Shown here: piece by piece, positions 1 through 64,000 of the stretch | How the letters are laid out: each line of letters begins with the position of its first letter | Numbering within the stretch: position 1 is the stretch's first letter | Origin: a virus | Virus record (IMG/VR): IMGVR_UViG_3300009709_000003 | Location: 1 to 64,000 of that record | DNA: 64,000 nt | Strand: one strand, 5' to 3' | Made by a program: the position numbers and the translations under genes | The notes under the pieces: generated by a model | Told to the model about the DNA's origin: nothing | Seen by the model: only the letters and a program-made list of their open reading frames with translations | The model's database searches: none

Positions 1-2565
1 AGCCGCACCAACGCTATCGCCTGGTGCAGCCCAAGTCATATTTGTTCCATCCCAAGTTAAAGTGCCAGTACCAACAGCTGTGTTGGAAGACATGTTCAAT
101 ATAGCGACGTTCCCTAGTGTTGGAATTTGTGATTGTATCCTTTTACCATGATAAGCCAACAGAGCTGAATTAGCGCTAGTGTTTATACTTAGTATTTGAT
201 GCCAACCGGAATTAACGGAAGTTTCCAATGTACCATCGGAAAGATAAATCCATTCTGCTGAAGGTGGAATTGTGACATCGGTTGTGCTAAAAGTAGCCGT
301 ATCGTTGTTTATGTTGGTAAGTTGATATCTATAATCATAAACACCTGTGGTAAAACCACCAATATTTAGTTGAATTGGAAATATATTGGGTCCACCAAAT
401 TTCAAAATCGTACCTGGTGACACCACTAATTGTTGAGTGGACAAAGGCTCGACGGTAGTTGTTGTACTGTTAAGAGCTTGTGTGCCGAAAAGTGAAGGAG
501 CAATGTCGCCAGGGCCATGGACAATAGCAACAACGCTTTCCCCTTCATCGGGAGATTTGTTCTGTGACACAACTACGGTTTGTTCAGGTGTTGCCATGTA
601 TGTTGCTACATTACCGTTAGGCAGTGCGGGAGCAGGAGCTGATCCACCCACAACCCATGTGGTTGGTGTAGTACCTATTTCTACTTGCATGGCATCTATA
701 TAAAAATCGGGATTGCTGGCATCAAAAGGTTTTTGAACGCCTAGCTGCATTTGCGTTGCACCGGTGGTGGCAGTGTAGGTCACATGAATGCGTGTCCATG
801 TGTTAGCAGGCACAGGCATACTAGCGCTATAACCAACTCCTTGGTCTGCAGGCGCGTTCGATACAAGTGTTAGTGCGTATGTGCGTGCGATAGCGGAATA
901 AACATACACCGAGCCAGTATAAGTAGTGCCAGGGGTTACTGAAAATTGAACTGCTGGGCCGTCGCCATAGTAATTACCAGTAAAATGAATAGAATTAGAA
1001 CCCTGCTCTACTGGTGTAGTAACAGTAGTTAAAGTGTAGGTACTAGCCGGGGGATCATTAAAGTTGTTGTCGTTAATACGAAGGGGTAAAAATCCTGTAG
1101 TAGTTCCATTGTCACCACAAGTTGATTGGTTGACAGTTAGCAGGTTAACTGACGGTATAACACTACCATGGCTGACTTCAACTAAATAACGTGTTGTGTA
1201 TGTAAAAGTGTCCGTAGTTCCAGAAGCTATATTAGTGTAGCCGATTAACACTCTAATGCCAAAACCGTTACTCGATTTCAAATAAACAGATTGACCTGGA
1301 GTGAATGGTACAGTAGGTCCGACTGAGTCACCATTAGCTGTGTAATTCACAGTTGAACTGGATGGGAATGTTAGTGTACCCGTTCCAATCAGAGTACCAA
1401 CAGCATAAGGAGTTCCATCGTCTACACTGTCGACTTCTACCAAATTGAGTAGAGATCCCGTTGGTTGAGCACTAACAATACGTGCGTCATTATATTGACC
1501 ATTAGACGCTACAACCGCGTTGATGGCATCGGCAAGCGTAATGTTTGTCGTGTCAACTAGGTGTGTTGGAACCGCGAATATGCCACGATTGTCAATGTTC
1601 ATGTAAAGACGACTAGACATGTCTAACCCAGATATTGATCCGGGAAGGCTTGTCATATGGGCCGACCACATCACTCCAGGTAGCGTGTAGGTGCCACTGC
1701 TTCCTAATAGAGGCCCGTTTGCATATTTATAATAAGTTGAGTTCAGCCCAATTGCGGCCGCAAAAGGTGGAATAAATACTGCACGTTGTAAATTAGGATT
1801 GTAGATTACACTGCCGGTACTGGTAGTGGCACCAATAGTGCTAATATTAACTTTATCTGTAACTGAATCAGCAGTGATAAACGTATTTGTGGGTATGACC
1901 GGTGTATTAGAAGTGTGGTGTAAATCACCATCTGCTAAATAATCAAAACCAAGCACCCACCTTGGACCACTAGTTGTTCGTGGAAGCACCAGTGGATTCA
2001 CTTGTGTAATAGCAGCTACTACGCCATATATGCCTGAAGTTCTACCACCAAATTGTCTAAAACTCTGAGAAATGAATTGCAATGATTCTGCGTACGCATT
2101 AACATCCATTCCAGAATCGTTTGGTGTAAGAAGCCTAGAACCCCAAGCCAAGCCAAGATCAACCGCACTTGCTTGTGCGATGTAGAATGACGATTGAGTC
2201 TCATCGATGTTTGTGTCTATATTTTCTAGTTCAGTGGCGATACCGGCAAGCCACGTGGCATAATCACGTACAGTTAGATAACACGTAAATCCATTCAGAC
2301 TATTTGACTGTTTAGTCTGTAGTACAACTTCTCCAAGCGGAAGTTGAACTGAAAAGGTTGCTTCCCCTGTGGCGTCTGTAACGAAAAAACCAGACTGCAC
2401 GTTATTTACAAGAATCAGATACTGCGTTGATGCTACTCCGGAACGCACAGTAAATTCTATAGGCTTCCCATAGTGGGGTACTACAATGCCTTCCGCTGAA
2501 TAGAAAGAACCAAACGGTATAAAACTAAGTAAATCAACAAAACGATGTACTGGTGTAACTATCAT
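1..2565 (-). CDS. Baseplate/tail-associated structural protein with a carbohydrate-binding-module-like domain (partial, runs off the window)
   Basis: Not in the ORF track, consistent with no stop before the window edge. ATG at 2565 overlaps the upstream TGA (ATGA). Reads MIVTPVHRFVDLLSFIPFGSFYS... and contains VNLLTVNQSTCGDNGTTTGF...DFYIDAMQVEIGTTPTTW. Lies downstream of baseplate J. Confidence 0.65.
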   Translation of the reverse strand, partial: MIVTPVHRFVDLLSFIPFGSFYSAEGIVVPHYGKPIEFTVRSGVASTQYLILVNNVQSGFFVTDATGEATFSVQLPLGEVVLQTKQSNSLNGFTCYLTVRDYATWLAGIATELENIDTNIDETQSSFYIAQASAVDLGLAWGSRLLTPNDSGMDVNAYAESLQFISQSFRQFGGRTSGIYGVVAAITQVNPLVLPRTTSGPRWVLGFDYLADGDLHHTSNTPVIPTNTFITADSVTDKVNISTIGATTSTGSVIYNPNLQRAVFIPPFAAAIGLNSTYYKYANGPLLGSSGTYTLPGVMWSAHMTSLPGSISGLDMSSRLYMNIDNRGIFAVPTHLVDTTNITLADAINAVVASNGQYNDARIVSAQPTGSLLNLVEVDSVDDGTPYAVGTLIGTGTLTFPSSSTVNYTANGDSVGPTVPFTPGQSVYLKSSNGFGIRVLIGYTNIASGTTDTFTYTTRYLVEVSHGSVIPSVNLLTVNQSTCGDNGTTTGFLPLRINDNNFNDPPASTYTLTTVTTPVEQGSNSIHFTGNYYGDGPAVQFSVTPGTTYTGSVYVYSAIARTYALTLVSNAPADQGVGYSASMPVPANTWTRIHVTYTATTGATQMQLGVQKPFDASNPDFYIDAMQVEIGTTPTTWVVGGSAPAPALPNGNVATYMATPEQTVVVSQNKSPDEGESVVAIVHGPGDIAPSLFGTQALNSTTTTVEPLSTQQLVVSPGTILKFGGPNIFPIQLNIGGFTTGVYDYRYQLTNINNDTATFSTTDVTIPPSAEWIYLSDGTLETSVNSGWHQILSINTSANSALLAYHGKRIQSQIPTLGNVAILNMSSNTAVGTGTLTWDGTNMTWAAPGDSVGAA

Positions 2566-3158
2566 ACATTCACCTTAGTTTTTATGATGGTATCATTAAT
2601 AAATACACCAAAAGGCATCGCTGGTGCTTGTGGCGGTAAAGACCATGGTGTTGCAGTACTGCCAACTTCCAATTGCAATCCGTCTACGTATATTTTACCG
2701 CCACCAGTTTGAACGCCGCACACTAATATCGGTTGTATAGCAGTTGGAGTTAGCAATGGATTAGTGCTCACGATTGCACGCGTCCACACATTCGGCGTCA
2801 TATTTCCAGGTATGTTAAACGTGTTATGTACTACGCCATTGTTGTCTACCAAGTAAAGACTACTCACACTGGCTGAAACGATATCTGTATTTAACCAATA
2901 CAGAGAAAAAGTATATACATAGGGCGCAACGATAGGACAAGGGAGTGTGCCAAAATTTACAAAAGTAATGTTATCATTACCTGCAATTTGTATGCTATGA
3001 GTGCCTTGCCATGCGGCAGCCATTGAACTAGCGATAGTAGCATTATTAGATGTATCAGGTGTGTCATAGGTAGTGTATAGACCAAAACCTACTGTGGTAC
3101 CATCTTCTCCGCCATCCGCTTGATTGACTGTTAATAGGTTTACCATACTATCCAACAA
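2562..3158 (-). CDS. Tail/baseplate accessory protein, single CBM-like (galactose-binding fold) domain
   Basis: NLL...N at the start and YVDGLQLEVGSTATPW at the end are typical of CBM_4_9-like phage tail domains; paralogous to a domain in 1..2565. Confidence 0.6.
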   Translation of the reverse strand: MLDSMVNLLTVNQADGGEDGTTVGFGLYTTYDTPDTSNNATIASSMAAAWQGTHSIQIAGNDNITFVNFGTLPCPIVAPYVYTFSLYWLNTDIVSASVSSLYLVDNNGVVHNTFNIPGNMTPNVWTRAIVSTNPLLTPTAIQPILVCGVQTGGGKIYVDGLQLEVGSTATPWSLPPQAPAMPFGVFINDTIIKTKVNV

Positions 3159-4557
3159 TGTTTATGTTTGATGCGACTAATGTGGCGTACTCATTTTTAG
3201 CTATTACAACGTCCGCATTTCCAGTTCCGCCTACAAAATCTAAGGACGTGAAAATAAAATTGCCCACTCCAGATACACCACCGATAATTAAATTTAGTTC
3301 AAATTGCTCGACATTTTGTCCGAGGCCTAACCCGTTTACATATGACAACAATGCGGTCTGCACTGTGGCAATTACAGTGCTGGCAGTAAATCCATTGTTG
3401 ACTGTGATATTACCACCAATTTGAATTGGCTCAACCGTTGCGTGTCTCACAAGTGGATCTTGTCCATCTACTTGGTTATCGGCGTTATTTAAAGCATTTT
3501 GAATTTCTGACACGAGAATGTCGTATTCATATGTAACTGTAATTGCTGCTCCCACAGCAGGACTGGATCCACCGGGAATGAATTTTATTGCATCTTTGCT
3601 TCTAGAACTACCGGACACACCAGATGTATCAGGAACAAAAATATAATCAGTGCCTAAAGTGTATCCAACAACAGAAGTTACGCTAGTGACTGGTTGATTG
3701 TCTAGTACTATGAGTTGGTTAATACCAACAAACGTTTGATTTTCAGTGATAGCAACGTTATTCTCACCTTGAATGTAGATGTCTACGGCACCTCCATTAA
3801 TGCCAGACCGAGTGATCAATGGGTCACCAGTTGTAACTACTAGAACATCTCCGGCATCTTGAAAGTTTGATTCAATAAACAATTTTCTACCATTTGTGGT
3901 AGCTAGTTGTGTACCAATGATAGAGATTTTAAATCTCTCAATTAGATCAGGACTCGTTTCCACGTCAGAGACCGAAGAGGTACCACTGTTATTTGTTACT
4001 GAGTCAAAACCAGTCATAGGTCGCAATGGATTGGTGATTAGATTTGCACCTACCACTCCAATGCTACCAGCAATGGTAGCTTGCACTGGTACAGTGAGTT
4101 CATATCGTTGGGTTTGAATATTAAAATATGATGCCGCGTTGGCCGACACCATGGTAGCAGCCACAGTTGTAACAAATGTTACAGTTTGACCAGTGGCCGT
4201 ATCTGGGTTTGTAGAGATCGGAAAATTTTGTTGAACGGTAATGTTTGATGTTGGTGGCACCGCTCTAGAGAATGTGACTGTTCCGTTTGAATATCCACCT
4301 TGCAAACGAATAAGACTTTCATTGTAGACAAAAGCATCTACGTCTGAATCTTGAAAACTATTAATTTGTTGTAGTGTCTGCAACAAAGACACCTGACGAA
4401 TACGATCATTTTGCAGTTCTAGAGCATTTGCAGTAGGTCTAATATATATATCTGCAATCGGACCAATGGTCGTATCGTACGACGCATTTCTATTGTTAAT
4501 GTCCGTGCTTAAATTTGTAATAAATTGTTTTGCAGTGATCTTAGGTACTGGCATCAA
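3148..4557 (-). CDS. Baseplate J-like wedge protein
   Basis: G-x-V-T-F motif, VQATIAGSIGVVGANLIT, DVET-xx-L-xx-RF, GGAVDIYI; position in the baseplate cluster. Confidence 0.85.
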   Translation of the reverse strand: MMPVPKITAKQFITNLSTDINNRNASYDTTIGPIADIYIRPTANALELQNDRIRQVSLLQTLQQINSFQDSDVDAFVYNESLIRLQGGYSNGTVTFSRAVPPTSNITVQQNFPISTNPDTATGQTVTFVTTVAATMVSANAASYFNIQTQRYELTVPVQATIAGSIGVVGANLITNPLRPMTGFDSVTNNSGTSSVSDVETSPDLIERFKISIIGTQLATTNGRKLFIESNFQDAGDVLVVTTGDPLITRSGINGGAVDIYIQGENNVAITENQTFVGINQLIVLDNQPVTSVTSVVGYTLGTDYIFVPDTSGVSGSSRSKDAIKFIPGGSSPAVGAAITVTYEYDILVSEIQNALNNADNQVDGQDPLVRHATVEPIQIGGNITVNNGFTASTVIATVQTALLSYVNGLGLGQNVEQFELNLIIGGVSGVGNFIFTSLDFVGGTGNADVVIAKNEYATLVASNINIVG

Positions 4558-4996
4558 TGACCCCGTTTTGATTCACAAGCGAACCTTGTACTGTTTGCAC
4601 TTGCAAAAAGAAATAATATGATGTCTGGTCGTTTGACGGTGACACTTGCAGATTGAGAATTTTATTAAATTGTTCTGCGGCTGTATAAGTATTCGCTCGT
4701 GCTTGCTGTTGTACTAAAATATTTGAAAACATCTCACGAATGTATTGCGTGATCAACATAGATGTGCTATCTGCACCGATTTGGCCAGTTGCGCCTTGTA
4801 GCTCATCAAGAGCAGCGGTTGTACCATCTGGAAGTCGCGGCAAACTTAGACAACGCACCATGTCTTGATTAGTTTTTAGTGCAGCTTGTCCAGGGTCATT
4901 AGCCCCTACGGTAACATCATTACCAATCAGGCTTGGCTTCCCATTCATAGTTGAAATTTGAACGTCACCGTTAAGTATCGCAAACGTAGTTGACAT
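4541..4996 (-). CDS. Baseplate wedge / sheath-initiator (gp25-like) protein
   Basis: 151 aa directly upstream of baseplate J; NGDV start and C-terminal beta strands (ILNLQVSP...YFFLQVQTVQG). Confidence 0.55.
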   Translation of the reverse strand: MSTTFAILNGDVQISTMNGKPSLIGNDVTVGANDPGQAALKTNQDMVRCLSLPRLPDGTTAALDELQGATGQIGADSTSMLITQYIREMFSNILVQQQARANTYTAAEQFNKILNLQVSPSNDQTSYYFFLQVQTVQGSLVNQNGVIDAST

Positions 4997-5470
4997 TTAA
5001 GCACCCTGATGTTTACGACAGATTGTTATTACATCTTGTATCTGCGTATACTGGGTAATGATACTATTTAATTGGTCGATTTGACTTTGTAGTTCATCTT
5101 GGAAAGATAACAACCTTTGGATTTCAAATAGATTATCTTCTGATACCCCAAGCACCACGTCGATTGACTCTTGCAAGTTTAAATTAAACTGTCCGAGATC
5201 TACACAATCTACTACAAGTTGAGCCGGCAATACCGCTACAGAATTGCGTACGTTATTGACTACAGATTGTAATGTGGTTTGGGCTGCTCTAGCTGGGATA
5301 GCAAGAATATCATATTGCAATAATTGTGTTTGATAGAAGGTTATTTGAGACTGCAAAACAGCAACTTGACCATTAATAAGTGTTTGTATAACCTGTAATG
5401 CAGCAGTGGACAAGCCGCACAAAATTTGCTGGGCACACTGATTAAGTGGTGTAGGTGTTGTGTCTGCCAT
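4997..5470 (-). CDS. Hypothetical helical/coiled-coil virion protein
   Basis: Q/L-rich heptad pattern; located between the spike and wedge genes. Confidence 0.5.
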   Translation of the reverse strand: MADTTPTPLNQCAQQILCGLSTAALQVIQTLINGQVAVLQSQITFYQTQLLQYDILAIPARAAQTTLQSVVNNVRNSVAVLPAQLVVDCVDLGQFNLNLQESIDVVLGVSEDNLFEIQRLLSFQDELQSQIDQLNSIITQYTQIQDVITICRKHQGA

Positions 5471-5511
5471 ACAAACTTATTGGCTAAAGGAAAATTTTAG
5501 TATCTAGACTA

Positions 5512-6717
5512 TTATTCGGTAAAGGCTTTGACAGAGATAAGTGTAGATGGCAGTGATAAGGTTTCAAGTAAGGCTGTAAGAGCTGCACCACCGGCTATGG
5601 CGTTAGGTTCGGGGGAAGATGGATTTGATAAAGCTGTAGCTACCGCAGCCAATCCTGATTCAAGCGCAGTCAGGTACGACACCAACTCTGTTCCCAATAC
5701 TAAAGGTTGGTTTGACGTAGCAGACCCTATTGTTATATGTGAGGCATTAATTCTAGCTGATGCAGTTGCGTCAAAGTTTACCGTGGTAGCCTTTACTATA
5801 GAAACGTTGCCGGCAACATCTAATTCTATGCGTGATACTTCAACAAAATCGGTGACATCCCCTATAGAAATTAAACCTCGTAGTGGGGATGGGGTCACAC
5901 CGTTCGCTGTTCCGGGAATGGGTCTTGGTGGATAAGAAAAATCGTATACGTCACCGAATTGAATCAACGATCTGGATTGTGGTGATGTAGTGCCAAGCGG
6001 TGTTATTTTGTTAAGATTTACTAAATATTCCAGTAGAGATCCGCTGGCTGTTGGTGTCTCTTGAATGTCGCTTGGTAGATTATTGCGGTATACCACACCA
6101 AATCGAGTGGTGGCAGCGTTAGCCGTTTGCTTCATATGTGCAGCTTTTGTATCAATTCTATAGGCTTGTTTGTCTAACTTGATAAAAGCTTGTCCACCAG
6201 CAAGGAGTAAGGTGCCTCTATTTGATCCATATATATAAGCATCGCCGCCAGATTTGAAATCGAATTCCAGTGGATTTAATTGTTTCCACGTGGCCATCCC
6301 ATTAATGCCTTGCTGTTGCATCTTGTTAAGTTCAGCATACCCAACCCCATCACCAGATGCGGTCATGTCGTAACCAACAATTACCGCTGTGTTGTCATTA
6401 CGATACGCAACATGAACAAATTCACCACCACCAGGTTGAAATCTACCCCAAGAAGACTGATTGTTCGATATTGAAAACCAAATAGGTGTGACAGTTGCAT
6501 GCCGTGTAGCTACAACATCAATTGTATCCACCGCAACGATACCATTGTTGATAGCAGTATTTGTGTTTGACTTGTTATTGTTAGTAGTGTTAGCGTCTGG
6601 ATTAACAGACGTGCTACTAATTTGACCACGGACAATGCGCGACAAATAGGATTCTTGATCCCTCAGTCCATTGAGTGGCTGGTCGTCTATACCATATATG
6701 TAGCCTCTACCAGCCAT
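5512..6717 (-). CDS. Baseplate central spike protein
   Basis: N-terminal OB-like region (WGRFQPGGGEFVHVAY), beta-repeat middle, C-terminal ITIGS...QPLVLGTEL motif; follows the hub gene. Confidence 0.65.
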   Translation of the reverse strand: MAGRGYIYGIDDQPLNGLRDQESYLSRIVRGQISSTSVNPDANTTNNNKSNTNTAINNGIVAVDTIDVVATRHATVTPIWFSISNNQSSWGRFQPGGGEFVHVAYRNDNTAVIVGYDMTASGDGVGYAELNKMQQQGINGMATWKQLNPLEFDFKSGGDAYIYGSNRGTLLLAGGQAFIKLDKQAYRIDTKAAHMKQTANAATTRFGVVYRNNLPSDIQETPTASGSLLEYLVNLNKITPLGTTSPQSRSLIQFGDVYDFSYPPRPIPGTANGVTPSPLRGLISIGDVTDFVEVSRIELDVAGNVSIVKATTVNFDATASARINASHITIGSATSNQPLVLGTELVSYLTALESGLAAVATALSNPSSPEPNAIAGGAALTALLETLSLPSTLISVKAFTE

Positions 6718-6718
6718 A

Positions 6719-8944
6719 TCAATCTGCCTGTTGGTTGTTAGGATTAGTTTGCGAATCTAATATAGCGTTAGTCGCATTGCTAGATTGTGCGGTTGAAGAA
6801 CCTAAAAGAAATTTATAATTGAGTGGACGACTCGCAAATCCACCAATTGGTGTGTATACCTTGTTCTTGGTGATAGGATCTACCATTCCATCCCATCCTC
6901 TAGCATACGCTAAATCAATCACTGTCTCAACAGTTTGATTCCAATTGATAGTATCTGTAATAGATAATATGGTAGCCATAGTATCTCTTTGGGTTAACAA
7001 GAATGGCCGATTAAGCCACAAGCCAAAATTAGGCGTAAGCGCAACTTGCAAATTTTTTGCGTCAGCATTCAATTTATTTAATTGAATGTGTGCGTACATG
7101 TTGGCTGCTTGAGGAGACTTGACTAGACCTTTAGGATCTAAAGTCTCAGTTCTAACACCATATAAAGGTACCAGATTGTTTAATGTGACCGTCGGCACTT
7201 GAGCAATGGCATTTGACTGTTGAATATTATATCCAGGTACCAAGGAATAAGTGGTAGCTATTTGCGTGCGCACTCTTTCGTCCGAATGTGACTTAGAAAA
7301 CCAGTCTGTATTTGATGGAGTTGCGTAGTATCTGGGGCTAAATGGGCCACGCAAATTGCTTCCAGGTACAGCGTTATCGGTAGATGATAAAAGTTGACCA
7401 CCAACACTGTTTGTGCTCGCAATCACGTTTGGAATTGGTTGAGGTGTTGCTAATGTAGCAACGCTCATTGCTCCAACATTGGTAGATGTGCCGGAGTTAT
7501 CAAAATCTGTAGGATCAAAATCGTACATAGGAAATTCTATGATGATGTCGCCCTTTGGCGAATCGTAATACATAAAATTTAAACGATCAACAGTCTCTTT
7601 TATGATCGCAAGTCTGCTCTTAAATTCGGCATTAATAGAACTGTTTTGTGTAATGTCGCGCAATAAAAATTCTGTATTGTTTACACCTAGAGATCCAGGA
7701 ATCAACAGAATTATACGCCCACCGTCTACTTTGTAGTAGTCGGGGTTTGTGCCAATATAATCTATTACTTTTTCAATATCGATGATATTGTTATTATTTA
7801 CAGCACTATTTTGTATGGAAGCAACTGTTTGTTGCACATTTTGAACAATGTCGGTGGTAGCGTCCTCAAACAACATTTCGGTCAAATCATCGATTAAGAC
7901 TTGATGGTCGATAAGCGATTGATAAGTTGAAAGTGATTTATCTGGTACAGAAACCACTGAATATTGACCAGCAAAAGTCAACGAGTCATTGTCCGCATTC
8001 CCATATCGAACAACCGCAGACTGACTAAAATTAAAATTGCCTATACCACCAATGACAGTTCTTTTAACTGTCGTGTTTTTAGAATCAGATTGCGTTAAAT
8101 TAAATTTGCCTTGACCATTCACTGAGTCAGGGTTGTTTCCGAAAAACATAGTGAAGATAATTTCCGGCAGCGTCAAATTAGCAAAACCGGCAGTGTAGAA
8201 CGAACGTACTTGAGCATCCGCTCCGGCAATAATTTGGGTTTTTTGATCAAGTGCAGTTGGATTTGTTTGCACTCGGGCATAGTATGCCAATCTTGATTGG
8301 CTCTCACAAGTTACAGATAGAGTACTTTCTAAGTTTGCATCCAAATGGTCATCCATATCCGCTACAAAACCACAGAATTTATGGTACCAAACATTTGGAT
8401 TTTCTGGGTCTCTGTAAAATATGCGCACAGGATCGTTTGAATGGAAAATCGGGTCAAACGCTTGCAATGGATATCTTAACACCCATCCAAACAACCAAGG
8501 GGATGAAGATTGATTAGCTGCACCTCCCAAAAAATCAGATGGTTGTACGAACTGTGATGCACGTTGAGACAACTTTGATAACAGTATTTTCTGTTTACGT
8601 GGAGACAAAACGTTAGCTAAAATCTGTTTCTTAAGTAAAGCTTCTAACGATAGTTGTGTGTTTTGTGCAACTGGTGAACTGTTATCTAGCACAGAGTAGT
8701 TATTTGCAGTACTGTAGGCAATGTTAGCTTTTTGAACTTCTGGGTCTTGTAGTATTGTGTTCAGATCGTCCGATGTAAATAAGTACTGATTGCCTTTGTT
8801 TGATAGTATAATGCTTGCTTTGTTTATTTCATGTCCGACACTCGAAGACACGGACACGGAAAAAACATCATCGGTCACATCTACTCCGTAGATAAACACT
8901 TTGTATGCAGGGAATAAATTGCGCGTTTGACTATTATCACTCAT
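6719..8944 (-). CDS. Baseplate hub protein
   Basis: YKVFIYGVDVT, DPVRIF...FCGFV, YYDSPKGDIIIEFPMYDF, YGVR motifs; position after tape measure and initiator. Confidence 0.65.
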   Translation of the reverse strand: MSDNSQTRNLFPAYKVFIYGVDVTDDVFSVSVSSSVGHEINKASIILSNKGNQYLFTSDDLNTILQDPEVQKANIAYSTANNYSVLDNSSPVAQNTQLSLEALLKKQILANVLSPRKQKILLSKLSQRASQFVQPSDFLGGAANQSSSPWLFGWVLRYPLQAFDPIFHSNDPVRIFYRDPENPNVWYHKFCGFVADMDDHLDANLESTLSVTCESQSRLAYYARVQTNPTALDQKTQIIAGADAQVRSFYTAGFANLTLPEIIFTMFFGNNPDSVNGQGKFNLTQSDSKNTTVKRTVIGGIGNFNFSQSAVVRYGNADNDSLTFAGQYSVVSVPDKSLSTYQSLIDHQVLIDDLTEMLFEDATTDIVQNVQQTVASIQNSAVNNNNIIDIEKVIDYIGTNPDYYKVDGGRIILLIPGSLGVNNTEFLLRDITQNSSINAEFKSRLAIIKETVDRLNFMYYDSPKGDIIIEFPMYDFDPTDFDNSGTSTNVGAMSVATLATPQPIPNVIASTNSVGGQLLSSTDNAVPGSNLRGPFSPRYYATPSNTDWFSKSHSDERVRTQIATTYSLVPGYNIQQSNAIAQVPTVTLNNLVPLYGVRTETLDPKGLVKSPQAANMYAHIQLNKLNADAKNLQVALTPNFGLWLNRPFLLTQRDTMATILSITDTINWNQTVETVIDLAYARGWDGMVDPITKNKVYTPIGGFASRPLNYKFLLGSSTAQSSNATNAILDSQTNPNNQQAD

Positions 8945-9678
8945 GCCAGACCCGCCACCGTATTTATGCCATCATTGAATGTGGTAGTTAAATTAGCAAG
9001 CACATCATTTAGATCAGGAGCAGTGTATCTAACCACAAATGTAAAGGAGTAATCCTTTGAAAATGGTTTTTCAGCCGAGTCTTCCCAAGTCATCACTTCT
9101 TTGAAGTGACCGTATAGTGATATAATAGTTGGAATAGCTGGGGAAGCGTAACTGATAACAAATACATTTTCAGTACCGTCATCTAATAGCATACGTTCGC
9201 GTGTAAGCGCCCAGAGATTGTGCCATATAAATAGCTTGTTAGATGCGCCAGTTGGTGATCCAGCTTGACCAGTACTATCACTATTGGTGTTCAAATTGCC
9301 AGTGTTACCTCTGAATGATAATTCAAGAATGTCGTTGTTTTCGCCATTTTTATTGGAAAAATGAAAAAATACACTACCATCCTGTACATCACGTTTAGTG
9401 ATACGTTTACTTTGAGCCCAGGTAACTGAGTTTGGATTCACAGCCATTGAGATAACTGGCAATGTGGTACCAATAGCGGCAGTTGGCGTATTGCTATTGT
9501 TAGTAAATATTTGTTGACCACCATCATTGGGAGTCACCTTATAGGCTGGATTGATAAGTCTGCGTCTATACGTAGAGGTAAACTGCATTGGAACGCGTAC
9601 AGCATTAGAAGTGCCCGTACCGATTGGATGAATAGCGGTCGATAGAGCGCCAGCCGGTGAATTAAATGTAACAGCCAT
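8941..9678 (-). CDS. Tail tube initiator-like baseplate protein
   Basis: MAVNPNSV...LSFRGNTG...LYGHFK...EDSAEKPFSKDYSFTFVV, a tube-fold initiator pattern; immediately after the tape measure. Confidence 0.6.
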   Translation of the reverse strand: MAVTFNSPAGALSTAIHPIGTGTSNAVRVPMQFTSTYRRRLINPAYKVTPNDGGQQIFTNNSNTPTAAIGTTLPVISMAVNPNSVTWAQSKRITKRDVQDGSVFFHFSNKNGENNDILELSFRGNTGNLNTNSDSTGQAGSPTGASNKLFIWHNLWALTRERMLLDDGTENVFVISYASPAIPTIISLYGHFKEVMTWEDSAEKPFSKDYSFTFVVRYTAPDLNDVLANLTTTFNDGINTVAGLA

Positions 9679-11618
9679 TATCCATGTCCTTTAACATTTT
9701 TAGGTTTAGTCTTATTACCCATACCGGCAACCATAGCTTCTGTGTGTTTGGCAGCTTCTCTTTGATGCCATGCTGCTAATTTACCATGATGTGCTGGTGA
9801 CCCACCTTTCTGAGCCTTCCCATTTGCAGTGCCGGCATCACTGGCAGCTTGTTCGCTAGATTCGCCTGTGTGAACTATACGTTTGCCATTTTTAATTAAC
9901 AAGTTGCCAACATCTACCACACCGTCTTTAATAGATGTAAATTGTTTAATTACGTCTCCAGCGTCTTTCATGGCGGCATCAATATGCTCTCCTCCACGCA
10001 TTACTTCACTAGGATGCATAAGTATTTGCACACTGTCACCAGTAAGCCTGCCGATATCAACAAGTACTCTAAACATGGCCATGGAGATGTCAATGACTTT
10101 TTGTTGTAGCTGCTGCATTAATTTGGAATTTTGATCGGCTTCCATGCCTCTTTTTTCTTCACCGGACATTAGATCTTTAGCGTGTTCCTTAAACAATTTA
10201 TCTGCCGTTTCATGGTCATTATTTCCTTCAGCCTGAGAAATGGCCAGCATAGCCTTTGATCCCTCCGCAGAAATACCGTAAGTCTTCTCCATAGCAAATC
10301 TGGCTTCATAATCCGACATACCTTGATCTTTAAATACACCACCCATTTCTTTAATGGCTTGGGATGCAAATCGTGCGTCTTGGGCTTTACCACCAGTGAA
10401 AGCGTCCTTCATGCCATAGTATGCTGCAAGTGGTTCTCCTCCACCTTTGTTCATGCGTTCGCCGATAACGGATGCCATCCCCACATCGAGATTTGCTAGT
10501 GCTCCAGTTAATTGTCCTGTCGCACGGTTCGAAGCTGCGTTGACATAGGCGCGGCTAGCACCCGGCATTTGCTGAGTGAAGGCCTTGTTCACACCTAATT
10601 GCACATTCATCACATCTTCAAGATCAACTTTTTGCTCGCGTAGAGCAGCTGCATTCTTCAATACTGAATCGGTAAATTCAGAGTAACTCGCACCCAAACT
10701 CTTAACGTGGCTACCCATCTCTAATAGTCTGGCACTGGCTTCTTTACCAGATAAACCAAAATCTGCCATTATAGTGACAGCCTGTTGTGCAGCTGTACCA
10801 CTAGCTTGTTTATACATAGCGTCAATATCAAATGAAGTTCTCAACAGGTCTCTAGACGCACCTTGTGCGCCAACTGACCACTTCTTGGTTGCTTGTTCTC
10901 CTGTAATACCGGCAGCCGCAAAAGTTTTACTTATGTTTGCAAACTCACCAGCTAAACCCATCGGCCCAGCACCCATATCGATACTAAGTTGCTTTACTTC
11001 ACTACGCATGCTAGCGAAGCCTTGACTGTTTTGACTTAGTCCGGACCCGCCAGCGTTATTAAATTCGTTACTGATTTGGGTGGTTTTGGATCTCTCCATC
11101 TCACTACGGCCTAGCGCTGCAACCATTAAATTTATAGCAGCACCATATGGTCCGAGACTGTCCAAACCTGGTTGTTTTTCAGGAATATTAAATACTTTGC
11201 TAGCCATTGAGTGACCAGCCAATCCGCCTTCTACTCCAGCCTCTGCAACATTCCCCATAACAGAACCAAGCACACCGGACAGCATTTTCCGGCGTCCTTT
11301 ATGGTCTGTCATATAGTCGTAGCCATGATCCTCTTCATAAGAAGTTCTTGGAGCATTGGCTCGCATTTGCTCGTTGTTGGCACGATCTTTAGCAGCTTGT
11401 GCATTTCTTTCTCTACGAGCGCGTATGTCTTCTAATTGGGATTTCTGTATTTCGTATTCGGCGTCTAGGTTACGAATCTGAGCATCATGATTGGTTTGGG
11501 ATGTAGTACCTAGACGTTCTTGAATCGACACAAGGTCTTCAAAAGAACCTTTTATCTGGTCCAGTTGGGTAATCAAGTCAGATAAATCTAGTTCTACCTT
11601 AGATTTTATTTCGTCCAT
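9678..11618 (-). CDS. Tape measure protein (short, 646 aa)
   Basis: A/G/M-rich helical protein directly after the tail assembly chaperones. Confidence 0.75.
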   Translation of the reverse strand: MDEIKSKVELDLSDLITQLDQIKGSFEDLVSIQERLGTTSQTNHDAQIRNLDAEYEIQKSQLEDIRARRERNAQAAKDRANNEQMRANAPRTSYEEDHGYDYMTDHKGRRKMLSGVLGSVMGNVAEAGVEGGLAGHSMASKVFNIPEKQPGLDSLGPYGAAINLMVAALGRSEMERSKTTQISNEFNNAGGSGLSQNSQGFASMRSEVKQLSIDMGAGPMGLAGEFANISKTFAAAGITGEQATKKWSVGAQGASRDLLRTSFDIDAMYKQASGTAAQQAVTIMADFGLSGKEASARLLEMGSHVKSLGASYSEFTDSVLKNAAALREQKVDLEDVMNVQLGVNKAFTQQMPGASRAYVNAASNRATGQLTGALANLDVGMASVIGERMNKGGGEPLAAYYGMKDAFTGGKAQDARFASQAIKEMGGVFKDQGMSDYEARFAMEKTYGISAEGSKAMLAISQAEGNNDHETADKLFKEHAKDLMSGEEKRGMEADQNSKLMQQLQQKVIDISMAMFRVLVDIGRLTGDSVQILMHPSEVMRGGEHIDAAMKDAGDVIKQFTSIKDGVVDVGNLLIKNGKRIVHTGESSEQAASDAGTANGKAQKGGSPAHHGKLAAWHQREAAKHTEAMVAGMGNKTKPKNVKGHG

Positions 11619-12204
11619 TGCCCTTACCCAACTTTATTCTTAGGACAGGTTGTGTCTCTGGAGCTATTTTAACCCCCAAAGACTTCAGATACTCTGGGCT
11701 GAAAGGATTAGTATCTGCTTGTATATTTTCTATCGACTTTAATACTTCTGGAGGTAGGTCACTGATTGGTGCCATATCACCCATATCAACACCGCTTGCC
11801 ATTGCGGCAGACATTTGGTCAAACGTGTCATCTTGCATCGCTGCTTGCACGGTTTCGCGCTTTTTAGAATTCTCTTCAATTTTTTCAAGTATGTGTGGAC
11901 GAGATACAAATAATGACAAAGGTGCGTATTCGATCTTATCGAGATCAGATTCTGTTGGTGTCGAGTTTAATAGGTCTAATCCAAGTACTTTTACAAGAAG
12001 CACACGCAATAATTTTATATACTGTACATTATGTTCTTGTTCGGTGATTTCTTTGTTGACTAGGCCAATATATTCAAAATACCATTGGGCTTTTGTCATC
12101 AATCGCACGCTTGGATCTGAGACGAGGATACCTTTGCGTGCCATAACGTAGGATTTGATCCTAAGGTCGGCGTCCTCGTCTATGATTTTTTTAAGGCATC
12201 CCAA
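11599..12204 (-). CDS. Tail assembly chaperone, -1 frameshift extension (gpGT-like)
   Basis: Overlaps the end of 12180..12632 in the -1 frame at an A7 run; its own start is a weak TTG. Confidence 0.7.
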   Translation of the reverse strand: MGCLKKIIDEDADLRIKSYVMARKGILVSDPSVRLMTKAQWYFEYIGLVNKEITEQEHNVQYIKLLRVLLVKVLGLDLLNSTPTESDLDKIEYAPLSLFVSRPHILEKIEENSKKRETVQAAMQDDTFDQMSAAMASGVDMGDMAPISDLPPEVLKSIENIQADTNPFSPEYLKSLGVKIAPETQPVLRIKLGKGNGRNKI

Positions 12205-12632
12205 GATTTGCTGCGACGTTCATTAAGGTCGGCAAACTTATCCCACAAGGCATCGATAACTAGGGGAGGCAATTCAGCCAACCACACAAGCATTTCGTTC
12301 ATCTGAAATTGACGTTTTCGATCTTGAGAAACAAGAAAGTCTTTCACATCCTTGTCAGCATTATCATCAACCGTAATCAATTGCTCAACTGGCACACCGT
12401 CAATAGACTTAATAGCTGCAGCAAGTTTAGGCGCGCGGGTAGATACACGATAGGTCAACAAATTCTTATCGTTCGCAAAACCGTTGGCCCAAGTGTCTTC
12501 GTCAGCTGTCAATGTGCTCAATGTGTAGGTGTGATCATTAACCAACACGGTATCGGTAAGTTCAAAAGAACTTAATTGAATTTTAACGTCATTCAACAAA
12601 CTGTGTCGTTTAGCTATCTTAGTATCAGCCAT
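12180..12632 (-). CDS. Tail assembly chaperone (gpG-like)
   Basis: Between tubes and tape measure; LAAAIKSIDGVPV and LPPLVIDALW motifs; ends at the slippery site. Confidence 0.75.
   Translation of the reverse strand: MADTKIAKRHSLLNDVKIQLSSFELTDTVLVNDHTYTLSTLTADEDTWANGFANDKNLLTYRVSTRAPKLAAAIKSIDGVPVEQLITVDDNADKDVKDFLVSQDRKRQFQMNEMLVWLAELPPLVIDALWDKFADLNERRSKSWDALKKS
12186..12192 (-). other. Programmed -1 ribosomal frameshift site A AAA AAA
   Basis: Minus strand GCC TTA AAA AAA TCA TAG; a -1 shift gives CTT AAA AAA ATC ATA GAC, entering the 11599..12204 frame. Confidence 0.75.
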
Positions 12633-12644
12633 AATAATATCTCC

Positions 12645-13166
12645 TTAATTAAGAGGAACAACAGTGGCAAACCATATGGTCGCCTGTGCTTTTACAATTC
12701 TGTCATCTGTCGCACTAATAGTACGACCGTACTCTGTAAAGTAACACCCACTATACAAATAAGCTTTAATTGTACCCGATGGGTAAACATAAGTTTCACG
12801 CACGCTGAATGGTGTTACTTGTTGAGACAATGAGTACATGTCGGCCACACCACCAAGTAAATTAGCGCCAAATGCTTGACCCATAAACTTTGTATAAAGT
12901 TCATATCTCTGTACTTGGATGATGTTGGTAGCCTGAATTTGTGGTGTAAGTTCGTGCGGCAGTCCTTTAGTGTTTTGATCTATTTCCCATACTTGATCGG
13001 TTACACGTGAGAGTTGCATATTCCACTGTTGAATACGACCAACCTTTAAACCTTGTGCATTACGAATAGTAACTGAATGCGCAGAAGCAGTCTGTGTAGT
13101 CGGCGGGTTTGTAGGGCCGGACCCCGTATTAAGAAAAGCTCCAGCTGACTGTATTGCATTAGCCAT
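12645..13166 (-). CDS. Tail tube protein paralogue 3
   Basis: VGRIQQW...RYELY...YLYSGCYFTEYGRTISATDDRIV; homologous to the two adjacent genes. Confidence 0.7.
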   Translation of the reverse strand: MANAIQSAGAFLNTGSGPTNPPTTQTASAHSVTIRNAQGLKVGRIQQWNMQLSRVTDQVWEIDQNTKGLPHELTPQIQATNIIQVQRYELYTKFMGQAFGANLLGGVADMYSLSQQVTPFSVRETYVYPSGTIKAYLYSGCYFTEYGRTISATDDRIVKAQATIWFATVVPLN

Positions 13167-13684
13167 TAGCCGGTTACTCCACGAATACCAGGCAAATTAA
13201 TTTGTGGGATAAGAGCTGTGATCCCAGAGATTTTAACTTTCTTGGTGTACATTAAAGTCGCATTTACATTTACAACGCGTGAATCGTCCGATCTCAAAGT
13301 TCTACCAAGAGACGTAAACCAACACCCCTGATAAGCAAAACGTTCTAGATCTTGAGCGGGATTAACTTTCCACACTTCATACACATCAAACGGTTGATTC
13401 TGCGATGTAAGTTGCACATAGTCTGCAAACCCAACACCAAAAGCTTGTTCCATTCGGTTAATGTATAGATCATATCTAGATACATCAATGGTAGTACCAC
13501 TAAGATTTCCCGGCATAATCTCTTGGATGTTGCCCGAGTTGTCCGCATCTATTTCATAAATAGGTGTAGCATGGCGACTTTGTTTGGGTGCCCACGAATT
13601 AATTAGACCTATGGTTACGCCGTTTGCCTGAATAGTTAAGGCATGTGAAGTGCGTACTGCTGTACTTGGAACTATTCCCGCCAT
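13166..13684 (-). CDS. Tail tube protein paralogue 2
   Basis: VRTSHALTI-x-x-NGVTIGLIN...SRYDLY...YQGCWFTSLGR. Confidence 0.75.
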   Translation of the reverse strand: MAGIVPSTAVRTSHALTIQANGVTIGLINSWAPKQSRHATPIYEIDADNSGNIQEIMPGNLSGTTIDVSRYDLYINRMEQAFGVGFADYVQLTSQNQPFDVYEVWKVNPAQDLERFAYQGCWFTSLGRTLRSDDSRVVNVNATLMYTKKVKISGITALIPQINLPGIRGVTG

Positions 13685-13718
13685 GAGAACTATTGGCGGG
13701 TAGAATAATTAATGTAAT

Positions 13719-14201
13719 TTACTGTTGAATAGATTGAACAACAGTTTTCTTGACGTATTCTAGGGTGGCACTAACCATAACAATGCGATCACCATCAGAT
13801 CGATAAGCACGGCCAATGCTGCTAAACCAACAGCCTGAATATGACAAAATTTCCGTACCGCCACCAGCGATAGGTGTAGCTGGGGCTACCCAACGCTCAA
13901 TAACGGTAAACGGAGCGTCTTGATTTGTAAGTGAATTGGCAAGGTCAACCGTGCCAAATAAAGTCTCAATACGAGACTTATACAAATCATAGCGCGATAC
14001 TTCGATAGTATTACCGGTTTCGTTTCCGGGTACTTTCTCGTAGATTGAACCGCTTGTGGCGGTGTTGATTTCGTAGATTGGCGTAATGGTGCGAGCAGTC
14101 TTAGGTGCCCAACCGTTAATCAAACCAATGGTAACGCCGTTGTACACAATAGTAAGTGCATGTGATGTCCTTACTACTGTTTGTGGAGGATTAATAGGCA
14201 T
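13719..14201 (-). CDS. Tail tube protein (probable main tube)
   Basis: Immediately after the sheath; VRTSHALTI...SRYDLY...YSGCWFSSIGR. Confidence 0.8.
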   Translation of the reverse strand: MPINPPQTVVRTSHALTIVYNGVTIGLINGWAPKTARTITPIYEINTATSGSIYEKVPGNETGNTIEVSRYDLYKSRIETLFGTVDLANSLTNQDAPFTVIERWVAPATPIAGGGTEILSYSGCWFSSIGRAYRSDGDRIVMVSATLEYVKKTVVQSIQQ

Positions 14202-14242
14202 TTTAGATGCTCCCTAAGAGTTTACTATGCATCATTTCGGTT

Positions 14243-16720
14243 TTAGCCACCACTGCTCGTATTAAGGAATACGTTGGTGTCAACACTGAACGTACCATAA
14301 AAGCGCAATGCTGGGTAGCGAAGATTATAGTAGTAAGTAAAATTAAACGCAGTCGGATCCGTTGTAGACTGAGTTGCCTGAATATCCGTGGCGTAGTTAA
14401 TGTCTCTAGACGTACCATCGGAATTACGATAGGGTCCAATAGCAGATGAGTTGATCAAAGCCACCAAAGTTTCACCAACAAACGTCTTAATAGAGAACAA
14501 GAAATCGGCCAAGTCAGTTGGCACCACACCTCGCAAATTGGTATTGATAACTTGTACAATGGCTTTGGTCACATTGTCTTTCTGACTGGTGGTAGACCTA
14601 TACTTGAACTCAGGCAGATTCCCACCACCCGCTTCCGTGGTAACCGGATCAAGAATGGTAAGATTCCCGCCCAGGTTTGTAATTACCATAACACCGTTCG
14701 ATGCCAACTGCGCGCGTTCAGAACGCAAGTAAGTCGGGAACGTGGTTGGGTCAAAACCAATAATAGTCTTGCTAGCCAACGAGGTAGCAGGAGAAGTAAA
14801 ACTGGAATTCAAAGCTGCCGTAGCACAGGCTGTTGCTGTTGAGTCCAACTGCACTACAGTAGTCGTGCCATCCGCGTTAGTTACGGTGTAATTTGCGCCC
14901 GAAGGAGCTGCAATGATCAGACGACCGCGTGCTGGGTCGTCTGGTGCTACCGCCAAAGTAACTGCCGCTGCGTAAACAAAAGTGTTTGGGGTGTCCACAT
15001 CGCCAACTCCAGTGCCGATTGGCATGCCAAACCAACCAGTGCAGTAGTTGCCTACTGTAACGGACGATTGTTGTGATATGTAATTTTTCAAGTTAATTTG
15101 GGTCGTTAAACGAGTGTCGGCTACAACCACATCCGTAACAACTGTACTCTCCCCTAGAGCTGCCAATGCGGCTGCGACTTCATTCGTGGTCGGATTACCA
15201 GGGGAAGTAGCATCATCAACTTGGCAAACCACAATAGAAGTGGCACCCTGTTGGAAAGCGATATGTGCGTACAACATCAAAGTATTGGTGGCACTAACAG
15301 GTGTCAGACCTGCAATGGCTTGATTCTCAGAAAAATATTGGATTGGCGTATTGTATGCACTTGCAGGACGAACATAACCGTATGTGGCAAAATATTGCGT
15401 ACCAGCAGTGGGTTGACTACCAACACCAGTAACTACATAAGGAAGTTGAGTATTGGCCAAACCAAATACAGTAGTCGTAGCGTCCGTTGCACCAGAATAA
15501 ACAAGTTCAATCGAAGATGCCACACCAGACGTCGCGCTGGTCATAGCGACTGCGCTCCCAACTACGGCAGCAACGTTTCTATACTGAGGACCGTAGGCAG
15601 TCGCTGCAGCTAGGTATGCATTGATATTATTCGCAATTTCCGCAGCAGTAGCTGCGGTTGGTGTTGCGGGGTTAGCATATCCAGGTGGAAGGGTCCCAGT
15701 AGCCCCATTCAACGTAACTGCGACTGTTGCTTTACCGTCTAAGGACAGCAGCAGCATATTGTTGGTGGACACATTGAAAGGTCCAGCTACCCCAGTAAGT
15801 GTAGCTGCAGTGTGACCCGTAAATTCGATCATACCGCTCGTCAGCACGTAATCAGTGGGGCTTGTAAAACTTGTAACGTTGGCATACGAACCCAAACGTG
15901 ACACATTAGCTGCAGGATTAGCAAGCGTATCAATGTTGGTATTGGTGGCCACATAAGAAGCAGAATACGTGGCTAGTGGGTTGTAATACACATCGCCAAT
16001 AACCAATACAGTAGCAGACTGCTCGTTATTGGTAAAACCAAGAGTGGAAAGAGCACTTTGATGAAAAGCGCCGAACACGGTCAAAGCTGACTGTGCGGTA
16101 GCCAAGGGACTCGTGAGTTTAACACCGGTGGTGGCGTCGGTAGCCACGGCCGAATATGCAGAACCGTACCCCAGTGAAGATGCGCCTGCTAAAGCGGCAT
16201 TAAGAGCAGTTGCCACCTCAGCACGTGTAGCAGCAGCATAAGAAGCAAAGGGAGAAGTAACCGTTACAACTGAACCCGAGATAGACACATTAGCGGAACC
16301 GTTCATCATCACAATTGTGATGGGCAGACCGGTGTCCATTTGAAGTCCAAGCGAATTATTGGTAGTGAGTGAGAACGGGCCAGCGACACTACCTGTAAGG
16401 GTAGCCGGTTGATAACTAAGAGCTGCAGCGGGCAACGTAATCGTCTGACCATTGAGAGTCTGTTGAACCGAAGTATTGGCAACACGCCGGTCACCCACAT
16501 CGGCAAGCGTAGCAGAATGTGGTGACGTAGGAGACACTGTCAGTGCCTCGTTAGCTACAGCGCCACGAGTAACCACCTCATTTGTGGATTGAGACGACCG
16601 ATTGCCAATAGCTACAATACCCAAAATGTTTGGCACGGTATTGGTGTTAGCGGCAGCAGGAGCGATTTGCTCTTGAATGTACGTGCCGGGATCTGAGTAA
16701 CCGGTTGGGATGGATGACAT
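14243..16720 (-). CDS. Contractile tail sheath protein with inserted surface domains
   Basis: N-terminal YSDPGTYIQE; C-terminal LASNGV...DPVTT and FTYYYNLRYPALRFYGTFSV. Confidence 0.85.
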   Translation of the reverse strand: MSSIPTGYSDPGTYIQEQIAPAAANTNTVPNILGIVAIGNRSSQSTNEVVTRGAVANEALTVSPTSPHSATLADVGDRRVANTSVQQTLNGQTITLPAAALSYQPATLTGSVAGPFSLTTNNSLGLQMDTGLPITIVMMNGSANVSISGSVVTVTSPFASYAAATRAEVATALNAALAGASSLGYGSAYSAVATDATTGVKLTSPLATAQSALTVFGAFHQSALSTLGFTNNEQSATVLVIGDVYYNPLATYSASYVATNTNIDTLANPAANVSRLGSYANVTSFTSPTDYVLTSGMIEFTGHTAATLTGVAGPFNVSTNNMLLLSLDGKATVAVTLNGATGTLPPGYANPATPTAATAAEIANNINAYLAAATAYGPQYRNVAAVVGSAVAMTSATSGVASSIELVYSGATDATTTVFGLANTQLPYVVTGVGSQPTAGTQYFATYGYVRPASAYNTPIQYFSENQAIAGLTPVSATNTLMLYAHIAFQQGATSIVVCQVDDATSPGNPTTNEVAAALAALGESTVVTDVVVADTRLTTQINLKNYISQQSSVTVGNYCTGWFGMPIGTGVGDVDTPNTFVYAAAVTLAVAPDDPARGRLIIAAPSGANYTVTNADGTTTVVQLDSTATACATAALNSSFTSPATSLASKTIIGFDPTTFPTYLRSERAQLASNGVMVITNLGGNLTILDPVTTEAGGGNLPEFKYRSTTSQKDNVTKAIVQVINTNLRGVVPTDLADFLFSIKTFVGETLVALINSSAIGPYRNSDGTSRDINYATDIQATQSTTDPTAFNFTYYYNLRYPALRFYGTFSVDTNVFLNTSSGG

Positions 16721-16798
16721 TTGATTAAATCCTGCTAGTAGTTAAACTTGCTATGTCCTAGTAAATATATATTTCCAAAATAGGAATAGAGGAGAAGG

Positions 16799-17926
16799 TT
16801 AGTTTTTGGGTGGTAAAGTTAACAAATTTTGTGTGACTTTAGAGGCATCCAAATAAAGCGGCGTGGTCGTACCAGGAACTAAAGCTTGACGATCAATATA
16901 TTGCATAAATACTACAGGAACGTCTATTCTATTGATGAATATTTTAGACTTATCATCATTTGGACGTGGCACTTCTGTTTCACCGTTAAGTGAAGCATCT
17001 GGGCCTATCACCACTTGATACACTTCATTGGGGATTGGTGCGGAAGGGGTTGGCTGAAATAATGTTCTACCAAAAAACGTAAACTGTTTATCCTGCATGA
17101 GGAAATTCAGCCAACCCCATAAAAGGTCGGTTAATTCCGTTCGAGTATTATCGTCCTCTGCACCAACTTCCATCGACACTGTTAATTCTGTGGTTTGTAA
17201 ATACCGATGGTAAGGTTGAGAATTGACATATAGAGCTTGTTGACCAACCGTAAAGCCCAAAGCTGTGAGTGCAGTTCCACCAGTAATCTTAATATCACCC
17301 GTAATGCTTTTATTTAGGGGGCCGCCATATGACAAATCAACACCCATGCTCAAATTCACTTGTGCATTAGCGTGAGCGGCAAACAGATTTATACAATTCG
17401 CAACTTCCAGTGGTGTAGCTTGTGCTATGTTTAAAAATTTGTCGGCAAAAAAAGTGATCGTCGAATTGTTCACAACTTTAGTAGGAGTAGTGGTTTGAAA
17501 ACTTAGTGTCATACCGTCAGCAAGTGCAAACGTTGTGTTGTTACTGGTGGATACGGAAGTTTTCGCGGCTACCACTTCTACATAGGGTCCTCCTATACCT
17601 GTAGACCGATTTTTACCAGTGGTAGACAATACGGCGATGACTGGTAACTGTTCAATTAGATCCGGCATTTTGCGAATAATTGTCGCCATTGTCTTCATGG
17701 ACTTTTCAGCCGGATTAAATGAAAAATCATATTTCTTAACGGTTGGCATCTGAGCCAACAAGTTAGGCACTTGATACTGTCGATTTAACAAATTTCTAAT
17801 TTCAATTATGAAGGCGTCTTTAACCGTTTCGGTAGCTTGGCTAAATTGTGGGGGTTGATTTAAATTGTACGGTACGGTAGGTACCGGACCTTTGTTTAGT
17901 GGATCATTAATACTCATTTCAACCAA
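16799..17926 (-). CDS. Tail completion/terminator protein
   Basis: Directly upstream of the sheath; EQLPVIAV and MEVGAEDDNTRTELTDLL motifs. Confidence 0.55.
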   Translation of the reverse strand: MVEMSINDPLNKGPVPTVPYNLNQPPQFSQATETVKDAFIIEIRNLLNRQYQVPNLLAQMPTVKKYDFSFNPAEKSMKTMATIIRKMPDLIEQLPVIAVLSTTGKNRSTGIGGPYVEVVAAKTSVSTSNNTTFALADGMTLSFQTTTPTKVVNNSTITFFADKFLNIAQATPLEVANCINLFAAHANAQVNLSMGVDLSYGGPLNKSITGDIKITGGTALTALGFTVGQQALYVNSQPYHRYLQTTELTVSMEVGAEDDNTRTELTDLLWGWLNFLMQDKQFTFFGRTLFQPTPSAPIPNEVYQVVIGPDASLNGETEVPRPNDDKSKIFINRIDVPVVFMQYIDRQALVPGTTTPLYLDASKVTQNLLTLPPKN

Positions 17927-18300
17927 CCTCGTAAAGCGTCGTCACAAATATGTAGCTTGAACCATTTTTTAATCGTGTCGTCTACGATTTCTTGAATTTT
18001 TTGTTTTACATCTGTGGGAATTGCACCAGGAAACCAATGATCGAGTGCCGTATCGAATGCGGCTTCCATGCGATACGGATTGGTTTTTACTTTAAATTCG
18101 ACAGCATTTATAATGGCTTCTTTGACATCTTTGTCAACAAGTTGACCAACTTGAGCCGCCAAGTCTAAATGTTTCATCATCTCTGATTTCACATATGCAT
18201 CTAAATTTTTAGATAATTGTTTCACCAGAGCATCTTTAAATAAATCTCTCTGTTGATTATCAATAGCCGCAGCCATTACACCACCCACTATAGTCTCCAT
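17914..18300 (-). CDS. Hypothetical neck-region protein
   Basis: 128-aa ORF tightly packed in the neck operon. Confidence 0.5.
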   Translation of the reverse strand: METIVGGVMAAAIDNQQRDLFKDALVKQLSKNLDAYVKSEMMKHLDLAAQVGQLVDKDVKEAIINAVEFKVKTNPYRMEAAFDTALDHWFPGAIPTDVKQKIQEIVDDTIKKWFKLHICDDALRGWLK

Positions 18301-18302
18301 GG

Positions 18303-19340
18303 CTAAAACACCAAAGAGGAGTACACCTCTGTGGGTAGAACTTTGCGACTAGTAAATGTCTGTGAAGTAAGAAAACCTTGACCAAGTTGGGTATTTCTAT
18401 CAACTTCAGTTGCTAGGTATCGTTGGAAAGCATCTATTTGAGTTGGATCGGATAACTGATACATAGAACTTTGAGCGATAATTTCGGCTTGTGTGTTCAA
18501 TGTGATCGAGGGATCGAACGACCCTAATCCGCTGGTCCAAAACAGTTCGTTTAAGTTTTCATGTCTGTTGCCATAGCTTGTAAGTTGCGGTCTATCTTTG
18601 ATTTCAGGGCGCAAAATCAAAATAGTTGGGTTTGCTGTCTTTGGATGCCGTAAACGTACAATGTCAAATTCTGGACTACGTGTATTAATAGATGGGCGTG
18701 TCATACTAACACGTACATATAGGAATCCAACTCCAATAGGCTTGTTGTTCCCGTTAATCGAATTGATAGGATACCAATTTATAGCATTGGTGGAGAACGT
18801 AACGTCGATTGTGCATGCTTCATTGATGTTGTATGCATCAACTCGATAGTCCCAATCGTATCCGTCTGGATTTGAGTATGGGATGTTCATGGACGTTACG
18901 GACCCTGATAACTGCCCGTCCGCAATTACAAGTCTGTAAGGTTGAATTGTCTGATCTAATACTAAATTTGTTAACGTAACTTGTGGCGAAATAGCTGCCA
19001 TATACACAGTTTCATGTAGGAACCGAATATATCCTGGTAAAAATTTTGTGCCATAGCACTGAGCACAAGGCATATCACTCCGATTAGAGGTATCTTTAAA
19101 ACATGTACATTCTAATGCGTTGGGTGTGTTCATGGTGACCGGTGACCATAACCACACAGACCTACCTAGAGTCTGCAATTTTGAAAAAAGTAGTGCTCGA
19201 ATTTGAGCGGGTGTTTGACTGGCTTGCACTAGACTGGCTGGTGTCGCAGAGCCCCAGTAACCCGTCGCGTTAGAATATCCAGGCACTGCCACATTGCAGC
19301 CTGGACCATGGAATGTTGATTTAGTACCGCATGTGCACAT
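18303..19340 (-). CDS. Neck / head-closure protein with Zn-binding motif
   Basis: ECTC...PCAQCYGTKFLPGY, a pattern I recall from neck proteins of large myoviruses; position between adaptor and terminator. Confidence 0.55.
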   Translation of the reverse strand: MCTCGTKSTFHGPGCNVAVPGYSNATGYWGSATPASLVQASQTPAQIRALLFSKLQTLGRSVWLWSPVTMNTPNALECTCFKDTSNRSDMPCAQCYGTKFLPGYIRFLHETVYMAAISPQVTLTNLVLDQTIQPYRLVIADGQLSGSVTSMNIPYSNPDGYDWDYRVDAYNINEACTIDVTFSTNAINWYPINSINGNNKPIGVGFLYVRVSMTRPSINTRSPEFDIVRLRHPKTANPTILILRPEIKDRPQLTSYGNRHENLNELFWTSGLGSFDPSITLNTQAEIIAQSSMYQLSDPTQIDAFQRYLATEVDRNTQLGQGFLTSQTFTSRKVLPTEVYSSLVF

Positions 19341-19387
19341 ATTGTATAATACTATAAAAATTATACAGTAATAATGCAGACATATCT

Positions 19388-20758
19388 ATGAAACAAATTA
19401 TCGCACAACAAAAAATACATAGTGTACATCCACATATTTTTATAGTTGAATGGGACGAAAATACTAAAAATAATTCTATATACTACAATCAAAAATCCAA
19501 AACGTGTTTTATATCTAAATTTACAAATGTAATTAGACGTAAATATCCAGGCGATTCACAACTGCAAAAAGCTATGGTCCTAGAAGGGTCTAAAAAGCTT
19601 CCACTTGCATTAGTAAAATTTAAAGCATCTCACACAACAACAGAGGATCAAGCAAGACTAAAATTGAGAAATGCACACTCTGGGGAATATGAAATAGCGT
19701 TGTGGGGCGGCACGTTAAAAAGTGTATCTACGTTTATACATATGCCGAGTGGACTAGAATTTAAGAGTACACTATCAAACTTACTTAGGTCCTCAAAACC
19801 ACAATGGAAACAGCAAATTTACCCATGGCTTTTCGAATTCTGCAACGAACATGAGCAATATCCATATCTAACTAACCAACGTTTATTGAGACATACACCG
19901 TCATTAATTCCTTCTAGCGAGCTTAGCAAAGAAATTACATTTGCCCATTATAAAAAGGTGTTATTTAAGTCTGATTCAAACATGACATCGCCTGAATTAC
20001 TTGTTAAATCCATGCTCGACAATTTAAATATTAATTTTGAATACAACAAATTCTTAACAGGTACACAGTATAAACCCGATTTTATAATTAATACGCCCGC
20101 CAAATTGATTGTTGAAGTAGATGGCCTCTACTATCATTCAGAAATATTCAGAAATAAGTCATATCACGTTGACAAATATGACGCATACACTGATGCGGGA
20201 TACAGACTTCTAGCTGTTACAGATATACAGGTGAGAACTCAGACACAACTAGTTAAATCTATGATTAAAGCCCGGTTAGGGCTGTCCCAACGGGTATTCG
20301 CTAGAACATGTGCAATCGATAATGTCTTACCAGGACGTGCCGCCGAGTTTTTTAACACTACACATTTAAAAGGTAGTGGTAGCGGTCAGTGTTTTGCTTT
20401 AGTAAAAGATGGGCACATTAAATGTGCTTTACGTGTGCGCAACATGCCGAACCATGTAGAGATTGATAGATTTTCAAATCAGTTAGACACTGTTGTAGTT
20501 GGTGGATATTCAAAACTTATACGTCATGTTTTTAAACTATATAAAAAACCTATCGTATCTTTTGTTGATCGTAGAGTAGGTAGTGGTACATCTCTATTAC
20601 AAGCTGGATTTGTTCACATTAACACTCATGTAGGTTTCGAGTGGACTGATAAAATAAATGTATACAACAGAAGAAAATTTCTTGGTAACTCTGGTCGTGA
20701 TAGTGGGTGTGTAAAGATTTGGGACTATGGTCAGATGAAGTTTATTCTAAAATTGTAA
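19388..20758 (+). CDS. Free-standing homing endonuclease (Hef-like; PD-(D/E)xK/Vsr-type nuclease plus C-terminal domain)
   Basis: SPE...YKPDF...IVEVDGLYYHS...H-x-DK...GYRLL, then ARTC...HLKG...EIDRF...VVGGYSKL...SFVDRR...KIWDYGQ; AT-rich and on the opposite strand to the virion operon. Confidence 0.75.
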   Translation: MKQIIAQQKIHSVHPHIFIVEWDENTKNNSIYYNQKSKTCFISKFTNVIRRKYPGDSQLQKAMVLEGSKKLPLALVKFKASHTTTEDQARLKLRNAHSGEYEIALWGGTLKSVSTFIHMPSGLEFKSTLSNLLRSSKPQWKQQIYPWLFEFCNEHEQYPYLTNQRLLRHTPSLIPSSELSKEITFAHYKKVLFKSDSNMTSPELLVKSMLDNLNINFEYNKFLTGTQYKPDFIINTPAKLIVEVDGLYYHSEIFRNKSYHVDKYDAYTDAGYRLLAVTDIQVRTQTQLVKSMIKARLGLSQRVFARTCAIDNVLPGRAAEFFNTTHLKGSGSGQCFALVKDGHIKCALRVRNMPNHVEIDRFSNQLDTVVVGGYSKLIRHVFKLYKKPIVSFVDRRVGSGTSLLQAGFVHINTHVGFEWTDKINVYNRRKFLGNSGRDSGCVKIWDYGQMKFILKL

Positions 20759-20789
20759 ATCGTGCCATAATATTTATTTATACACTAAT

Positions 20790-21170
20790 ATGACAGTTGA
20801 AAAAGTTCTAGAAGAGCATGGTGTAAACCTGCAGTGGATCAAAATCTCCGATTTAGCACCACAATTTGTGCGATTGGCTGAGACAATTATTGCGCTTCGC
20901 GCCGAGTTGCACAAAGACGTTGAGGATACGACTTTAGTCACATCTGATGTAGATGTAACCAAATTCACATCAGAAGATGGTAGATCAGCCATGGTGTTGA
21001 CTTATAATGGAATTTCTGGTAAGGCTTACTATGGTGGTAGTCTATATCATGGCCATATTGAAACTATTTATGGGTCTTACCCATTTTATGGCTCTAGCGA
21101 AGATATCGTACGTGCTTTCAAGGAAACTGTTCTAAATTATTTGTCGAATGAAAGTGTTGGTGAGCCATGA
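20790..21170 (+). CDS. Hypothetical protein
   Basis: 126-aa ORF, ATGA overlap with the next gene. Confidence 0.55.
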   Translation: MTVEKVLEEHGVNLQWIKISDLAPQFVRLAETIIALRAELHKDVEDTTLVTSDVDVTKFTSEDGRSAMVLTYNGISGKAYYGGSLYHGHIETIYGSYPFYGSSEDIVRAFKETVLNYLSNESVGEP

Positions 21171-21403
21171 ATAATATTTCAAAACGTGGTTTTGCTTCCA
21201 TGAATAAAGATAAGCAGAAGATCATTGCCAGTCAAGGCGGCACAGCAGCGCATGTACTTGGGACTGCTCACGAATTTAACTCAGAAGAGGCTCGTTCAGC
21301 AGAACGTAAGGGTGGTGCATCTGTAAGCAAAAACCGATCACATATGGCAGAGATTGGGCGTAAGGGCGGGCTTGCACGCAAAAGTAAGAAGGATTCGCAA
21401 TGA
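21167..21403 (+). CDS. KGG-repeat general stress protein (YciG/GsiB/Con-10-like)
   Basis: RGFASM...IASQGG...AHEFNSEEAR...RKGG...HMAEIGRKGG. Confidence 0.85.
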   Translation: MNNISKRGFASMNKDKQKIIASQGGTAAHVLGTAHEFNSEEARSAERKGGASVSKNRSHMAEIGRKGGLARKSKKDSQ

Positions 21404-21501
21404 ATCCAAAAGAGTCATTAGTTATCGGGTTGATCTTTTTAACTTTACAAATTGTTGCCTATACTAGTGTGGTTATTTACGTTTTCAAGCACACTCATTG
21501 A
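21400..21501 (+). CDS. Small single-pass membrane protein (33 aa)
   Basis: MNPKESLVIGLIFLTLQIVAYTSVVIYVFKHTH*; ATGA overlap with the KGG gene; below the ORF-track cutoff. Confidence 0.55.
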   Translation: MNPKESLVIGLIFLTLQIVAYTSVVIYVFKHTH

Positions 21502-21511
21502 AGGATAGGTA

Positions 21512-21886
21512 ATGATGAAAAATAAGCAATGTTATTACGAGTGCCATATCACCATTGAGGCTGGTCTTGAGCATCGGAAAGAAGTTCGTCGCATTGTAGA
21601 AAGTTTTAAGTGGTCATACAGTGAACATGATGAAGATCATGAAATTGGTCCTGGTCTACGCTGCTATGCCAACAAAAGTTTTAAAGCTTCTGAACCTGTT
21701 AGTACAGTAATTGAGGAGACTACCCGTATTCAACACGACCTCGACATCCAACTAGGTGGGTTTACAACGGCTAGAGTGGTGCGGTATAAGGTTGAATTTG
21801 TGTTGCACGACGTGGTATATACTGGTCGTTTGACCACGTCCGGACCACATCTACAAAGTCGTAGAAACTCTGCGAAATCTGCGTAA
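21512..21886 (+). CDS. Hypothetical protein (YECHITI motif)
   Basis: SD-like AGGT upstream; YYECHITIE...RYKVEFVLHD, possibly metal-binding. Confidence 0.55.
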   Translation: MMKNKQCYYECHITIEAGLEHRKEVRRIVESFKWSYSEHDEDHEIGPGLRCYANKSFKASEPVSTVIEETTRIQHDLDIQLGGFTTARVVRYKVEFVLHDVVYTGRLTTSGPHLQSRRNSAKSA

Positions 21887-22012
21887 CTATCTGGTATCAA
21901 ACACACTATGCAGTGTGGACTCAATGCGACGAACTTAGACGCCAAAGGCGGTTTGTGTGCAGCCACAACATTATGGCATGTTGTATGCAGAGTGTTTTCG
22001 TAGGAGGTAGTC

Positions 22013-22273
22013 ATGAGTAACCGAACAAGAAAGTACAAACACCCGTTGGAAACTACCACAGAATTTGTTGAAGCTGTACACATGGAAAAGATGGCGGTCG
22101 ATCATCTAGCACAAATAACCGCGAAGTTGGAAACCGATCCAACTAATCCAAAAATAATTGCAGAATTTAACAAGGCTCAACACATGTATCAACACGCATC
22201 GGGTCAGATGCGTATTACTCCAAGATATGTTAGAAAGCATGAATATGAGCCACCAGTAAACTTAGGTAAGTAA
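22013..22273 (+). CDS. Hypothetical protein
   Basis: Strong SD AGGAGG upstream of the ATG. Confidence 0.6.
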   Translation: MSNRTRKYKHPLETTTEFVEAVHMEKMAVDHLAQITAKLETDPTNPKIIAEFNKAQHMYQHASGQMRITPRYVRKHEYEPPVNLGK

Positions 22274-22314
22274 GCATAATTATAAATAGGATAGAATAAT
22301 TCATCTAATTTTAG

Positions 22315-22575
22315 GTGTTGCACATGAACGATCGAAAACGCGCTGAAGACCTGCTTGAGTATATTGAACTAACGCTATGTTTGCTAAGCGAACCATTGCA
22401 CGATCTACAAGATATCCTCGGTAAAAATCAGAATCGTCCACCACTAGGTCAAGCAGATGGGTCTTTCACTCCAGAAATTTGGATACATATGCGGGATACT
22501 TTGCAATGTTTAGCGACTGCTGCCCGGCATATTGAAGATCTGAAGATGTTGCCCGTACCAAAAGAAAGTGACTAA
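22315..22575 (+). CDS. Hypothetical protein
   Basis: Fits the plus-strand operon; true start may be the ATG at 22324. Confidence 0.5.
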   Translation: MLHMNDRKRAEDLLEYIELTLCLLSEPLHDLQDILGKNQNRPPLGQADGSFTPEIWIHMRDTLQCLATAARHIEDLKMLPVPKESD

Positions 22576-22577
22576 AA

Positions 22578-22937
22578 ATGAGTGCCGATTCCATACATCT
22601 ATCGTTATCTAACGATAATAAACAGTGGCATAAAAAGCCCATTCGTAGATTTTTTAATATATTCTTTAAATACTTTTTGCCTGATCTTATTATTATTTGG
22701 AAGAACCGTAAAAACCCTTTTCCAATTTATGTGCACACACGAATTCTCACACCTACCAATCTCGGTGAACACATGTTCTATGCAGAGTATGTGAAATCTT
22801 TTAACGAGAGCATTCAAGAAGAAATTGCTCTCTGGGAAAATATGCGCACGAAAGCTAAAGCCGATTTAGATGGAGACGACGTGATGGCGATGAGTGAAGA
22901 GGATGCAGAAGATAATGATGCTACAGGTGTAAAATGA
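22578..22937 (+). CDS. Hypothetical protein
   Basis: Tight operon packing; acidic C-terminus. Confidence 0.5.
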   Translation: MSADSIHLSLSNDNKQWHKKPIRRFFNIFFKYFLPDLIIIWKNRKNPFPIYVHTRILTPTNLGEHMFYAEYVKSFNESIQEEIALWENMRTKAKADLDGDDVMAMSEEDAEDNDATGVK

Positions 22938-23344
22938 ACCACACCGAAGAATATATCAAAGAGTTGATTGTGGAACGCGAATATTGGCGTATCAAAAGCA
23001 ACTTTTATAAGCATCAAGTGTTGACTTGTGGCGTAGCAGCAGAGCATCCGGACGCAGAATTGTCTAGAACCGGCGCATACATTAACAAGTGGGATAGTCC
23101 ACAAGCAGAGGCCGTGCGCAAGCTTCGCGCAGAGCGAGATCAACTGGTAAAACTAGTTGAGAAATTGCGTGCAGAAATGTCATGGGAGCATGAAGCTGGT
23201 TGCAGTGGCGAATATGGGTATGGCTGCAAGGATTCTTGTGGACTCCACAACCGTTTGACGGACCCAGATTATGGGATGTCTAAGCATCCATACGCAGCTG
23301 AAATTTTGCGTCGTGATAATGAGCGCAACAAAGATGGGAAGTGA
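22934..23344 (+). CDS. Hypothetical protein
   Basis: ATGA overlap; coiled coil plus H/C cluster (HEAGC...C...C...H). Confidence 0.55.
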   Translation: MNHTEEYIKELIVEREYWRIKSNFYKHQVLTCGVAAEHPDAELSRTGAYINKWDSPQAEAVRKLRAERDQLVKLVEKLRAEMSWEHEAGCSGEYGYGCKDSCGLHNRLTDPDYGMSKHPYAAEILRRDNERNKDGK

Positions 23345-23534
23345 CTATCCCTATTACACAACGACACAATTCAGTTTACACCCTGAAGTTTTAGATGTTG
23401 TGGCGCGCAGTGGAGATATTAGCGTAGTTGTTCCACGTGGAACCAAACAAACAACAATAACGTTACCTGCTCGTTGTTCTCCACCTAGAAAACCTAATAG
23501 ACACGAACGTCGCCGCGCGCAAGCTCTAAAGTAA
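23334..23534 (+). CDS. Small protein with C-terminal Arg-rich motif (NRHERRRA)
   Basis: Start reassigned to ATG 23334 (MGSDYPYY...), minimising overlap with the previous gene. Confidence 0.45.
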   Translation: MGSDYPYYTTTQFSLHPEVLDVVARSGDISVVVPRGTKQTTITLPARCSPPRKPNRHERRRAQALK

Positions 23535-23557
23535 ATCTATGTTGAAATAACGATGCG

Positions 23558-25471
23558 TTACTGACGCGAATACATGTTTCGGAACAAAGCGCCGTTTGGT
23601 GCTGAATCCACCAATGCTTGAAGGCGGAAATCAGGTCCCATTTGGTAATGCAAAAATCCAGGTCCAACAAAACCTAATTTAGCAGCTGGCACCAACCGAT
23701 CAAGTTGTGCACTCAAACGTTGTAAAATACTTGCTAGTTGCGCCTGATGCGTGAGGACAAATGAATTACCATTATCACTGTAAGACAAAACGTCGGTGTC
23801 GACGGCGAATATCTCTTGACTAGACAATCCAGTGAACAATGCTGCCTGGATCAACAAATATCCTAATAAATCGTATGGGTAGTTATCAACTGTGAAATAA
23901 ATCGTTGGTTGGTAGCTATTAATAACTTGTGTGCCATACTCAATATACTTAATCAACATACCGTCAGTATAACCTAGGAAACACTGATTAGCTGGGTCCA
24001 CAAGTTTTACCGATTTGTCTATCATTAGTCTTAGGCCAGGTAATAGAGCCTTTTCTTGTAAAGAAATGACCGACACTACTTCGGATGCCACGATTTCTGG
24101 AGACCCGTCTGAGCCTCCAATCAAATTGGTAGCTGCAGTAGTAGCCAATATCCCAGTTCCGTCGCTTCCTGGGGCCAAAGAAACGCTTACGATGGCACTC
24201 GTAGATAAATCTGAAGTAACATATTGTATGATATTGTTAGCCGTGGTTACCACATTGCCAGCTGAATCAGTAGCAAGGTTTACCGTTATTGAGGCACCTG
24301 ACCGTACGAAACTTAAACCTTTATTTGGTGCGTTGGGGTTTACATAACTAACTGAAATAAAATTGCCCGGGCTACCAGCAGATTGTGCAGTCCATGTCAA
24401 AGCCGAATTACCCGACATTAACGTGGTAGATGCGTATTGGGCCATAACTTCGTAAGCTAACCAAGTAAACAGATAGTTCATCCGACAGTCAGTTCTATTC
24501 CGGGCTTGCCAATCACGACTGCCATTATCTAGACCAAATGGAAACGTAAAAACGCCAGGAGATGGGTTATATATGCGAGGTGGATTAGGAGATCTACTCC
24601 CAATGGGAAGATATTTGTCTTCAAAACAAAGACCACCAGCCAAGGAGGTTACGCGTAAAGATAAGTATTGTGGGTTTACAGCTGTACCAGTTTCATCGGT
24701 AAACGTCACTGATATATTCTTCATTGTATCTCTTAGGACTACAATTGAATCATTAGGACCAATGCCGGTACACAACATTGGTGAGAATGTGCCAGATACA
24801 GCTGCGGCTTGTGCGGCAGATTGAGCATTAACTACAGTCGATTGTGTGTAGGCTCGTTCCGGTTCACCCTGATTAGCGGTATAATACCAACGATCTAAAA
24901 CTGTTCGTGGAGACCCTGTAATCGGGTTTGTAGTTACACGATACTTCCCTACTCCGATACGAGATATTTGCGTAATCGTTTGAATTACGGTCATTCCGTC
25001 TTGTTCAACAATTTGTACTTGTCGAACTTGGTATGGATCAAATGGTTGACCAGTCCTGGTATCAAGAAATTCAACTGTTAAAAGAAGTGGCCGCAACAAA
25101 GCAGCAGAATCGCGCGATTGAGGATCTATGGAGGCAGTAGCTGTAACTACAGGAGTGGCTTGCACATTGGTGCTATTTAAATACGTTTCTACAGATCCAC
25201 CAGGGACATCCTGGAAAACCCATTGATCCAACACAGTCATTGGTGTCGAAATGGCATTTATCGTCACTGAATAGCTACCCAGTGAATTTCGAACAACAGC
25301 AGACCCAGGTATGGTTTGGATAAGAGTTTGACCATCTACCTGCAAGATATTTACAGCAGAGATGGATGCTGGGTCATATAACTGACCACTATTTGGTCCA
25401 CCCTGCACTTCAAACAGAGTTGAAATCGTGATCGGCGTGCCTGTTACGGCTGTTGGTCGTGTGATTGGCAT
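23558..25471 (-). CDS. Head-tail adaptor/neck protein with N-terminal Ig-like repeats
   Basis: Two related beta modules (YDP...LGSYSV...VLDQWVF / FDP...VGKYRV...VLDRWYY) and a C-terminal helical adaptor-like region (LRLMID...YTDGML...INSYQP...YSDNG). Confidence 0.55.
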   Translation of the reverse strand: MPITRPTAVTGTPITISTLFEVQGGPNSGQLYDPASISAVNILQVDGQTLIQTIPGSAVVRNSLGSYSVTINAISTPMTVLDQWVFQDVPGGSVETYLNSTNVQATPVVTATASIDPQSRDSAALLRPLLLTVEFLDTRTGQPFDPYQVRQVQIVEQDGMTVIQTITQISRIGVGKYRVTTNPITGSPRTVLDRWYYTANQGEPERAYTQSTVVNAQSAAQAAAVSGTFSPMLCTGIGPNDSIVVLRDTMKNISVTFTDETGTAVNPQYLSLRVTSLAGGLCFEDKYLPIGSRSPNPPRIYNPSPGVFTFPFGLDNGSRDWQARNRTDCRMNYLFTWLAYEVMAQYASTTLMSGNSALTWTAQSAGSPGNFISVSYVNPNAPNKGLSFVRSGASITVNLATDSAGNVVTTANNIIQYVTSDLSTSAIVSVSLAPGSDGTGILATTAATNLIGGSDGSPEIVASEVVSVISLQEKALLPGLRLMIDKSVKLVDPANQCFLGYTDGMLIKYIEYGTQVINSYQPTIYFTVDNYPYDLLGYLLIQAALFTGLSSQEIFAVDTDVLSYSDNGNSFVLTHQAQLASILQRLSAQLDRLVPAAKLGFVGPGFLHYQMGPDFRLQALVDSAPNGALFRNMYSRQ

Positions 25472-25472
25472 T

Positions 25473-25901
25473 TTAGATACCTATAAGCTCAACATGGCGA
25501 AGTTGGAGCACAAACTTTCTGATTTCATAAGCATCACCAGCATTTGACCCGGTGTTGTTGTACCGTATCTGGTATATAGCCGATGTAATAGGTACGGCAG
25601 GAGAGACTACGGCAGGGAACCCTGGATCAACCAAGTCATAAACGTACAATCCTGGACATAAAGTAGCATTTACCTGAGTCATACTAAGGTGTATGGGTGA
25701 TGTCGAGGATACAAAATTAGTGCCGTTAAAGGCAAACCCGTCTTGTGACGAACCGGGAGCACTACACAATATAGAAACTGTTGGAGTTTGTCCGGTTACA
25801 CCTAACCCAGTCGTTCCATCTACGATGGAAAGATATAGTGGAGCAGTCGATCCAGACAAATTATGAGTAACACTACCACCAGCCAACGCATGTAAAGTCA
25901 T
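25473..25901 (-). CDS. Small beta-rich virion protein
   Basis: Start reassigned to MTLHALAGG (25901); GLGVTG...PGLYVY pattern. Confidence 0.5.
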   Translation of the reverse strand: MTLHALAGGSVTHNLSGSTAPLYLSIVDGTTGLGVTGQTPTVSILCSAPGSSQDGFAFNGTNFVSSTSPIHLSMTQVNATLCPGLYVYDLVDPGFPAVVSPAVPITSAIYQIRYNNTGSNAGDAYEIRKFVLQLRHVELIGI

Positions 25902-25902
25902 G

Positions 25903-26127
25903 TCAGCTATTACGCTTAACAACCTCACCAGTTCGCATATTGATGGTAACATCATTTATGCTAAGCTTGTCTACAGCAAGTTTTGCATTTATCTCATTGA
26001 CAATTTCATTGAACTCATCCACTAAAATCAATTTTGAGTCTTGCAGTCGTCCTAGACGTTCATCTATAAGTTTAACTCGTAGATCGGCCAATTGATATCT
26101 AAGAAGTAGTTCTTCAGGTAGCTTCAT
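25903..26127 (-). CDS. Hypothetical coiled-coil protein
   Basis: 74 aa ending INMRTGEV, a common phage C-terminal motif. Confidence 0.5.
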   Translation of the reverse strand: MKLPEELLLRYQLADLRVKLIDERLGRLQDSKLILVDEFNEIVNEINAKLAVDKLSINDVTINMRTGEVVKRNS

Positions 26128-26540
26128 ATCTCACCATACATAAAATATTGACGTTCCATAAATTTGTCAACAGAAAGTCTTGAATACCCTAACATCAAAC
26201 CAATTGCGCCTTTCTTTCTCGTAGAAAGTTCTCCAACTGTGGATATTAATTTTACCAATCTGTTTGCCCTTACTTTATGGGCGTTAGTGTATAGAACTAG
26301 TTGATGATTATATTTAGTGCCGACATCGGTTGCGAAAGGAAACACAACGATGGTCACATACACATAATCACCAAATTGGTATTGGATATCTACACATTCT
26401 TGTATAGAAGTTAAGATCTCGTCTCCTAGTTGTGGATCGTCTGATACGATACCTTCAAGCGCTATCTTGCGTGCACCACGAGCAATATAATAGATACTGC
26501 TATGAACATCACTCAGGAGGTAGTCAAGATCGGATTCCAT
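26124..26540 (-). CDS. Hypothetical protein
   Basis: Start reassigned to MESDL (26540); C-terminal IGLMLGYS motif. Confidence 0.5.
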   Translation of the reverse strand: MESDLDYLLSDVHSSIYYIARGARKIALEGIVSDDPQLGDEILTSIQECVDIQYQFGDYVYVTIVVFPFATDVGTKYNHQLVLYTNAHKVRANRLVKLISTVGELSTRKKGAIGLMLGYSRLSVDKFMERQYFMYGEI

Positions 26541-26553
26541 ATTTGTTGACTTT

Positions 26554-27183
26554 CTATGAAGCTGAGGAGGTAGTGGCAGTAGATGCGCTAGCAGCAGCGG
26601 TCTCTGTAACGGTAGGCGCAACCGTTTGTGGCACTACTTCTTGAGAAACCGGAATCGGCGACTGCATATTTTCCACAACTCCGCCTTGCAATGTGCTGAG
26701 CATTTGAGTAAGACGTGCAGCTTGAACAGCCTTATTGTCTACAGGAACAACAGCTGATACAATCTTACGAGCAATGCCGGGCTGATAGTCGGGGTTTGCA
26801 GCGATAGCCACACTGGCGTGAGCCTTACCTACAGCTGTGGTGGTTTCGTTAATGCCAAGAGCGGCCAATCCGGTTGACAATCCCACAGACAAAGCCTGTG
26901 ACACGGACATACTGGCAGCAGCTGCTGTAAGAGACGACACCAAAAAAGAAGAGCCAAATACCAAACCTACTTGTTCAAGATGCGCTAGCTTATCCCATTT
27001 AAAATTATCAGGGAGTTGATTCTGAATAGCCGGAACTTTGTAGAGGTTAATCAGCATAGTTGCCACCAATGCCAATGCCCCAAAAACACCCATAGTATTG
27101 TAGGTGTGGTCAAGTTGAGCGAAAGAGAGAAGCAAGTTTGGGTCAAAATCGTACATAAATACTCCATAGAGGATTGTGTACAT
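26554..27183 (-). CDS. Membrane protein, possible holin
   Basis: Three hydrophobic segments followed by a polar low-complexity tail; alternative SD-led start at 27156. Confidence 0.4.
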   Translation of the reverse strand: MYTILYGVFMYDFDPNLLLSFAQLDHTYNTMGVFGALALVATMLINLYKVPAIQNQLPDNFKWDKLAHLEQVGLVFGSSFLVSSLTAAAASMSVSQALSVGLSTGLAALGINETTTAVGKAHASVAIAANPDYQPGIARKIVSAVVPVDNKAVQAARLTQMLSTLQGGVVENMQSPIPVSQEVVPQTVAPTVTETAAASASTATTSSAS

Positions 27184-27213
27184 GTCCTATAGTAGATAAC
27201 TAATTAAAATTTA

Positions 27214-27513
27214 TTACGAGGGGGAAACGACAACGTTAGCGTATGCAGTCCCGTCTGGCAAAGTTATGTTGACAGTTGGCGGCGTAGGCGTTGGTGGTTG
27301 TCCTTGGTGTGCCGCAATTATAGAAGCCAATTCTGTCTGTTGACTGGAACTCAGGGTGTTGGTAAAATACAGCAGACATGCGTCGCCGTTAGTTGCTCCA
27401 CCATTATACAATGACGCTAAATCGGTTACAGCAGCGAACTGCAGAGCCAGGCTGTCAAAGTTTATTGCGTGATTAGGAAAGTCATTCTGTATGGAATAAG
27501 TATATGTGGCCAT
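27214..27513 (-). CDS. Small virion/fibre-associated protein
   Basis: SD AGGA upstream; follows the fibre genes. Confidence 0.5.
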   Translation of the reverse strand: MATYTYSIQNDFPNHAINFDSLALQFAAVTDLASLYNGGATNGDACLLYFTNTLSSSQQTELASIIAAHQGQPPTPTPPTVNITLPDGTAYANVVVSPS

Positions 27514-27525
27514 AAATTTTTCCTA

Positions 27526-27957
27526 TTAAACGTATACTTCTTGAAACTCTATTTTAGCGTTTTCATTTTGAGTACCAGAGGCTGCATTACACCGACCAGT
27601 ACCACCAGTCACAGACCATTGAAGAGCAATTGTGTGTGTGCCCGAGGCTAGTCCTGTGATTGGTCCTGAAGAAAATGCAACTGCGTTTGGCACTTGACCA
27701 GCCGATAAAGTACCACCGTCCATACCTGAACCAGCAATACCAACAACTGTGCCATCTACTGTCAAACGAAACGAAAATGGGTCTGATGTGGTAGAGTTAC
27801 TACAAGTAATAAAAGCTCTTAAATATAAATTACTTCCTCCTTGAGTAGTAACCGTTGTTGACAGGAATGTGGTGTAAGTGGTGCTTGCTATCGTGACATT
27901 TGTCGCGAGAGTCACACCTCCTGTTTGAATAAGATTGTCTGGAGCGTAATATGGCAT
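27526..27957 (-). CDS. Beta-sandwich fibre-tip-like protein
   Basis: T/S/G-rich beta strands; FRLTVDG and GLASGTHTIALQW. Confidence 0.5.
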   Translation of the reverse strand: MPYYAPDNLIQTGGVTLATNVTIASTTYTTFLSTTVTTQGGSNLYLRAFITCSNSTTSDPFSFRLTVDGTVVGIAGSGMDGGTLSAGQVPNAVAFSSGPITGLASGTHTIALQWSVTGGTGRCNAASGTQNENAKIEFQEVYV

Positions 27958-27962
27958 TTGTG

Positions 27963-28997
27963 TTATGTGATTTCAGTGCAAAGCAAAGCGCCCACCGCTG
28001 TGGTCCAAATAATGCTAATTACACCGTTATAAGTTGGACGAGGCAATTCAAGTGTGGAGTTAGGACCCATCCTGTATGTAAAAGCTGCATTTGTGGCAGT
28101 AGCGGCAAATGCTAGATATGCTGTGCTCGCACTATTGTTCACAAATGTTGCACCAAGACGGTTGGTATTGGCAGCCAGTGCCGTAACAGAAGTCACAGAC
28201 GCCGTGATACTTGTAATTACCGCTGTATTTGCAGGGCGTTCAATAACAACCAAAGCTGGATCGCTGTGTTGAGCGGCTGTGCCACTGGGTTTAACAGCAG
28301 CAACGTTCGTACCATCTGTGATTTTTGCAGGCCAAGCGCCAGCAACCGCCGCTGCCGTACCTTGGTTGGAAGTAACAGTACCAACCACGGTAGCATTTAA
28401 GTTTGCAGCAGTTGCCTGAACCGCAGTGACAGTGCCTGATATCGGCTGCGTAACTGCACTACCGTCTACTTTTAGGGCATTAGCAGCAGTGACTGCTGCG
28501 CTATTACCGCCTTGGTTGATAGTGGCTAGCCAAGGCACTGTATTAGGCGTATTCCCGGGTTGAACGGTCCAAGTGCCGGACTGTCCTACGCTACCGATAG
28601 TGTTTGTACCAGCGGGAAGTGGACTGTTAGGCGACAAACCAACCACCAACGAAATATCGGTGGCGACAGCTGCCGTGCTAGCTGGTTTAAGAGAAAAAGT
28701 GTTGGTACCGTCTGTCAGTTTTACGGGCCAAGCACCAGTAATTGCAGCCGCTGCACCTTGTGCGGCAGTAGCATTAAGATTACCAGCCGTAGCTTGTTGG
28801 ACTGTGAATGAACCAGTACCAGCATTTGCCGTGACGGAACCGAGAGAGTTGGTACCTGCTGGTAGTGGACTATTGGGTGACAACGCCACCACAAGACCAG
28901 CATTAGTTGTAGCAGCCGCAGTAGAACTGGGCACTACATCAACTGTAGTGTCGCTTGAACCACTTCCAATAACAGAAACTTGATTAATGTAAGTCAT
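27963..28997 (-). CDS. Fibre-like structural protein with internal repeats
   Basis: Two copies each of LVV-x-LSPNSPLPAGTN and GAWP-x-K-x-TDGTN; C-terminal AANTNR-x-G...N domain; start MTYIN gives an ATGA overlap. Confidence 0.6.
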   Translation of the reverse strand: MTYINQVSVIGSGSSDTTVDVVPSSTAAATTNAGLVVALSPNSPLPAGTNSLGSVTANAGTGSFTVQQATAGNLNATAAQGAAAAITGAWPVKLTDGTNTFSLKPASTAAVATDISLVVGLSPNSPLPAGTNTIGSVGQSGTWTVQPGNTPNTVPWLATINQGGNSAAVTAANALKVDGSAVTQPISGTVTAVQATAANLNATVVGTVTSNQGTAAAVAGAWPAKITDGTNVAAVKPSGTAAQHSDPALVVIERPANTAVITSITASVTSVTALAANTNRLGATFVNNSASTAYLAFAATATNAAFTYRMGPNSTLELPRPTYNGVISIIWTTAVGALLCTEIT

Positions 28998-31900
28998 AGT
29001 ATAAACCACCCCGAGCCGTTGCTTTGAATTGTAACCGATGTGTATTGACTAGAAATAATTTTGTTCGTGCTACCATCAATGGTGTCAGTACCATTGGGCT
29101 GTAATGTAACGGTATTGGTAGATGAGTCTATCTTTTTGAAATTAAGAATATGCCCCGGCACGCTCGATGCCGCTGGCAGATTTTCTACAGCAGCTCCAGC
29201 GGCCGCATTAACCAGAATGGTATAGTCAGTACTGAGTACTGTATATGTACCAGTTTGTGTGGATATGGCGTAAGAAACAGCGCCAGTGGTAGTACCAGAC
29301 ACGATCAAATTACCATTGATCGTAACGTTTCTTGTAAAATTAGCATTTTGCGTTGAATCAAAATTAACTGCTGGAGCACTGCCACTGTAAATTGTGGTAT
29401 GGTTTGCATCAACATTGCCGAATCCATACCCAGCGGGGCTAAGGTTATATATGCTACCTATAGCAACACCGCTACCACTGACCGAAAAAATACCGTGCGA
29501 AACCACACCACCACATGTAATGTTTGTGTATCCTCCGAGAGGAGTGGTCACAGCCAATCCGGTACCGAATGGCATGAGGTTAACTGAGTTAGCTCCTATA
29601 CCTATCTCAATTACACCATCACTAAAAACAACACCTTGTGCAGTACCAGCTATCGTATTTGTGTACAAAGTGTTACTTTCTTGCATCGTACCGCCAAATC
29701 TATAAATGTAGTTCCCGTTGACTGATGCGTTACCAGGAACAACCACATTAGTATTGGCGACACCCAACATAATTTGGTTGGAATTTGTACATACAGCACC
29801 AGGGCCTATAGCTGTTGAATTAGAATCACCACTTGGCACGTATGCTTGAAAACCTAAAGCTAAGGAGTAATTGCCTGCAGCATTAGCATTACCGCCAAGA
29901 GCTGTTGAGGCAGAAAGAGGTGCACTGGCTCCATATCCTATAGCTGTAGCTTCATTGCCTCCGGTGTAAGTAGAACTACCGATCGATGTACCTAGTGTAC
30001 CGGTTGCATTAGCATTAGCACCTATTGCAACAGCACCATTACCAACTGCCGCATTCAGACCGACAGCCACACTTTGGGCACCAGACACTGCAACTGCGCC
30101 GTTACCTATGACTATAACGTGGTCGATTGCGGCTGCAGAAGTGCTGGCATTCAAACCGATTACAATATTTCTAGTCTGCGTGCTAGTAGAATTGTCGGCT
30201 GACGATTGACCCATAACAATGGTAGGACCATTCGTGCTTGCATTTGTACTGAGATACAGCATTGATGCCATACCAGATGTGGTATTTACATCGAGAGACA
30301 TGCTGCCGGCAGTGTTAACAGAGATACCTGCCACATTGTTAATGTTAAAAGCTGGTGCTGTTACAGATCCATTAGTGGTAGTGGTATATGTGGCAGATGT
30401 TTGGGCACCAGTAATGGTCAACGAACCGGCCACAGTTAAGTTTTGATTCATGGCGACGTTTCCAGAGAACGTCGCTTTTTGGTTGGTGTCGATAGTGACA
30501 GCGATAGTGCCATTACTATCTAAATATAAGAAATTGCCGCCAGCGTGCATGCCAGAACAATTTATGTAGGCGTTTGAATTCGCATTTAGTTGGTTGCAAA
30601 TCTGGAATACTGGAGAGGTAGCACTACCACCATTATTTGCGTGGAATGGGCCTGCATGACCAGAATAGAAAAAGTCGCTAGAAAATCCGCTAGCGCTTGT
30701 AAAACTATTATCGCCGTTACGCAAGGATATCGTGCCACCGGTAAACCCAGTAACACCATTAGGATTAGCAGCGCTTCCAATTAGTCCCATATGGTTGGCG
30801 TCAATGCCACCAAATGCTAAAATACCTGAGTTAAAATTAGCTGGATCAGTGCCGATGCGGGCAGGCACCATTAACCCATATTCTGTTTCACCGTAGACGC
30901 CACTTTCCACATATTGAGAAATAGCAACTGCATCCGGATCTCCACTAACTCCCATATAGAGTGTGTTACCATTTGAAACCACATCAGAAGTTGTGAATGT
31001 ACCAGTAATGGAAAACGCACCAGGAATCACAACAATTTGTGATGCCGTTCCAAGAACAACTTGGTTAGAATTTGTACAAGTCGCACTTGCGCCGATAGCG
31101 GTTGAATTTGCAAAAGCGCAGGTGGTCTGTTCGCCTATGGCAGTAGCATTGCTTGCACTAGCCACTGCCGTGTATCCAAATGCGCTAGTTTGAGAGGAAG
31201 TAGCGCTGGCGTGAGATCCAACTGCAGTGCTGAATACACCGGATGCCGACCCCGCAACAGCAGTACTAGCACTACCAGTTGCGGACGCATTAGAACCAAG
31301 TGCGGTGGCACTACCGGAACCAGTGCCAATCGTACCAGCTGTGGCTCCAAATCCAATTGCGGTACAACTTTGCCCGTTAGTGACAGAAGCATTTGTGCCA
31401 AGCACTACGGCCGTATTAATTGTGTTGCTATTTGAAGTTGATGCATTCAAACCAATGACAATGTTGGCTGTTCCAGTGCCGATTGCATTATCTGCCGATG
31501 ACTGACCAATAACGATATTAGGACCGTTAGGGTCTAAGTTTGAAGACAAAGACAACATCGTTGGAAAATTAGTTGAATTCGCTGCCAACGCGATATTGCC
31601 TTGATTCTTAGAAAATACACCAGCATTGCCGTTGATGCTATATGCTGGACTTGATGCGGTACCAAGTGTATTGGCAGCATAGGTGGGGGCTGTCACTGTA
31701 CCAGTGATGGTTAAGTTCTGATTGACTGCCACATTCCCTACGAATGTTGCTTTTTGAGTTGCGTCTATGGTAACTGCCAACACACCGTTCGAATCTAAAC
31801 CCAGAACTCCCACAGTAGGCTCATGCATACCAACACAATTGATAAAAGCATTGCTGTTAGCGTTTAACTGATTACAAATCTGGAATACTGGAGAGGTAGC

Positions 31901-34870
31901 ACTGCCGCCATTGTTAGCGTGAAACGGACCAGCATGACCAGAATAGAAAAAGTCAGCAGAAAAACCAGTAGAACCGCTGAAACTATTGTCACCGTTGCGA
32001 AGTGCTAGGGTACCACCTGTAAAGCCAGTGATACCGTTTGGGTTAGCAGAACTACCTACTAATCCTAGATGGTTTGCATCAATGCCGCCAAAAGCTAGCA
32101 CACCGCTATCAAAATTAGCTGGGTCTGTACCAATACGAGCCGGCACCATCAAAGCGTATTCGGTTTCTCCAAACACTCCACTTTCTACATATTGCGAGAT
32201 CGCAACGGCGTCTGGGTCACCAGAAACACCCAAATAAAGGGTGTTGCCGTTTGAAACTACAGCAGAGGTAGAAAAACTACCTGTAATGGTCAACATCCCA
32301 CTTACATTAACGTTAGTGAAATTGCCGTTAGTCACAGATAACTGACCAGTTACGATTAAATTTTGGTTAACCGCAACGTTGCCAGAAAAATTGGCATTCG
32401 CGGCATTTGTGAGTCCAGTAACCACCAAACCTGGGAAAGCAGTTGCGTTCAGCGTGGCGGGGATGTCGTTGGCCACCAAAGTACGGAAAGAAGGTGTGCC
32501 AGAAGTGCCAGAAGCAGGGCCAAACAAACCAGTGTTCGCAGGTTGTGCAGGAATAGATAAGTCAGTAAAAGCAATTTGTTGAAAAGTTGGTGCGCCACCA
32601 CTGGTTTGCGCAAGATACATTGGTGTAGCAGTGGAATTCACAACTGTCTGCGAAATAGACGACATACTATTGGCGTAGAACACACCTTCTGCAGTAAAAC
32701 TAGTTAGACCCGTACCGCCTTGAGTAGTTGGCACGGTACCAGTGATTTGTGTAAAAGGCAATGACGGAATGTCGCTTGAAACCAGAGTACGATAGGAGGG
32801 TGTGCCTGGCCCAGTGGACGGACCGGCAAACACGGTATTTTGTGCGGCATTTGATAAAGTGAACGCCAGAGTACCAGATGAAGTGATAGGCGAGCCTGAC
32901 ACGGTCAAAAGCGATGATGGTACGGTAGCGGCAACAGAAGTAACAGTTCCAGAGACGGCTGGATTCGCATAAACAAGCGTGCCGCCCATATAAGTCAGAA
33001 CTTGGCCAGAAGTTGCACCAGTGGTAGAAATTTGCGATAGTGGAATCTGACCAGTCAAGAGAGTGACTGGTACTGAGCCAGAAGCCAACGTTCCAACACC
33101 AGTGATACCAGCATAAGAGCCACTTAGACGACTACTAGGGAGTGTCCCACTAGAGATATTGGATGCATTTGTGGTGTCTGTGGTTGCACTAGGTGCCAAC
33201 CCAGTAACCAGAGAGTTTGGTATGGACCCGGACACAAGCGTACCGACACCCGTAATACCGGCATACGTTCCTGTGACCAACGTCGAGGCAATAGTACCAG
33301 ATGTAATATTGCTTGCATTTGTTGTGTCAATCGTAGCGCTAGGTGCCAACCCAGTGATCTTAGAATATGAGAGATTTGGGATGTCTGTTGAAGTAAGAAT
33401 GCGGTACGTAGGCGCACCTGAACCACCAGTTGCAGGACCTGCAAACACAGTGTTCTGGGCAGCGTTAGCTAGAGTAAACACCAATGTACCAGAAGAGGTG
33501 ATCGGTGATCCAGAAATAGTGAGCAGTGTGGATGGCACAGAGGCAGCCACAGAAGTCACTGTACCATTAGTAGCGGGTGAAGCATACGTCAATGCACCAC
33601 CAGTGTATGTCAATATTTGACCATTTGTTGCACCAGTGGTCGAAATTTGCGTGAGAGGCAAAGAACCAGTCAACAATGACGTTGGAATTGATCCAGATAC
33701 AAGAGTGCCAACACCCGTAATACCAGCATATGTACCATTCAGTCTTCCACTTGGGAGTACACCAGACGTAATATTGCTCGCGTTTGTGGTGTCTGTGGTT
33801 GCGCTAGGTGCCAACCCTGTAACTAATGAAGATGGCACCGAACCGGATACAAGAGTGCCAACACCCGTAATACCAGCATACGTTCCATTTATTTGGTTTG
33901 ATGCAAGAGTGCCGGACGTAATATTGTTTGCATTGGTTGTGTCAATAACTGCACTTGGTGCCAAACCAGTGATTTTGGTGTAAGGTAACGACGGAATGTC
34001 CGTCGGAGTAAGTGCACGCAAAGATGCGCTGCCTGATGTTCCGTTCGGAGTAGCAAAAACTTGATTAGCTGTACCACTTGGTGGAGTAAAAGCCGCAGCT
34101 GGAGCCCAAGTGGTCCCATTCCAAGAAATAACCTGACCTGTAGTGGCGCTAGTTTGGTTAAGTTGAGACAGGTTTAACGACCCACGCAAATTTTGCAATG
34201 AATCGATATACATGCCTAAGATAACATTGCCATTCCAAACACCAGTTGTGACGGTTCCGATGTTCGTGCCACCAGTGTTGTTGAGAGTTACAGCACCGGA
34301 ATTGGGATCCATCGTCAAAAATGTTTGCCCGCTATTTACCTCTCCAATGTTTAGCATCCCAATAGAGGGGCCAGATGTAGAGATAGATATGGAATAATTA
34401 CGCGCTGTTCCAGTTTGTGCAGCAGTTGATACTAAGTGATAACTACCTGGACCAACATACACAGAAGCCCACCGAGCTGTACTCGTGCCCAAAGTGTAAG
34501 TATTGTCTACTGTTGGAGTGATATTTCCATTTGATTGAATCGAGCCGACAATCAGCACACCGCTTATATTGCCGTTGCCATTAACAGTGAGAGTGCTAGT
34601 GGGCGAAGACGTTCCTATGCCCAACATCTTGTTGACGTTGTCCCAATACAAACTAGCGTCACCAGAAAGTGCAGTTGCTGATGTCCAAAAAGTAACTTGA
34701 CCAGGTGCTCCGGTACCAGTTACGCCACTGTTAGGGTTGTTTGGATTAGTTCCGCCACCAGAAGAATCCTCGATAGGATCAAGAAGAGTTTGATTATTAG
34801 CCGTACCAGCATAAGAGATGCTAGATACAAAGAGGCTGCAAACTACGAATGGTAGAATTAAGGATTTCAT
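28994..34870 (-). CDS. Giant fibre/adhesin (1958 aa) with predicted Sec signal peptide and YadA-head (Hep/Hag)-like repeats
   Basis: MKSLILPFVVCSLFVSSISYA|G; many (S/A)TA(I/L)G-xx-A repeats; GTVTSV...SGSPITSSGTL shaft motifs; C-terminal LPAAS...KKIDSS...TIDG domain. Confidence 0.75.
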   Translation of the reverse strand: MKSLILPFVVCSLFVSSISYAGTANNQTLLDPIEDSSGGGTNPNNPNSGVTGTGAPGQVTFWTSATALSGDASLYWDNVNKMLGIGTSSPTSTLTVNGNGNISGVLIVGSIQSNGNITPTVDNTYTLGTSTARWASVYVGPGSYHLVSTAAQTGTARNYSISISTSGPSIGMLNIGEVNSGQTFLTMDPNSGAVTLNNTGGTNIGTVTTGVWNGNVILGMYIDSLQNLRGSLNLSQLNQTSATTGQVISWNGTTWAPAAAFTPPSGTANQVFATPNGTSGSASLRALTPTDIPSLPYTKITGLAPSAVIDTTNANNITSGTLASNQINGTYAGITGVGTLVSGSVPSSLVTGLAPSATTDTTNASNITSGVLPSGRLNGTYAGITGVGTLVSGSIPTSLLTGSLPLTQISTTGATNGQILTYTGGALTYASPATNGTVTSVAASVPSTLLTISGSPITSSGTLVFTLANAAQNTVFAGPATGGSGAPTYRILTSTDIPNLSYSKITGLAPSATIDTTNASNITSGTIASTLVTGTYAGITGVGTLVSGSIPNSLVTGLAPSATTDTTNASNISSGTLPSSRLSGSYAGITGVGTLASGSVPVTLLTGQIPLSQISTTGATSGQVLTYMGGTLVYANPAVSGTVTSVAATVPSSLLTVSGSPITSSGTLAFTLSNAAQNTVFAGPSTGPGTPSYRTLVSSDIPSLPFTQITGTVPTTQGGTGLTSFTAEGVFYANSMSSISQTVVNSTATPMYLAQTSGGAPTFQQIAFTDLSIPAQPANTGLFGPASGTSGTPSFRTLVANDIPATLNATAFPGLVVTGLTNAANANFSGNVAVNQNLIVTGQLSVTNGNFTNVNVSGMLTITGSFSTSAVVSNGNTLYLGVSGDPDAVAISQYVESGVFGETEYALMVPARIGTDPANFDSGVLAFGGIDANHLGLVGSSANPNGITGFTGGTLALRNGDNSFSGSTGFSADFFYSGHAGPFHANNGGSATSPVFQICNQLNANSNAFINCVGMHEPTVGVLGLDSNGVLAVTIDATQKATFVGNVAVNQNLTITGTVTAPTYAANTLGTASSPAYSINGNAGVFSKNQGNIALAANSTNFPTMLSLSSNLDPNGPNIVIGQSSADNAIGTGTANIVIGLNASTSNSNTINTAVVLGTNASVTNGQSCTAIGFGATAGTIGTGSGSATALGSNASATGSASTAVAGSASGVFSTAVGSHASATSSQTSAFGYTAVASASNATAIGEQTTCAFANSTAIGASATCTNSNQVVLGTASQIVVIPGAFSITGTFTTSDVVSNGNTLYMGVSGDPDAVAISQYVESGVYGETEYGLMVPARIGTDPANFNSGILAFGGIDANHMGLIGSAANPNGVTGFTGGTISLRNGDNSFTSASGFSSDFFYSGHAGPFHANNGGSATSPVFQICNQLNANSNAYINCSGMHAGGNFLYLDSNGTIAVTIDTNQKATFSGNVAMNQNLTVAGSLTITGAQTSATYTTTTNGSVTAPAFNINNVAGISVNTAGSMSLDVNTTSGMASMLYLSTNASTNGPTIVMGQSSADNSTSTQTRNIVIGLNASTSAAAIDHVIVIGNGAVAVSGAQSVAVGLNAAVGNGAVAIGANANATGTLGTSIGSSTYTGGNEATAIGYGASAPLSASTALGGNANAAGNYSLALGFQAYVPSGDSNSTAIGPGAVCTNSNQIMLGVANTNVVVPGNASVNGNYIYRFGGTMQESNTLYTNTIAGTAQGVVFSDGVIEIGIGANSVNLMPFGTGLAVTTPLGGYTNITCGGVVSHGIFSVSGSGVAIGSIYNLSPAGYGFGNVDANHTTIYSGSAPAVNFDSTQNANFTRNVTINGNLIVSGTTTGAVSYAISTQTGTYTVLSTDYTILVNAAAGAAVENLPAASSVPGHILNFKKIDSSTNTVTLQPNGTDTIDGSTNKIISSQYTSVTIQSNGSGWFIL
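29720..32260 (-). repeat. Tandem duplication of about 426 codons inside the fibre gene
   Basis: VVSNGNTLY(L/M)GVSGDPDAVAISQYVESGV(F/Y)GETEY...QICNQLNANSNA begins at 32260 and again at 30982 (1278 nt apart); the left end is approximate. Confidence 0.85.
33070..33970 (-). repeat. Four GLAPSA-x-x-DTTNA-x-NI-x-SG...YAGITGVGTL repeats
   Basis: Copies near 33956, 33806, 33341 and 33191: 150-nt spacing within pairs and 615 nt between pairs. Confidence 0.85.
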
Positions 34871-35334
34871 TGTGATTGGACCTGAACCATAGCTAATAGA
34901 GTAATAGTATCACCAGAAGAAGCACCTGGGGCAGACGCCGTACACTGGAATGCTTTATAATTCATACCAAGGTTTACTATGAAACTGGTGTTGCCGGATA
35001 CTGATTTGGTGTAAGTGTAGTCGCTTAGAGTTCCTACGCCGGAAGACAGCGCAATTGATTGAACTTTACCAAAAGTGACTCCATCCAAAGATCCGGAACA
35101 CGACAAATTCACGTTGGTAGCAGACGAGTGGAAATAAATAACCTGTAGAGTAAGTTTGGTGTACCCATCAGTAAGAAGGGGATTAGTGGTAAGCGAATTT
35201 GCGTTTCCGTTAAGAGGAGCGTTTTGTATGCCAGTAGGCAATAGTTGTTGATATGCGGCACCCCATGCGATAGATGGGGATAAGCACGCTACACAAAATA
35301 ATATGCGTAATACGGTATGCTTAAATGAAGTCAT
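34867..35334 (-). CDS. Small beta-sandwich protein with predicted Sec signal peptide
   Basis: MTSFKHTVLRILFCVACLSPSIAWG|A; SGSLDGVTF motif; ATGA-coupled to the fibre gene. Confidence 0.6.
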   Translation of the reverse strand: MTSFKHTVLRILFCVACLSPSIAWGAAYQQLLPTGIQNAPLNGNANSLTTNPLLTDGYTKLTLQVIYFHSSATNVNLSCSGSLDGVTFGKVQSIALSSGVGTLSDYTYTKSVSGNTSFIVNLGMNYKAFQCTASAPGASSGDTITLLAMVQVQSQ

Positions 35335-35352
35335 ACCGGTTATTAGATGAAG

Positions 35353-35376
35353 GGAGGGTATTAGTATTCTATTCTA
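35353..35376 (-). promoter_or_regulatory. Conserved upstream motif, copy B (TAGAATAGAATACTAATACCCTCC)
   Basis: 19/24 identical to 42069..42092, first 12 nt exact; both copies are intergenic upstream of structural genes. Confidence 0.55.
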
Positions 35377-35391
35377 TTATTTAGGTTATGC

Positions 35392-36306
35392 TTAAGCTTC
35401 AACGGTTTCAGTTGCTTCTTGAGCATCGACCAAGTCTTGGATCTTCTTCTTAGCTAGAGTCTTTGCAGACTTATAGTAACCTTGAGCACGCACACATTCC
35501 CAATCTTCGATCGCCATGTCTGGGATGTCTTCAAGTTCTTGAATCAACTGCATGGCCGGCATACGCTGCTCTTCAGGAAGTTCAGGGTTAACTTGTGCCA
35601 TCAAATGAAGCACGCGACCCTTAATGATCTCATCCATGGAAACTTCTTCTCCACGAACTCGATTACGTTCCCCAAAACGGGCTTCACCATTGGGACCCGA
35701 ACCATCAGACTCGACCACCCCTGGCAGGGGCTTTGGAACAGTAGAGGTAGTGAACGCGCCTTTATTGCTCAAGCGAGCACGTTGGTCTTCTGCAACCGAA
35801 ATAGCGGCATCAATATTGGGCTTACCGTCAGGAGTAGACAAACCTTTAGACACAGCCTTTTTCGTGAAATAGGCTACATACTCCTCGTCGTCCAACAACT
35901 GGAGAACCGGAGGACGACGAGCAAGCAACTTACGCAAGTCCATAGAACGCTTAATCACGTCAAATGGAAAATACTGAGTAAGATTGATCGGATCCCGCAT
36001 GTTAGGAAGCAAAAAAGGTTCGTGCATACCCTGCTCGATAGGGAACGACAGGGAAATTTGTGCTGAAGACAAGTTCTGAATGTAAACATTACGTTCAGTC
36101 TTAAAATACTCTGTGTGATTCAAAATAGCCATTGTTTTTTTCCTTTGTGGATTTTCTATAATATACGTCAACCGAATCGTAAACGGGTCTTTGGAATGGA
36201 TAGTTGCCTTATTCTCTTTTAAGAGTTTACGTGCTGCACTAGAATTCGTTCTTTCAAGGAACGTTCCCGCTGCATCCATTACAAGTACGTCTGAATTCTT
36301 AGACAT
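35392..36306 (-). CDS. PLMP(RRXRR N-terminal)-like domain fused to an uncharacterised phage protein
   Basis: aa 7-48 VLVMDAAGTFLERTNSSAARKLLKENKATIHSKDPFTIRLTY match the IscB/IsrB N-terminal pattern; no RuvC or HNH motifs; internal SD-led start at 36132 (MAILNH). Confidence 0.6.
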   Translation of the reverse strand: MSKNSDVLVMDAAGTFLERTNSSAARKLLKENKATIHSKDPFTIRLTYIIENPQRKKTMAILNHTEYFKTERNVYIQNLSSAQISLSFPIEQGMHEPFLLPNMRDPINLTQYFPFDVIKRSMDLRKLLARRPPVLQLLDDEEYVAYFTKKAVSKGLSTPDGKPNIDAAISVAEDQRARLSNKGAFTTSTVPKPLPGVVESDGSGPNGEARFGERNRVRGEEVSMDEIIKGRVLHLMAQVNPELPEEQRMPAMQLIQELEDIPDMAIEDWECVRAQGYYKSAKTLAKKKIQDLVDAQEATETVEA

Positions 36307-36430
36307 CTACTACAGATAGCCACTGTTTAGACCATGAAGGTCTGGGAGTTTCACCCTGACATACTTTAAGTGTTACCTCAAAGTAGTGTATTGTAGCACT
36401 TTCGTGCTCTCCCTAGCGAAATGCTAGGGG
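36307..36430 (-). ncRNA. Putative structured RNA / 5' leader (five hairpins and a closing stem)
   Basis: CCCTAGC-ATTTC-GCTAGGG; AGCAC-GAAA-GTGCT; TACTTTGAG-GTAACA-CTTAAAGTA; GGG-TGAAACT-CCC; AGACC-TTCAT-GGTCT; long-range pairing GCTACA.ATA.CACT with AGTG.TAT.TGTAGT. Confidence 0.5.
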
Positions 36431-36988
36431 TTATGGGCTAGTGTTGGGGGCGGTGTTGCGAGTAATATTCGCGTAGATAGTATCAATATCAGTAGCTAGA
36501 TGGCTGGTATATGCGATGCCGTGCTTCTCCATAAAGATCTGGAGAAGAGCGGATTTCTCATCGGAATCTTTAGTATCTGAATAGCGACCACGCTGGTCTA
36601 CTTCTGATACACGATGAATGAAATAATTGTGGTAAGTAACACCATACAGTTGTTGAACAATGCGCATATACTGCATAGGAAGGTCTTTGACCAATTGAAA
36701 ACTTTCTGGATTATACACTTGCTCATAAAAAGAACAGAGATAAATAGGACAGTCTGTAATAATAAAATCTACTTTCCCAAACAGAATACTCTCTTTGTGG
36801 CTCTGTTTGCCAAAGAAATAGATCTCATCAAGTGGTCCAGGCATAATGCCGCGATAAGCCCAAGACTTAACATATTCGTTCACAAGTTCTGCAGAGAACC
36901 CATTACTCTTAAGTTTGTGGAAAAGTCCGGCTGCAAGCGTGGATTTACCGGCACCAGCGGCACCAGCAAGATTGATAACAGTAGTCAT
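36431..36988 (-). CDS. P-loop kinase/ATPase (AAA_28/NadR-like)
   Basis: Walker A GAAGAGKST; EYVK; IITD-x-P; GR motif. Confidence 0.8.
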   Translation of the reverse strand: MTTVINLAGAAGAGKSTLAAGLFHKLKSNGFSAELVNEYVKSWAYRGIMPGPLDEIYFFGKQSHKESILFGKVDFIITDCPIYLCSFYEQVYNPESFQLVKDLPMQYMRIVQQLYGVTYHNYFIHRVSEVDQRGRYSDTKDSDEKSALLQIFMEKHGIAYTSHLATDIDTIYANITRNTAPNTSP

Positions 36989-37224
36989 TAATAATCCTTT
37001 TGTTTGTAAATTTCTTTATACTTCTGATCGAACAATTGCATTTGTAGGAGGTGTTTGGTCTGGAGCAGCTCGTGAATGGCAAACGCTACCCCTGGCAGGT
37101 GTGAAGCCGGGGTTAGGTCATGAATGGCTTTAGAAGTCACCGCAAGGGCCTTTTCGAGCATAACTGTGGAGTATCTATGGGTCTCTCTTTTCAAACCGGT
37201 CTTTATGTCGTAAATCTTAGCCAC
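36988..37224 (-). CDS. Hypothetical protein
   Basis: Overlapping operon packing. Confidence 0.5.
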   Translation of the reverse strand: MAKIYDIKTGLKRETHRYSTVMLEKALAVTSKAIHDLTPASHLPGVAFAIHELLQTKHLLQMQLFDQKYKEIYKQKDY

Positions 37225-38299
37225 GCATCACCATACGAGCTAAATCCATGGATGTAGGACGAGACAACGCGATTCCCATACCGTTGCAACACATCCCGAC
37301 ATAGACATTGGTTCGATGAGGCACTTTTTCAACTACGGGTCTACTATTCGGCGTAAATGCCATAATCCCCGACCACCCATAGTCAATTTCAATCTGTTCT
37401 TGTGTAATGTCAGACAATACAGAAAGTAAGTAATCCTTAATTTTATCTGTATTTTCAAATTCTAGAGTGTTCTCGGTGGAAAAACTCTGATTCCGACCAC
37501 CACCAATCAACACCCGATTCCCTATCACCGGTCTAAAATACACGTACCCTTTATCATAATGGGTAGGACAATACACTGGGTTCTGTTTCTTTAAAGGTTT
37601 TGTTACATAAACTTGACCACGCCCAGGCGTGATATTGCCATATTCAGGTAGCAGTTTGCTAGTAAAAGCGTTCGTACAAACAACCAGGTTATTGTATTCT
37701 AAGCGACGACCGTCTTTGAGTTCGACATTCCAGTCATGAATAGCTTTTACTTCTCCATCCAAGAAAGTGACGCTATTTAATTTACACGTTTTATGAAGGT
37801 GCTGTAGAACTTTCACAGGGTCTATCATGTGCTCAAATCGATTTTTGATATACTGGTACTTAAGGTTAAGACCTTTTGGAGCCGTAACGACAGTGTAGTA
37901 TCTCTCCATGTCGCGAGACTCAAGCTCCTTTGCATAATTCACACCACCAGGATCTGCACGTACAACTTCTAGACCTTCACGACAAGAAGGTATAATGCAG
38001 TACTTATCGTACTTATTATATTCATCGTAGAACAACCGAATTCCATCTAGTCGATTGGTAAGAATTTCTCTTGCCTTGCGTTTACCAAGAACTTTTTCGG
38101 TAGCAAGATATTCCTCAAAAGACCCGTAAGTAAGGAACCCAGCGTTGTTTGTAGACGCGCCCTTTAGGCCGTTATCAATCAAAAGTACACACTTACCATT
38201 AACCGCCAATTCCAGCGCGGTCATGCTACCAAGTAGCCCGGCACCGACAACAATGACGTCGTAGGCGTCTCGCTTCATTTGCCAATGTGATGTGTTCAT
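37217..38299 (-). CDS. FAD-dependent oxidoreductase (DAO/glycine oxidase family)
   Basis: DVIVVGAGLLG, GAST-x-NAG, RGQV, WSGIMAFT, C-x-G-x-G. Confidence 0.85.
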   Translation of the reverse strand: MNTSHWQMKRDAYDVIVVGAGLLGSMTALELAVNGKCVLLIDNGLKGASTNNAGFLTYGSFEEYLATEKVLGKRKAREILTNRLDGIRLFYDEYNKYDKYCIIPSCREGLEVVRADPGGVNYAKELESRDMERYYTVVTAPKGLNLKYQYIKNRFEHMIDPVKVLQHLHKTCKLNSVTFLDGEVKAIHDWNVELKDGRRLEYNNLVVCTNAFTSKLLPEYGNITPGRGQVYVTKPLKKQNPVYCPTHYDKGYVYFRPVIGNRVLIGGGRNQSFSTENTLEFENTDKIKDYLLSVLSDITQEQIEIDYGWSGIMAFTPNSRPVVEKVPHRTNVYVGMCCNGMGIALSRPTSMDLARMVMRG

Positions 38300-38300
38300 G

Positions 38301-38684
38301 TTAGTTTACCAAAGAATCGTCTACCTTGGTGTCTTCTTCATCGATGAGAAATTTGAACGTGACGGCTTCTGTAGCGAAAATCTTATCGTCCGGAATATGT
38401 TCCGCATCAAGAGCGTCGATAATCTTTACGTCGCCGTTAGCGTCCTCGACCAAGCAAACATAGTATTGGTCGTAGCCGTATTCAATACCGTCGTTAATTG
38501 TGTCGAGCATTTTATGTGCGATTTCCTCAAGCACACATGGCTCTTCATGTTGGTGATCGGCGTGTTCTTCTAGAACACGAACGGCCCAATTCTCAACAGC
38601 TGCCACTTTCTGTTGGGCTTCGTCGCGTTCAGCAAGAATGTCTTCGATGTCTGCGTCTGTGTAGTGCTTGTATTTTTCCAGCAT
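38301..38684 (-). CDS. Hypothetical acidic protein
   Basis: 127-aa ORF in the operon. Confidence 0.5.
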   Translation of the reverse strand: MLEKYKHYTDADIEDILAERDEAQQKVAAVENWAVRVLEEHADHQHEEPCVLEEIAHKMLDTINDGIEYGYDQYYVCLVEDANGDVKIIDALDAEHIPDDKIFATEAVTFKFLIDEEDTKVDDSLVN

Positions 38685-38714
38685 GCAGCGATATAAGGCA
38701 GGACGACAAACAGA

Positions 38715-38990
38715 TTATCTATTTGAAACGGTTTCCACATTTAACAGCTTGAAGTTAAAGGATCCAGACTTAGCAAATATTTTCAACATATCTAACTCAG
38801 CCGCAGCCGCGCTTACCGCTTCTATGTCATGGTATGATTTATGCCACATTTGATCAGTTATTTCTAACTCTTCGTCGTTTGTGTCATAAAAAGTTATTCC
38901 GCCAGAAAGGTTGCTGGTGGGTACGTATTCATGATTTTCTGGTAGAATCAGCTCCAGGAAGAATACTCTATACTTGAACAATTTCTTCAT
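38715..38990 (-). CDS. Hypothetical protein
   Basis: 91-aa ORF. Confidence 0.45.
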   Translation of the reverse strand: MKKLFKYRVFFLELILPENHEYVPTSNLSGGITFYDTNDEELEITDQMWHKSYHDIEAVSAAAAELDMLKIFAKSGSFNFKLLNVETVSNR

Positions 38991-39020
38991 ATATTATGTA
39001 TAGTTTATTTTACCACCAAA

Positions 39021-39788
39021 TTATATAATAGACCAAATGTATTCAAGAGGCAATTTGTCGCCCTTACTGGAGTTACATTTCGAGCATGCGGGGACTATAT
39101 TGGAAATGGCGTGGGACGAGTTTGAACCATAAAGGATAGGGACTAGATGCTCCTTAGTACGCTTGGTGGGACCTTTACTATTAGTTAGTTCAACATCACA
39201 AAAAGCACAACGATTCTTGAACTCTTCTACACGTGCTGCCCATTCTGCTTTGGTGTGCTTACCAGGGACATTGGCCTTACGGGCGCGACGTACACCCACA
39301 GAGGCCAAGACGGTTGCTTTACGCGCGGGGTCCGTGTTGTATTTTAGTCGATTCTGTTCCTTGCGCAATTCCTTGCCTTCTACACTAAGATTGGCATAAT
39401 AGTTTGCGTTACGTGCCTTAATTTTTTCTTTATTTTCGGGCGTGTTAGCGTTTTGTCTCTTCTTCAAGCGCACTGTGGGTGTATAAACTTCATAGCAACG
39501 CTTACATACGCCAAACGCCGCGTGCTTGTGCTCACTCCAACACCACCAACATTTGATAATTTTACGCTTATGACCATTTGCCTTAACACGAACAGCCCTT
39601 TTTAATTTCTGTTCTGGCGATGAGATATAACACTTATGACACACATCCTTACCAGCTGGTCGTCCTGATCTGCCGCATTTTATACACTGCACTTGCCGTG
39701 ACTTATCGTAACACAATTTACAGAGGCCAAATGCTTCATGTCGCTTTGACTTACCACACATGGAGCATGTAATAATACGTTTAGACAT
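39021..39788 (-). CDS. HNH homing endonuclease with N-terminal Zn-finger repeats
   Basis: CAFC...EHLVP...H-xx-SNIVPACSKCNSSK; three CxxC...CxxC repeats; inserted right after the major capsid gene. Confidence 0.85.
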   Translation of the reverse strand: MSKRIITCSMCGKSKRHEAFGLCKLCYDKSRQVQCIKCGRSGRPAGKDVCHKCYISSPEQKLKRAVRVKANGHKRKIIKCWWCWSEHKHAAFGVCKRCYEVYTPTVRLKKRQNANTPENKEKIKARNANYYANLSVEGKELRKEQNRLKYNTDPARKATVLASVGVRRARKANVPGKHTKAEWAARVEEFKNRCAFCDVELTNSKGPTKRTKEHLVPILYGSNSSHAISNIVPACSKCNSSKGDKLPLEYIWSII

Positions 39789-39794
39789 TTCAAT

Positions 39795-39803
39795 ATTATA
39801 ACA
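39795..39803 (-). promoter_or_regulatory. Extended -10 promoter (TGTTATAAT) for a probably leaderless HNH mRNA
   Basis: Minus strand TGTTATAAT-ATTGAA-ATG with no SD. Confidence 0.45.
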
Positions 39804-39837
39804 CGGTTTAATTTAAGATTAATATGCAGGATACAGA

Positions 39838-39859
39838 TGAGGGGGCTTGCGCCCCCTCA
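39838..39859 (-). terminator. Strong hairpin after the major capsid gene
   Basis: TGAGGGGGC-GCAA-GCCCCCTCA, a perfect 9-bp stem with a GNRA loop; U-tract is weak. Confidence 0.6.
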
Positions 39860-39887
39860 AAAGTTATCAATATTACTTAAGAATTCT

Positions 39888-41102
39888 TTACTTCATAGCT
39901 TTGGAGACTGCACGAGGATTCGCAATACCGAATCCGAGAAGTTCCATAAAGGCCCATCCCTTAGTAGTCCTTCTTTGGTTAAAGTTGTTGAAGGGTTCCG
40001 AGAACAATTCAACACGCACGCCCATTTCGCCCAAGTACTCCGAAGCAGTCGAAGCGTAGACGCTACCAGCGGGAACAACTTCTTCAACACCCGTACCTGC
40101 AGCAGTGATAATCTGCGCATTCAAGATGTTGCCGATGTAACCAGCCAAGATCAACTCGCGCTCCGTCACAGGGTCAACCGAAGCCGCCATCGTGGTCACG
40201 ATGTCCGACAACTCGGCACGGTTGATGAGGAATTTTTCCACCATCAATCGATGACGCTCAACCTGATAGCGAGTAGCTTCAAACGCTGCCACGTTCAAGG
40301 TCGCAAACATCGTCAAGGAGTTAACCGTGGTGGCCGCGCGATCAAGCAACGCCAAACCACGCTTGTCCTCTTCGAGTTCGATTTCCTGACGAGCTGTATC
40401 TTGTGCACGATCCAAGACGTCGTAGTTCATCTGATAGATTTCCTCGATGTCCACCGTGGGGAACGAGGTAATCTTGAACTCCGAGGGCTGAATGTACTTA
40501 CCGTACAAACGGCTCTCAATCGACTGACCGTCTTGACCGATCACCCAAGCGCTCGAACGAACGTCCTTGGCGATACGGAACAATTCACCTTGGCCAAGGG
40601 GACGAACGCGGTACACCTTACGTGCCCAACCTTCGTAATCCACAATGTCCTTGATGGGGAGCAGCAGTTCTTGACCGACAATGGCAAAGCCTTCACCCGT
40701 AGGATCAGACAAAGCCGCAGCCAAAACCTTCTTGCGCTCTTCGGAAGCCATCGAAGTCGATGCCTGACGATAGAACGAAGCGCCCGACTTCTTGGTAACC
40801 GTCTGCAACAGATACGCAATCTGCTTCAGAGCGTCGCCTTTGTCATAAGCGTTGAGTTCACCACCCTTGTCGAACATACGATTGTTCAGGTTGGTGCTAC
40901 CAACGGCTTGACGAATGCCACTACGGGTTTCCTCACCAGCATATGCGGTGGGGTTGAAATCACCAGCGCCGTCGTACACAGTCTCTTCGTGTGCGGCGGT
41001 GAGGTTCTTCTTTTGACGTGCTGCCATCCGGCTCTGACCCGCGTTCGCAGGCGCTGCCCCGGACCCAGCTTGCTTGCGGTACGGATTAATCTGATTAGCC
41101 AT
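39888..41102 (-). CDS. Major capsid protein (HK97 fold, Bxz1-like)
   Basis: PIKDIVDYEGWARK...PLGQGE...FKI...DVLDRAQ...EI-x-x-EED; SD AGGAG; follows the protease and decoration genes. Confidence 0.9.
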   Translation of the reverse strand: MANQINPYRKQAGSGAAPANAGQSRMAARQKKNLTAAHEETVYDGAGDFNPTAYAGEETRSGIRQAVGSTNLNNRMFDKGGELNAYDKGDALKQIAYLLQTVTKKSGASFYRQASTSMASEERKKVLAAALSDPTGEGFAIVGQELLLPIKDIVDYEGWARKVYRVRPLGQGELFRIAKDVRSSAWVIGQDGQSIESRLYGKYIQPSEFKITSFPTVDIEEIYQMNYDVLDRAQDTARQEIELEEDKRGLALLDRAATTVNSLTMFATLNVAAFEATRYQVERHRLMVEKFLINRAELSDIVTTMAASVDPVTERELILAGYIGNILNAQIITAAGTGVEEVVPAGSVYASTASEYLGEMGVRVELFSEPFNNFNQRRTTKGWAFMELLGFGIANPRAVSKAMK

Positions 41103-41143
41103 AATTCTCTTCTCCTAAAACAAAAAGTTTGACAATTAGTTAA

Positions 41144-41166
41144 GGACGGGAGCCATCTCCCGATCC
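41144..41166 (-). promoter_or_regulatory. Intergenic hairpin between decoration and capsid genes
   Basis: GGATCGGGAG-ATGG-CTCCCGTCC; possible mRNA-stabilising or processing element. Confidence 0.45.
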
Positions 41167-41175
41167 GGGTTAAAA

Positions 41176-41961
41176 TCAGGTGATCGGGGTGGGGTCACGG
41201 ACCAAACGCACGCCAAGGAACGGATCGTTCGCAGACGGCAGTTGAATCACATGGCCAACAAACTTACCTTCAGCGGCGTTGTTCGTAAACAAACCAGCCA
41301 AGGCGGGAGTGGCACCACCACAATACAAGTTCTTGCCAACGCCAGTCAGCGAATACGTACGCGACGTATCGTAGCAGGACGTGAACAACACGGAAGCTTC
41401 CGTGATGACCGTAACGCGGCTATTAGCAATAGTCACGTCATCCGTCATGTTCCAGAAGTTACGACCTTCGAAATCAAGATCGCTGGTCTGGAGTTGGAAG
41501 GTATAAGTGGCATACACCGTGGTGGCGAGGGGGATCGCACCAGTCGACACCTGAGTAACCGTACCGTTAGGCAACGAAGCCGTGTAGTCGGTGGTCATCG
41601 CGTAAGTCGTGCCCGTCTCACCAGGAGCAGAGCGAATCACAAGATTGCTGGCTGCGGGGTGTTTCAGGTTAACAGTCGAGTTGGCCGTCGCAAACGCGAT
41701 AGGCTCGTCAACCGACACAGACGTGAAAACGTTGGTTTTGTTCCACTTAGCAACACCGAGAACGCCTTCGCTCGTTGCAGGAACGATGAAACCGTTGGCG
41801 TCCTGAGCAACCAACGAGCCTTGCTCGAAACTTGCCGTCGTGTTAGCAACGTAAAAACCGAGATCTTCCTGAATCACGCAACGACCAAGATCCAAGCCAC
41901 GCTTGAATACGGTGCCATTGAATGCAGCAAGTCCGGCGCTTGAAAGTCCAATACTGCCCAT
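41176..41961 (-). CDS. Capsid decoration/cement protein
   Basis: Between protease and capsid; SD AGGAG; C-terminal VGHVIQLPSANDPFLGV. Confidence 0.65.
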   Translation of the reverse strand: MGSIGLSSAGLAAFNGTVFKRGLDLGRCVIQEDLGFYVANTTASFEQGSLVAQDANGFIVPATSEGVLGVAKWNKTNVFTSVSVDEPIAFATANSTVNLKHPAASNLVIRSAPGETGTTYAMTTDYTASLPNGTVTQVSTGAIPLATTVYATYTFQLQTSDLDFEGRNFWNMTDDVTIANSRVTVITEASVLFTSCYDTSRTYSLTGVGKNLYCGGATPALAGLFTNNAAEGKFVGHVIQLPSANDPFLGVRLVRDPTPIT

Positions 41962-42068
41962 AGCATATACTCCTAAAAGTTGAATAAAATTATGGGCAAT
42001 CTTAGCCCATCGTAAGCTTCAATAGTCTAGTAAGGGTGTTATATTCGCGGAAATATTTAAGACGGAGA

Positions 42069-42092
42069 GGGAAGTAATAATATTCTATTCTA
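42069..42092 (-). promoter_or_regulatory. Conserved upstream motif, copy A (TAGAATAGAATATTATTACTTCCC)
   Basis: Matches 35353..35376; upstream of the decoration/capsid genes. Confidence 0.55.
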
Positions 42093-42108
42093 GCGTATCA
42101 AAATCAGA

Positions 42109-44754
42109 TTAGAATTTGAAGTTTTTGGTGTTCTGGGCCAGATTGCCCACTTTCATACCACCAATTGCTTCACGAATCGAAGCCGCGCGAGTGTCGCGTG
42201 GGGTATCGTCGCTGTTATCGACAGGAGCCACAGTCATATTTCCTGCACGCGCTGCTTGACGAACACTTTCATCATGGGTGGGCTCTGGTTGATACTCAAT
42301 GACCACCGAAGCAGTGCGAATGTTGTTCATGTCAGACTCCACTTGCATGAGAGCTTCATCCGACATTTGCATCACAGACGCCGCACGCTCGAACAAACCG
42401 TCGATAAAAGCCTCCCAAGTAGGCTTGGACGATGCAACTTTCTCGCCAAATGCCGTCTCAATCAGACTGACCGCAGTATGCTGATCCATGGGAACGTATT
42501 CATAGCCTTGACCAAGATCGCGTCCATTGGCCAACACAATGCCAAAAGCTTCCTTCAATGGGGAATGCTCAATATTCATTGCTTGACGACGAGCCACGAA
42601 CTTCAAGGCACGCACCAAGCGATTTTGCAACATATCCATTTCTGCTTTATGCTGAGTCTTCAAGGCAGTTGCTTGTTCAGCCAAACGCGTGTCATAAAGT
42701 TTCGTCAAACGAGCGATATGCTTTTCATGTTCAACTGCGGCGACTTTACCTTGATGGTCGTGGGCCTCTCCGTCCAGCACGCTCTCACTGAGGTCGAAAT
42801 CCTTGCGCTTCTCACGCGTATCGAAATCTCGATCCTTTGTAACATTGAGAGCATGAGGGTCTTTGTCATGCTTCTCATCTTCGACGTCAACCTCACGACC
42901 TTCCAAAGCGTCATCCTTAAGGTCTTTCTCCTCATGGTGCTCTTCGGTGTCCGTATGTTCGCCGCTTTCGGTAGCTGATTCCAACACTTCGCCATCCTGG
43001 CGATCGTCGGTCATGGTCTCATCGCGTTCTTCGTGCGTACTGTTGGTTTCTTGGCGATCCGCATCAAGCATGTCATCGACAGCTTTGTCGAGAACTTGAG
43101 CCAAGTGCAAGCTGGGGACAGCCTTAAACTTTTGCATGGTGGTCGTCAAACCATTGGTTTGGATAGACGCCAAGATGTCATCATTGGTAGTGGCCGATTT
43201 CGACGTGGGATCGACAGGCATTACAAACAGCGTACCAGTTGAATCTGACACGGCGAGATTACCACTTTTGGTGGTCGAAATGGTAAGTTCTTTGTACACT
43301 GAAGCACCTTTAAATTTAGATGATACGATTCGTTTTTTAGTGGTAGTCTTGACATCGTTAGAAAGTGCAGATCCGCCACGTTTAGGTGGAGCATTCACAC
43401 TTTCAGTCGGCTTATTGGTTACTATACCCATCGCGGCAGGGGTGAGTTGTTCACCTTCCTCAGCAGGGGTCAAACCGACATCAGAGGGACTAAGATCTTC
43501 AATAGAAGTACCTTGTTCATCCTCGATTGGATCAGTGGACTTAATATCCACACCGTCGGTGCCGTCACCGATGTTAACAATAACATCAGCTTCTTTATGA
43601 CCGCCCGTCTCTTTGGCAGCAGGAGTGAGTTCCGCGCACCCTTCACAACGAGTGTAGGTGTCACCATCACACATGGGATCAGCGTCTTCCCAACGAGCCA
43701 TCCTACCTTCTGCACATTCTGGACAGAGAATAGGCTTGTCTTGGACCTGAGCAGCTTTGCTCATACTCTTTTCTAGGGCCGCAACTTTTGATTTCAAGAT
43801 AAGTAATTCGCTTTCTTGTGCCAAAGTGTTATTTGAGGCTTCTTTAACAGAAGCAGACAATTTGAGAATCTCATATTGCTCAGCCTTTGGATCGGCTGGG
43901 TCTTGTACGCGCGAATACTCTTCGAATACGACACCTTCACACCATTCAAAAGCTTCAGCTTCTTTCATAGATGAAGCTGTTCGACCATTGGCGTCGTCAA
44001 TGTTTACATACTTAATAGTATATGCAACTGGATTAAAGTCTTCCGCACCTTCGGCGTAAACTTTACCCTTATTCCGAATATGCTTACAAAATTCAGATGC
44101 AGTTGATGCAACATGGTTGCAAACGTTACAACGTGTGCGAGCGCAAGAGCATCCCATCGAACCGTGGCGCAACACACCAGACATGACGCCGTTGGCAAAA
44201 ACTGGGTCTTTCTTAGTGTCAATAGCGACCAGCAATTCTACAAATTCGTCTTTTACGACATGACCACACTTTATGCAGTGCAAACCAGTTTCGGCGTCTC
44301 TAGCCTCTTTAGCTGCAGTTTTAGCGTGACAATTCTCACATTCTGCGGAAGCTGGCGAACGATCATTATACGTGGCATCGAGAATAAAACCGCGTGCAGT
44401 CTTTGGATTATCTGCACGATGTTGAATTTGATGCGGTTTGTACTGATAAGTGCGATAAACTTGTTTACCTAAGCGGTGGTCAAATCGCAACAATTCAGTC
44501 TTATGGAAGGCGTCTTTGTTCTCATTACGAACGTTAGACGTATTACCTCTAATAGCCTCAAAGATGTAGTCTTTTGGATCGGCAGAGATATTGTATTCGT
44601 TAGCTACCAGGTCAAGGGCCGCTTGCACATCGATCTTTTGAGTGCCTTCAAAATAAGCACTTTTACCATTGTAAGCTGCGGACTTTTTAAAATCTTTGCC
44701 ATCAGAGGTGGCAACAGATAACACTTGCACGCCGGCCTGTCTAAAGAATGCCAT
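42109..44754 (-). CDS. Prohead protease / scaffold fusion
   Basis: Start reassigned to MAFFRQAG (44754). NENKDAF...H-x-x-H...GFILD...GSMGC...CNVC...C-x-H...FEEYSRVQDPADP; acidic and coiled-coil C-terminal half; between portal and capsid. Confidence 0.8.
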   Translation of the reverse strand: MAFFRQAGVQVLSVATSDGKDFKKSAAYNGKSAYFEGTQKIDVQAALDLVANEYNISADPKDYIFEAIRGNTSNVRNENKDAFHKTELLRFDHRLGKQVYRTYQYKPHQIQHRADNPKTARGFILDATYNDRSPASAECENCHAKTAAKEARDAETGLHCIKCGHVVKDEFVELLVAIDTKKDPVFANGVMSGVLRHGSMGCSCARTRCNVCNHVASTASEFCKHIRNKGKVYAEGAEDFNPVAYTIKYVNIDDANGRTASSMKEAEAFEWCEGVVFEEYSRVQDPADPKAEQYEILKLSASVKEASNNTLAQESELLILKSKVAALEKSMSKAAQVQDKPILCPECAEGRMARWEDADPMCDGDTYTRCEGCAELTPAAKETGGHKEADVIVNIGDGTDGVDIKSTDPIEDEQGTSIEDLSPSDVGLTPAEEGEQLTPAAMGIVTNKPTESVNAPPKRGGSALSNDVKTTTKKRIVSSKFKGASVYKELTISTTKSGNLAVSDSTGTLFVMPVDPTSKSATTNDDILASIQTNGLTTTMQKFKAVPSLHLAQVLDKAVDDMLDADRQETNSTHEERDETMTDDRQDGEVLESATESGEHTDTEEHHEEKDLKDDALEGREVDVEDEKHDKDPHALNVTKDRDFDTREKRKDFDLSESVLDGEAHDHQGKVAAVEHEKHIARLTKLYDTRLAEQATALKTQHKAEMDMLQNRLVRALKFVARRQAMNIEHSPLKEAFGIVLANGRDLGQGYEYVPMDQHTAVSLIETAFGEKVASSKPTWEAFIDGLFERAASVMQMSDEALMQVESDMNNIRTASVVIEYQPEPTHDESVRQAARAGNMTVAPVDNSDDTPRDTRAASIREAIGGMKVGNLAQNTKNFKF

Positions 44755-44755
44755 G

Positions 44756-44872
44756 TTATTTGTCCTGCTTAGATTTGTTCTTGTCAGTGTCTGGCTTGGA
44801 TTCGGTCGTGGTCGTAGGCACCGAAGTGGCAGTATCAATTGTCGTCGTTTTGCCGTTCTTTTGGAATGCCAT
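44756..44872 (-). CDS. Small protein (38 aa)
   Basis: MAFQKNGKTTTIDTATSVPTTTTESKPDTDKNKSKQDK*; ends 1 nt before the protease ATG. Confidence 0.5.
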   Translation of the reverse strand: MAFQKNGKTTTIDTATSVPTTTTESKPDTDKNKSKQDK

Positions 44873-44944
44873 GGTTCTTTACCTATAAAGCAGGATACGA
44901 AGAATATTCCTAACCAATTTTAGGGATAGAAATTGGATATACGA

Positions 44945-47308
44945 TTACTTATCGTCCAGGAGATCGGAAATATCACCAACCCATCTACTGTCGCCACCAT
45001 TACCATGGCCCACTAAAAGATCAACACTCTCGTGCGTTTTAAATACTTGCTTACCTTTATTCATTACCCTTGCGTTCATGTCTTCATCGCCATAAACACC
45101 GGCATCCTCTGGCATATCTTCTAATAAAGATCGATTTACTTGAGATTTGCCAATACTGATATCCTTAAGGACACCCTCAGCGTCTAGGATACGACGCAAT
45201 GAGGTGAAATCAGCGTGTGGATAGCCTTTATCAGCCAAAAACGTTTCTACACAGTCTAAAGTAGACCAAGTGTCACAATCTTCAATAGCACTCACCAAGT
45301 TGGGAGATTTAAGTTCTTCCCATATTGGAGATTTCGTTTCGCCGCTTTCGAGTAGATTCATCAGTTCATGTACTTCACTGGCACGCCAATTCTTATACTG
45401 ACCATTTTTATCCCAAAGGTCGCTTTTCATGTGTCGAACATATTCATCACGAGTACCACTAGGGCCGTGTTCCTCAGAAGTTTTGTCGGCTGCTGGACCA
45501 GGCGCTCCACCTGGATTTCCTGCCGCACCACCAGCTTCACCTTCTTCAGCTGGTTTACCCTCTTCACTTTCGCCACCGTCTGTAGGTGTAGGACTTGGAG
45601 CACTCATGCCACCACCCGTCGCACCAGGACCACCGTCAATTGCAGAAGCTGGCAAATACTGTTGCAAGCTTTGTTCATATTTTGTTTCTTCGATAATTTT
45701 CTTGGTTTCTTCTTCGAAGTGCTTACCAGCCGCTGCAAACTTGGTGGTTTTAGAGAACTTCAATCCAAGTTGACCTTCGAGAATGTTCATCACATTCACA
45801 AGTTCCGTGTTAACCGTAGAATCTAGCTGTTTTTCCCATTGGATACCCGGAATGATCCATCGATTTTCTTGCTCAATTTCTCTTGCACTACGTTTAACTC
45901 GATAACGACCAGCTAATTCCTTTTTGCTAGGTTTGATCCACCCATTCATCTGGGCCATGGGCTTAAATATTTTCGGAATCAACCACCCATTAACAAAGAA
46001 ATTACGCATTGACTTCATGCGCTGCATGAAGACCGACAAGCCGGTGATAGACGATGCATAATTCGTGTCGCCAGTCAAGAAACCTTTATTAATACCCATG
46101 GCAACAAGCTTGTACTGCTCAATGGTATTAATATGACCGGTAATGTTCATAACTCGTTCTTGCACACCCACCAGTTCAGTTTGAACGCCGTAATGAGTCA
46201 CAATCCAAGCCATAGGATCGACTTCAGCCTGAGCAAGCATTTCAAGCATCTTGCGTTCGTGTTCTGGACCAGGAATCCAACCAGTGGTGGGATTACCCAT
46301 CTTCAACAATTTCAATGGTGCGGCCATACGGCGAGCTGTCTGTAGACTTGCCTCGAAAACCGCATCCTCAAACATCAAAACACGCCACATACGCGAAATA
46401 ATGCTAGTTCCGCGCGTGTCGTATGGGTGCATCTTTCGTGGAATAAAGGTGAAATTAATCGGACTAAGAGGAATGTTCTGGCGGGCCACTAATTTGGCAA
46501 TAAGTTCAGGAGGCATTTGCTCACGAACTTTTCCCAACAAACGGTTGTTAGACGTCAACACTGCTCGTAAACGGTCGTCCGGAATAAATTCAACTACAGG
46601 CTCCATTTTAATGAATGGAGTGCTGATAACTTCAAGTTGGTCTGGGTTGTGCAGAGAAACGTGTGTCCACATACCACGATTTTCATCCCAGAATGCATGA
46701 GGACAAGCCTCCCCCACACCTAGGAACTCTTTAACCATCGATTCAAGTGTAGAGATCACATTGATCTCTTTTAACATTACTTCATAATGTTCTTTAACTT
46801 CACCAGTTACACCTTCACCAGTCAATTGAAAATCAGACCATGGCATGGAACCGTACATGTCAATACAAGTTCCGATGTAAGGATCCAATTTTGTGAACAA
46901 ACGCCAGTAACGATTTGCCAAAATCCGATGTACAGGGTACTGTTGGCGGTCACTCGATCCGAATTCGGGTTGGTATGGTTTCTGGGGGCTAACCATCGAA
47001 CCCCCCATACCCCCATACCCTCCAGCCGGACCGCCATGACCACCCCACCCAGCTGAACCATGTTGTTGTGATGTCTTACCGAACCCCCTGGAATCCCAGC
47101 TAGCTCCCTCTGGGAGTATGTTTGACATGAGGTTCTGAACGGCACCATGCTTGTTAGCTAAACCAGGTAGGAACTTTTCAAACCGCTCGTTTAGGGCTTC
47201 GATCGTTGAGTGAGTTAGACCACTAGGATTAGCATTGTCAGATACAGTCTCTGCCATTGCTTGCTTGCGGACATCACCATACTTGTTGCCTGGTTTGATA
47301 TAGCTCAT
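44945..47308 (-). CDS. Portal protein with C-terminal extension
   Basis: RLFTKLDPYIGTCIDMY, LHNPD, DTRGTSII-x-R, PLKLLKMG; position between terminase and protease. Confidence 0.85.
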   Translation of the reverse strand: MSYIKPGNKYGDVRKQAMAETVSDNANPSGLTHSTIEALNERFEKFLPGLANKHGAVQNLMSNILPEGASWDSRGFGKTSQQHGSAGWGGHGGPAGGYGGMGGSMVSPQKPYQPEFGSSDRQQYPVHRILANRYWRLFTKLDPYIGTCIDMYGSMPWSDFQLTGEGVTGEVKEHYEVMLKEINVISTLESMVKEFLGVGEACPHAFWDENRGMWTHVSLHNPDQLEVISTPFIKMEPVVEFIPDDRLRAVLTSNNRLLGKVREQMPPELIAKLVARQNIPLSPINFTFIPRKMHPYDTRGTSIISRMWRVLMFEDAVFEASLQTARRMAAPLKLLKMGNPTTGWIPGPEHERKMLEMLAQAEVDPMAWIVTHYGVQTELVGVQERVMNITGHINTIEQYKLVAMGINKGFLTGDTNYASSITGLSVFMQRMKSMRNFFVNGWLIPKIFKPMAQMNGWIKPSKKELAGRYRVKRSAREIEQENRWIIPGIQWEKQLDSTVNTELVNVMNILEGQLGLKFSKTTKFAAAGKHFEEETKKIIEETKYEQSLQQYLPASAIDGGPGATGGGMSAPSPTPTDGGESEEGKPAEEGEAGGAAGNPGGAPGPAADKTSEEHGPSGTRDEYVRHMKSDLWDKNGQYKNWRASEVHELMNLLESGETKSPIWEELKSPNLVSAIEDCDTWSTLDCVETFLADKGYPHADFTSLRRILDAEGVLKDISIGKSQVNRSLLEDMPEDAGVYGDEDMNARVMNKGKQVFKTHESVDLLVGHGNGGDSRWVGDISDLLDDK

Positions 47309-47368
47309 TCTGGTAGTTTAGTACTATTTTATCTTTGCTTAGGCAATTAATATGATATGTACAGTCGT

Positions 47369-47677
47369 TTATTCAGGACGTACTTGCCGGCCTGGCCAAT
47401 TAGCACTAAGCATGTATGGAACCTGAGACCATCTTACATAACCAACAATCTCTGAGTGTCCCCAAACACGCAAGGCTTCTACCGCATCAAACTTACCGCA
47501 TTTCCATGGTTGGTCGGCATAGACCGAGAGCACAAATCTAGCTGCATGTCGTGATTGGCTATTGTGTGGTAGAGTAACTGCCCAATCGTCCATAGCCTCA
47601 GGATCAAATCGTGCTGCACCTGGACACCCATTGAGAATCGGGAACCAGGAAATTAGGTTCTCAATCAGCGTTGACAT
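47369..47677 (-). CDS. Hypothetical protein
   Basis: AARFVLSVY...FDAVEAL-x-x-W; TAATG-type coupling to the upstream gene. Confidence 0.55.
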   Translation of the reverse strand: MSTLIENLISWFPILNGCPGAARFDPEAMDDWAVTLPHNSQSRHAARFVLSVYADQPWKCGKFDAVEALRVWGHSEIVGYVRWSQVPYMLSANWPGRQVRPE

Positions 47678-48993
47678 TATTTCTTGTGCCCATACTTCAT
47701 TTGCTCAGTATCTTGATCTCTTGGGATAGAAAGGTCTTGCAAATCTTCACGTGCATCAATGTTGTCGGTCTTACCGTCGGTAGGCCAATCTATCAGAGCC
47801 ACTGCTTCTTTATCTGACCCTTCATCGTCGTCAACTTCTAGCAAGGACAGTTCTTTCACAAAAGCCTTCCAAGTCATCTCGTGATGACCACCATATTCAT
47901 TTGGTTGCCGACCAACCATGAAGGCGTTTATAGCTTCGCTCTCTGAGTTAAAGCCTAACATGACTTTATCTTCGTCGTATTCGCCTGTGTTTGCATGACA
48001 CTTATACATCACGTACACGTGGTTGGAATCATGATTGGGGCCAACGTAAACGTCCAACTCATCCCCGTCCGCACCGATATAACCAATGATCGAGCCATAG
48101 TCCGCACCCATCATCTTTTCTGTGCCGTCTGATGCAGGTTTAACCGACCATTGTGGATACTCAATGCGGACATTGAGTCCCTTAAACTTTATGTCGTGTC
48201 TTGGCTTATGATCCACAAGCGATCCAACGTCTTCCATTATTGGTAAACCTCTTTCTTCTATAGAGTCAGAGGTATTTAAAATTTTTTGCGCCTTTAGTTG
48301 TCGTCCCGACACTTCCAAGAAAGCGTTAGAACCCCATACAAGTTCGGCGTACGGATTTTTATAAGCCTTACTATTGGCTGTATATCCCACTCCCTCATTT
48401 CGCGTTTTATCTTTGCCCGGTTGTACGGGAGCATCTTTCTCAGCGTGGAGAGTAACATTGTAAGTGTCTCTGTTGACGTCTTCGTAGGCAGGATTCGGCT
48501 CACCAACACCATTAGTGTAAGGTGGCTGTACAGCAGGGAACTCCATAGTATCTTTAAAAGATTCTTCTTCATCGCTGTGGTTGTCGCCTAACTTCATGTC
48601 TGCGTCTTCAAACGCATTCTCATCCGTATAGGAGTCACTCCACATGCCGAATGTTGTTTCTTTTTGCTTGACTTTTTCGTTATGAAAGTCTGTTGTCAAG
48701 TCAGTAAGAGTCTCACCCATTTCCGCTTCTTTCTGAGCGTCTAGGCGAGTTCTGTTAAACAGCTGCATCTCTGGAAAATCATTATTTTTATTGGTGTCGT
48801 TGTAAACTTCTGGCTCAAGAGCAGCGGGTGCCAAATATGGAGCGTCGAGACCAGGCACGTCACCATCACTAGGCTCATCAACCACATTAACTGCGGCTTC
48901 AAGAGCGGCTATTCTTAGTAAATCAGCGACTTGAGCCAATACCTTTTGTCGGTCATGCTCTCTGTCCTGCCATGTCTTATATTTCTTACCCAT
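47677..48993 (-). CDS. Acidic protein with inorganic pyrophosphatase (InPase-type) domain
   Basis: GLNVRIEYP...M-x-ADYG-x-I-x-G-xx-GADGDELDVYVGP...YDEDKVMLGF at about 47850..48198. Confidence 0.75.
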   Translation of the reverse strand: MGKKYKTWQDREHDRQKVLAQVADLLRIAALEAAVNVVDEPSDGDVPGLDAPYLAPAALEPEVYNDTNKNNDFPEMQLFNRTRLDAQKEAEMGETLTDLTTDFHNEKVKQKETTFGMWSDSYTDENAFEDADMKLGDNHSDEEESFKDTMEFPAVQPPYTNGVGEPNPAYEDVNRDTYNVTLHAEKDAPVQPGKDKTRNEGVGYTANSKAYKNPYAELVWGSNAFLEVSGRQLKAQKILNTSDSIEERGLPIMEDVGSLVDHKPRHDIKFKGLNVRIEYPQWSVKPASDGTEKMMGADYGSIIGYIGADGDELDVYVGPNHDSNHVYVMYKCHANTGEYDEDKVMLGFNSESEAINAFMVGRQPNEYGGHHEMTWKAFVKELSLLEVDDDEGSDKEAVALIDWPTDGKTDNIDAREDLQDLSIPRDQDTEQMKYGHKK

Positions 48994-49010
48994 ACAAACT
49001 AATCAGGTAA

Positions 49011-52000
49011 CTACCACCTACGGGTGCCGCCTTTGCCGAGATTAAACGTATTGCGTGGGTGAAACACCCTACCTAACTGATTGCTAGTGTAGTTTTGAGC
49101 GCTCAACATTTCAGACTTCAGTCTTGATTCTTTCGAACGGGCTTTGGCACCTTGGGGTATGACTTGAGACTCTTGTACAAGCTTATGAACGTGTACAACA
49201 ACGCGCGCACAGTCATCGGAATTGTATCCACGCTTCTTACCTTTGTTAGCGTTGTAAATCTTAGATCCGTCCATAGATCTTTCAAGTTTAGAAATTTCGT
49301 AAAGCGCCACTGCTTGAGGTGACTTCATCGGTGGTTCAAGATCATCGTCATCTGGATTCTTTGGCAGCATACGAACTTTATTCATGTTCGTGTCGGCGAC
49401 AAATTTTACAAAATCATCTGCCTTAATAGTTTTCGTGTCTGCCTGCACACCCAAATTACGAATATGTTGAATCATACCAACAGACTGCCAATGGTCGAAT
49501 TCTACTTTGGCTATCTTTTGATATTTCAGCATTTCCTCAATAATTTGTTCGGCAGAATCGAACCAAACTTGTGTGGTAGAATTAGGCAGCACCCTCATTA
49601 TCCAGTCAAATACCGTTACAAAATCTGTGGTGCCATCGGGGTTCTGGACCAACTCCACATGAGCGGCTGCACCCGTAAAAGCGTCAAACATCTGTCCTGC
49701 ATCGAAAACTACGAACCGTGGAACGTCACGTCTAAATTCACAGGAAGTCATCATGGCCCGGAAATAAGGCGTTCCTATCTTATCCGTGAAAGGCATCGTA
49801 ACAATTTCTGCCGATGGCTTTAATTCTGGGTCGATAGCCTTTTCGTTAAATATATCAACATTAGTTATAAGAGGATTGGCTGCCAATGGAGGACGAGCAC
49901 CAAAATCTCGCATAGTACCAACGGGGTCGTTCTCCATAGCCTCTTTAAAATATTCTATTTTTTCGTTAGGATTCCACTCCCATGTCGCTTTATGGATAGC
50001 GTACATTGAGGGAGTGGTTTTAGCACGTTCTAGTAGCGTCATACCATAATCATCAACCGAAATGGGTGATGATATGGTCATGTTCAAACCCAACCACGAT
50101 ATCAACTTATGGTTCTTTACTGCAGATCGCACAGTACGCAAAGAGTTATCCATAACACGAAAAGCTTCTTCAGCTCCCAGAGATGCACCTTCTGACTGTT
50201 GAAATCGACATAATTCGTCGATCATGGCGGCAATACGAGTTCGTCCTGCAAGACCGGCAGAATTGGAGTTCTTAGAGTTCAATTTCAAGTTGAAATAATC
50301 GTTACGTATTTCTTTACCAGTCTCTAAGTATTTCCATTTCTCCATACCAGGTTTATGTTCTTGAATCGCTTCCTGTTCTTTTATCCAACCTACATATCTT
50401 TTGAACCAAGGTGATGCGTCTCGCAGATTTCTATATATTGTCCAAATTGTATCCGCCGACTGCGTTTCAGACGACGCGATAAATGTCATCTCAAACGCGC
50501 CTTCAGGGAGCAGTCCAAAATAATCTGCCAGATTTCTAGAAGGTTGACGTAAAGCGATGTTTACCAGACGATGCTCTATATAATTACCTATTTGAGCAGC
50601 TGTAACGGTCTTTCCAGAATTATGGTTTACAATCGACCCGGCCATAAAAGAATGAGTTCCAGGCACATGTAGATCAAACAGGTTTTGTGTTGTACCCATT
50701 TCAATCTTTTTGATTTTTAAAAATTCGAAGTTGTCGTCTGTCTTAGTGTATTTCCCAGTGCTAAGTACTTTATCAACACATGCCGCAAGTGCCGATTTTT
50801 TACGCGCGGAATTAAACCCAATAAGTTTGCTAAATCTAAGTATATTCTCCCCATAAATGCGGATCGAATATGAGTTGTGTGCAAACTTTTCTTGCGATCT
50901 AAACTTTCTCGACTTTGTCTTACTAATACTAGCCTTTACACCAAGTGCCCAAAGTAGCTGTTGTAGATCTTGTGCTAAAGATAGAGAGACCGTGTATGCT
51001 GCTACAGCTGCTTTATTAAAGCCACTTTTCTCTATAGCTGCGGTACCATCACCCTCAAAATACGACCTGAGATATGCCGTCACGTATTCTTTATTGAGCA
51101 TCCAAATACTTTGTGGAACTCTTTTCACATGGGCATTATGTCGCTCTAGTCCAAGTCCGTTTAACAATTCTCGTATGCCAATACCATTCAAATCGACAGT
51201 GATACCATCATCAGTGTAAGATACAGGCACTTTACCAAACACTCGCGCACATGTATCACTAAAGTGCTGAAGTGTTTCTTCATCACCATTTGTAAATCTT
51301 ATGCCGTATTCTCTATCGCATTGTCCTTCTGATGTAAAATACCCCAAAAGTGTGGCCAAATCTTCGGACCATATTTTTGGAATCACATATTTTGATTCAT
51401 AGTTCATCCTGCTTTCGCACGTTTTAACTAGTTCCGCGTTTATAGGCGTGTCTTTTGCTATGCTTGGCCAGTAGTTTGCCGTGCATTTTATCTTATCTCC
51501 TATTGTTAATTCATTTAGTTTATACCACCCAAATTTACCGGCTTTAATGGCCTGTACAGGGTGAATGTGACTACCTTCAACAGTAAGTCCTTTTACCAAT
51601 GTGATCTTTAAAGTGTCTGCCGTGCCAGCACAATATACATCGGATGCCAATTCATATCCATGTTCACCTAGCACACACTCATTGATTGATTGAAAAGTAT
51701 CCTTGTGTAAATCGCCCTTCCATAAGTCTTTTATTCTGACAAGACCATTATTTGTAACCACTCTAGTATCACCTGGTACGCATCGCATCCCCACTATTGC
51801 ATGCAGATGATTATACTCATGAATCAATTTATCTTGTACAAGTTCTGCTCTGGTTGTCGAGCATTTGGGGCATACATCATCATTGTATGTATTTGACCAT
51901 ACCAACAGTACCTCGGATTGTAGAGTTTCTTTACTTTTACCCCAAGCGTCCGTTGCTTCGGGTTTCATAGAATTACAAATTGGGCAATAAAGCCCAAAGA

Positions 52001-52232
52001 AGTCTCTGAGTACCTGGTATTGCCTGTTGAAATTAAACAGGGTCTTAATGTTCAAAAAAGACGGAGAAGAAACAAATTCAATAACATTTGGTGCAGGCTG
52101 CTGCAGAAAAGTTAACTCTTCTTCGTTTGCAACTTTAGCTTGCTCCTTGTTTTCTACCAATCCTTCAACGATTGTTGATATGGATGACATGAAGTTATTG
52201 TCATCGGTAGTTTTAGGAGGTTTACGTTTCAT
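49011..52232 (-). CDS. terL: Terminase large subunit (intein-containing)
   Basis: Spliced Walker A GMR|SGKT, Walker B AAMIDE, ISSP coupling motif, nuclease FDAG...FDHWQS...SDD. Confidence 0.9.
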   Translation of the reverse strand: MKRKPPKTTDDNNFMSSISTIVEGLVENKEQAKVANEEELTFLQQPAPNVIEFVSSPSFLNIKTLFNFNRQYQVLRDFFGLYCPICNSMKPEATDAWGKSKETLQSEVLLVWSNTYNDDVCPKCSTTRAELVQDKLIHEYNHLHAIVGMRCVPGDTRVVTNNGLVRIKDLWKGDLHKDTFQSINECVLGEHGYELASDVYCAGTADTLKITLVKGLTVEGSHIHPVQAIKAGKFGWYKLNELTIGDKIKCTANYWPSIAKDTPINAELVKTCESRMNYESKYVIPKIWSEDLATLLGYFTSEGQCDREYGIRFTNGDEETLQHFSDTCARVFGKVPVSYTDDGITVDLNGIGIRELLNGLGLERHNAHVKRVPQSIWMLNKEYVTAYLRSYFEGDGTAAIEKSGFNKAAVAAYTVSLSLAQDLQQLLWALGVKASISKTKSRKFRSQEKFAHNSYSIRIYGENILRFSKLIGFNSARKKSALAACVDKVLSTGKYTKTDDNFEFLKIKKIEMGTTQNLFDLHVPGTHSFMAGSIVNHNSGKTVTAAQIGNYIEHRLVNIALRQPSRNLADYFGLLPEGAFEMTFIASSETQSADTIWTIYRNLRDASPWFKRYVGWIKEQEAIQEHKPGMEKWKYLETGKEIRNDYFNLKLNSKNSNSAGLAGRTRIAAMIDELCRFQQSEGASLGAEEAFRVMDNSLRTVRSAVKNHKLISWLGLNMTISSPISVDDYGMTLLERAKTTPSMYAIHKATWEWNPNEKIEYFKEAMENDPVGTMRDFGARPPLAANPLITNVDIFNEKAIDPELKPSAEIVTMPFTDKIGTPYFRAMMTSCEFRRDVPRFVVFDAGQMFDAFTGAAAHVELVQNPDGTTDFVTVFDWIMRVLPNSTTQVWFDSAEQIIEEMLKYQKIAKVEFDHWQSVGMIQHIRNLGVQADTKTIKADDFVKFVADTNMNKVRMLPKNPDDDDLEPPMKSPQAVALYEISKLERSMDGSKIYNANKGKKRGYNSDDCARVVVHVHKLVQESQVIPQGAKARSKESRLKSEMLSAQNYTSNQLGRVFHPRNTFNLGKGGTRRW
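50619..51782 (-). mobile_element. Intein (388 aa) with LAGLIDADG endonuclease
   Basis: Starts CVPGDT, ends VNHN followed by Ser; LLGYFTSEG and YLRSYFEGDG blocks. Confidence 0.92.
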
Positions 52233-52567
52233 GGCTTTTTGGTTGGCATCTGGCTGGTCAAAACCAAACCAGCTTGAGCGGCCCTAAGACGTTGAACAGC
52301 ACTCTGGTAAGACTGCACCATAGATGCGGGAACTGTATCTACTACTGAGGCCCAACGAACGTGAATGGTATCACATGGAAAACTGTGTACAGGTGCCAAT
52401 TGAAGCGTCACAGACCCATTGTTTTCCACACGCTCTAAAAGCATAAATGGATTTGAGAGTTTAATGACTTCGGGAAGGCCAAGATCGAAAGCTTCCCCAA
52501 TCAACTGACGACCGGCAATATCAACAACCAAGAAAACTTTTGTCTGCGCGGAATATCCTTCGAGCAT
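52229..52567 (-). CDS. Small Sm-like fold protein
   Basis: GRQLIGE...LSNP...LAP...Y...GLVL pattern of phage Sm-like proteins. Confidence 0.45.
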   Translation of the reverse strand: MLEGYSAQTKVFLVVDIAGRQLIGEAFDLGLPEVIKLSNPFMLLERVENNGSVTLQLAPVHSFPCDTIHVRWASVVDTVPASMVQSYQSAVQRLRAAQAGLVLTSQMPTKKP

Positions 52568-52584
52568 TCAACTATCCAACTTTC

Positions 52585-53877
52585 TTATTCATCATCCACA
52601 AGGTGTGAAAATTGTGGGTATAATCTATGAATGGTATCGCAAATATCTATTTTACCGTATCCTGCAGCTTTCAACGCCTTAATCTCGTGGATTACTTGCT
52701 CTTCTTGCACTGCAGCCGATTTCAAAAAATTAGCAGGAATTACTGCAGCAAGACCCAAATCTTGAAATTCAACAAAGATCTGCGTGCCGTCGCCATGCAT
52801 ATCACGAACAACTTCACCGGTCTCTCCTTTAGGAAGAACCAAGAAAGTGCCACCACGTTCGCGCACTTCGCAATCGCTAGACAACTTGACTTCGTCACCA
52901 GTATGAAACCACTTACTTTGATCACGTTCCATGGTGTCGAGCATGCTGTCTGGCATAGTGTTTTGACTGGGGTCCGTAAAGGCTACTGCCTCGTCTATAT
53001 TGACGCGCTTACGAGTTTCTTTCTTGTCCTTGATCATTTGCGACTGTTTTGTGTTCCACAAAAGAGGCCGACCTAAAACATGTTTTTCAGGTGCTTGTTT
53101 ACCTGGTTGTGGACCAACCGGCGCTTGCGGTGGTGCATATTGATGCACATTTTGTGTTGGCTCAGCAGGTTTAGCGGGGGTTGGTTTCTCAGGCGTTTTT
53201 TCCTTCGCAAAATCGTGCCAATACATAGGACGACGACGAGTATTACCCATAGAAGAAGGAGCTACGAATCCAGCAGCCTCTTTAGAATATTGACGATGAA
53301 AAGTAAGAGGATTACGCGCACCAGGACTAAACATGTGCTCCAAATTAGTGATGGGACGACGAGTCTCTTCACGTTGCTCCCCAAAAGGAGGAGTGAACAT
53401 GCGATAGTTCTTAACGTTCTTCTGCAAGGTGCCGTTCTTGACCACAAGGTCTAGCGACGTCTGACAAGTTACATAAGGAGAACCGTTCCAGAAAAATAGA
53501 GCAGGTTCAAGAGTTCCACCTTTACGGATGTTAATAGGAAATTCGATTTCCGTTTTATTACCCATAACCGTTCGAATGGTTGCGCCAATGCGAACAATAC
53601 CCTCTTGTACTTTGCCGTCCGAAGTGGCGGTCTTGACAAGACCCAAAAAAGCCAATTTTGGTTTGCCTGGCAGGTTAAATTGGGCTAGGTGTGCAGCTAC
53701 TTCAGCCATAGCTCTTTGTTGAACAGTCATGCCTGTCGTAACTTTGGTGTTGTCGGACAGATCAAAGCGAATGGCTGCGGTTCGGCTCGATCCCTCAGAT
53801 AGTACATCTCGAATAGCGTCACGTGACGGTTTTTGGGACGCACTGGCAGCTTTAAATTTCTTGTAGGTTTCGCTCAT
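52585..53877 (-). CDS. Putative head-internal mosaic protein with an SH3-like module
   Basis: Segments separated by RTA/KEA/KQS/KSA; FHTGDEV...GETGEVV...VEF. Confidence 0.5.
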   Translation of the reverse strand: MSETYKKFKAASASQKPSRDAIRDVLSEGSSRTAAIRFDLSDNTKVTTGMTVQQRAMAEVAAHLAQFNLPGKPKLAFLGLVKTATSDGKVQEGIVRIGATIRTVMGNKTEIEFPINIRKGGTLEPALFFWNGSPYVTCQTSLDLVVKNGTLQKNVKNYRMFTPPFGEQREETRRPITNLEHMFSPGARNPLTFHRQYSKEAAGFVAPSSMGNTRRRPMYWHDFAKEKTPEKPTPAKPAEPTQNVHQYAPPQAPVGPQPGKQAPEKHVLGRPLLWNTKQSQMIKDKKETRKRVNIDEAVAFTDPSQNTMPDSMLDTMERDQSKWFHTGDEVKLSSDCEVRERGGTFLVLPKGETGEVVRDMHGDGTQIFVEFQDLGLAAVIPANFLKSAAVQEEQVIHEIKALKAAGYGKIDICDTIHRLYPQFSHLVDDE

Positions 53878-53889
53878 GGCTACTATTCC

Positions 53890-55611
53890 TTAGCGGTAAA
53901 CAAATAGTTCTGAGTCTAACAACTCAGCGTTAGCTACTCGTCCTGTACTTACCAATAGGTCAGATAATTCTTGTTTAAACTTGGTCGTGAACATAACTTC
54001 ACGTAGAGGCTCTTCGTCTGCTTCTTCGAACCCTAAAGAATCTATCCAATTTGAAATTAGATCGTTAGATACAATGGCTTCAGATAGGGTGTTGTCCCCA
54101 TTCGATGGGTCGGACCACTCCGGTGGGTATTTATCAAATAGGGTCAAAGTAGATTGCAGTGTTTTGGCGGTATCAATTTCGGCTGTTTTCTGCCCAGCCC
54201 TCACGGCTGGGCCTTCATACTCGTCATAAGTATTTATATCGTACCCATAAGTTAGGTGGGCATTTTCTGGGTCCCAACCCATAGCCTGACCGCCTGGATT
54301 CAAGCCGCCACCAGCCGCGAGATCTGTATTATCTTCACCTTCCGCAGTGCCGGCATCTGGGAGATCATGGCTTTTAAAGCGCTCAAGGGGGTTTCTCTTG
54401 TCTATTTCACCAGGCTGCATCTTGTCGGTTTGGGGCTTAACTTTCCAGTTTTCTTGGGCCATTCGGTGGCCTTCCAGACTAGATTGTTTGTTATGTGCCC
54501 AGTCTGGATCTTTAATAAACTCTGGCTCTTCATTAAAGTGCTCGTTCAGCCCCTCTTTATCGGCCTCGGTGATAGTGCGCAACAAGTCATACGAGTTGCT
54601 ACCAGCTTCTTTATCCTCTTCTGCTGTTACGGGGGCTCTAGCGTCCAATCCGCCATCTTGGGTATGAATAAGTCGTTCAATCTCGTTTAAAGCTTCACGG
54701 TGCTGAATCGCAAATTTATGGTGTGGCAGCCAAGACATACCAGAAGCAGACCGCACTAGCCAAAGTGCCATCGAAGGAACAAACCCGAATTCATGTTGTC
54801 CATTTGTAAAAATTGTCATATCTGGGAGTTCAGACAGACTAGTATCATAAGTTGAAGCACGTTTGTTAGTACCAGGCACACTAACCGTGTCACCTATTTT
54901 AATCCTATGACTGGCACACCAACCACCAGCAACTTCGATAACATCCGTGCAGGCTGCTTGCCAAGACCCTGGAGCACGAGGTTTAATATTGGCAACAATT
55001 TTAACTACTTTACCGCGATCCGCAAATACGATGTCGATTGGGAACTTGACTTGCCCCATATGGAAAGATGCAACGCGTCTATCATGTTGGGGGAACCAAA
55101 GTCCAAACCCATCTCCGATGGAATCGTAGGCTTGTAAACCTGATGCTTGTTGTTTTGGTGTAGCCGCTACATCACATACCACTTTGTGACCACCAATAGT
55201 GATCTCGGCATTAGCGTGTTCAGATCGCACCCAATGTGAAGCAGACAATTTAAAATATGGCTTCTTGTTAGGTTGTGTGGTCTGGTTTTTGACCTTCCCG
55301 AGTTGAGTGGACAAACCGGGCATTTGTTGCTCGATTTTATTTTTAACATCCAACATTTGGTCAGGTTTCGGTTGACGGACTTTTTTGGGTTTTGTCAGTT
55401 GTGTGTTTGATTGTTGGCTGGTTCTACGATGCGACTCCCCATAATTCATGCCATCCGGTGTAGCGGCCACTGTCATGCCTATTTGCTTCTTATCGTCGGA
55501 TTTAGTGATGCGAACCAGCATGGATTTAAAACCATTTTGCTCCACATGCTTTACGACGGTACCCTCTCTACCGTCTCCTAACTTTACGTGCTCACCAACT
55601 CCGTACGACAT
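53890..55611 (-). CDS. Putative head-internal mosaic protein with a DUF192 domain
   Basis: DVAATP-xx-Q-xx-GL...GLWF...FHM-xx-VKFPIDIVF...VIEV-x-GG...IKIGD at about 54880..55210. Confidence 0.65.
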   Translation of the reverse strand: MSYGVGEHVKLGDGREGTVVKHVEQNGFKSMLVRITKSDDKKQIGMTVAATPDGMNYGESHRRTSQQSNTQLTKPKKVRQPKPDQMLDVKNKIEQQMPGLSTQLGKVKNQTTQPNKKPYFKLSASHWVRSEHANAEITIGGHKVVCDVAATPKQQASGLQAYDSIGDGFGLWFPQHDRRVASFHMGQVKFPIDIVFADRGKVVKIVANIKPRAPGSWQAACTDVIEVAGGWCASHRIKIGDTVSVPGTNKRASTYDTSLSELPDMTIFTNGQHEFGFVPSMALWLVRSASGMSWLPHHKFAIQHREALNEIERLIHTQDGGLDARAPVTAEEDKEAGSNSYDLLRTITEADKEGLNEHFNEEPEFIKDPDWAHNKQSSLEGHRMAQENWKVKPQTDKMQPGEIDKRNPLERFKSHDLPDAGTAEGEDNTDLAAGGGLNPGGQAMGWDPENAHLTYGYDINTYDEYEGPAVRAGQKTAEIDTAKTLQSTLTLFDKYPPEWSDPSNGDNTLSEAIVSNDLISNWIDSLGFEEADEEPLREVMFTTKFKQELSDLLVSTGRVANAELLDSELFVYR

Positions 55612-55621
55612 AGCTTATTCC

Positions 55622-56410
55622 TTAGTTCAAGGGCGCGATGAACTTAAACTCATCGCTTGTTTTCTTCATGGCGTTCTTGGCTTCACCTAATATGATGTCA
55701 ACCATACGCTGTTTAGTCATATGGTCATAATTATCCACAATGGTTTGTGGCACCCCAGCTCGCTGCAACTGAGAACGAAAATTCATATACTCGGATGACA
55801 ACTTGTTAACCATTTCAGTGGTAAACACTTCTATGATATATTTAGTTGCCGCCAAAATCATCTGCTCAGAGGAACGCAGTTTACTGAGGTCAACAATTAT
55901 ACTTCGTAGAGTATTTGCAGCCTGTAAAAAAGTTTGCATTTTTTGTGGGCTCCAAGGAATAGGTTGCCCAGTAAATTCATCCTTTGTCTCCACAAAGGAA
56001 TTATCAATGATGGCCTTACTTCTACCGTAAAGATCCCACAGTTCGGTAAGGTCAGATTTTTCAGAAGTGTCCAAAGGAGAATTTAGTATGGATTTATTTG
56101 GGATTTTTGTTAGAGTTGGATTAGAAGCTAAAGCAGCTTTACGCGCTTGTTGAATAAGCGCAATTTTGTCATTCTCTTCAGGAGACATGTGATTTTTAAA
56201 ATGATGCCAAATAGTTTTAGCTCTAGGCGGTTTGACATCTGGATGTGATTGTGCCAGCATGTTGGCTAACAGCGCAGCTGCACCGCGATACGTTTCGCCT
56301 TGCATAATTAAGCCATACACCAAACCATACAATTTTGGGTTCTTATCCGCCCACTTGCACATACGGCAACGAGCACTGTGCGGGTCTGTATCATTCGGCG
56401 TGCTTGTCAT
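55622..56410 (-). CDS. Probable terminase small subunit (Zn finger + HTH)
   Basis: RCRMC...G-x-TY...IWHHFKNH followed by a helical region; upstream of terL. Confidence 0.4.
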   Translation of the reverse strand: MTSTPNDTDPHSARCRMCKWADKNPKLYGLVYGLIMQGETYRGAAALLANMLAQSHPDVKPPRAKTIWHHFKNHMSPEENDKIALIQQARKAALASNPTLTKIPNKSILNSPLDTSEKSDLTELWDLYGRSKAIIDNSFVETKDEFTGQPIPWSPQKMQTFLQAANTLRSIIVDLSKLRSSEQMILAATKYIIEVFTTEMVNKLSSEYMNFRSQLQRAGVPQTIVDNYDHMTKQRMVDIILGEAKNAMKKTSDEFKFIAPLN

Positions 56411-56705
56411 ATATCATCCTGATTAGTTTATCTAAATGTATAGTATTACCCGCATTATCAATGGCTCTAAGGGCGATACGGCCAGTGCGCATATATGTCA
56501 TTATGTCTTTGTTGCGATTTAATGTACGATATGCGTCTTCAATGGATTTAAAATGATGTAATACATCATACACTGTGCCACGTTTTAAACAAATGGCAAA
56601 AAGTGGTCCAGGTCTTTGTAGAAAACTGAAAATTGGATTGCGGTATGGACTATCAACCGTGATATTCAAGTCCATAGTGGACTGGTTGACAATACAATAC
56701 CGCAT
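56391..56705 (-). CDS. Hypothetical protein
   Basis: 104-aa ORF with tight packing. Confidence 0.5.
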   Translation of the reverse strand: MRYCIVNQSTMDLNITVDSPYRNPIFSFLQRPGPLFAICLKRGTVYDVLHHFKSIEDAYRTLNRNKDIMTYMRTGRIALRAIDNAGNTIHLDKLIRMIYDKHAE

Positions 56706-56708
56706 ACA

Positions 56709-59135
56709 TCATAGTCCGGTCAAGGGCTGGGGATCGTTACCAGTGTACTGCATAGTAATAACACCACGCGACTCAGATGAGCGTACTTTTACAGTAGCAA
56801 CGCCCGCATCCAAGTCCATGAAAGTCAACTTGGGCTTGCCAAGAATGCCGAAATCGTGGTAGTATTTATCGCTTTCAAGACCCTTAATGAAAGAAATGAT
56901 TTGATGTTTCACTCCGCCATCAGAGAAATTCTTAAAATGTTCTGGATCCCAAGCCACATCTAGCATGAGGTATCCATTATCCTCGGACGAGGTAGTGGAG
57001 TACATACGCGTCACGTGCATTCTAGTGCGCGTTTTAGATGGAGGCATGCCATTGTCTTTATGGTCATAGTCCTTGCGATCATCCTTAGAAGGCGTGTTAT
57101 ATGCCATAGGACGATTGACAGGGGCTGCCTGTTTTGTAGCACCAGTCATCTCAAATGCGCCATGCCCCATAGCTTCCAAGAAAGCTGGCACACCGCCATC
57201 ATAATAACGGTCAATTGCGTCCGTTAGTTCGCCAGGGGAGGCATGTTCAATACTCTCCTCAGAACCCGGCTCAAATACATCCATGCACCATGCGCGAGCT
57301 TCCTCGATCAAATCTTCTGGAATGCGTTGTGCGACTTTGTTTGCTTCCATGTCACTTTTTGACTTCGGTTGCTGCTGCTTCAAATCTTTACGCTGTGAGT
57401 GCATAGAACCTCGCAATAATCTCATGACCCGGTCAAGAGTCTGTCTCGACTCAGTCATGGCAACTGCGAGTGCATCAGTCTTGTCCATTTCACTAAATGC
57501 CATCACTTGCTTGGGGTGCCGTTGCAACCAATCCAACAAAGATGCTGAGATAGTGTCCGCAACAGATGCATCAGTGGCTGCCTGAGCAATCGCCCACTCC
57601 GCCAAGGAACGAATATCCATCGCTGTCTTAGCCGAGCCACCCTTCATGTGTTTGAACATTTCCACTTGCTGGAGACGGTGCTTAGCTTCTTCTTCCGTGT
57701 CGTAGCAACCACCATTCCAATCGGGGTTGTGTTCACTTTTAACGCAGTACTTACCTTTTTCCTTAACAATCTTAGCAAATTTTTGCGCCGATTCTTTACG
57801 ATTATTCAAAGATCGTGGGATATTGCGAGTCCATTGTTTCCCATATGAACCAAAATATTTAGTCCAATAATCCTTAGTGGCCTTATCTACAGCCATCTTA
57901 TCAAGGCTTGCAGTAAATTCCATTTCGGCTTCGGCAGTACAACCATTGTGCTTATCCAAAATGGAGTTGGCGGTATCAAGGACAATATCCTTAGATGCAG
58001 CCATGTGGAAACCGTACTCCTGTACATTGACAGGACCATTTGTACCAGCCAACATAACCATCGGCAGATCAGCAGCTGCATCCACCTGCACAAACCCACT
58101 GACCGGGGTTCCAGCAGATGTGTTGAGCGCGCCAGTACGGTCCATATACACTCGGTCTAGTTTATCGTCCTCGTCGCGTTTGTTAAGTTCAAATGACAAC
58201 TTAAGAACATTGCCACCTTCGGACATCTCGGTATGACCGGGAACCGCTGAGTATCCGGGGTTTGCCGCGTTAAAACGACCAAGAATCCAACGAGCGGCCT
58301 CTTCAAGATCGGCGGCTACGTCCGCTGTCTTATCGGTCTGCTGTACAAGAGGACTGACAGCCATTGGTCCGGTACCTTCCATTTCTTCAGAAGATAGACC
58401 ACGACTACGCTCCATGGTGTCTCCACCTTGAGGTTTTACGTCGGCGTCTGCCTTTTTCTTAGGCTCGTGATACTTAGCTTCCTCGTCCAAATCTTTCTGA
58501 CTAGGCTTTTTACCAGTACCACGACAAGATGGACATGAGGCAGGACCATGACCCTTTACTTCACCCATGCCACGACACATGGTACAATCTTCAGCAGTGG
58601 CTTCCTTTTCAAAAATCAAGCTTAGAACACGATCGCCACGACCGTCAACGTCCACCAGACGAGCATTTTTGACATTAGTGTCCGCCCACAACAACAGCTC
58701 GCTGTCTGTGGGTCGACGCTCGCGAAATTGCACATCATACACAAAGCGACTGGGACTAACTTGGTGTTCGGCAAGCTTGGTCAAATTTACAATACGACCA
58801 TTAGCCATTGCTTTACGAATGTCACTAGCATTTGCTTTAGTGGCAATCAAAAATTGCTCTGGCACGACATAAGTCTCACCGGGTTGAGTCTGAACTAGAT
58901 ACCCTTCATTATTTTTACCAGCGACAGAACCGGTATAACGCATTTGATGATGATTAAATACAACCCGGTCACCAAACTTAAATTTGGAGTCTTCAGGAAG
59001 TTCAACCTTTTCCGCCAAACGTTGCGTTGCCCAATCATCTAAATTCGATATAGAACTAAGATCTGAGGACTTAGGGGTAGCAGTTTGCTCTTCAGAAGCT
59101 AGCTTTGCAATAAAATAATCGTCGGTGAGTTCCAT
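56709..59135 (-). CDS. Putative head-internal mosaic polyprotein (808 aa)
   Basis: SH3-like, CxxCxGxG Zn finger, YW-xx-YF-xx-YG, KYCV...GCY and YYxGG modules separated by K-x-A motifs; SD GAGG. Confidence 0.6.
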   Translation of the reverse strand: MELTDDYFIAKLASEEQTATPKSSDLSSISNLDDWATQRLAEKVELPEDSKFKFGDRVVFNHHQMRYTGSVAGKNNEGYLVQTQPGETYVVPEQFLIATKANASDIRKAMANGRIVNLTKLAEHQVSPSRFVYDVQFRERRPTDSELLLWADTNVKNARLVDVDGRGDRVLSLIFEKEATAEDCTMCRGMGEVKGHGPASCPSCRGTGKKPSQKDLDEEAKYHEPKKKADADVKPQGGDTMERSRGLSSEEMEGTGPMAVSPLVQQTDKTADVAADLEEAARWILGRFNAANPGYSAVPGHTEMSEGGNVLKLSFELNKRDEDDKLDRVYMDRTGALNTSAGTPVSGFVQVDAAADLPMVMLAGTNGPVNVQEYGFHMAASKDIVLDTANSILDKHNGCTAEAEMEFTASLDKMAVDKATKDYWTKYFGSYGKQWTRNIPRSLNNRKESAQKFAKIVKEKGKYCVKSEHNPDWNGGCYDTEEEAKHRLQQVEMFKHMKGGSAKTAMDIRSLAEWAIAQAATDASVADTISASLLDWLQRHPKQVMAFSEMDKTDALAVAMTESRQTLDRVMRLLRGSMHSQRKDLKQQQPKSKSDMEANKVAQRIPEDLIEEARAWCMDVFEPGSEESIEHASPGELTDAIDRYYDGGVPAFLEAMGHGAFEMTGATKQAAPVNRPMAYNTPSKDDRKDYDHKDNGMPPSKTRTRMHVTRMYSTTSSEDNGYLMLDVAWDPEHFKNFSDGGVKHQIISFIKGLESDKYYHDFGILGKPKLTFMDLDAGVATVKVRSSESRGVITMQYTGNDPQPLTGL

Positions 59136-59217
59136 GAGATATCCTCTTAGTTGTTGGCGTAAACAGAGTCATGTGACCCGTTAATGTTCATGCTTTAGCA
59201 TTGGACGACGGTCCCCG

Positions 59218-61971
59218 TTACGCAATTGTTTCCATGTGTTGATCAGGAGCCAGTTCCTCTCCATACAATTCTTTTGCCTGTTCGGGAGTGAGGATATCAA
59301 CATGACCATCGTTCAACATCTCGTGTAGACTGTCCTCGTCTTCTCCAGGCTGCGTAAGAATCCATGCCTTAAATTTCTCCAATGCCTCTGCAGCACTAGA
59401 CGCTTTAACTTCTGCATCAACTTGGGGATCGGCATTAACAAGACCACCGATAATCCAATAAACCGATTTACCACCGTCTTGTTGCGCTGACTTGCTCACG
59501 GAATCCCATTTCTTCGTCTGCGCGTTATCGCGTCCAGACGAGTCTGGTTCAGTTGAGGTATCGGACAGCGAGACACCCTTTTGTTCAGTCGCAGGATGTT
59601 GAGCCTTGGGCTTACCTGCACCGAAATTGCCGGGGTCTTTGCTCTCCGTACCAGGTTCAGTAGAAGTGTTCGAGAAATTACCTTGCGGCTTAACTTGATT
59701 ATTGATCTTGGGTTGTTTAAAACCTTCGTCACTAGTGGTGTCTTTTCCAAGTACGCCCTTTGCAACGCTGACTGCATCGGGCTGTTGGTTGTTAACTTTG
59801 GGATCCATCGCAGACGCTTGATGGATCTTACTTGCGTCAATCGTCCACACGCGGCAAGCAATGGGAAGTACTGCTTCAGGCGAGAACTCGTCTTTGTACT
59901 CTTTTTTAAACTGTGCAATAGCAGAAACCGGATCCATGCCTTGCGACCTATAATACATCAAAGCGGCTTGAATGACTTGAATGTCGCTCCAGCCAAATTG
60001 TTCTTCAGGTTGCATTTGCACGCCCATTTCGTCAGCAAGACCTTCTGCAGGCTCTTCCAACGGACCACCACCTTCCGGCATAGGACCGTCTGATTCCATG
60101 GGTGCTTCCTCAGAACCAAATTGAATCTGTGCAAATTGTTTGTGTTGTGGCATGTTGCGAAGTTCATCAAGATCGGTCTCGATGTCTCGAACAATATCCA
60201 TCTCTTTTTTCTCTTCTGCAGGGTCGTCCATATGTTCGTCATCAGCAATCTGATGGAAACCCGCATTAACCAACTTATCCCAAGTGTTTGCTAAAGCCTC
60301 TTGGTCATCAGCTGCTACGATAATATGGCGCTGCTCAGCCAATTTGTGACTGGCCACACGTGAAGCAGGAGCGGCCAAAGTAAAAATCTTCACTTCGCTC
60401 ACCTGACTGTCTTCTAGAGCTGCAGTCACATAATCTGGGTCGATATTAGACGCACACTTACCACAATGCAGATGCTCCGCATCTTTAGGCATAGTGTAAA
60501 CGTTAGCATGGTCACAAGATGGACACCCAACTTTCAAACCAGCTTCGACGGTAAACACCGCTGGAGGGGGCGTTGATTGCACCAAGTAGATGTAATCATT
60601 GATGGCCCCATCCATGTTGCGCATGGAATACTTCCGAGGAGTCTTGCCATTGCTAAGCACAACGTTATTATCGGCATCCACAAAAAGTTTATAGCTGTCA
60701 AACGAGACGGACGAGCCGTTCAACAATTGTTGCTCAATGCTGGATGCTTTCAAGATTTGAGCCGCGTCAGGCAATTTCAATGCATCCTCTTGTTGTTCAT
60801 TAACGTCAGGATCTTTAGGCCCAGCCGCCATCTCGCCCAAACGTGAGCCATGCTTCCCATCACCGTCAGAATCAAGCATGTGATCAGTGATAAAGATATC
60901 CCAACCACCTGGATAATAGTCGTTGACGGCATCGACAATTTCGGCGTCCTGCATATCTTCATGAAAGAATGCGAGATTGTTTTCACGCAGCCAGTCAAAA
61001 GCTGCCTCGATCATCATCTGGTCGTCCATCTGTGGTTTCATACGCTGGGCGGTAGGCATCATCCCAGTACCAGCCACCCCAGTGTTAAGTTTGGGGTCTG
61101 GGGTCTGATTGTTGGGTTGTTGCACCTGTTGATCCGGTGGCACCGCCTGTTGAGTCTGGGGAGGCTTTGGCACATTCAGAGCATTCAAAGATTGAGCGTC
61201 CATAGGCTGTTGTGAAGGCATGCCATTCGGCAAAGCTTGTGAGATCCGGCTTGCCACTCGTTTCTCAATGGTGTCGTTTTCAACTTCAGCCGTGCTACCA
61301 AGTGTGCCTCCAGCGTTGGGGTCATTGGCTTGCGGAGTAGAAGACACCGAAGCACGTTGAACCAAATCGCGAATAAAAGCACGAGCGCGCACGGCTTGCA
61401 AGTCAGACCCACCCAAACGATGGTGCTCAATCAGAGCATTATAGTCTTCTTGAGACTTAATGTCACGAGCAATGCGGGTAAGATGAGCAACAGGCAAATT
61501 GTTAAAAGACACTTTACTAAGAACGGATGACACCACTTTATGGATACTAGATTGCTTGTTTCCACCAGTGTAGTGATTCAAGAGCTGATTAAGATACCCA
61601 TATGAAATAGTGTCGGTGGGTGCTTCATACCACAACTTTTGCAAATGGGTAGCGAAACGCTTCAAGGTAGCATCTTTCGGATTTTCACGTGACGCATTCT
61701 TTACGCCTTCAAACAGATCAAAACGCGTGGTAATGGCGGTGTCACTTTCCAATTCGGCCTTGGTATGCAAGGCATCTGCTTTTTTACGTGCTGCAGCCAT
61801 AAACGGCAGATTAGCAGCAACTTCATGTCGCTGACGTTCCTCTTCTTGTTGCTCTTGAAGCTTAGCATGGCGTTCAAGCAATTTGTCGGCGTTCTGAGAC
61901 AGCGGGCCATCTCCTGAAACGTCTGCGACTTTTTGTTTGATAAACGAACCGAGGGCTTTCTTGGTCTGCAT
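59218..61971 (-). CDS. Putative head-internal mosaic polyprotein (917 aa)
   Basis: Low-complexity linkers, YYPGG module, CPSC...CGKC ribbon, C-terminal module after SKSAQQ. Confidence 0.6.
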   Translation of the reverse strand: MQTKKALGSFIKQKVADVSGDGPLSQNADKLLERHAKLQEQQEEERQRHEVAANLPFMAAARKKADALHTKAELESDTAITTRFDLFEGVKNASRENPKDATLKRFATHLQKLWYEAPTDTISYGYLNQLLNHYTGGNKQSSIHKVVSSVLSKVSFNNLPVAHLTRIARDIKSQEDYNALIEHHRLGGSDLQAVRARAFIRDLVQRASVSSTPQANDPNAGGTLGSTAEVENDTIEKRVASRISQALPNGMPSQQPMDAQSLNALNVPKPPQTQQAVPPDQQVQQPNNQTPDPKLNTGVAGTGMMPTAQRMKPQMDDQMMIEAAFDWLRENNLAFFHEDMQDAEIVDAVNDYYPGGWDIFITDHMLDSDGDGKHGSRLGEMAAGPKDPDVNEQQEDALKLPDAAQILKASSIEQQLLNGSSVSFDSYKLFVDADNNVVLSNGKTPRKYSMRNMDGAINDYIYLVQSTPPPAVFTVEAGLKVGCPSCDHANVYTMPKDAEHLHCGKCASNIDPDYVTAALEDSQVSEVKIFTLAAPASRVASHKLAEQRHIIVAADDQEALANTWDKLVNAGFHQIADDEHMDDPAEEKKEMDIVRDIETDLDELRNMPQHKQFAQIQFGSEEAPMESDGPMPEGGGPLEEPAEGLADEMGVQMQPEEQFGWSDIQVIQAALMYYRSQGMDPVSAIAQFKKEYKDEFSPEAVLPIACRVWTIDASKIHQASAMDPKVNNQQPDAVSVAKGVLGKDTTSDEGFKQPKINNQVKPQGNFSNTSTEPGTESKDPGNFGAGKPKAQHPATEQKGVSLSDTSTEPDSSGRDNAQTKKWDSVSKSAQQDGGKSVYWIIGGLVNADPQVDAEVKASSAAEALEKFKAWILTQPGEDEDSLHEMLNDGHVDILTPEQAKELYGEELAPDQHMETIA
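59479..59497. repeat. 19-bp exact repeat, copy 1 (second copy 62643..62661)
   Basis: ttgttgcgctgacttgctc, encoding SKSAQQ on the minus strand; extends to 25/27 identity. Confidence 0.85.
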
Positions 61972-62034
61972 TGTTATACCTTATACGCACGTGCTTGCAC
62001 ACTATTATAAATAAAGCACACCTTGGGTAATCGA

Positions 62035-62400
62035 CTATTTTTTGGCGTCAAAACCGCTACAGTCAGTAGTTATGCATATATTACACATACTATTCCATTT
62101 TCTACACTGCATGCAGATACTATCCCCAGGGGTGTAGACATCTTTAATGCTAAGAGCAGATATGAATTCGGCACCACTAGCTTTAGATAGCATTCTGTAC
62201 GCTGTATTTATACGTATGAATTCTGAAGTATCACCACCAACATCAGGATGTTTAGTGGTAGCCAACTGTTTAAACTTGGATTTTATTTCAAGTTGTACAG
62301 TGTCTAATGTAGGGTATGTATTTGAAGTTGACCAAATTTCGGCATGAACCTTGACCAGATCCCACACATTTAAAGTTTGGGCGGCCTCTTTCAGGTTCAC
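62035..62400 (-). CDS. J-domain protein with C-terminal Cys cluster
   Basis: IKSKFKQLATTKHPDVGGDTSEFIRINTAYRML (HPD motif). Confidence 0.8.
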   Translation of the reverse strand: MNLKEAAQTLNVWDLVKVHAEIWSTSNTYPTLDTVQLEIKSKFKQLATTKHPDVGGDTSEFIRINTAYRMLSKASGAEFISALSIKDVYTPGDSICMQCRKWNSMCNICITTDCSGFDAKK

Positions 62401-63938
62401 TTGCTGCCTTTGCCGTTCACGTAGTCATAATCTTCTTGATTAAATCGCCATTCTTTCTGAGCCAACGCTACAGCTTGATTATCAGGTAGTCTACTGTACT
62501 TACGTGATTGTTCCCACTCGTCATTATCACGAAGTTCTTGCACCAATTCACGCCATGCAGACTGTTCATCTGCGGCCTGCAGCATGATACGCCAACCTTG
62601 ATTGTTAATGAAATACCAAGTCGGTATTTTGCCACCGCCGTTTTGTTGCGCTGACTTGCTCTGGTAACCACCGGTTACCGGGAATACTTGCAAGCTGGTC
62701 AACTTACCATCGTTTGAAAATGATGCCTTAACCAAAGAACGCTTGATATGATCACCACTGCGAACCACATGCGCAGCCTCAATAACCAACGAGCCGTCCT
62801 CGCCACGCCAATGTGACAAAGGCGCAACCGTACCAGATTGGGCGTCTTTGTTGGCTTTACGCATAGCCAAACGTAGGCGACGTGGAATGTCACGCACCCA
62901 CATCTCGCCGTACTCGTGAAAGTACTCAGTCCAATACTTCTCTGTTGCCGTGTCAACCGCCACTTTACTCATGTTAGCCATTTTATCTACCTTTCTGTTT
63001 GACGTTTTACTTACCATGGGATCAGCCATGGTGTCAACCATGGATTTGTTGACTTTGCCAGTACCTTTGCAAGCAGTACATTCTTTATCTGTACTACCCA
63101 TTCTAGATGTATATCCTTTACCACCACATGCATCACAGGTAACTTTCATGCTGGTCTTCTTTGGTGCCGGTTTAGGGGCTTCGTTGTATTTAGGTGGCGT
63201 TGATGCCGGAGCGAGAGCATTAGACTTCATGAGTTGTGAAACGTCGCTACGCAGAAATCCAAGATTGCGTTTAATGTCAGACAGGGCTGCGTTTGGGTTG
63301 TCAACCATTTGCAGTGTAATATCGATCAATTGTAGAATCTTTTGTGGAGCATCGGCTGGAATTTCAACTGCGCCTTTAGCAGTACGCTGGTTGGCAAAAG
63401 CCTTACCATAATTCTCAGCGGTTTCAAGCAAAGATTGAGTAAAAGCGATTTTAGTCTTTAGATTGATGTTCTCAGCCGTAGCAGGCAAATCTTTAACACT
63501 TGAGACCAAATCATTCACGGAAGCGGTTATGTGCTTCCAAACTTCAACAGGAACACTTACCAAAGTGGCAACGCGTTTAGATGACGCCCCACGCTGCTTA
63601 ATGGGACCGAAATAGCGATCAAATTGATCACTCTCATCGGTAGTCATATCACGTTCCACTTTCATATCTGTTCTCATAAGAGCGCCATACTGTGACGCAT
63701 CTAAAGTTTTGTTGATAATCTGTACAGGCCCCTGTGTTGGTATCAACACCATACTTTGATACTGATCGGACCACATCAATTGTGTGCCGTCACTAAATGT
63801 AGTAGTGCCCGATCGTACAGTAGGCATTAAAACCGTACGCAATACTTGTACGTTAGGCGTAGTAGAAGTATTAGTCGTCGTACCGGCTGGAGTTGCCGGC
63901 GTTTGGGGAGCTTGAACTTGTGCAATTTTAGAACGCAC
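62397..63938 (-). CDS. Putative head-internal mosaic polyprotein (513 aa)
   Basis: CDACGGKG...CTACKGTG Zn finger, YWTEYFHEYG module, C-terminal module after SKSAQQ. Confidence 0.6.
   Translation of the reverse strand: MRSKIAQVQAPQTPATPAGTTTNTSTTPNVQVLRTVLMPTVRSGTTTFSDGTQLMWSDQYQSMVLIPTQGPVQIINKTLDASQYGALMRTDMKVERDMTTDESDQFDRYFGPIKQRGASSKRVATLVSVPVEVWKHITASVNDLVSSVKDLPATAENINLKTKIAFTQSLLETAENYGKAFANQRTAKGAVEIPADAPQKILQLIDITLQMVDNPNAALSDIKRNLGFLRSDVSQLMKSNALAPASTPPKYNEAPKPAPKKTSMKVTCDACGGKGYTSRMGSTDKECTACKGTGKVNKSMVDTMADPMVSKTSNRKVDKMANMSKVAVDTATEKYWTEYFHEYGEMWVRDIPRRLRLAMRKANKDAQSGTVAPLSHWRGEDGSLVIEAAHVVRSGDHIKRSLVKASFSNDGKLTSLQVFPVTGGYQSKSAQQNGGGKIPTWYFINNQGWRIMLQAADEQSAWRELVQELRDNDEWEQSRKYSRLPDNQAVALAQKEWRFNQEDYDYVNGKGSK
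62643..62661. repeat. 19-bp exact repeat, copy 2
   Basis: Identical to 59479..59497. Confidence 0.85.
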
Positions 63939-63999
63939 TTTTACGAATGTCCTCTAATTTGGTGTTCCAAATTACATTCTGCCCATTTTTCAAATTAAC
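63928..63999 (-). CDS. 3' end of an upstream gene (partial)
   Basis: Open frame ...VNLKNGQNVIWNTKLEDIRKSAF* from the window edge. Confidence 0.4.
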   Translation of the reverse strand, partial: VNLKNGQNVIWNTKLEDIRKSAF

Positions 64000-64000
64000 C

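Follow-up and report, generated by a model that had tools for sequence, protein, structure and literature searches.

A nuclease-free PLMP domain and a conserved, covarying leader RNA in a phage head operon

A gene in the head operon of the virus IMGVR_UViG_3300009709_000003 encodes a 304-residue protein whose first 56 residues are, by profile comparison and structural modelling, a genuine PLMP domain without a nuclease behind it. Directly upstream lies a five-hairpin leader which, from comparison of related loci, is a conserved and covarying RNA family absent from Rfam. We tentatively read this leader as a cis element that sets the use of the first start codon (ATG1) for a PLMP-tagged long isoform, with PLMP itself as the most likely effector, and put the chance that this reading is right a little short of even. 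PLMP is otherwise known only as a structural, RNA-holding part of IscB and IsrB, ancestors of Cas9. The window analyzed here comprises 64,000 nt of a complete virus record with terminal repeats (160,708 bp). For comparison we collected 37 homologues of the protein and 61 related loci from viral and metagenome contigs, many of the contigs being 130–210 kb long. The features of the protein are as follows.

35392..36306 (–): PLMP-core gene, long isoform from ATG1, 304 aa (ORF; 37 homologues; AF2 model)
36139..36306 (–): PLMP domain, aa 1–56, strand-strand-helix-strand-strand (Pfam, Foldseek, structure superposition, family profile)
Between PLMP (aa 1–53 in the model) and the core: low-confidence linker (AF2 model)
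35758..36129 (–): core N-terminal domain, mixed, aa 60–183 (domain model, pLDDT 90)
Between the core domains (–): disordered linker, aa 184–222 (AF2 model)
35398..35637 (–): core C-terminal helical domain, aa 224–303 (AF2 model)

A PLMP domain on a phage head-module protein

A Pfam search aligned positions 1–50 only, out of 174, of PF14239 (RRXRR) to residues 7–56, scoring 33.4 bits with the full-length protein and 37 bits with aa 1–60 alone (curated cut-off 25 bits), and 20 of the 37 family members match the same profile. In the AF2 model, the domain superposes on TbaIscB (9k30_A) with Z 8.4 and an rmsd of 1.3 Å over 51 aa at 41% identity, and on DtIsrB (8dmb_P) with Z 7.1; the solved OMEGA PLMP structures used for comparison were PDB 9k30, 8dmb, 7xht, and 8csz. 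The best nine Foldseek matches in the PDB are all IscB or IsrB chains, a profile of the family N-termini retrieves IscB chains at E 1.8e-14, and a helix with the sequence ARKLLKxGKA is common to the PLMP-core family and IscB. The P-L-M-P tetrad itself is missing: the window has F-L-E-R at this place, relatives have FLEY or VLSY, and two of them PVSP and VLTP. The domain is taken as a genuine PLMP despite the FLER/FLEY tetrad because the Pfam match, the Foldseek search, the Z 8.4 superposition, and the family-profile match to IscB all point to it. Foldseek also returned a weak fold resemblance to the N-terminal domain of IF3 (6o6d, 5lmn), a likeness of PLMP that has already been published (PMC9581776). 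Here, IF3 gives no sequence-level match, and the IscB/IsrB chains score far better.

The nuclease parts of IscB are missing. No Pfam family for RuvC matches the 304-aa protein, and the remainder of PF14239, which covers the Arg-rich bridge helix and split RuvC, is unmatched. Likewise, Pfam finds no HNH in the window protein or in the family members, and does detect HNH in control IscB proteins. Beyond residue 59 the structure is unrelated to IscB/IsrB. An earlier note, made from the letters of the sequence, had proposed just this arrangement of an N-terminal PLMP domain fused to an unrelated protein with neither RuvC nor HNH, and each part of the proposal is borne out by these searches.

The AF2 model of the whole protein, built with 37 homologues, has a mean pLDDT of 84. 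Pfam and PHROGs gave no match that would indicate a function of the core. Among solved chains, the best for its N-terminal domain aligns 88 residues at an rmsd of 4.1 Å and no more than Z 3.9, the C-terminal domain gives generic helical-bundle matches only (Z 5–6), and the ESM Atlas returned only viral hypothetical proteins and a weak similarity of cNMP-binding-like type (TM about 0.3). In BFVD, the core N-terminal domain matches uncharacterized proteins of the cultured jumbo phages PaBG, Motura, BcepSaruman, Y3, and JA11 (Foldseek E 4e-5 to 1e-3, TM about 0.6). The PaBG, Motura, and BcepSaruman proteins that share the fold are ~200–245 aa long; in Dickeya phage JA11 and Erwinia phage Y3 the fold occupies parts of ~600-aa proteins. 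The capsid proteins of these five phages are distant relatives of the window capsid protein. Genes adjoining the Motura capsid gene were considered as relatives of the core and rejected, having no sequence relationship to it. The jumbo-phage proteins may permit experiments on the role of the core.

The PLMP segment is maintained in the family. Among 16 relatives, differences in the PLMP codons fall 2460/1811/4134 on the first, second, and third positions, and we conclude from this third-position excess that the segment is translated. The in-frame fusion to the core is kept across relatives that are only 30–50% identical. By these comparisons, PLMP is under purifying selection in the phage head operon. 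Four loci carry PLMP as a separate ORF of 64–72 aa just before the core gene (L049:1977-2192, L052:1998-2192, L053:2001-2204, and L307:258-452), which either stops just ahead of the core gene or overlaps it by ATGA; the ATGA overlap, seen in L052, suggests translational coupling. One family member, P0050, has two tandem PLMP domains ahead of the core. Two other loci, L305 and L311, have the core and lack PLMP, and in L311 an HNH gene occupies the place where PLMP would be.

The neighboring genes place the PLMP-core gene in a head module:

44945-47308: portal gene
42109-44838: protease fusion gene
41176-41961: Ig-like protein gene
39888..41102 (–): major capsid gene (phrog_2522 at 6.5e-60)
39021-39788: HNH endonuclease gene, insert after the capsid gene
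37217-38299: FAD-oxidoreductase-like gene, insert after the capsid gene
36431-36988: P-loop kinase-like gene (phrog_2107), insert after the capsid gene, directly upstream of the leader

Downstream of the PLMP-core gene follow a gene for a 155-aa protein and one for a 1958-aa fibre protein. The window capsid protein is 74% identical to the product of the L004 gene that precedes PLMP. Most relatives show the order capsid gene, strong terminator, leader, PLMP gene. In the window, ~3.4 kb (36431-39887(-)) separate the capsid gene from the leader; this insert, which also holds two small ORFs and a 78-aa ORF, is absent from most relatives, and in L003 and L006 only a ~190-aa gene lies between the two. 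A motif, TAGAATAGAATAyTAwTACyyCCCT, occurs upstream of the 155-aa gene (about 35351-35376(-)) and upstream of the Ig-like gene (about 42067-42092(-)) and looks like a phage late promoter. Because it is absent before the PLMP gene, that gene seems to be read from upstream transcripts.

The leader RNA and its place before PLMP genes

The gap upstream of the PLMP gene (36307-36430, 124 nt) starts at the TAA of the P-loop kinase-like gene, and its RNA has the following elements.

36307..36432 (–): structured leader RNA, hairpins P2–P6 and a 22-nt tail, from the stop codon of the upstream gene to ATG1
36409..36430 (–): P2, a stem of 7 bp followed by a bulged A and a C-G pair that closes it (fold, covariation)
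36395..36408 (–): P3, a short hairpin with a GAAA loop (fold, relatives)
36359..36389 (–): P4, a long bulged hairpin (fold, covariation)
36344..36356 (–): P5, a GGG/CCC hairpin with an A-rich loop, UGAAACU (sequence conservation)
36329..36343 (–): P6, a hairpin abutting P5, then a conserved AAAC (covariation)

Folded with small flanks, the leader reaches –49 kcal/mol (z –5.1); dinucleotide-shuffled versions lie at –31.8 ± 3.4, and none of 200 folded as stably. The five consecutive hairpins had been described in the earlier note and are upheld. A long-range stem that the same note had drawn to close several of them is not: it draws on the final codons of the gene upstream, shifts with the flanks included in the fold, and finds no equivalent in the consensus drawn from 20 relatives. 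Each of the 16 closest loci folds separately into the same five hairpins, with differing stem sequences.

A covariance model of hairpins P2–P6 (R1) was built from 10 relatives with the window left out. On the window, R1 matches at 36304-36432(-) over its full length (model positions 1–137; 28.3 bits, E 6.9e-5), with no second match elsewhere in the window. Held-out relatives score 81–110 bits (L002, L006, L007, L009, and L039) and 60–109 bits (L308–L310), L306 scores 18.5 bits, and two IscB/IsrB control loci give no match. R1 found no match at its threshold when run on the whole 160,708-bp genome of the virus, and pattern and hairpin scans of that genome found no second copy of P5 or of a P2-like hairpin. 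The gap before the capsid gene, 41103-41175(-), begins UUUUAACCCGGAUCGGGAGAUGG, which bears a loose likeness to the ACC-hairpin-GAG frame of P2; hairpins of this kind are not enriched in the genome, a scan of which found 2 where 3.6 were expected.

In the R1-guided alignment, 91% of the cells are paired, compared with 40–51% when the partners are slid. Compensatory changes occur in 32 of 37 pairs, and 157 cells are changed on both sides compared with 49 ± 6 after shuffling, a value reached in 0 of 500 shuffles. The structure that the earlier note had set out to check for covariation in homologues is thereby found to be conserved. Such changes affect 6 of 7 pairs in P2 (99% of cells paired in the relatives), 12 of 13 in P4 (96%), and all 6 in P6 (98%), and this comparative evidence supports P2, P4, and P6 very well. 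A P3 hairpin is present in every relative, with a different sequence in each; all 7 of its pairs show double changes, in a register that is poorly aligned (69% paired). P5 is the element of highest sequence conservation, being invariant in clade A. It is common to clade B, where it covaries (GGGC/GCCC, GAGC/GCUC, GGAU/AUCC). The conserved unpaired nucleotides are the ACC...GAG frame of P2 with its bulged A, AAAC (twice), ACAAGGU, GUGYAUG at the start, and the P5 loop.

The leader is shorter in the more distant clade B (L010–L029, L045, and L306; proteins 31–36% identical), where P2 is directly followed by P5 and sometimes by P6. P2 is 90% paired in clade B, and its ACC...GAG frame is kept there as in clade A. 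The clade B alignment is 84% paired, compared with 41–61% when slid, with double changes in 6 of 11 pairs, which gives the structure there modest support. A tail hairpin that would sequester the Shine–Dalgarno sequence (SD; GAGG...CUCU), plausible and like that before the IsrB control ORF, shows one-sided changes only; lacking compensatory changes, it is not claimed.

Every leader copy found, at about 30 distinct loci, directly precedes a PLMP start codon. IMG/VR was scanned with sequence motifs, two of the scans being filtered for the full motif, and among the matches listed the true instances lie only at PLMP-core loci; matches of the pattern scan were mostly due to chance. The PLMP-less loci L305 and L311 have no leader and show short unstructured gaps before the core. 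In the window, the capsid gene retains a GC hairpin of its own (about 39839-39858) and the leader stays flush with the PLMP gene despite the ~3.4-kb insert, which links it to the PLMP gene and not to the capsid gene. The L040 leader is intact (61.7 bits), and its PLMP frame (L040:109-260) has a deletion in the helix region and a frameshift, being either a decaying copy or an assembly error.

The linkage does not run in both directions. In clade C (L041–L054, split forms included), PLMP is present, fused or as a separate ORF, without a structured leader (z +0.4 to –2.7, not significant). Directly before the PLMP start, this clade has TTGCTAGC, about 17 nt, and then TATTAT, a promoter-like arrangement that resembles a sigma-70 promoter in place of the structured leader. 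Because a whole clade keeps PLMP without it, the leader is not an obligate partner of PLMP, and PLMP has a role independent of the leader RNA. Since the loci are phylogenetically related, the association of RNA and PLMP amounts to few independent events.

Two starts in one frame and the role of the leader

A second start lies within the frame of the PLMP-core gene:

36130..36145 (–): AAGGA as internal SD (36141-36145) with the Met59 ATG in frame (36130-36132), where the short isoform, core only, would begin

The AAGGA lies 9 nt upstream of the Met59 ATG in the window, and nearly all relatives have a counterpart of Met59 with AGGAG or GGAGG 7–10 nt upstream. The peptide encoded at the internal SD varies by clade (SSIRRK, DPRED, NKEDK) while the SD stays. 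About half of the database gene calls begin at the Met59 position, as expected from a conserved internal Met with a canonical SD; in the DNA upstream of these proteins the PLMP segment is still in frame, and these starts are therefore gene-calling choices. ATG1 in the window has no SD, lacking the GAGG of relatives. Their first start has GAGG at a distance of 11–14 nt, uses GTG, or is likewise without an SD. A GTG codon or a badly spaced SD would fit weak initiation. The earlier note had remarked on the SD-less ATG and had allowed for use of an internal start; the first observation is correct, and the internal start proves to be a family-wide feature. As judged from its conservation, the in-frame Met59 with its canonical SD implies that two isoforms would be made.

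On the reading that we tentatively favor, one frame of a head-operon gene would give rise to two proteins. Met59, with its strong SD, would yield the core protein as the bulk supply, and ATG1, its SD missing or poorly spaced, a minor long form carrying PLMP on a flexible linker. The leader hairpins P2–P6 would act in cis and set how often ATG1 is used; newly made PLMP would grip the hairpins beside its own start and shut off further initiation, and this feedback would keep the tagged isoform scarce relative to the core form. We infer that the leader controls ATG1 and, because of the precedent of IsrB and IscB, that PLMP binds this leader. In IsrB, PLMP grips SL7/SL8, a tandem pair of hairpins at the omega-RNA 3′ end (PMC9581776, PMC9640706). 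It also contacts the SD that directly precedes the isrB ORF, for which the authors suggest possible expression control (PMC9581776). The IscB PLMP recognizes terminal hairpins mainly without sequence specificity (PMC9581776, PMC9640706).

The leader might instead be a cis element independent of PLMP, such as a riboswitch-like sensor, an RNase III/E processing site, or an mRNA-stabilizing structure uncoupling the gene from the highly expressed capsid gene, with PLMP adjoining it by descent only. This we hold to be unlikely, though a serious contender. Its main point is clade C, where PLMP works without the leader; the leader also follows the capsid terminator in most relatives, long bulged duplexes like P4 are of the type cut by RNase III, and the conserved unpaired nucleotides (AAAC twice, ACAAGGU, and the P5 loop) would equally suit a ligand pocket or a tertiary fold. 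However, a PLMP start follows every instance found and neither PLMP-less member has the leader, which moreover stays with the PLMP gene where the capsid gene is moved away; no family in Rfam, riboswitches included, matches it.

It is improbable that the leader is a stable small RNA, excised or separately made, in a lasting RNP with the PLMP-tagged protein, for instance as procapsid or virion cargo or in assembly. Five hairpins with conserved loops and junctions do exceed the needs of a simple operator, the gene sits in the head module in the order that places it after the capsid gene, PLMP belongs to a stable RNP in IscB/IsrB, and the two tandem PLMP domains of P0050 would suit such a particle. 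Yet the leader in the window runs from the upstream stop codon into ATG1 with no promoter or terminator of its own, clade B retains only P2–P5(–P6), and clade C nothing. That leader and domain are the inert remnant of an IscB/IsrB element, an RNA 3′ end and the first 55 codons fused in frame after the capsid gene, is very improbable. Identity to the PLMP domains of IscB reaches 41%, and homing-type HNH genes insert at the same spot (window 39021-39788; L311). Against this stand the fusion and its third-position excess, kept over relatives 30–50% identical, RNA pairs kept by compensatory changes, and the lack of a HEARO match or of any RuvC, HNH, or TnpA remains; the purifying selection seen disfavors an inert remnant.

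PLMP within and beyond RNA-guided nucleases

The phage locus resembles IscB/IsrB OMEGA systems in having the same PLMP by profile and fold, at the same extreme N-terminal place, and a tandem-hairpin RNA that ends a few nucleotides ahead of PLMP's own start codon. In contrast to those systems, the phage protein has no RuvC, bridge helix, HNH, or TI domain, and the leader is ~125–145 nt long, with no guide and no HEARO or omega match. The gene lies in a phage head operon and not in an IS200/605 element, and the partner of PLMP is unrelated and, given the conserved internal start, would also be made without PLMP. HEARO (RF02033) is matched neither in the window (E up to 10) nor in 7 relatives (E up to 1), while the control IscB/IsrB loci L303 and L302, which were found via the PLMP profile of the phage family, score 125.9 and 28.5 bits. 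Rfam as a whole returned nothing in the window and nothing relevant in the 7 relatives, and ARAGORN found no tRNA or tmRNA in the window. The earlier note had likewise seen no omega-RNA resemblance in the leader. Omega RNAs being diverse, distant descent of the leader from one would be compatible with these results, although it is not detectable. The protein domain can fairly be called part of a domesticated OMEGA module; for the RNA, that name is unproven.

Autogenous translational operators, such as ribosomal-protein leaders, T4 gp32 and RegA, and the MS2 coat-operator pair, are similar in that the protein is encoded directly after a conserved folded leader by the ribosome-binding site and negative feedback is expected. 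The phage case differs in that binding is predicted, only the long isoform would be controlled, the short one having its own strong SD, and the RNA exceeds typical operators in size. Phage genes that give two products from in-frame starts include lambda C/Nu3, S105/S107, and T7 4A/4B, which share with the PLMP-core gene an internal in-frame Met with its own SD, conservation in the family, and, as here, a virion-assembly operon. Unlike in those genes, the N-terminal extension here appears to be a complete, independently folding domain of RNA-binding type, and it is a separate gene in L049, L052, L053, and L307.

No description of PLMP outside IscB/IsrB was found in the literature searched. The PLMP profile found 2652 representatives. 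Among the best 150 of these, 27 belong to the PLMP-core family, about 62 are proteins of ≤110 aa (some of them split PLMP-core forms, some truncated IscB N-termini), and the others are canonical IscB/IsrB, with a few that carry two or three PLMP repeats and no nuclease. P0048, P0052, P0067, and P0163 have two or three tandem PLMP domains without RuvC or HNH. From these sequences, nuclease-free PLMP architectures seem to be wider than described.

It is possible, though we rather doubt it, that PLMP and a short set of hairpins form an autonomous, portable RNA-protein recognition pair outside RNA-guided nucleases, occurring as stand-alone 60–75-aa proteins, tandem repeats, and tags in virion operons, and serving here as a translational operator or as an RNA tether to a head-module protein. 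If so, the contact between PLMP and hairpins could be an older, simpler step by which RuvC nucleases became RNA-bound; alternatively, phages could have borrowed this contact back. The leader itself adds a covarying RNA motif absent from Rfam, and a 58-aa domain with an RNA of ~125 nt makes a small testable system for what PLMP recognizes alone. The finding bears on how RNA-guided nucleases gained their RNA, and on isoform ratios in large phages.

Follow-up and report, generated by a model that had tools for sequence, protein, structure and literature searches.

A K/R-x-A motif of head proteins as the probable cut code of a head-maturation protease in an uncultivated phage

The Head Gene Region

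The DNA analysed here comes from an uncultivated 161-kb phage known from a metagenome record alone (IMG/VR record IMGVR_UViG_3300009709_000003), and the window referred to below is the whole stretch of 64,000 nucleotides taken from it. The head genes follow the order portal (44945-47308), protease-scaffold (42109-44754), a 261-aa ORF and capsid protein (39888-41102). Six further ORFs, encoding proteins of 438, 430, 573, 808, 917 and 513 aa, lie around terL at the places given for them in a first-pass annotation of the sequence, and all of them, like the portal, protease-scaffold and capsid genes, are on the minus strand. Throughout, the capsid protein, the protease-scaffold protein and the portal form the head core set, which was analysed beside the six accessory proteins. 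The annotation had described the latter as acidic, which holds for four of them (net -19 to -55) but not for the 430- and 513-aa proteins, which are slightly basic.

The major capsid protein matches phrog_2522 (E 6.5e-60) from residue 81 onwards and has an N-terminal leader of about 114 residues with three K/R-x-A sites (residues 10-12, 64-66 and 112-114). The last of them (nt 40761-40769) forms the leader/shell junction F-Y-R-Q-A↓S, in which the arrow, as elsewhere in this text, denotes a predicted cut; the match to the phage G capsid protein begins at residue 116, and in an alignment of 32 relatives the junction column holds [KR]-x-A, as F-Y-[KR]-x-A, in about 27 and [KR]-x-S or [KR]-x-G in three more. 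The 261-aa ORF adjoining the capsid gene has an Ig-like PHROG as its sole match, and an external location of its product is assumed. The portal (phrog_16240, E 1.4e-72) carries the N-terminal site GDVRKQA↓M (residues 15-17, nt 47258-47266), and YGDVRKQA is kept in most relatives.

The 881-aa protease-scaffold protein starts with MAFFRQA and combines a head-maturation protease (residues about 1-335) with a long acidic scaffold-like region. The protease matches phrog_18299, head maturation protease (E 5.5e-27), and phage G gp19 (HHalign probability 99.8, E 9e-30), and a tblastn match links it to a 'head maturation protease' of Dickeya JA29 (E 1e-11). The gene sits between the portal and capsid genes and is fused with scaffold, as expected of such an enzyme. 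The relation to T4 gp21 was not significant in HHalign (probability 0.13), and no sequence match was found in the PDB. Among 28 diverse homologues, S199 (within GSMGC) and H225 never vary and H112 hardly does; their catalytic role is putative, and H225 may be a zinc ligand. The N-terminal R-Q-A site (residues 5-7, nt 44734-44742), conserved in relatives, is a candidate for self-cleavage, and the K-A-A site just past the protease domain (residues 333-335, nt 43750-43758), which the two aligned relatives share in the form K-T-A or K-A-A, is a candidate cut freeing the protease from the scaffold.

Enrichment of K/R-x-A in Head Proteins

Shuffle tests showed that the six accessory proteins contain 64 [KR].A motifs against 37.8 expected (z 4.4 in global shuffles and 5.0 in 30-residue block shuffles), and the head core set 38 against 22.9 (z 3.7), with 27 against 11.5 in the protease-scaffold protein. 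There was no enrichment in the remaining 12,359 aa of the window (65 observed, 67 expected) or in 28,442 aa outside it (238 observed, 231 expected), and the signal is missing from the terminase, the tail proteins and the decoration-like 261-aa ORF product. Patterns used as controls, such as [KR]A, [KR]..A and A.[KR], were flat, and an unbiased scan of 1,120-1,294 gapped residue pairs ranked K.A first. The method recovered a known code in T4 gp22, in which the [LI].E motif occurs 16 times against 5.7 expected (z 5.1) and control patterns are flat.

The first-pass annotation had proposed a test for enrichment in head proteins relative to others, and K/R-x-A is indeed enriched in the head set only. 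Its Ser alternative, K/R-x-[A/S], did not survive: [KR].S is not enriched in the six proteins (26 observed, 27.6 expected) and reaches 0.82x in 114 homologues of the protease-scaffold protein, and the genuine motif is K/R-x-A, with Ala only. The motif lies within the first 20 residues of seven of the nine head-set proteins and of 10 of the 143 other ORFs (p 2.6e-7), in agreement with the earlier observation that it marks the N termini of the capsid protein, portal and protease; the sites quoted for these, and all other motif examples quoted, were found in their places. Folded parts, among them the protease domain and the mature capsid protein, hold many sites, which cannot all be cut.

Modules of the Accessory Proteins

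The 808-aa protein (56709-59135) has seven predicted domains (AlphaFold model md020cbda8e53, mean pLDDT 66), and all seven linkers of the model have a K/R-x-A site inside or at most three residues away (permutation p 0.0003); a conserved G-K-V-A site sits inside folded domain 1. Homologues of its modules occur in 317 cluster representatives, stand-alone forms among them, and relatives (636-2,097 aa) differ by module insertion or loss; its giant homologues (1,141-2,097 aa) show no overall motif enrichment. The DnaJ-type CxxCxGxG zinc-finger cassette (residues 180-229, nt 58449-58598; weak PF00684 match, E 0.017) is flanked by E-K-E-A and K-K-K-A and is absent from the three aligned relatives, whose sequence at that place shows no more than one x-Q/V-A site, of the form [KR]-x-A in a single relative; the alignment indicates that the cassette is inserted between two sites.

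The VDxATKxYW module (residues 416-454, nt 57774-57890) follows D-K-M-A and has a second copy after S-K-V-A in the 513-aa protein (BLASTP between copies, E 1.5e-9). Stand-alone genes for this module in relatives start with MSVMEKTA↓VD and MESKMQKTA↓LD, keeping the K-T-A leader, and 13 of the 16 members of the family retain K-L-A. The adjoining three-strand-plus-helix module (residues 455-505, nt 57621-57773; AlphaFold domain 452-498) lies between Q-K-F-A and A-K-T-A and has about 100 cluster representatives; stand-alone proteins (65-150 aa) are numerous among them, and [KR]-x-A often precedes the module. As a lead only, its predicted structure may resemble DUF3721/DUF2188 modules that occur in fusion with portals and S78 proteases. 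The C-terminal module (residues 671-808, nt 56712-57125; AlphaFold domain 704-795), preceded by T-K-Q-A, has a stand-alone 147-aa homologue (P0023) and also ends many proteins of 700-2,100 aa.

Coincidence of sites with module boundaries recurs in the neighbouring proteins. The acidic 438-aa protein (47677-48993) consists of a conserved N-terminal region, a linker and an InPase domain (residues 267-377; PF18823, E 3.7e-25), and also matches the minor head protein family phrog_4660; the homology blocks of all three relatives stop at residues 187-194, beside a predicted cut after residue 188. The 430-aa protein (52585-53877) has 10 sites where 4.8 are expected, and its first 84 residues account for five. 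Sites are also found at its homology breakpoints (residues 201 and 388), and its orthologues are enriched as well (11 against 6.3, 11 against 5.7 and 14 against 6.8 expected). In the 573-aa protein (53890-55611), DUF192 (residues 146-244; PF02643, E 7.5e-20) is followed by N-K-R-A (residues 250-252), and the G001 orthologue has 12 sites against 4.2 expected. The 513-aa protein (62397-63938) is composed of an M-R-S-K-I-A leader, a zinc finger (PF00684, E 1.8e-4), the VD module, K-S-A↓QQ and a tail, and has 13 sites against 6.0 expected, with homology breakpoints at junctions. Not every module boundary bears a site; the N-terminal edge of DUF192, for instance, lacks one.

The very acidic 917-aa protein (59218-61971) yielded a poor AlphaFold model (mean pLDDT 51). 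It starts with M-Q-T-K-K-A↓L, M-Q-T-[KR]-x-A being present in all four aligned family members, and bears nine sites within its first 240 residues, with four conserved sites inside a confident N-terminal helical domain. Near the other end, K-S-A (residues 827-829) precedes an extra 88-residue tail, and the homologues stop 5-7 residues past their K-A-A. Sites are conserved in 25 of 42 site-by-homologue comparisons, and there is no preference for linkers, as the low-confidence segments of this poor model hold 8 of the 14 sites, against 7.7 expected. This protein looks more like a long multi-site propeptide joined to mature parts than like a string of mini-proteins. A 19-nt S-K-S-A-Q-Q junction in its gene (59479-59497) is identical in DNA alignment to a second copy in the 513-aa gene (62643-62661). 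The tails that follow SKSA↓QQ in the two proteins were considered as homologous modules and rejected; the 12-residue junction alone is shared.

The accessory proteins had been described as strings of small modules with boundaries falling on the motif, and mapping onto AlphaFold domains was proposed as a check. The boundary mapping bears this out for the 808-aa protein, and several junctions of the 438-, 430-, 513- and 917-aa proteins agree with it, but the polyprotein-like description is not supported for the 917-aa protein as a whole, in which sites cluster in the helical domain and the build looks propeptide-like.

Conservation of the Sites across the Clade

Among 114 homologues of the protease-scaffold protein, [KR].A occurs 3,195 times against 1,603 expected (2.0x, z about 46), a clade-level z-score that overstates significance as homologous sequences share descent and are not independent; z exceeds 2 in 98% of them. 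Other spacings stay at 1.0-1.1x. The poorly conserved scaffold part alone gives 1.97x for [KR].A, and scaffold regions also show a weak enrichment of A.[KR] (1.25x). The first 14 residues contain [KR].A in 107 of the 114 homologues, with the consensus F-x-K-x-A. Homologues retain the sites of the window at a rate of 41%, compared with 18-23% for control K/R-A patterns, and K and R replace each other at conserved sites, which argues that selection acts at the protein level. Pro is excluded from both positions following Ala; the flanks favour Q/S/A past Ala and I/L ahead of K/R. In three other genomes, too, the accessory proteins have orthologues enriched for K/R-x-A, and the 2,175-aa protein of Virus Rctr197k shows no overall enrichment. 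Of 65 homology breakpoints, 15 are no more than 2 residues from a site, against 5.4 expected.

A Probable Processing Signal of the Phage Head

The motif is enriched, specific in spacing, restricted to head-module proteins, conserved in the clade and coincident with module boundaries. We consider it probable that K/R-x-A is the cut code of a head-maturation protease homologous to phage G gp19, and that this protease processes multi-module internal head proteins. As the phage is uncultivated and only its sequence is known, we infer the cut itself and the scissile bond, which would lie after Ala; likewise, the protease of the 881-aa protein is the presumed enzyme, and the accessory proteins are presumably located inside the prohead. 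The idea of a processing signal common to the capsid protein, portal, protease-scaffold and accessory proteins, put forward in the first-pass annotation, gains backing from the clade-wide enrichment, a site conservation twofold above that of control patterns, the exclusion of Pro and the T4-like signature.

In the prohead, the N-terminal protease domain of the 881-aa protein, a member of the gp19 family, would most likely trim short N-terminal leaders off itself, the portal and the capsid protein, cut the capsid protein's leader of about 114 residues, chop its own scaffold part into small pieces, and cleave the six accessory proteins near terL wherever sites are exposed. As the sites of the 808-aa protein stand at its linkers, and several junctions of the 513-, 438- and 430-aa proteins bear one, cutting would release separate small domains. 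Among those freed would be the zinc finger, VDxATKxYW, a small beta-alpha module, DUF192 and InPase. For the 917-aa protein, the predicted effect is mainly that the 240-residue N-terminal region is dismantled and the C-terminal tail detached. Going one step beyond this, the folded pieces may remain in the capsid and, as the first-pass annotation supposed, may be injected. If K/R-x-A is the cut code, sequence alone might predict capsid contents.

A less likely alternative, which stays live because most of the six proteins are acidic, accepts K/R-x-A as a true protease site but holds that these proteins are a disposable prohead core or auxiliary scaffold, whose pieces would be expelled before or during DNA packaging after helping to build or size the head, with no cargo and no injection. 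T4 gp22 is acidic, and the strong acidity of four of the six is scaffold-like and contrasts with the basic T4 internal proteins. The protease-scaffold protein has an equal site density, and the 917-aa protein bears many of its sites in the helical N-terminal domain and has long disordered acidic stretches. Domain searches found no recognisable anti-defence or host-takeover enzyme among the modules of the six proteins, which also suits a core, but the compact folded modules recur as stand-alone genes and in many architectures, and module shuffling with kept leaders fits cargo cassettes better than scaffold. The InPase likewise speaks for cargo, being a domain of phage polyvalent proteins that are thought to be packaged (PMC5512222).

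Cutting of the sites by another enzyme, a ClpP-like or a host protease, appears improbable. There is a precedent in the staphylococcal phage 80alpha, in which a host protease processes the capsid and scaffold N termini. A Clp-family gene (PF00574, E 6e-16) lies at 67,250-67,972 of the genome, 3.3 kb upstream of the 513-aa gene, and phage G encodes ClpP and ClpX, both detected in particle proteomics (PMC12484599). However, the ClpP-like gene here belongs to a hydrolase cluster in a separate transcription unit, and the densest and most conserved sites are found in the head-maturation protease's own protein, including its N terminus and domain/scaffold junction, an arrangement that matches the self-processing of T4 and SPN3US (PMC5694885). 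It is equally improbable that K/R-x-A is a binding or structural motif, contacting the capsid interior or the portal, or a compositional by-product of disordered Ala/Lys-rich segments: conserved sites do occur in folds (in the protease, NENKDAF and NPKTARG; in the 808-aa protein, G-K-V-A of domain 1; and the four in the 917-aa helical domain) and A.[KR] is weakly enriched in scaffold regions, but block shuffles preserving local composition reproduce the z-score, patterns with another spacing or orientation are flat, Pro is avoided after Ala, the motif sits at the leaders of most head proteins and at the capsid leader/shell junction, and its signature equals that of the proven T4 cleavage motif.

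Relation to Known Systems

A head-protease code of the K/R-x-A type would resemble, in outline, the T4 gp21 system, in which one short motif is present on the capsid leader, scaffold, protease and packaged internal proteins (cf. PMC9026906). The T4 substrates compared were gp23, gp22, gp67/68, the internal proteins IPI-III and Alt, with capsid-targeting leaders. Short N-terminal leaders end in the motif in both phages, and the statistical signatures of gp22 and the protease-scaffold protein are alike. The code is L/I-x-E in T4 and K/R-x-A here, and the protease studied here is fused to scaffold and carries zinc-binding inserts; its substrates are long multi-module proteins with linker sites, whereas those of T4 are single small proteins with one leader.

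In phiKZ, 201phi2-1 and SPN3US (gp175, gp245), 9 to 19 head or ejection proteins are cut at A/S/G-x-E; these are also large phages with a three-residue motif, multi-site long propeptides and a self-cleaving protease (PMC5694885, PMC10052503). Specificity and phage lineage differ, and cuts mapped there by mass spectrometry are predicted here. We found no description of cutting at most inter-domain linkers of one polypeptide in the two papers on these phages (PMC5694885, PMC10052503).

Polyvalent proteins (Iyer et al. 2017) consist of many unrelated domains, from two to fifteen in a polypeptide, are encoded beside portal/terminase genes and are predicted to be packaged, and proteolytic release of their single domains by an embedded zincin-like MPTase has been proposed (PMC5512222). 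The accessory proteins share with them a multi-domain build whose architecture differs between relatives, and the InPase of the 438-aa protein belongs to the domains specific to their phage members. It was the only hallmark matched: searches of the six proteins against Pfam, PHROGs and NCBIfam found no MPTase, and other hallmarks (methylase, ART, ParB, lysozyme and others) were not matched either. Unlike in polyvalent proteins, the cut signal here is common to the capsid protein, portal and scaffold, and the modules are mostly small and of unrecognised function, in contrast to the recognisable enzymes of the former.

Herpesvirus assemblin, a protease-scaffold of the UL26 type, cuts (V/L/I)-x-A↓S. 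Both systems have a protease-scaffold fusion and a set residue two positions upstream of Ala, and the predicted capsid site F-Y-R-Q-A↓S would share Ala before and Ser after the cut. The upstream residue is Lys or Arg here and aliphatic in assemblin; we know of no multi-module cargo proteins among assemblin substrates.

Gp19 of Bacillus phage G is a clear counterpart of the protease domain, and the two have in common an SMGC...CxxC...CxH cluster. Gp19 differs in being a separate 300-aa protein without a fused scaffold or the extra zinc ribbon, and a long leader is missing from the phage G capsid protein. The phage G papers examined gave no cleavage specificity for gp19. Gp19 itself starts with MIKYTFPVKIA and contains 10 [KR].A motifs against 3.4 expected, and FQMAKQA occurs close to the N terminus of the phage G portal.

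Genomic Setting of the Head-Region Genes

The virus record is complete (160,708 bp, with direct terminal repeats), and the window covers its first 64 kb. Every gene from 39.9 to 63.9 kb lies on the minus strand. In listed order, the major capsid protein (39888-41102; phrog_2522) is followed by an Ig-like protein of 261 aa, an 881-aa protein (protease-scaffold, 42109-44754) with a head-maturation protease as its N-terminal third (phrog_18299, E 5.5e-27), the portal (44945-47308), a 102-aa ORF, a 438-aa protein (47677-48993), terL (49011-52232) with a LAGLIDADG-type intein (PF14528, PF14890), a 112-aa ORF, proteins of 430 (52585-53877), 573 (53890-55611), 262, 104, 808 (56709-59135) and 917 aa (59218-61971), a stand-alone 121-aa J-domain protein (62035-62400; PF00226, E 6e-6) and a 513-aa protein (62397-63938). 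The 438-, 430-, 573-, 808-, 917- and 513-aa products are referred to below as the six proteins. Inteins are also present in several protease-scaffold homologues of other phages. DnaJ-type CxxCxGxG zinc-finger modules lie inside the 808-aa (58449-58598) and 513-aa (about 63040-63150) proteins, so that, together with the J-domain protein, DnaJ-like chaperone parts are scattered over three head-region genes. The closest GenBank relative is Virus Rctr197k, with a 70% identical capsid protein; distant capsid relatives occur in phage G, Erwinia and Dickeya jumbo phages, and cluster C mycobacteriophages.

Enrichment of K/R-x-A in Head Proteins

The first-pass annotation had proposed that module boundaries in the six proteins fall on a [K/R]-x-[A/S] motif, and shuffle tests bear out its enrichment in head-region proteins for the alanine form. 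The six proteins contain 64 [KR].A sites against 37.8 expected (z 4.4), and the signal persisted (z 5.0) when shuffling was confined to 30-residue blocks, which preserves local composition. The patterns [KR]A, [KR]..A, [KR]...A, A.[KR], A..[KR] and [DE].A were all at expectation in the same proteins. Local composition and helix periodicity were therefore rejected as the cause of the motif, given the block shuffles and the flat results at other spacings. The serine half of the proposed motif is unsupported, because [KR].S was found 26 times against 27.6 expected. The head core, consisting of the capsid protein, protease-scaffold and portal, is likewise enriched in [KR].A (38 versus 22.9), with 27 versus 11.5 in the protease-scaffold alone, while the remaining 12,359 aa of the window (65 versus 67) and 28,442 aa outside it (238 versus 231) showed no excess. 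When ~1,300 residue pairs at spacings 1-4 were scanned without preselection, K.A ranked first in the six proteins (z 4.2), rising to z 4.7 when the head core was added. The motif occurs in the first 20 residues of 7/9 head-set proteins but of only 10/143 other ORFs (p 2.6e-7). The method was checked on T4, whose proven motif [LI].E was recovered in scaffold gp22 (16 versus 5.7, z 5.1) and in gp21 (z 3.1), with flat control patterns. Both the motif and its association with head-internal proteins are genuine.

Mild enrichment in the primase-helicase (z 2.5) and NrdA (z 2.0) is best taken as chance among 201 ORFs. Two window proteins, a 1,958-aa fibre-like protein (28994-34870) and an 855-aa ORF (1-2565), are very poor in Lys and Arg, with only ~6 and ~5 [KR].[AS] sites expected, respectively, unlike the head proteins. 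Outside the window and far from the head genes, a 467-aa ORF (119618-121021, minus strand) carries 11 K/R-x-A sites versus 3.3 expected (z 4.8), eight of them in its first 190 residues and often with Ser directly after them. It has no match in Pfam or PHROG and, judged from its sequence, may be a further head-internal protease substrate.

Conservation of the Motif in Related Phages

The search for protease-scaffold homologues returned 114 proteins of ~500-1,470 aa, all metagenomic. Pooled, they contain 3,195 [KR].A sites where 1,603 are expected (1.99-fold), whereas other K/R-A patterns stand at 1.0-1.1x, [KR].S is depleted (0.82x) and [DE].A falls to 0.74x. The z for [KR].A exceeds 2 in 98% of them; the clade-wide z of ~46 overstates independence since the sequences are related, and weight is placed on effect size and specificity. 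The weakly conserved scaffold part alone reaches 1.97x, and in 107 of the 114 homologues the motif lies within the first 14 residues (consensus F-x-K-x-A). The flanks of the sites are also constrained: Pro is strongly excluded at both positions following Ala, Q/S/A are favoured after it, F/Q/T/I/V at x, and I/L ahead of K/R.

Other head proteins follow the same pattern. Among 32 capsid proteins, F-Y-[KR]-x-A stands at the junction between variable leader and conserved shell in ~27, three more have [KR]-x-S or -G there, and NPY[KR][KR]xA near the start is mostly retained; portal N-termini of most relatives retain YGDVRKQA. Orthologues of the 917-, 430-, 573- and 438-aa proteins in three related genomes, each complete or large, are enriched too, in contrast to adjoining non-head ORFs. 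Window sites were conserved in 73 of 180 comparisons with orthologues from these genomes (41%), versus 18-23% for control K/R-A patterns, and the interchange of K and R at conserved sites (RQA, KIA, KTA) points to selection at the protein level, not the DNA level. Comparison thus supports well the prediction that K/R-x-A is a processing signal of head proteins.

The Virus Rctr197k protease-scaffold is enriched in [KR].A, though less specifically (A.[KR] also has z 2.9), and its 2,175-aa protein shows no enrichment. Mycobacteriophage LinStu gp97 shows only weak enrichment (z 2.8; z 2.5 for A.[KR]) and Dickeya phage JA29 is not enriched at all, indicating that the strong code does not extend to these more distant cultured relatives. 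Giant homologues of the 808-aa protein lack overall [KR].A enrichment but conserve three or four inter-module site columns. The homologue search with the 917-aa protein gave only three relatives, and no hit came from the search for shorter homologues of the 513-aa protein.

Motif Sites and Module Boundaries

The proposal that sites mark domain boundaries held for the 808-aa protein. Its AlphaFold model (17 homologues, mean pLDDT 66) resolves domains at residues 50-101, 111-180, 269-434, 452-498, 506-588, 606-658 and 704-795, and cuts are predicted after residues 13, 41, 109, 122, 158, 179, 229, 271, 415, 454, 505, 602 and 670. All seven linkers have a site at most 3 residues away (p 0.0003 versus random placement), whereas control patterns covered only 2-5. 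A Foldseek search of this model against PDB gave only SH3/Tudor-like small-barrel matches and no functional lead. The proposal was not supported for the 917-aa protein, whose model is poor (mean pLDDT 51): 8/14 sites fall in low-confidence segments versus 7.7 expected, and none lies in the long disordered stretches 246-406 and 567-659. Its first 240 residues hold nine sites, four of which are conserved and lie within a confident helical domain, and as modelled the protein resembles an N-terminal propeptide region with several sites joined to mature parts. Some module boundaries also have no site, e.g., the N-terminal edge of DUF192.

Homology gives independent evidence for sites at module boundaries. 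Taken over the six proteins, 15 of 65 BLAST block ends against three relatives fall at most 2 residues from a site (5.4 expected), corresponding to about ten distinct breakpoints. A zinc-finger cassette (residues 180-229 of the 808-aa protein) is bracketed by E-K-E-A and K-K-K-A and is absent in three aligned relatives, one of which has K-Q-A there and two only x-V-A or x-Q-A. The VDxATKxYW module is preceded by D-K-M-A in the 808-aa and by S-K-V-A in the 513-aa protein; two relatives encode it as a gene of its own (~104 aa) starting MSVMEKTA|VD or MESKMQKTA|LD (the bar marks the predicted cut), and these genes thus retain a short leader ending in the motif. A small module at residues 455-505 of the 808-aa protein (57621-57773) has ~100 cluster representatives, many of them stand-alone (65-150 aa), and often directly follows the motif (KYA|V, KVA|V, RYA|Y, KTA|V, RQA|Y). 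An ESM Atlas structure search gave, as a lead only, a resemblance of this ~50-residue module to DUF3721/DUF2188-type modules fused to portals and S78 prohead proteases.

Homologues of the 917-aa protein terminate 5-7 residues past S-K-A-A, while the window protein has S-K-S-A at that place and continues for another 88 residues. An exact match of 19 nt in the DNA (59479-59497 and 62643-62661) codes for the S-K-S-A-Q-Q junction of two protein tails that are otherwise unrelated, suggesting that modules were exchanged by recombination there. A shared C-terminal module of the 917- and 513-aa proteins was rejected, the common stretch being the 12-residue junction only. The picture of polyproteins built from modules is right for some of the six proteins.

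Possible Fate of the Predicted Products

The observations could be combined into one broader reading, which we regard as rather unlikely to hold as a whole. The phage-G-like lineage, including the window clade of 160-190 kb uncultivated phages, would use K/R-x-Ala as a sequence-readable "address and cut" code specifying the whole capsid-internal proteome. Small modules would be swapped between head polyproteins as cassettes with their own cut site, through recombination at junction-coding DNA like that of the 19-nt identity, and the freed mini-proteins would stay in the capsid to be injected as a rapidly evolving effector set. A role of the six proteins as a disposable core, rather than retained or injected cargo, fits as well, because most of them are acidic. 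Polyvalent proteins are multi-domain proteins, with InPase among their domains, predicted to be packaged and processed by an embedded metallopeptidase (PMC5512222); no such peptidase was found in the six window proteins.

Were K/R-x-A a cut code, sequence alone would suffice to predict which proteins lie inside the capsid across a large uncultivated clade, and the motif-rich 467-aa ORF would be readable as one of them. The code would reach at least 114 metagenomic protease-scaffold homologues, and phage G may belong. Numerous orphan mini-proteins common among phages would gain a functional context, being made within head polyproteins or from separate genes whose leader can be removed.

The Candidate Head Protease

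In the protease domain of the protease-scaffold, S199 (GSMGC) and H225 are invariant and H112 nearly so. A zinc ribbon (CxxC...CxxC, residues ~134-168) is inserted between the conserved His and Ser, and a conserved C-x-C...CxxC...CxH cluster lies directly past Ser (residues ~202-225). The domain has a homologue in phage G, gp19, which bears a head-maturation protease annotation and was matched by HHalign at probability 99.8 (E 9e-30); the Cys/His cluster is common to both, whereas the zinc ribbon belongs to the window protease and not to gp19. HHalign profile comparison with T4 gp21 gave no significant match, and the profile had no relevant match among PDB sequences. Phage G gp19 starts MIKYTFPVKIA and contains 10 [KR].A versus 3.4 expected, and FQMAKQA occurs close to the start of the phage G portal. 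Phage G can be cultured, and because it carries a homologous protease along with the same motifs at N-termini, the cut-code claim lends itself to direct testing.

The T4 head protease recognizes L/I-x-E, and those of phiKZ, 201phi2-1 and SPN3US recognize A/S/G-x-E; their substrates are the capsid protein, scaffold, the protease itself and packaged internal or ejection proteins, and long multi-site propeptides are known (PMC5694885, PMC10052503). No report of K/R-x-A specificity was found in the literature searched, which does not prove its absence. If true, it would form a third class of specificity, with a basic residue, any residue and then Ala, beside the Glu-directed T4 and phiKZ proteases. 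Herpesvirus assemblin also has Ala directly before its cut, a likeness to the cut predicted here.

A minor rival to the head-maturation protease as the K/R-x-A cutter is a ClpP-like protease, encoded at genome position 67250-67972 (minus strand), 3.3 kb upstream of the 513-aa gene. Its gene cluster, immediately upstream of the head region, also encodes an SLT transglycosylase, a patatin-like phospholipase and a GH5 cellulase-like protein.
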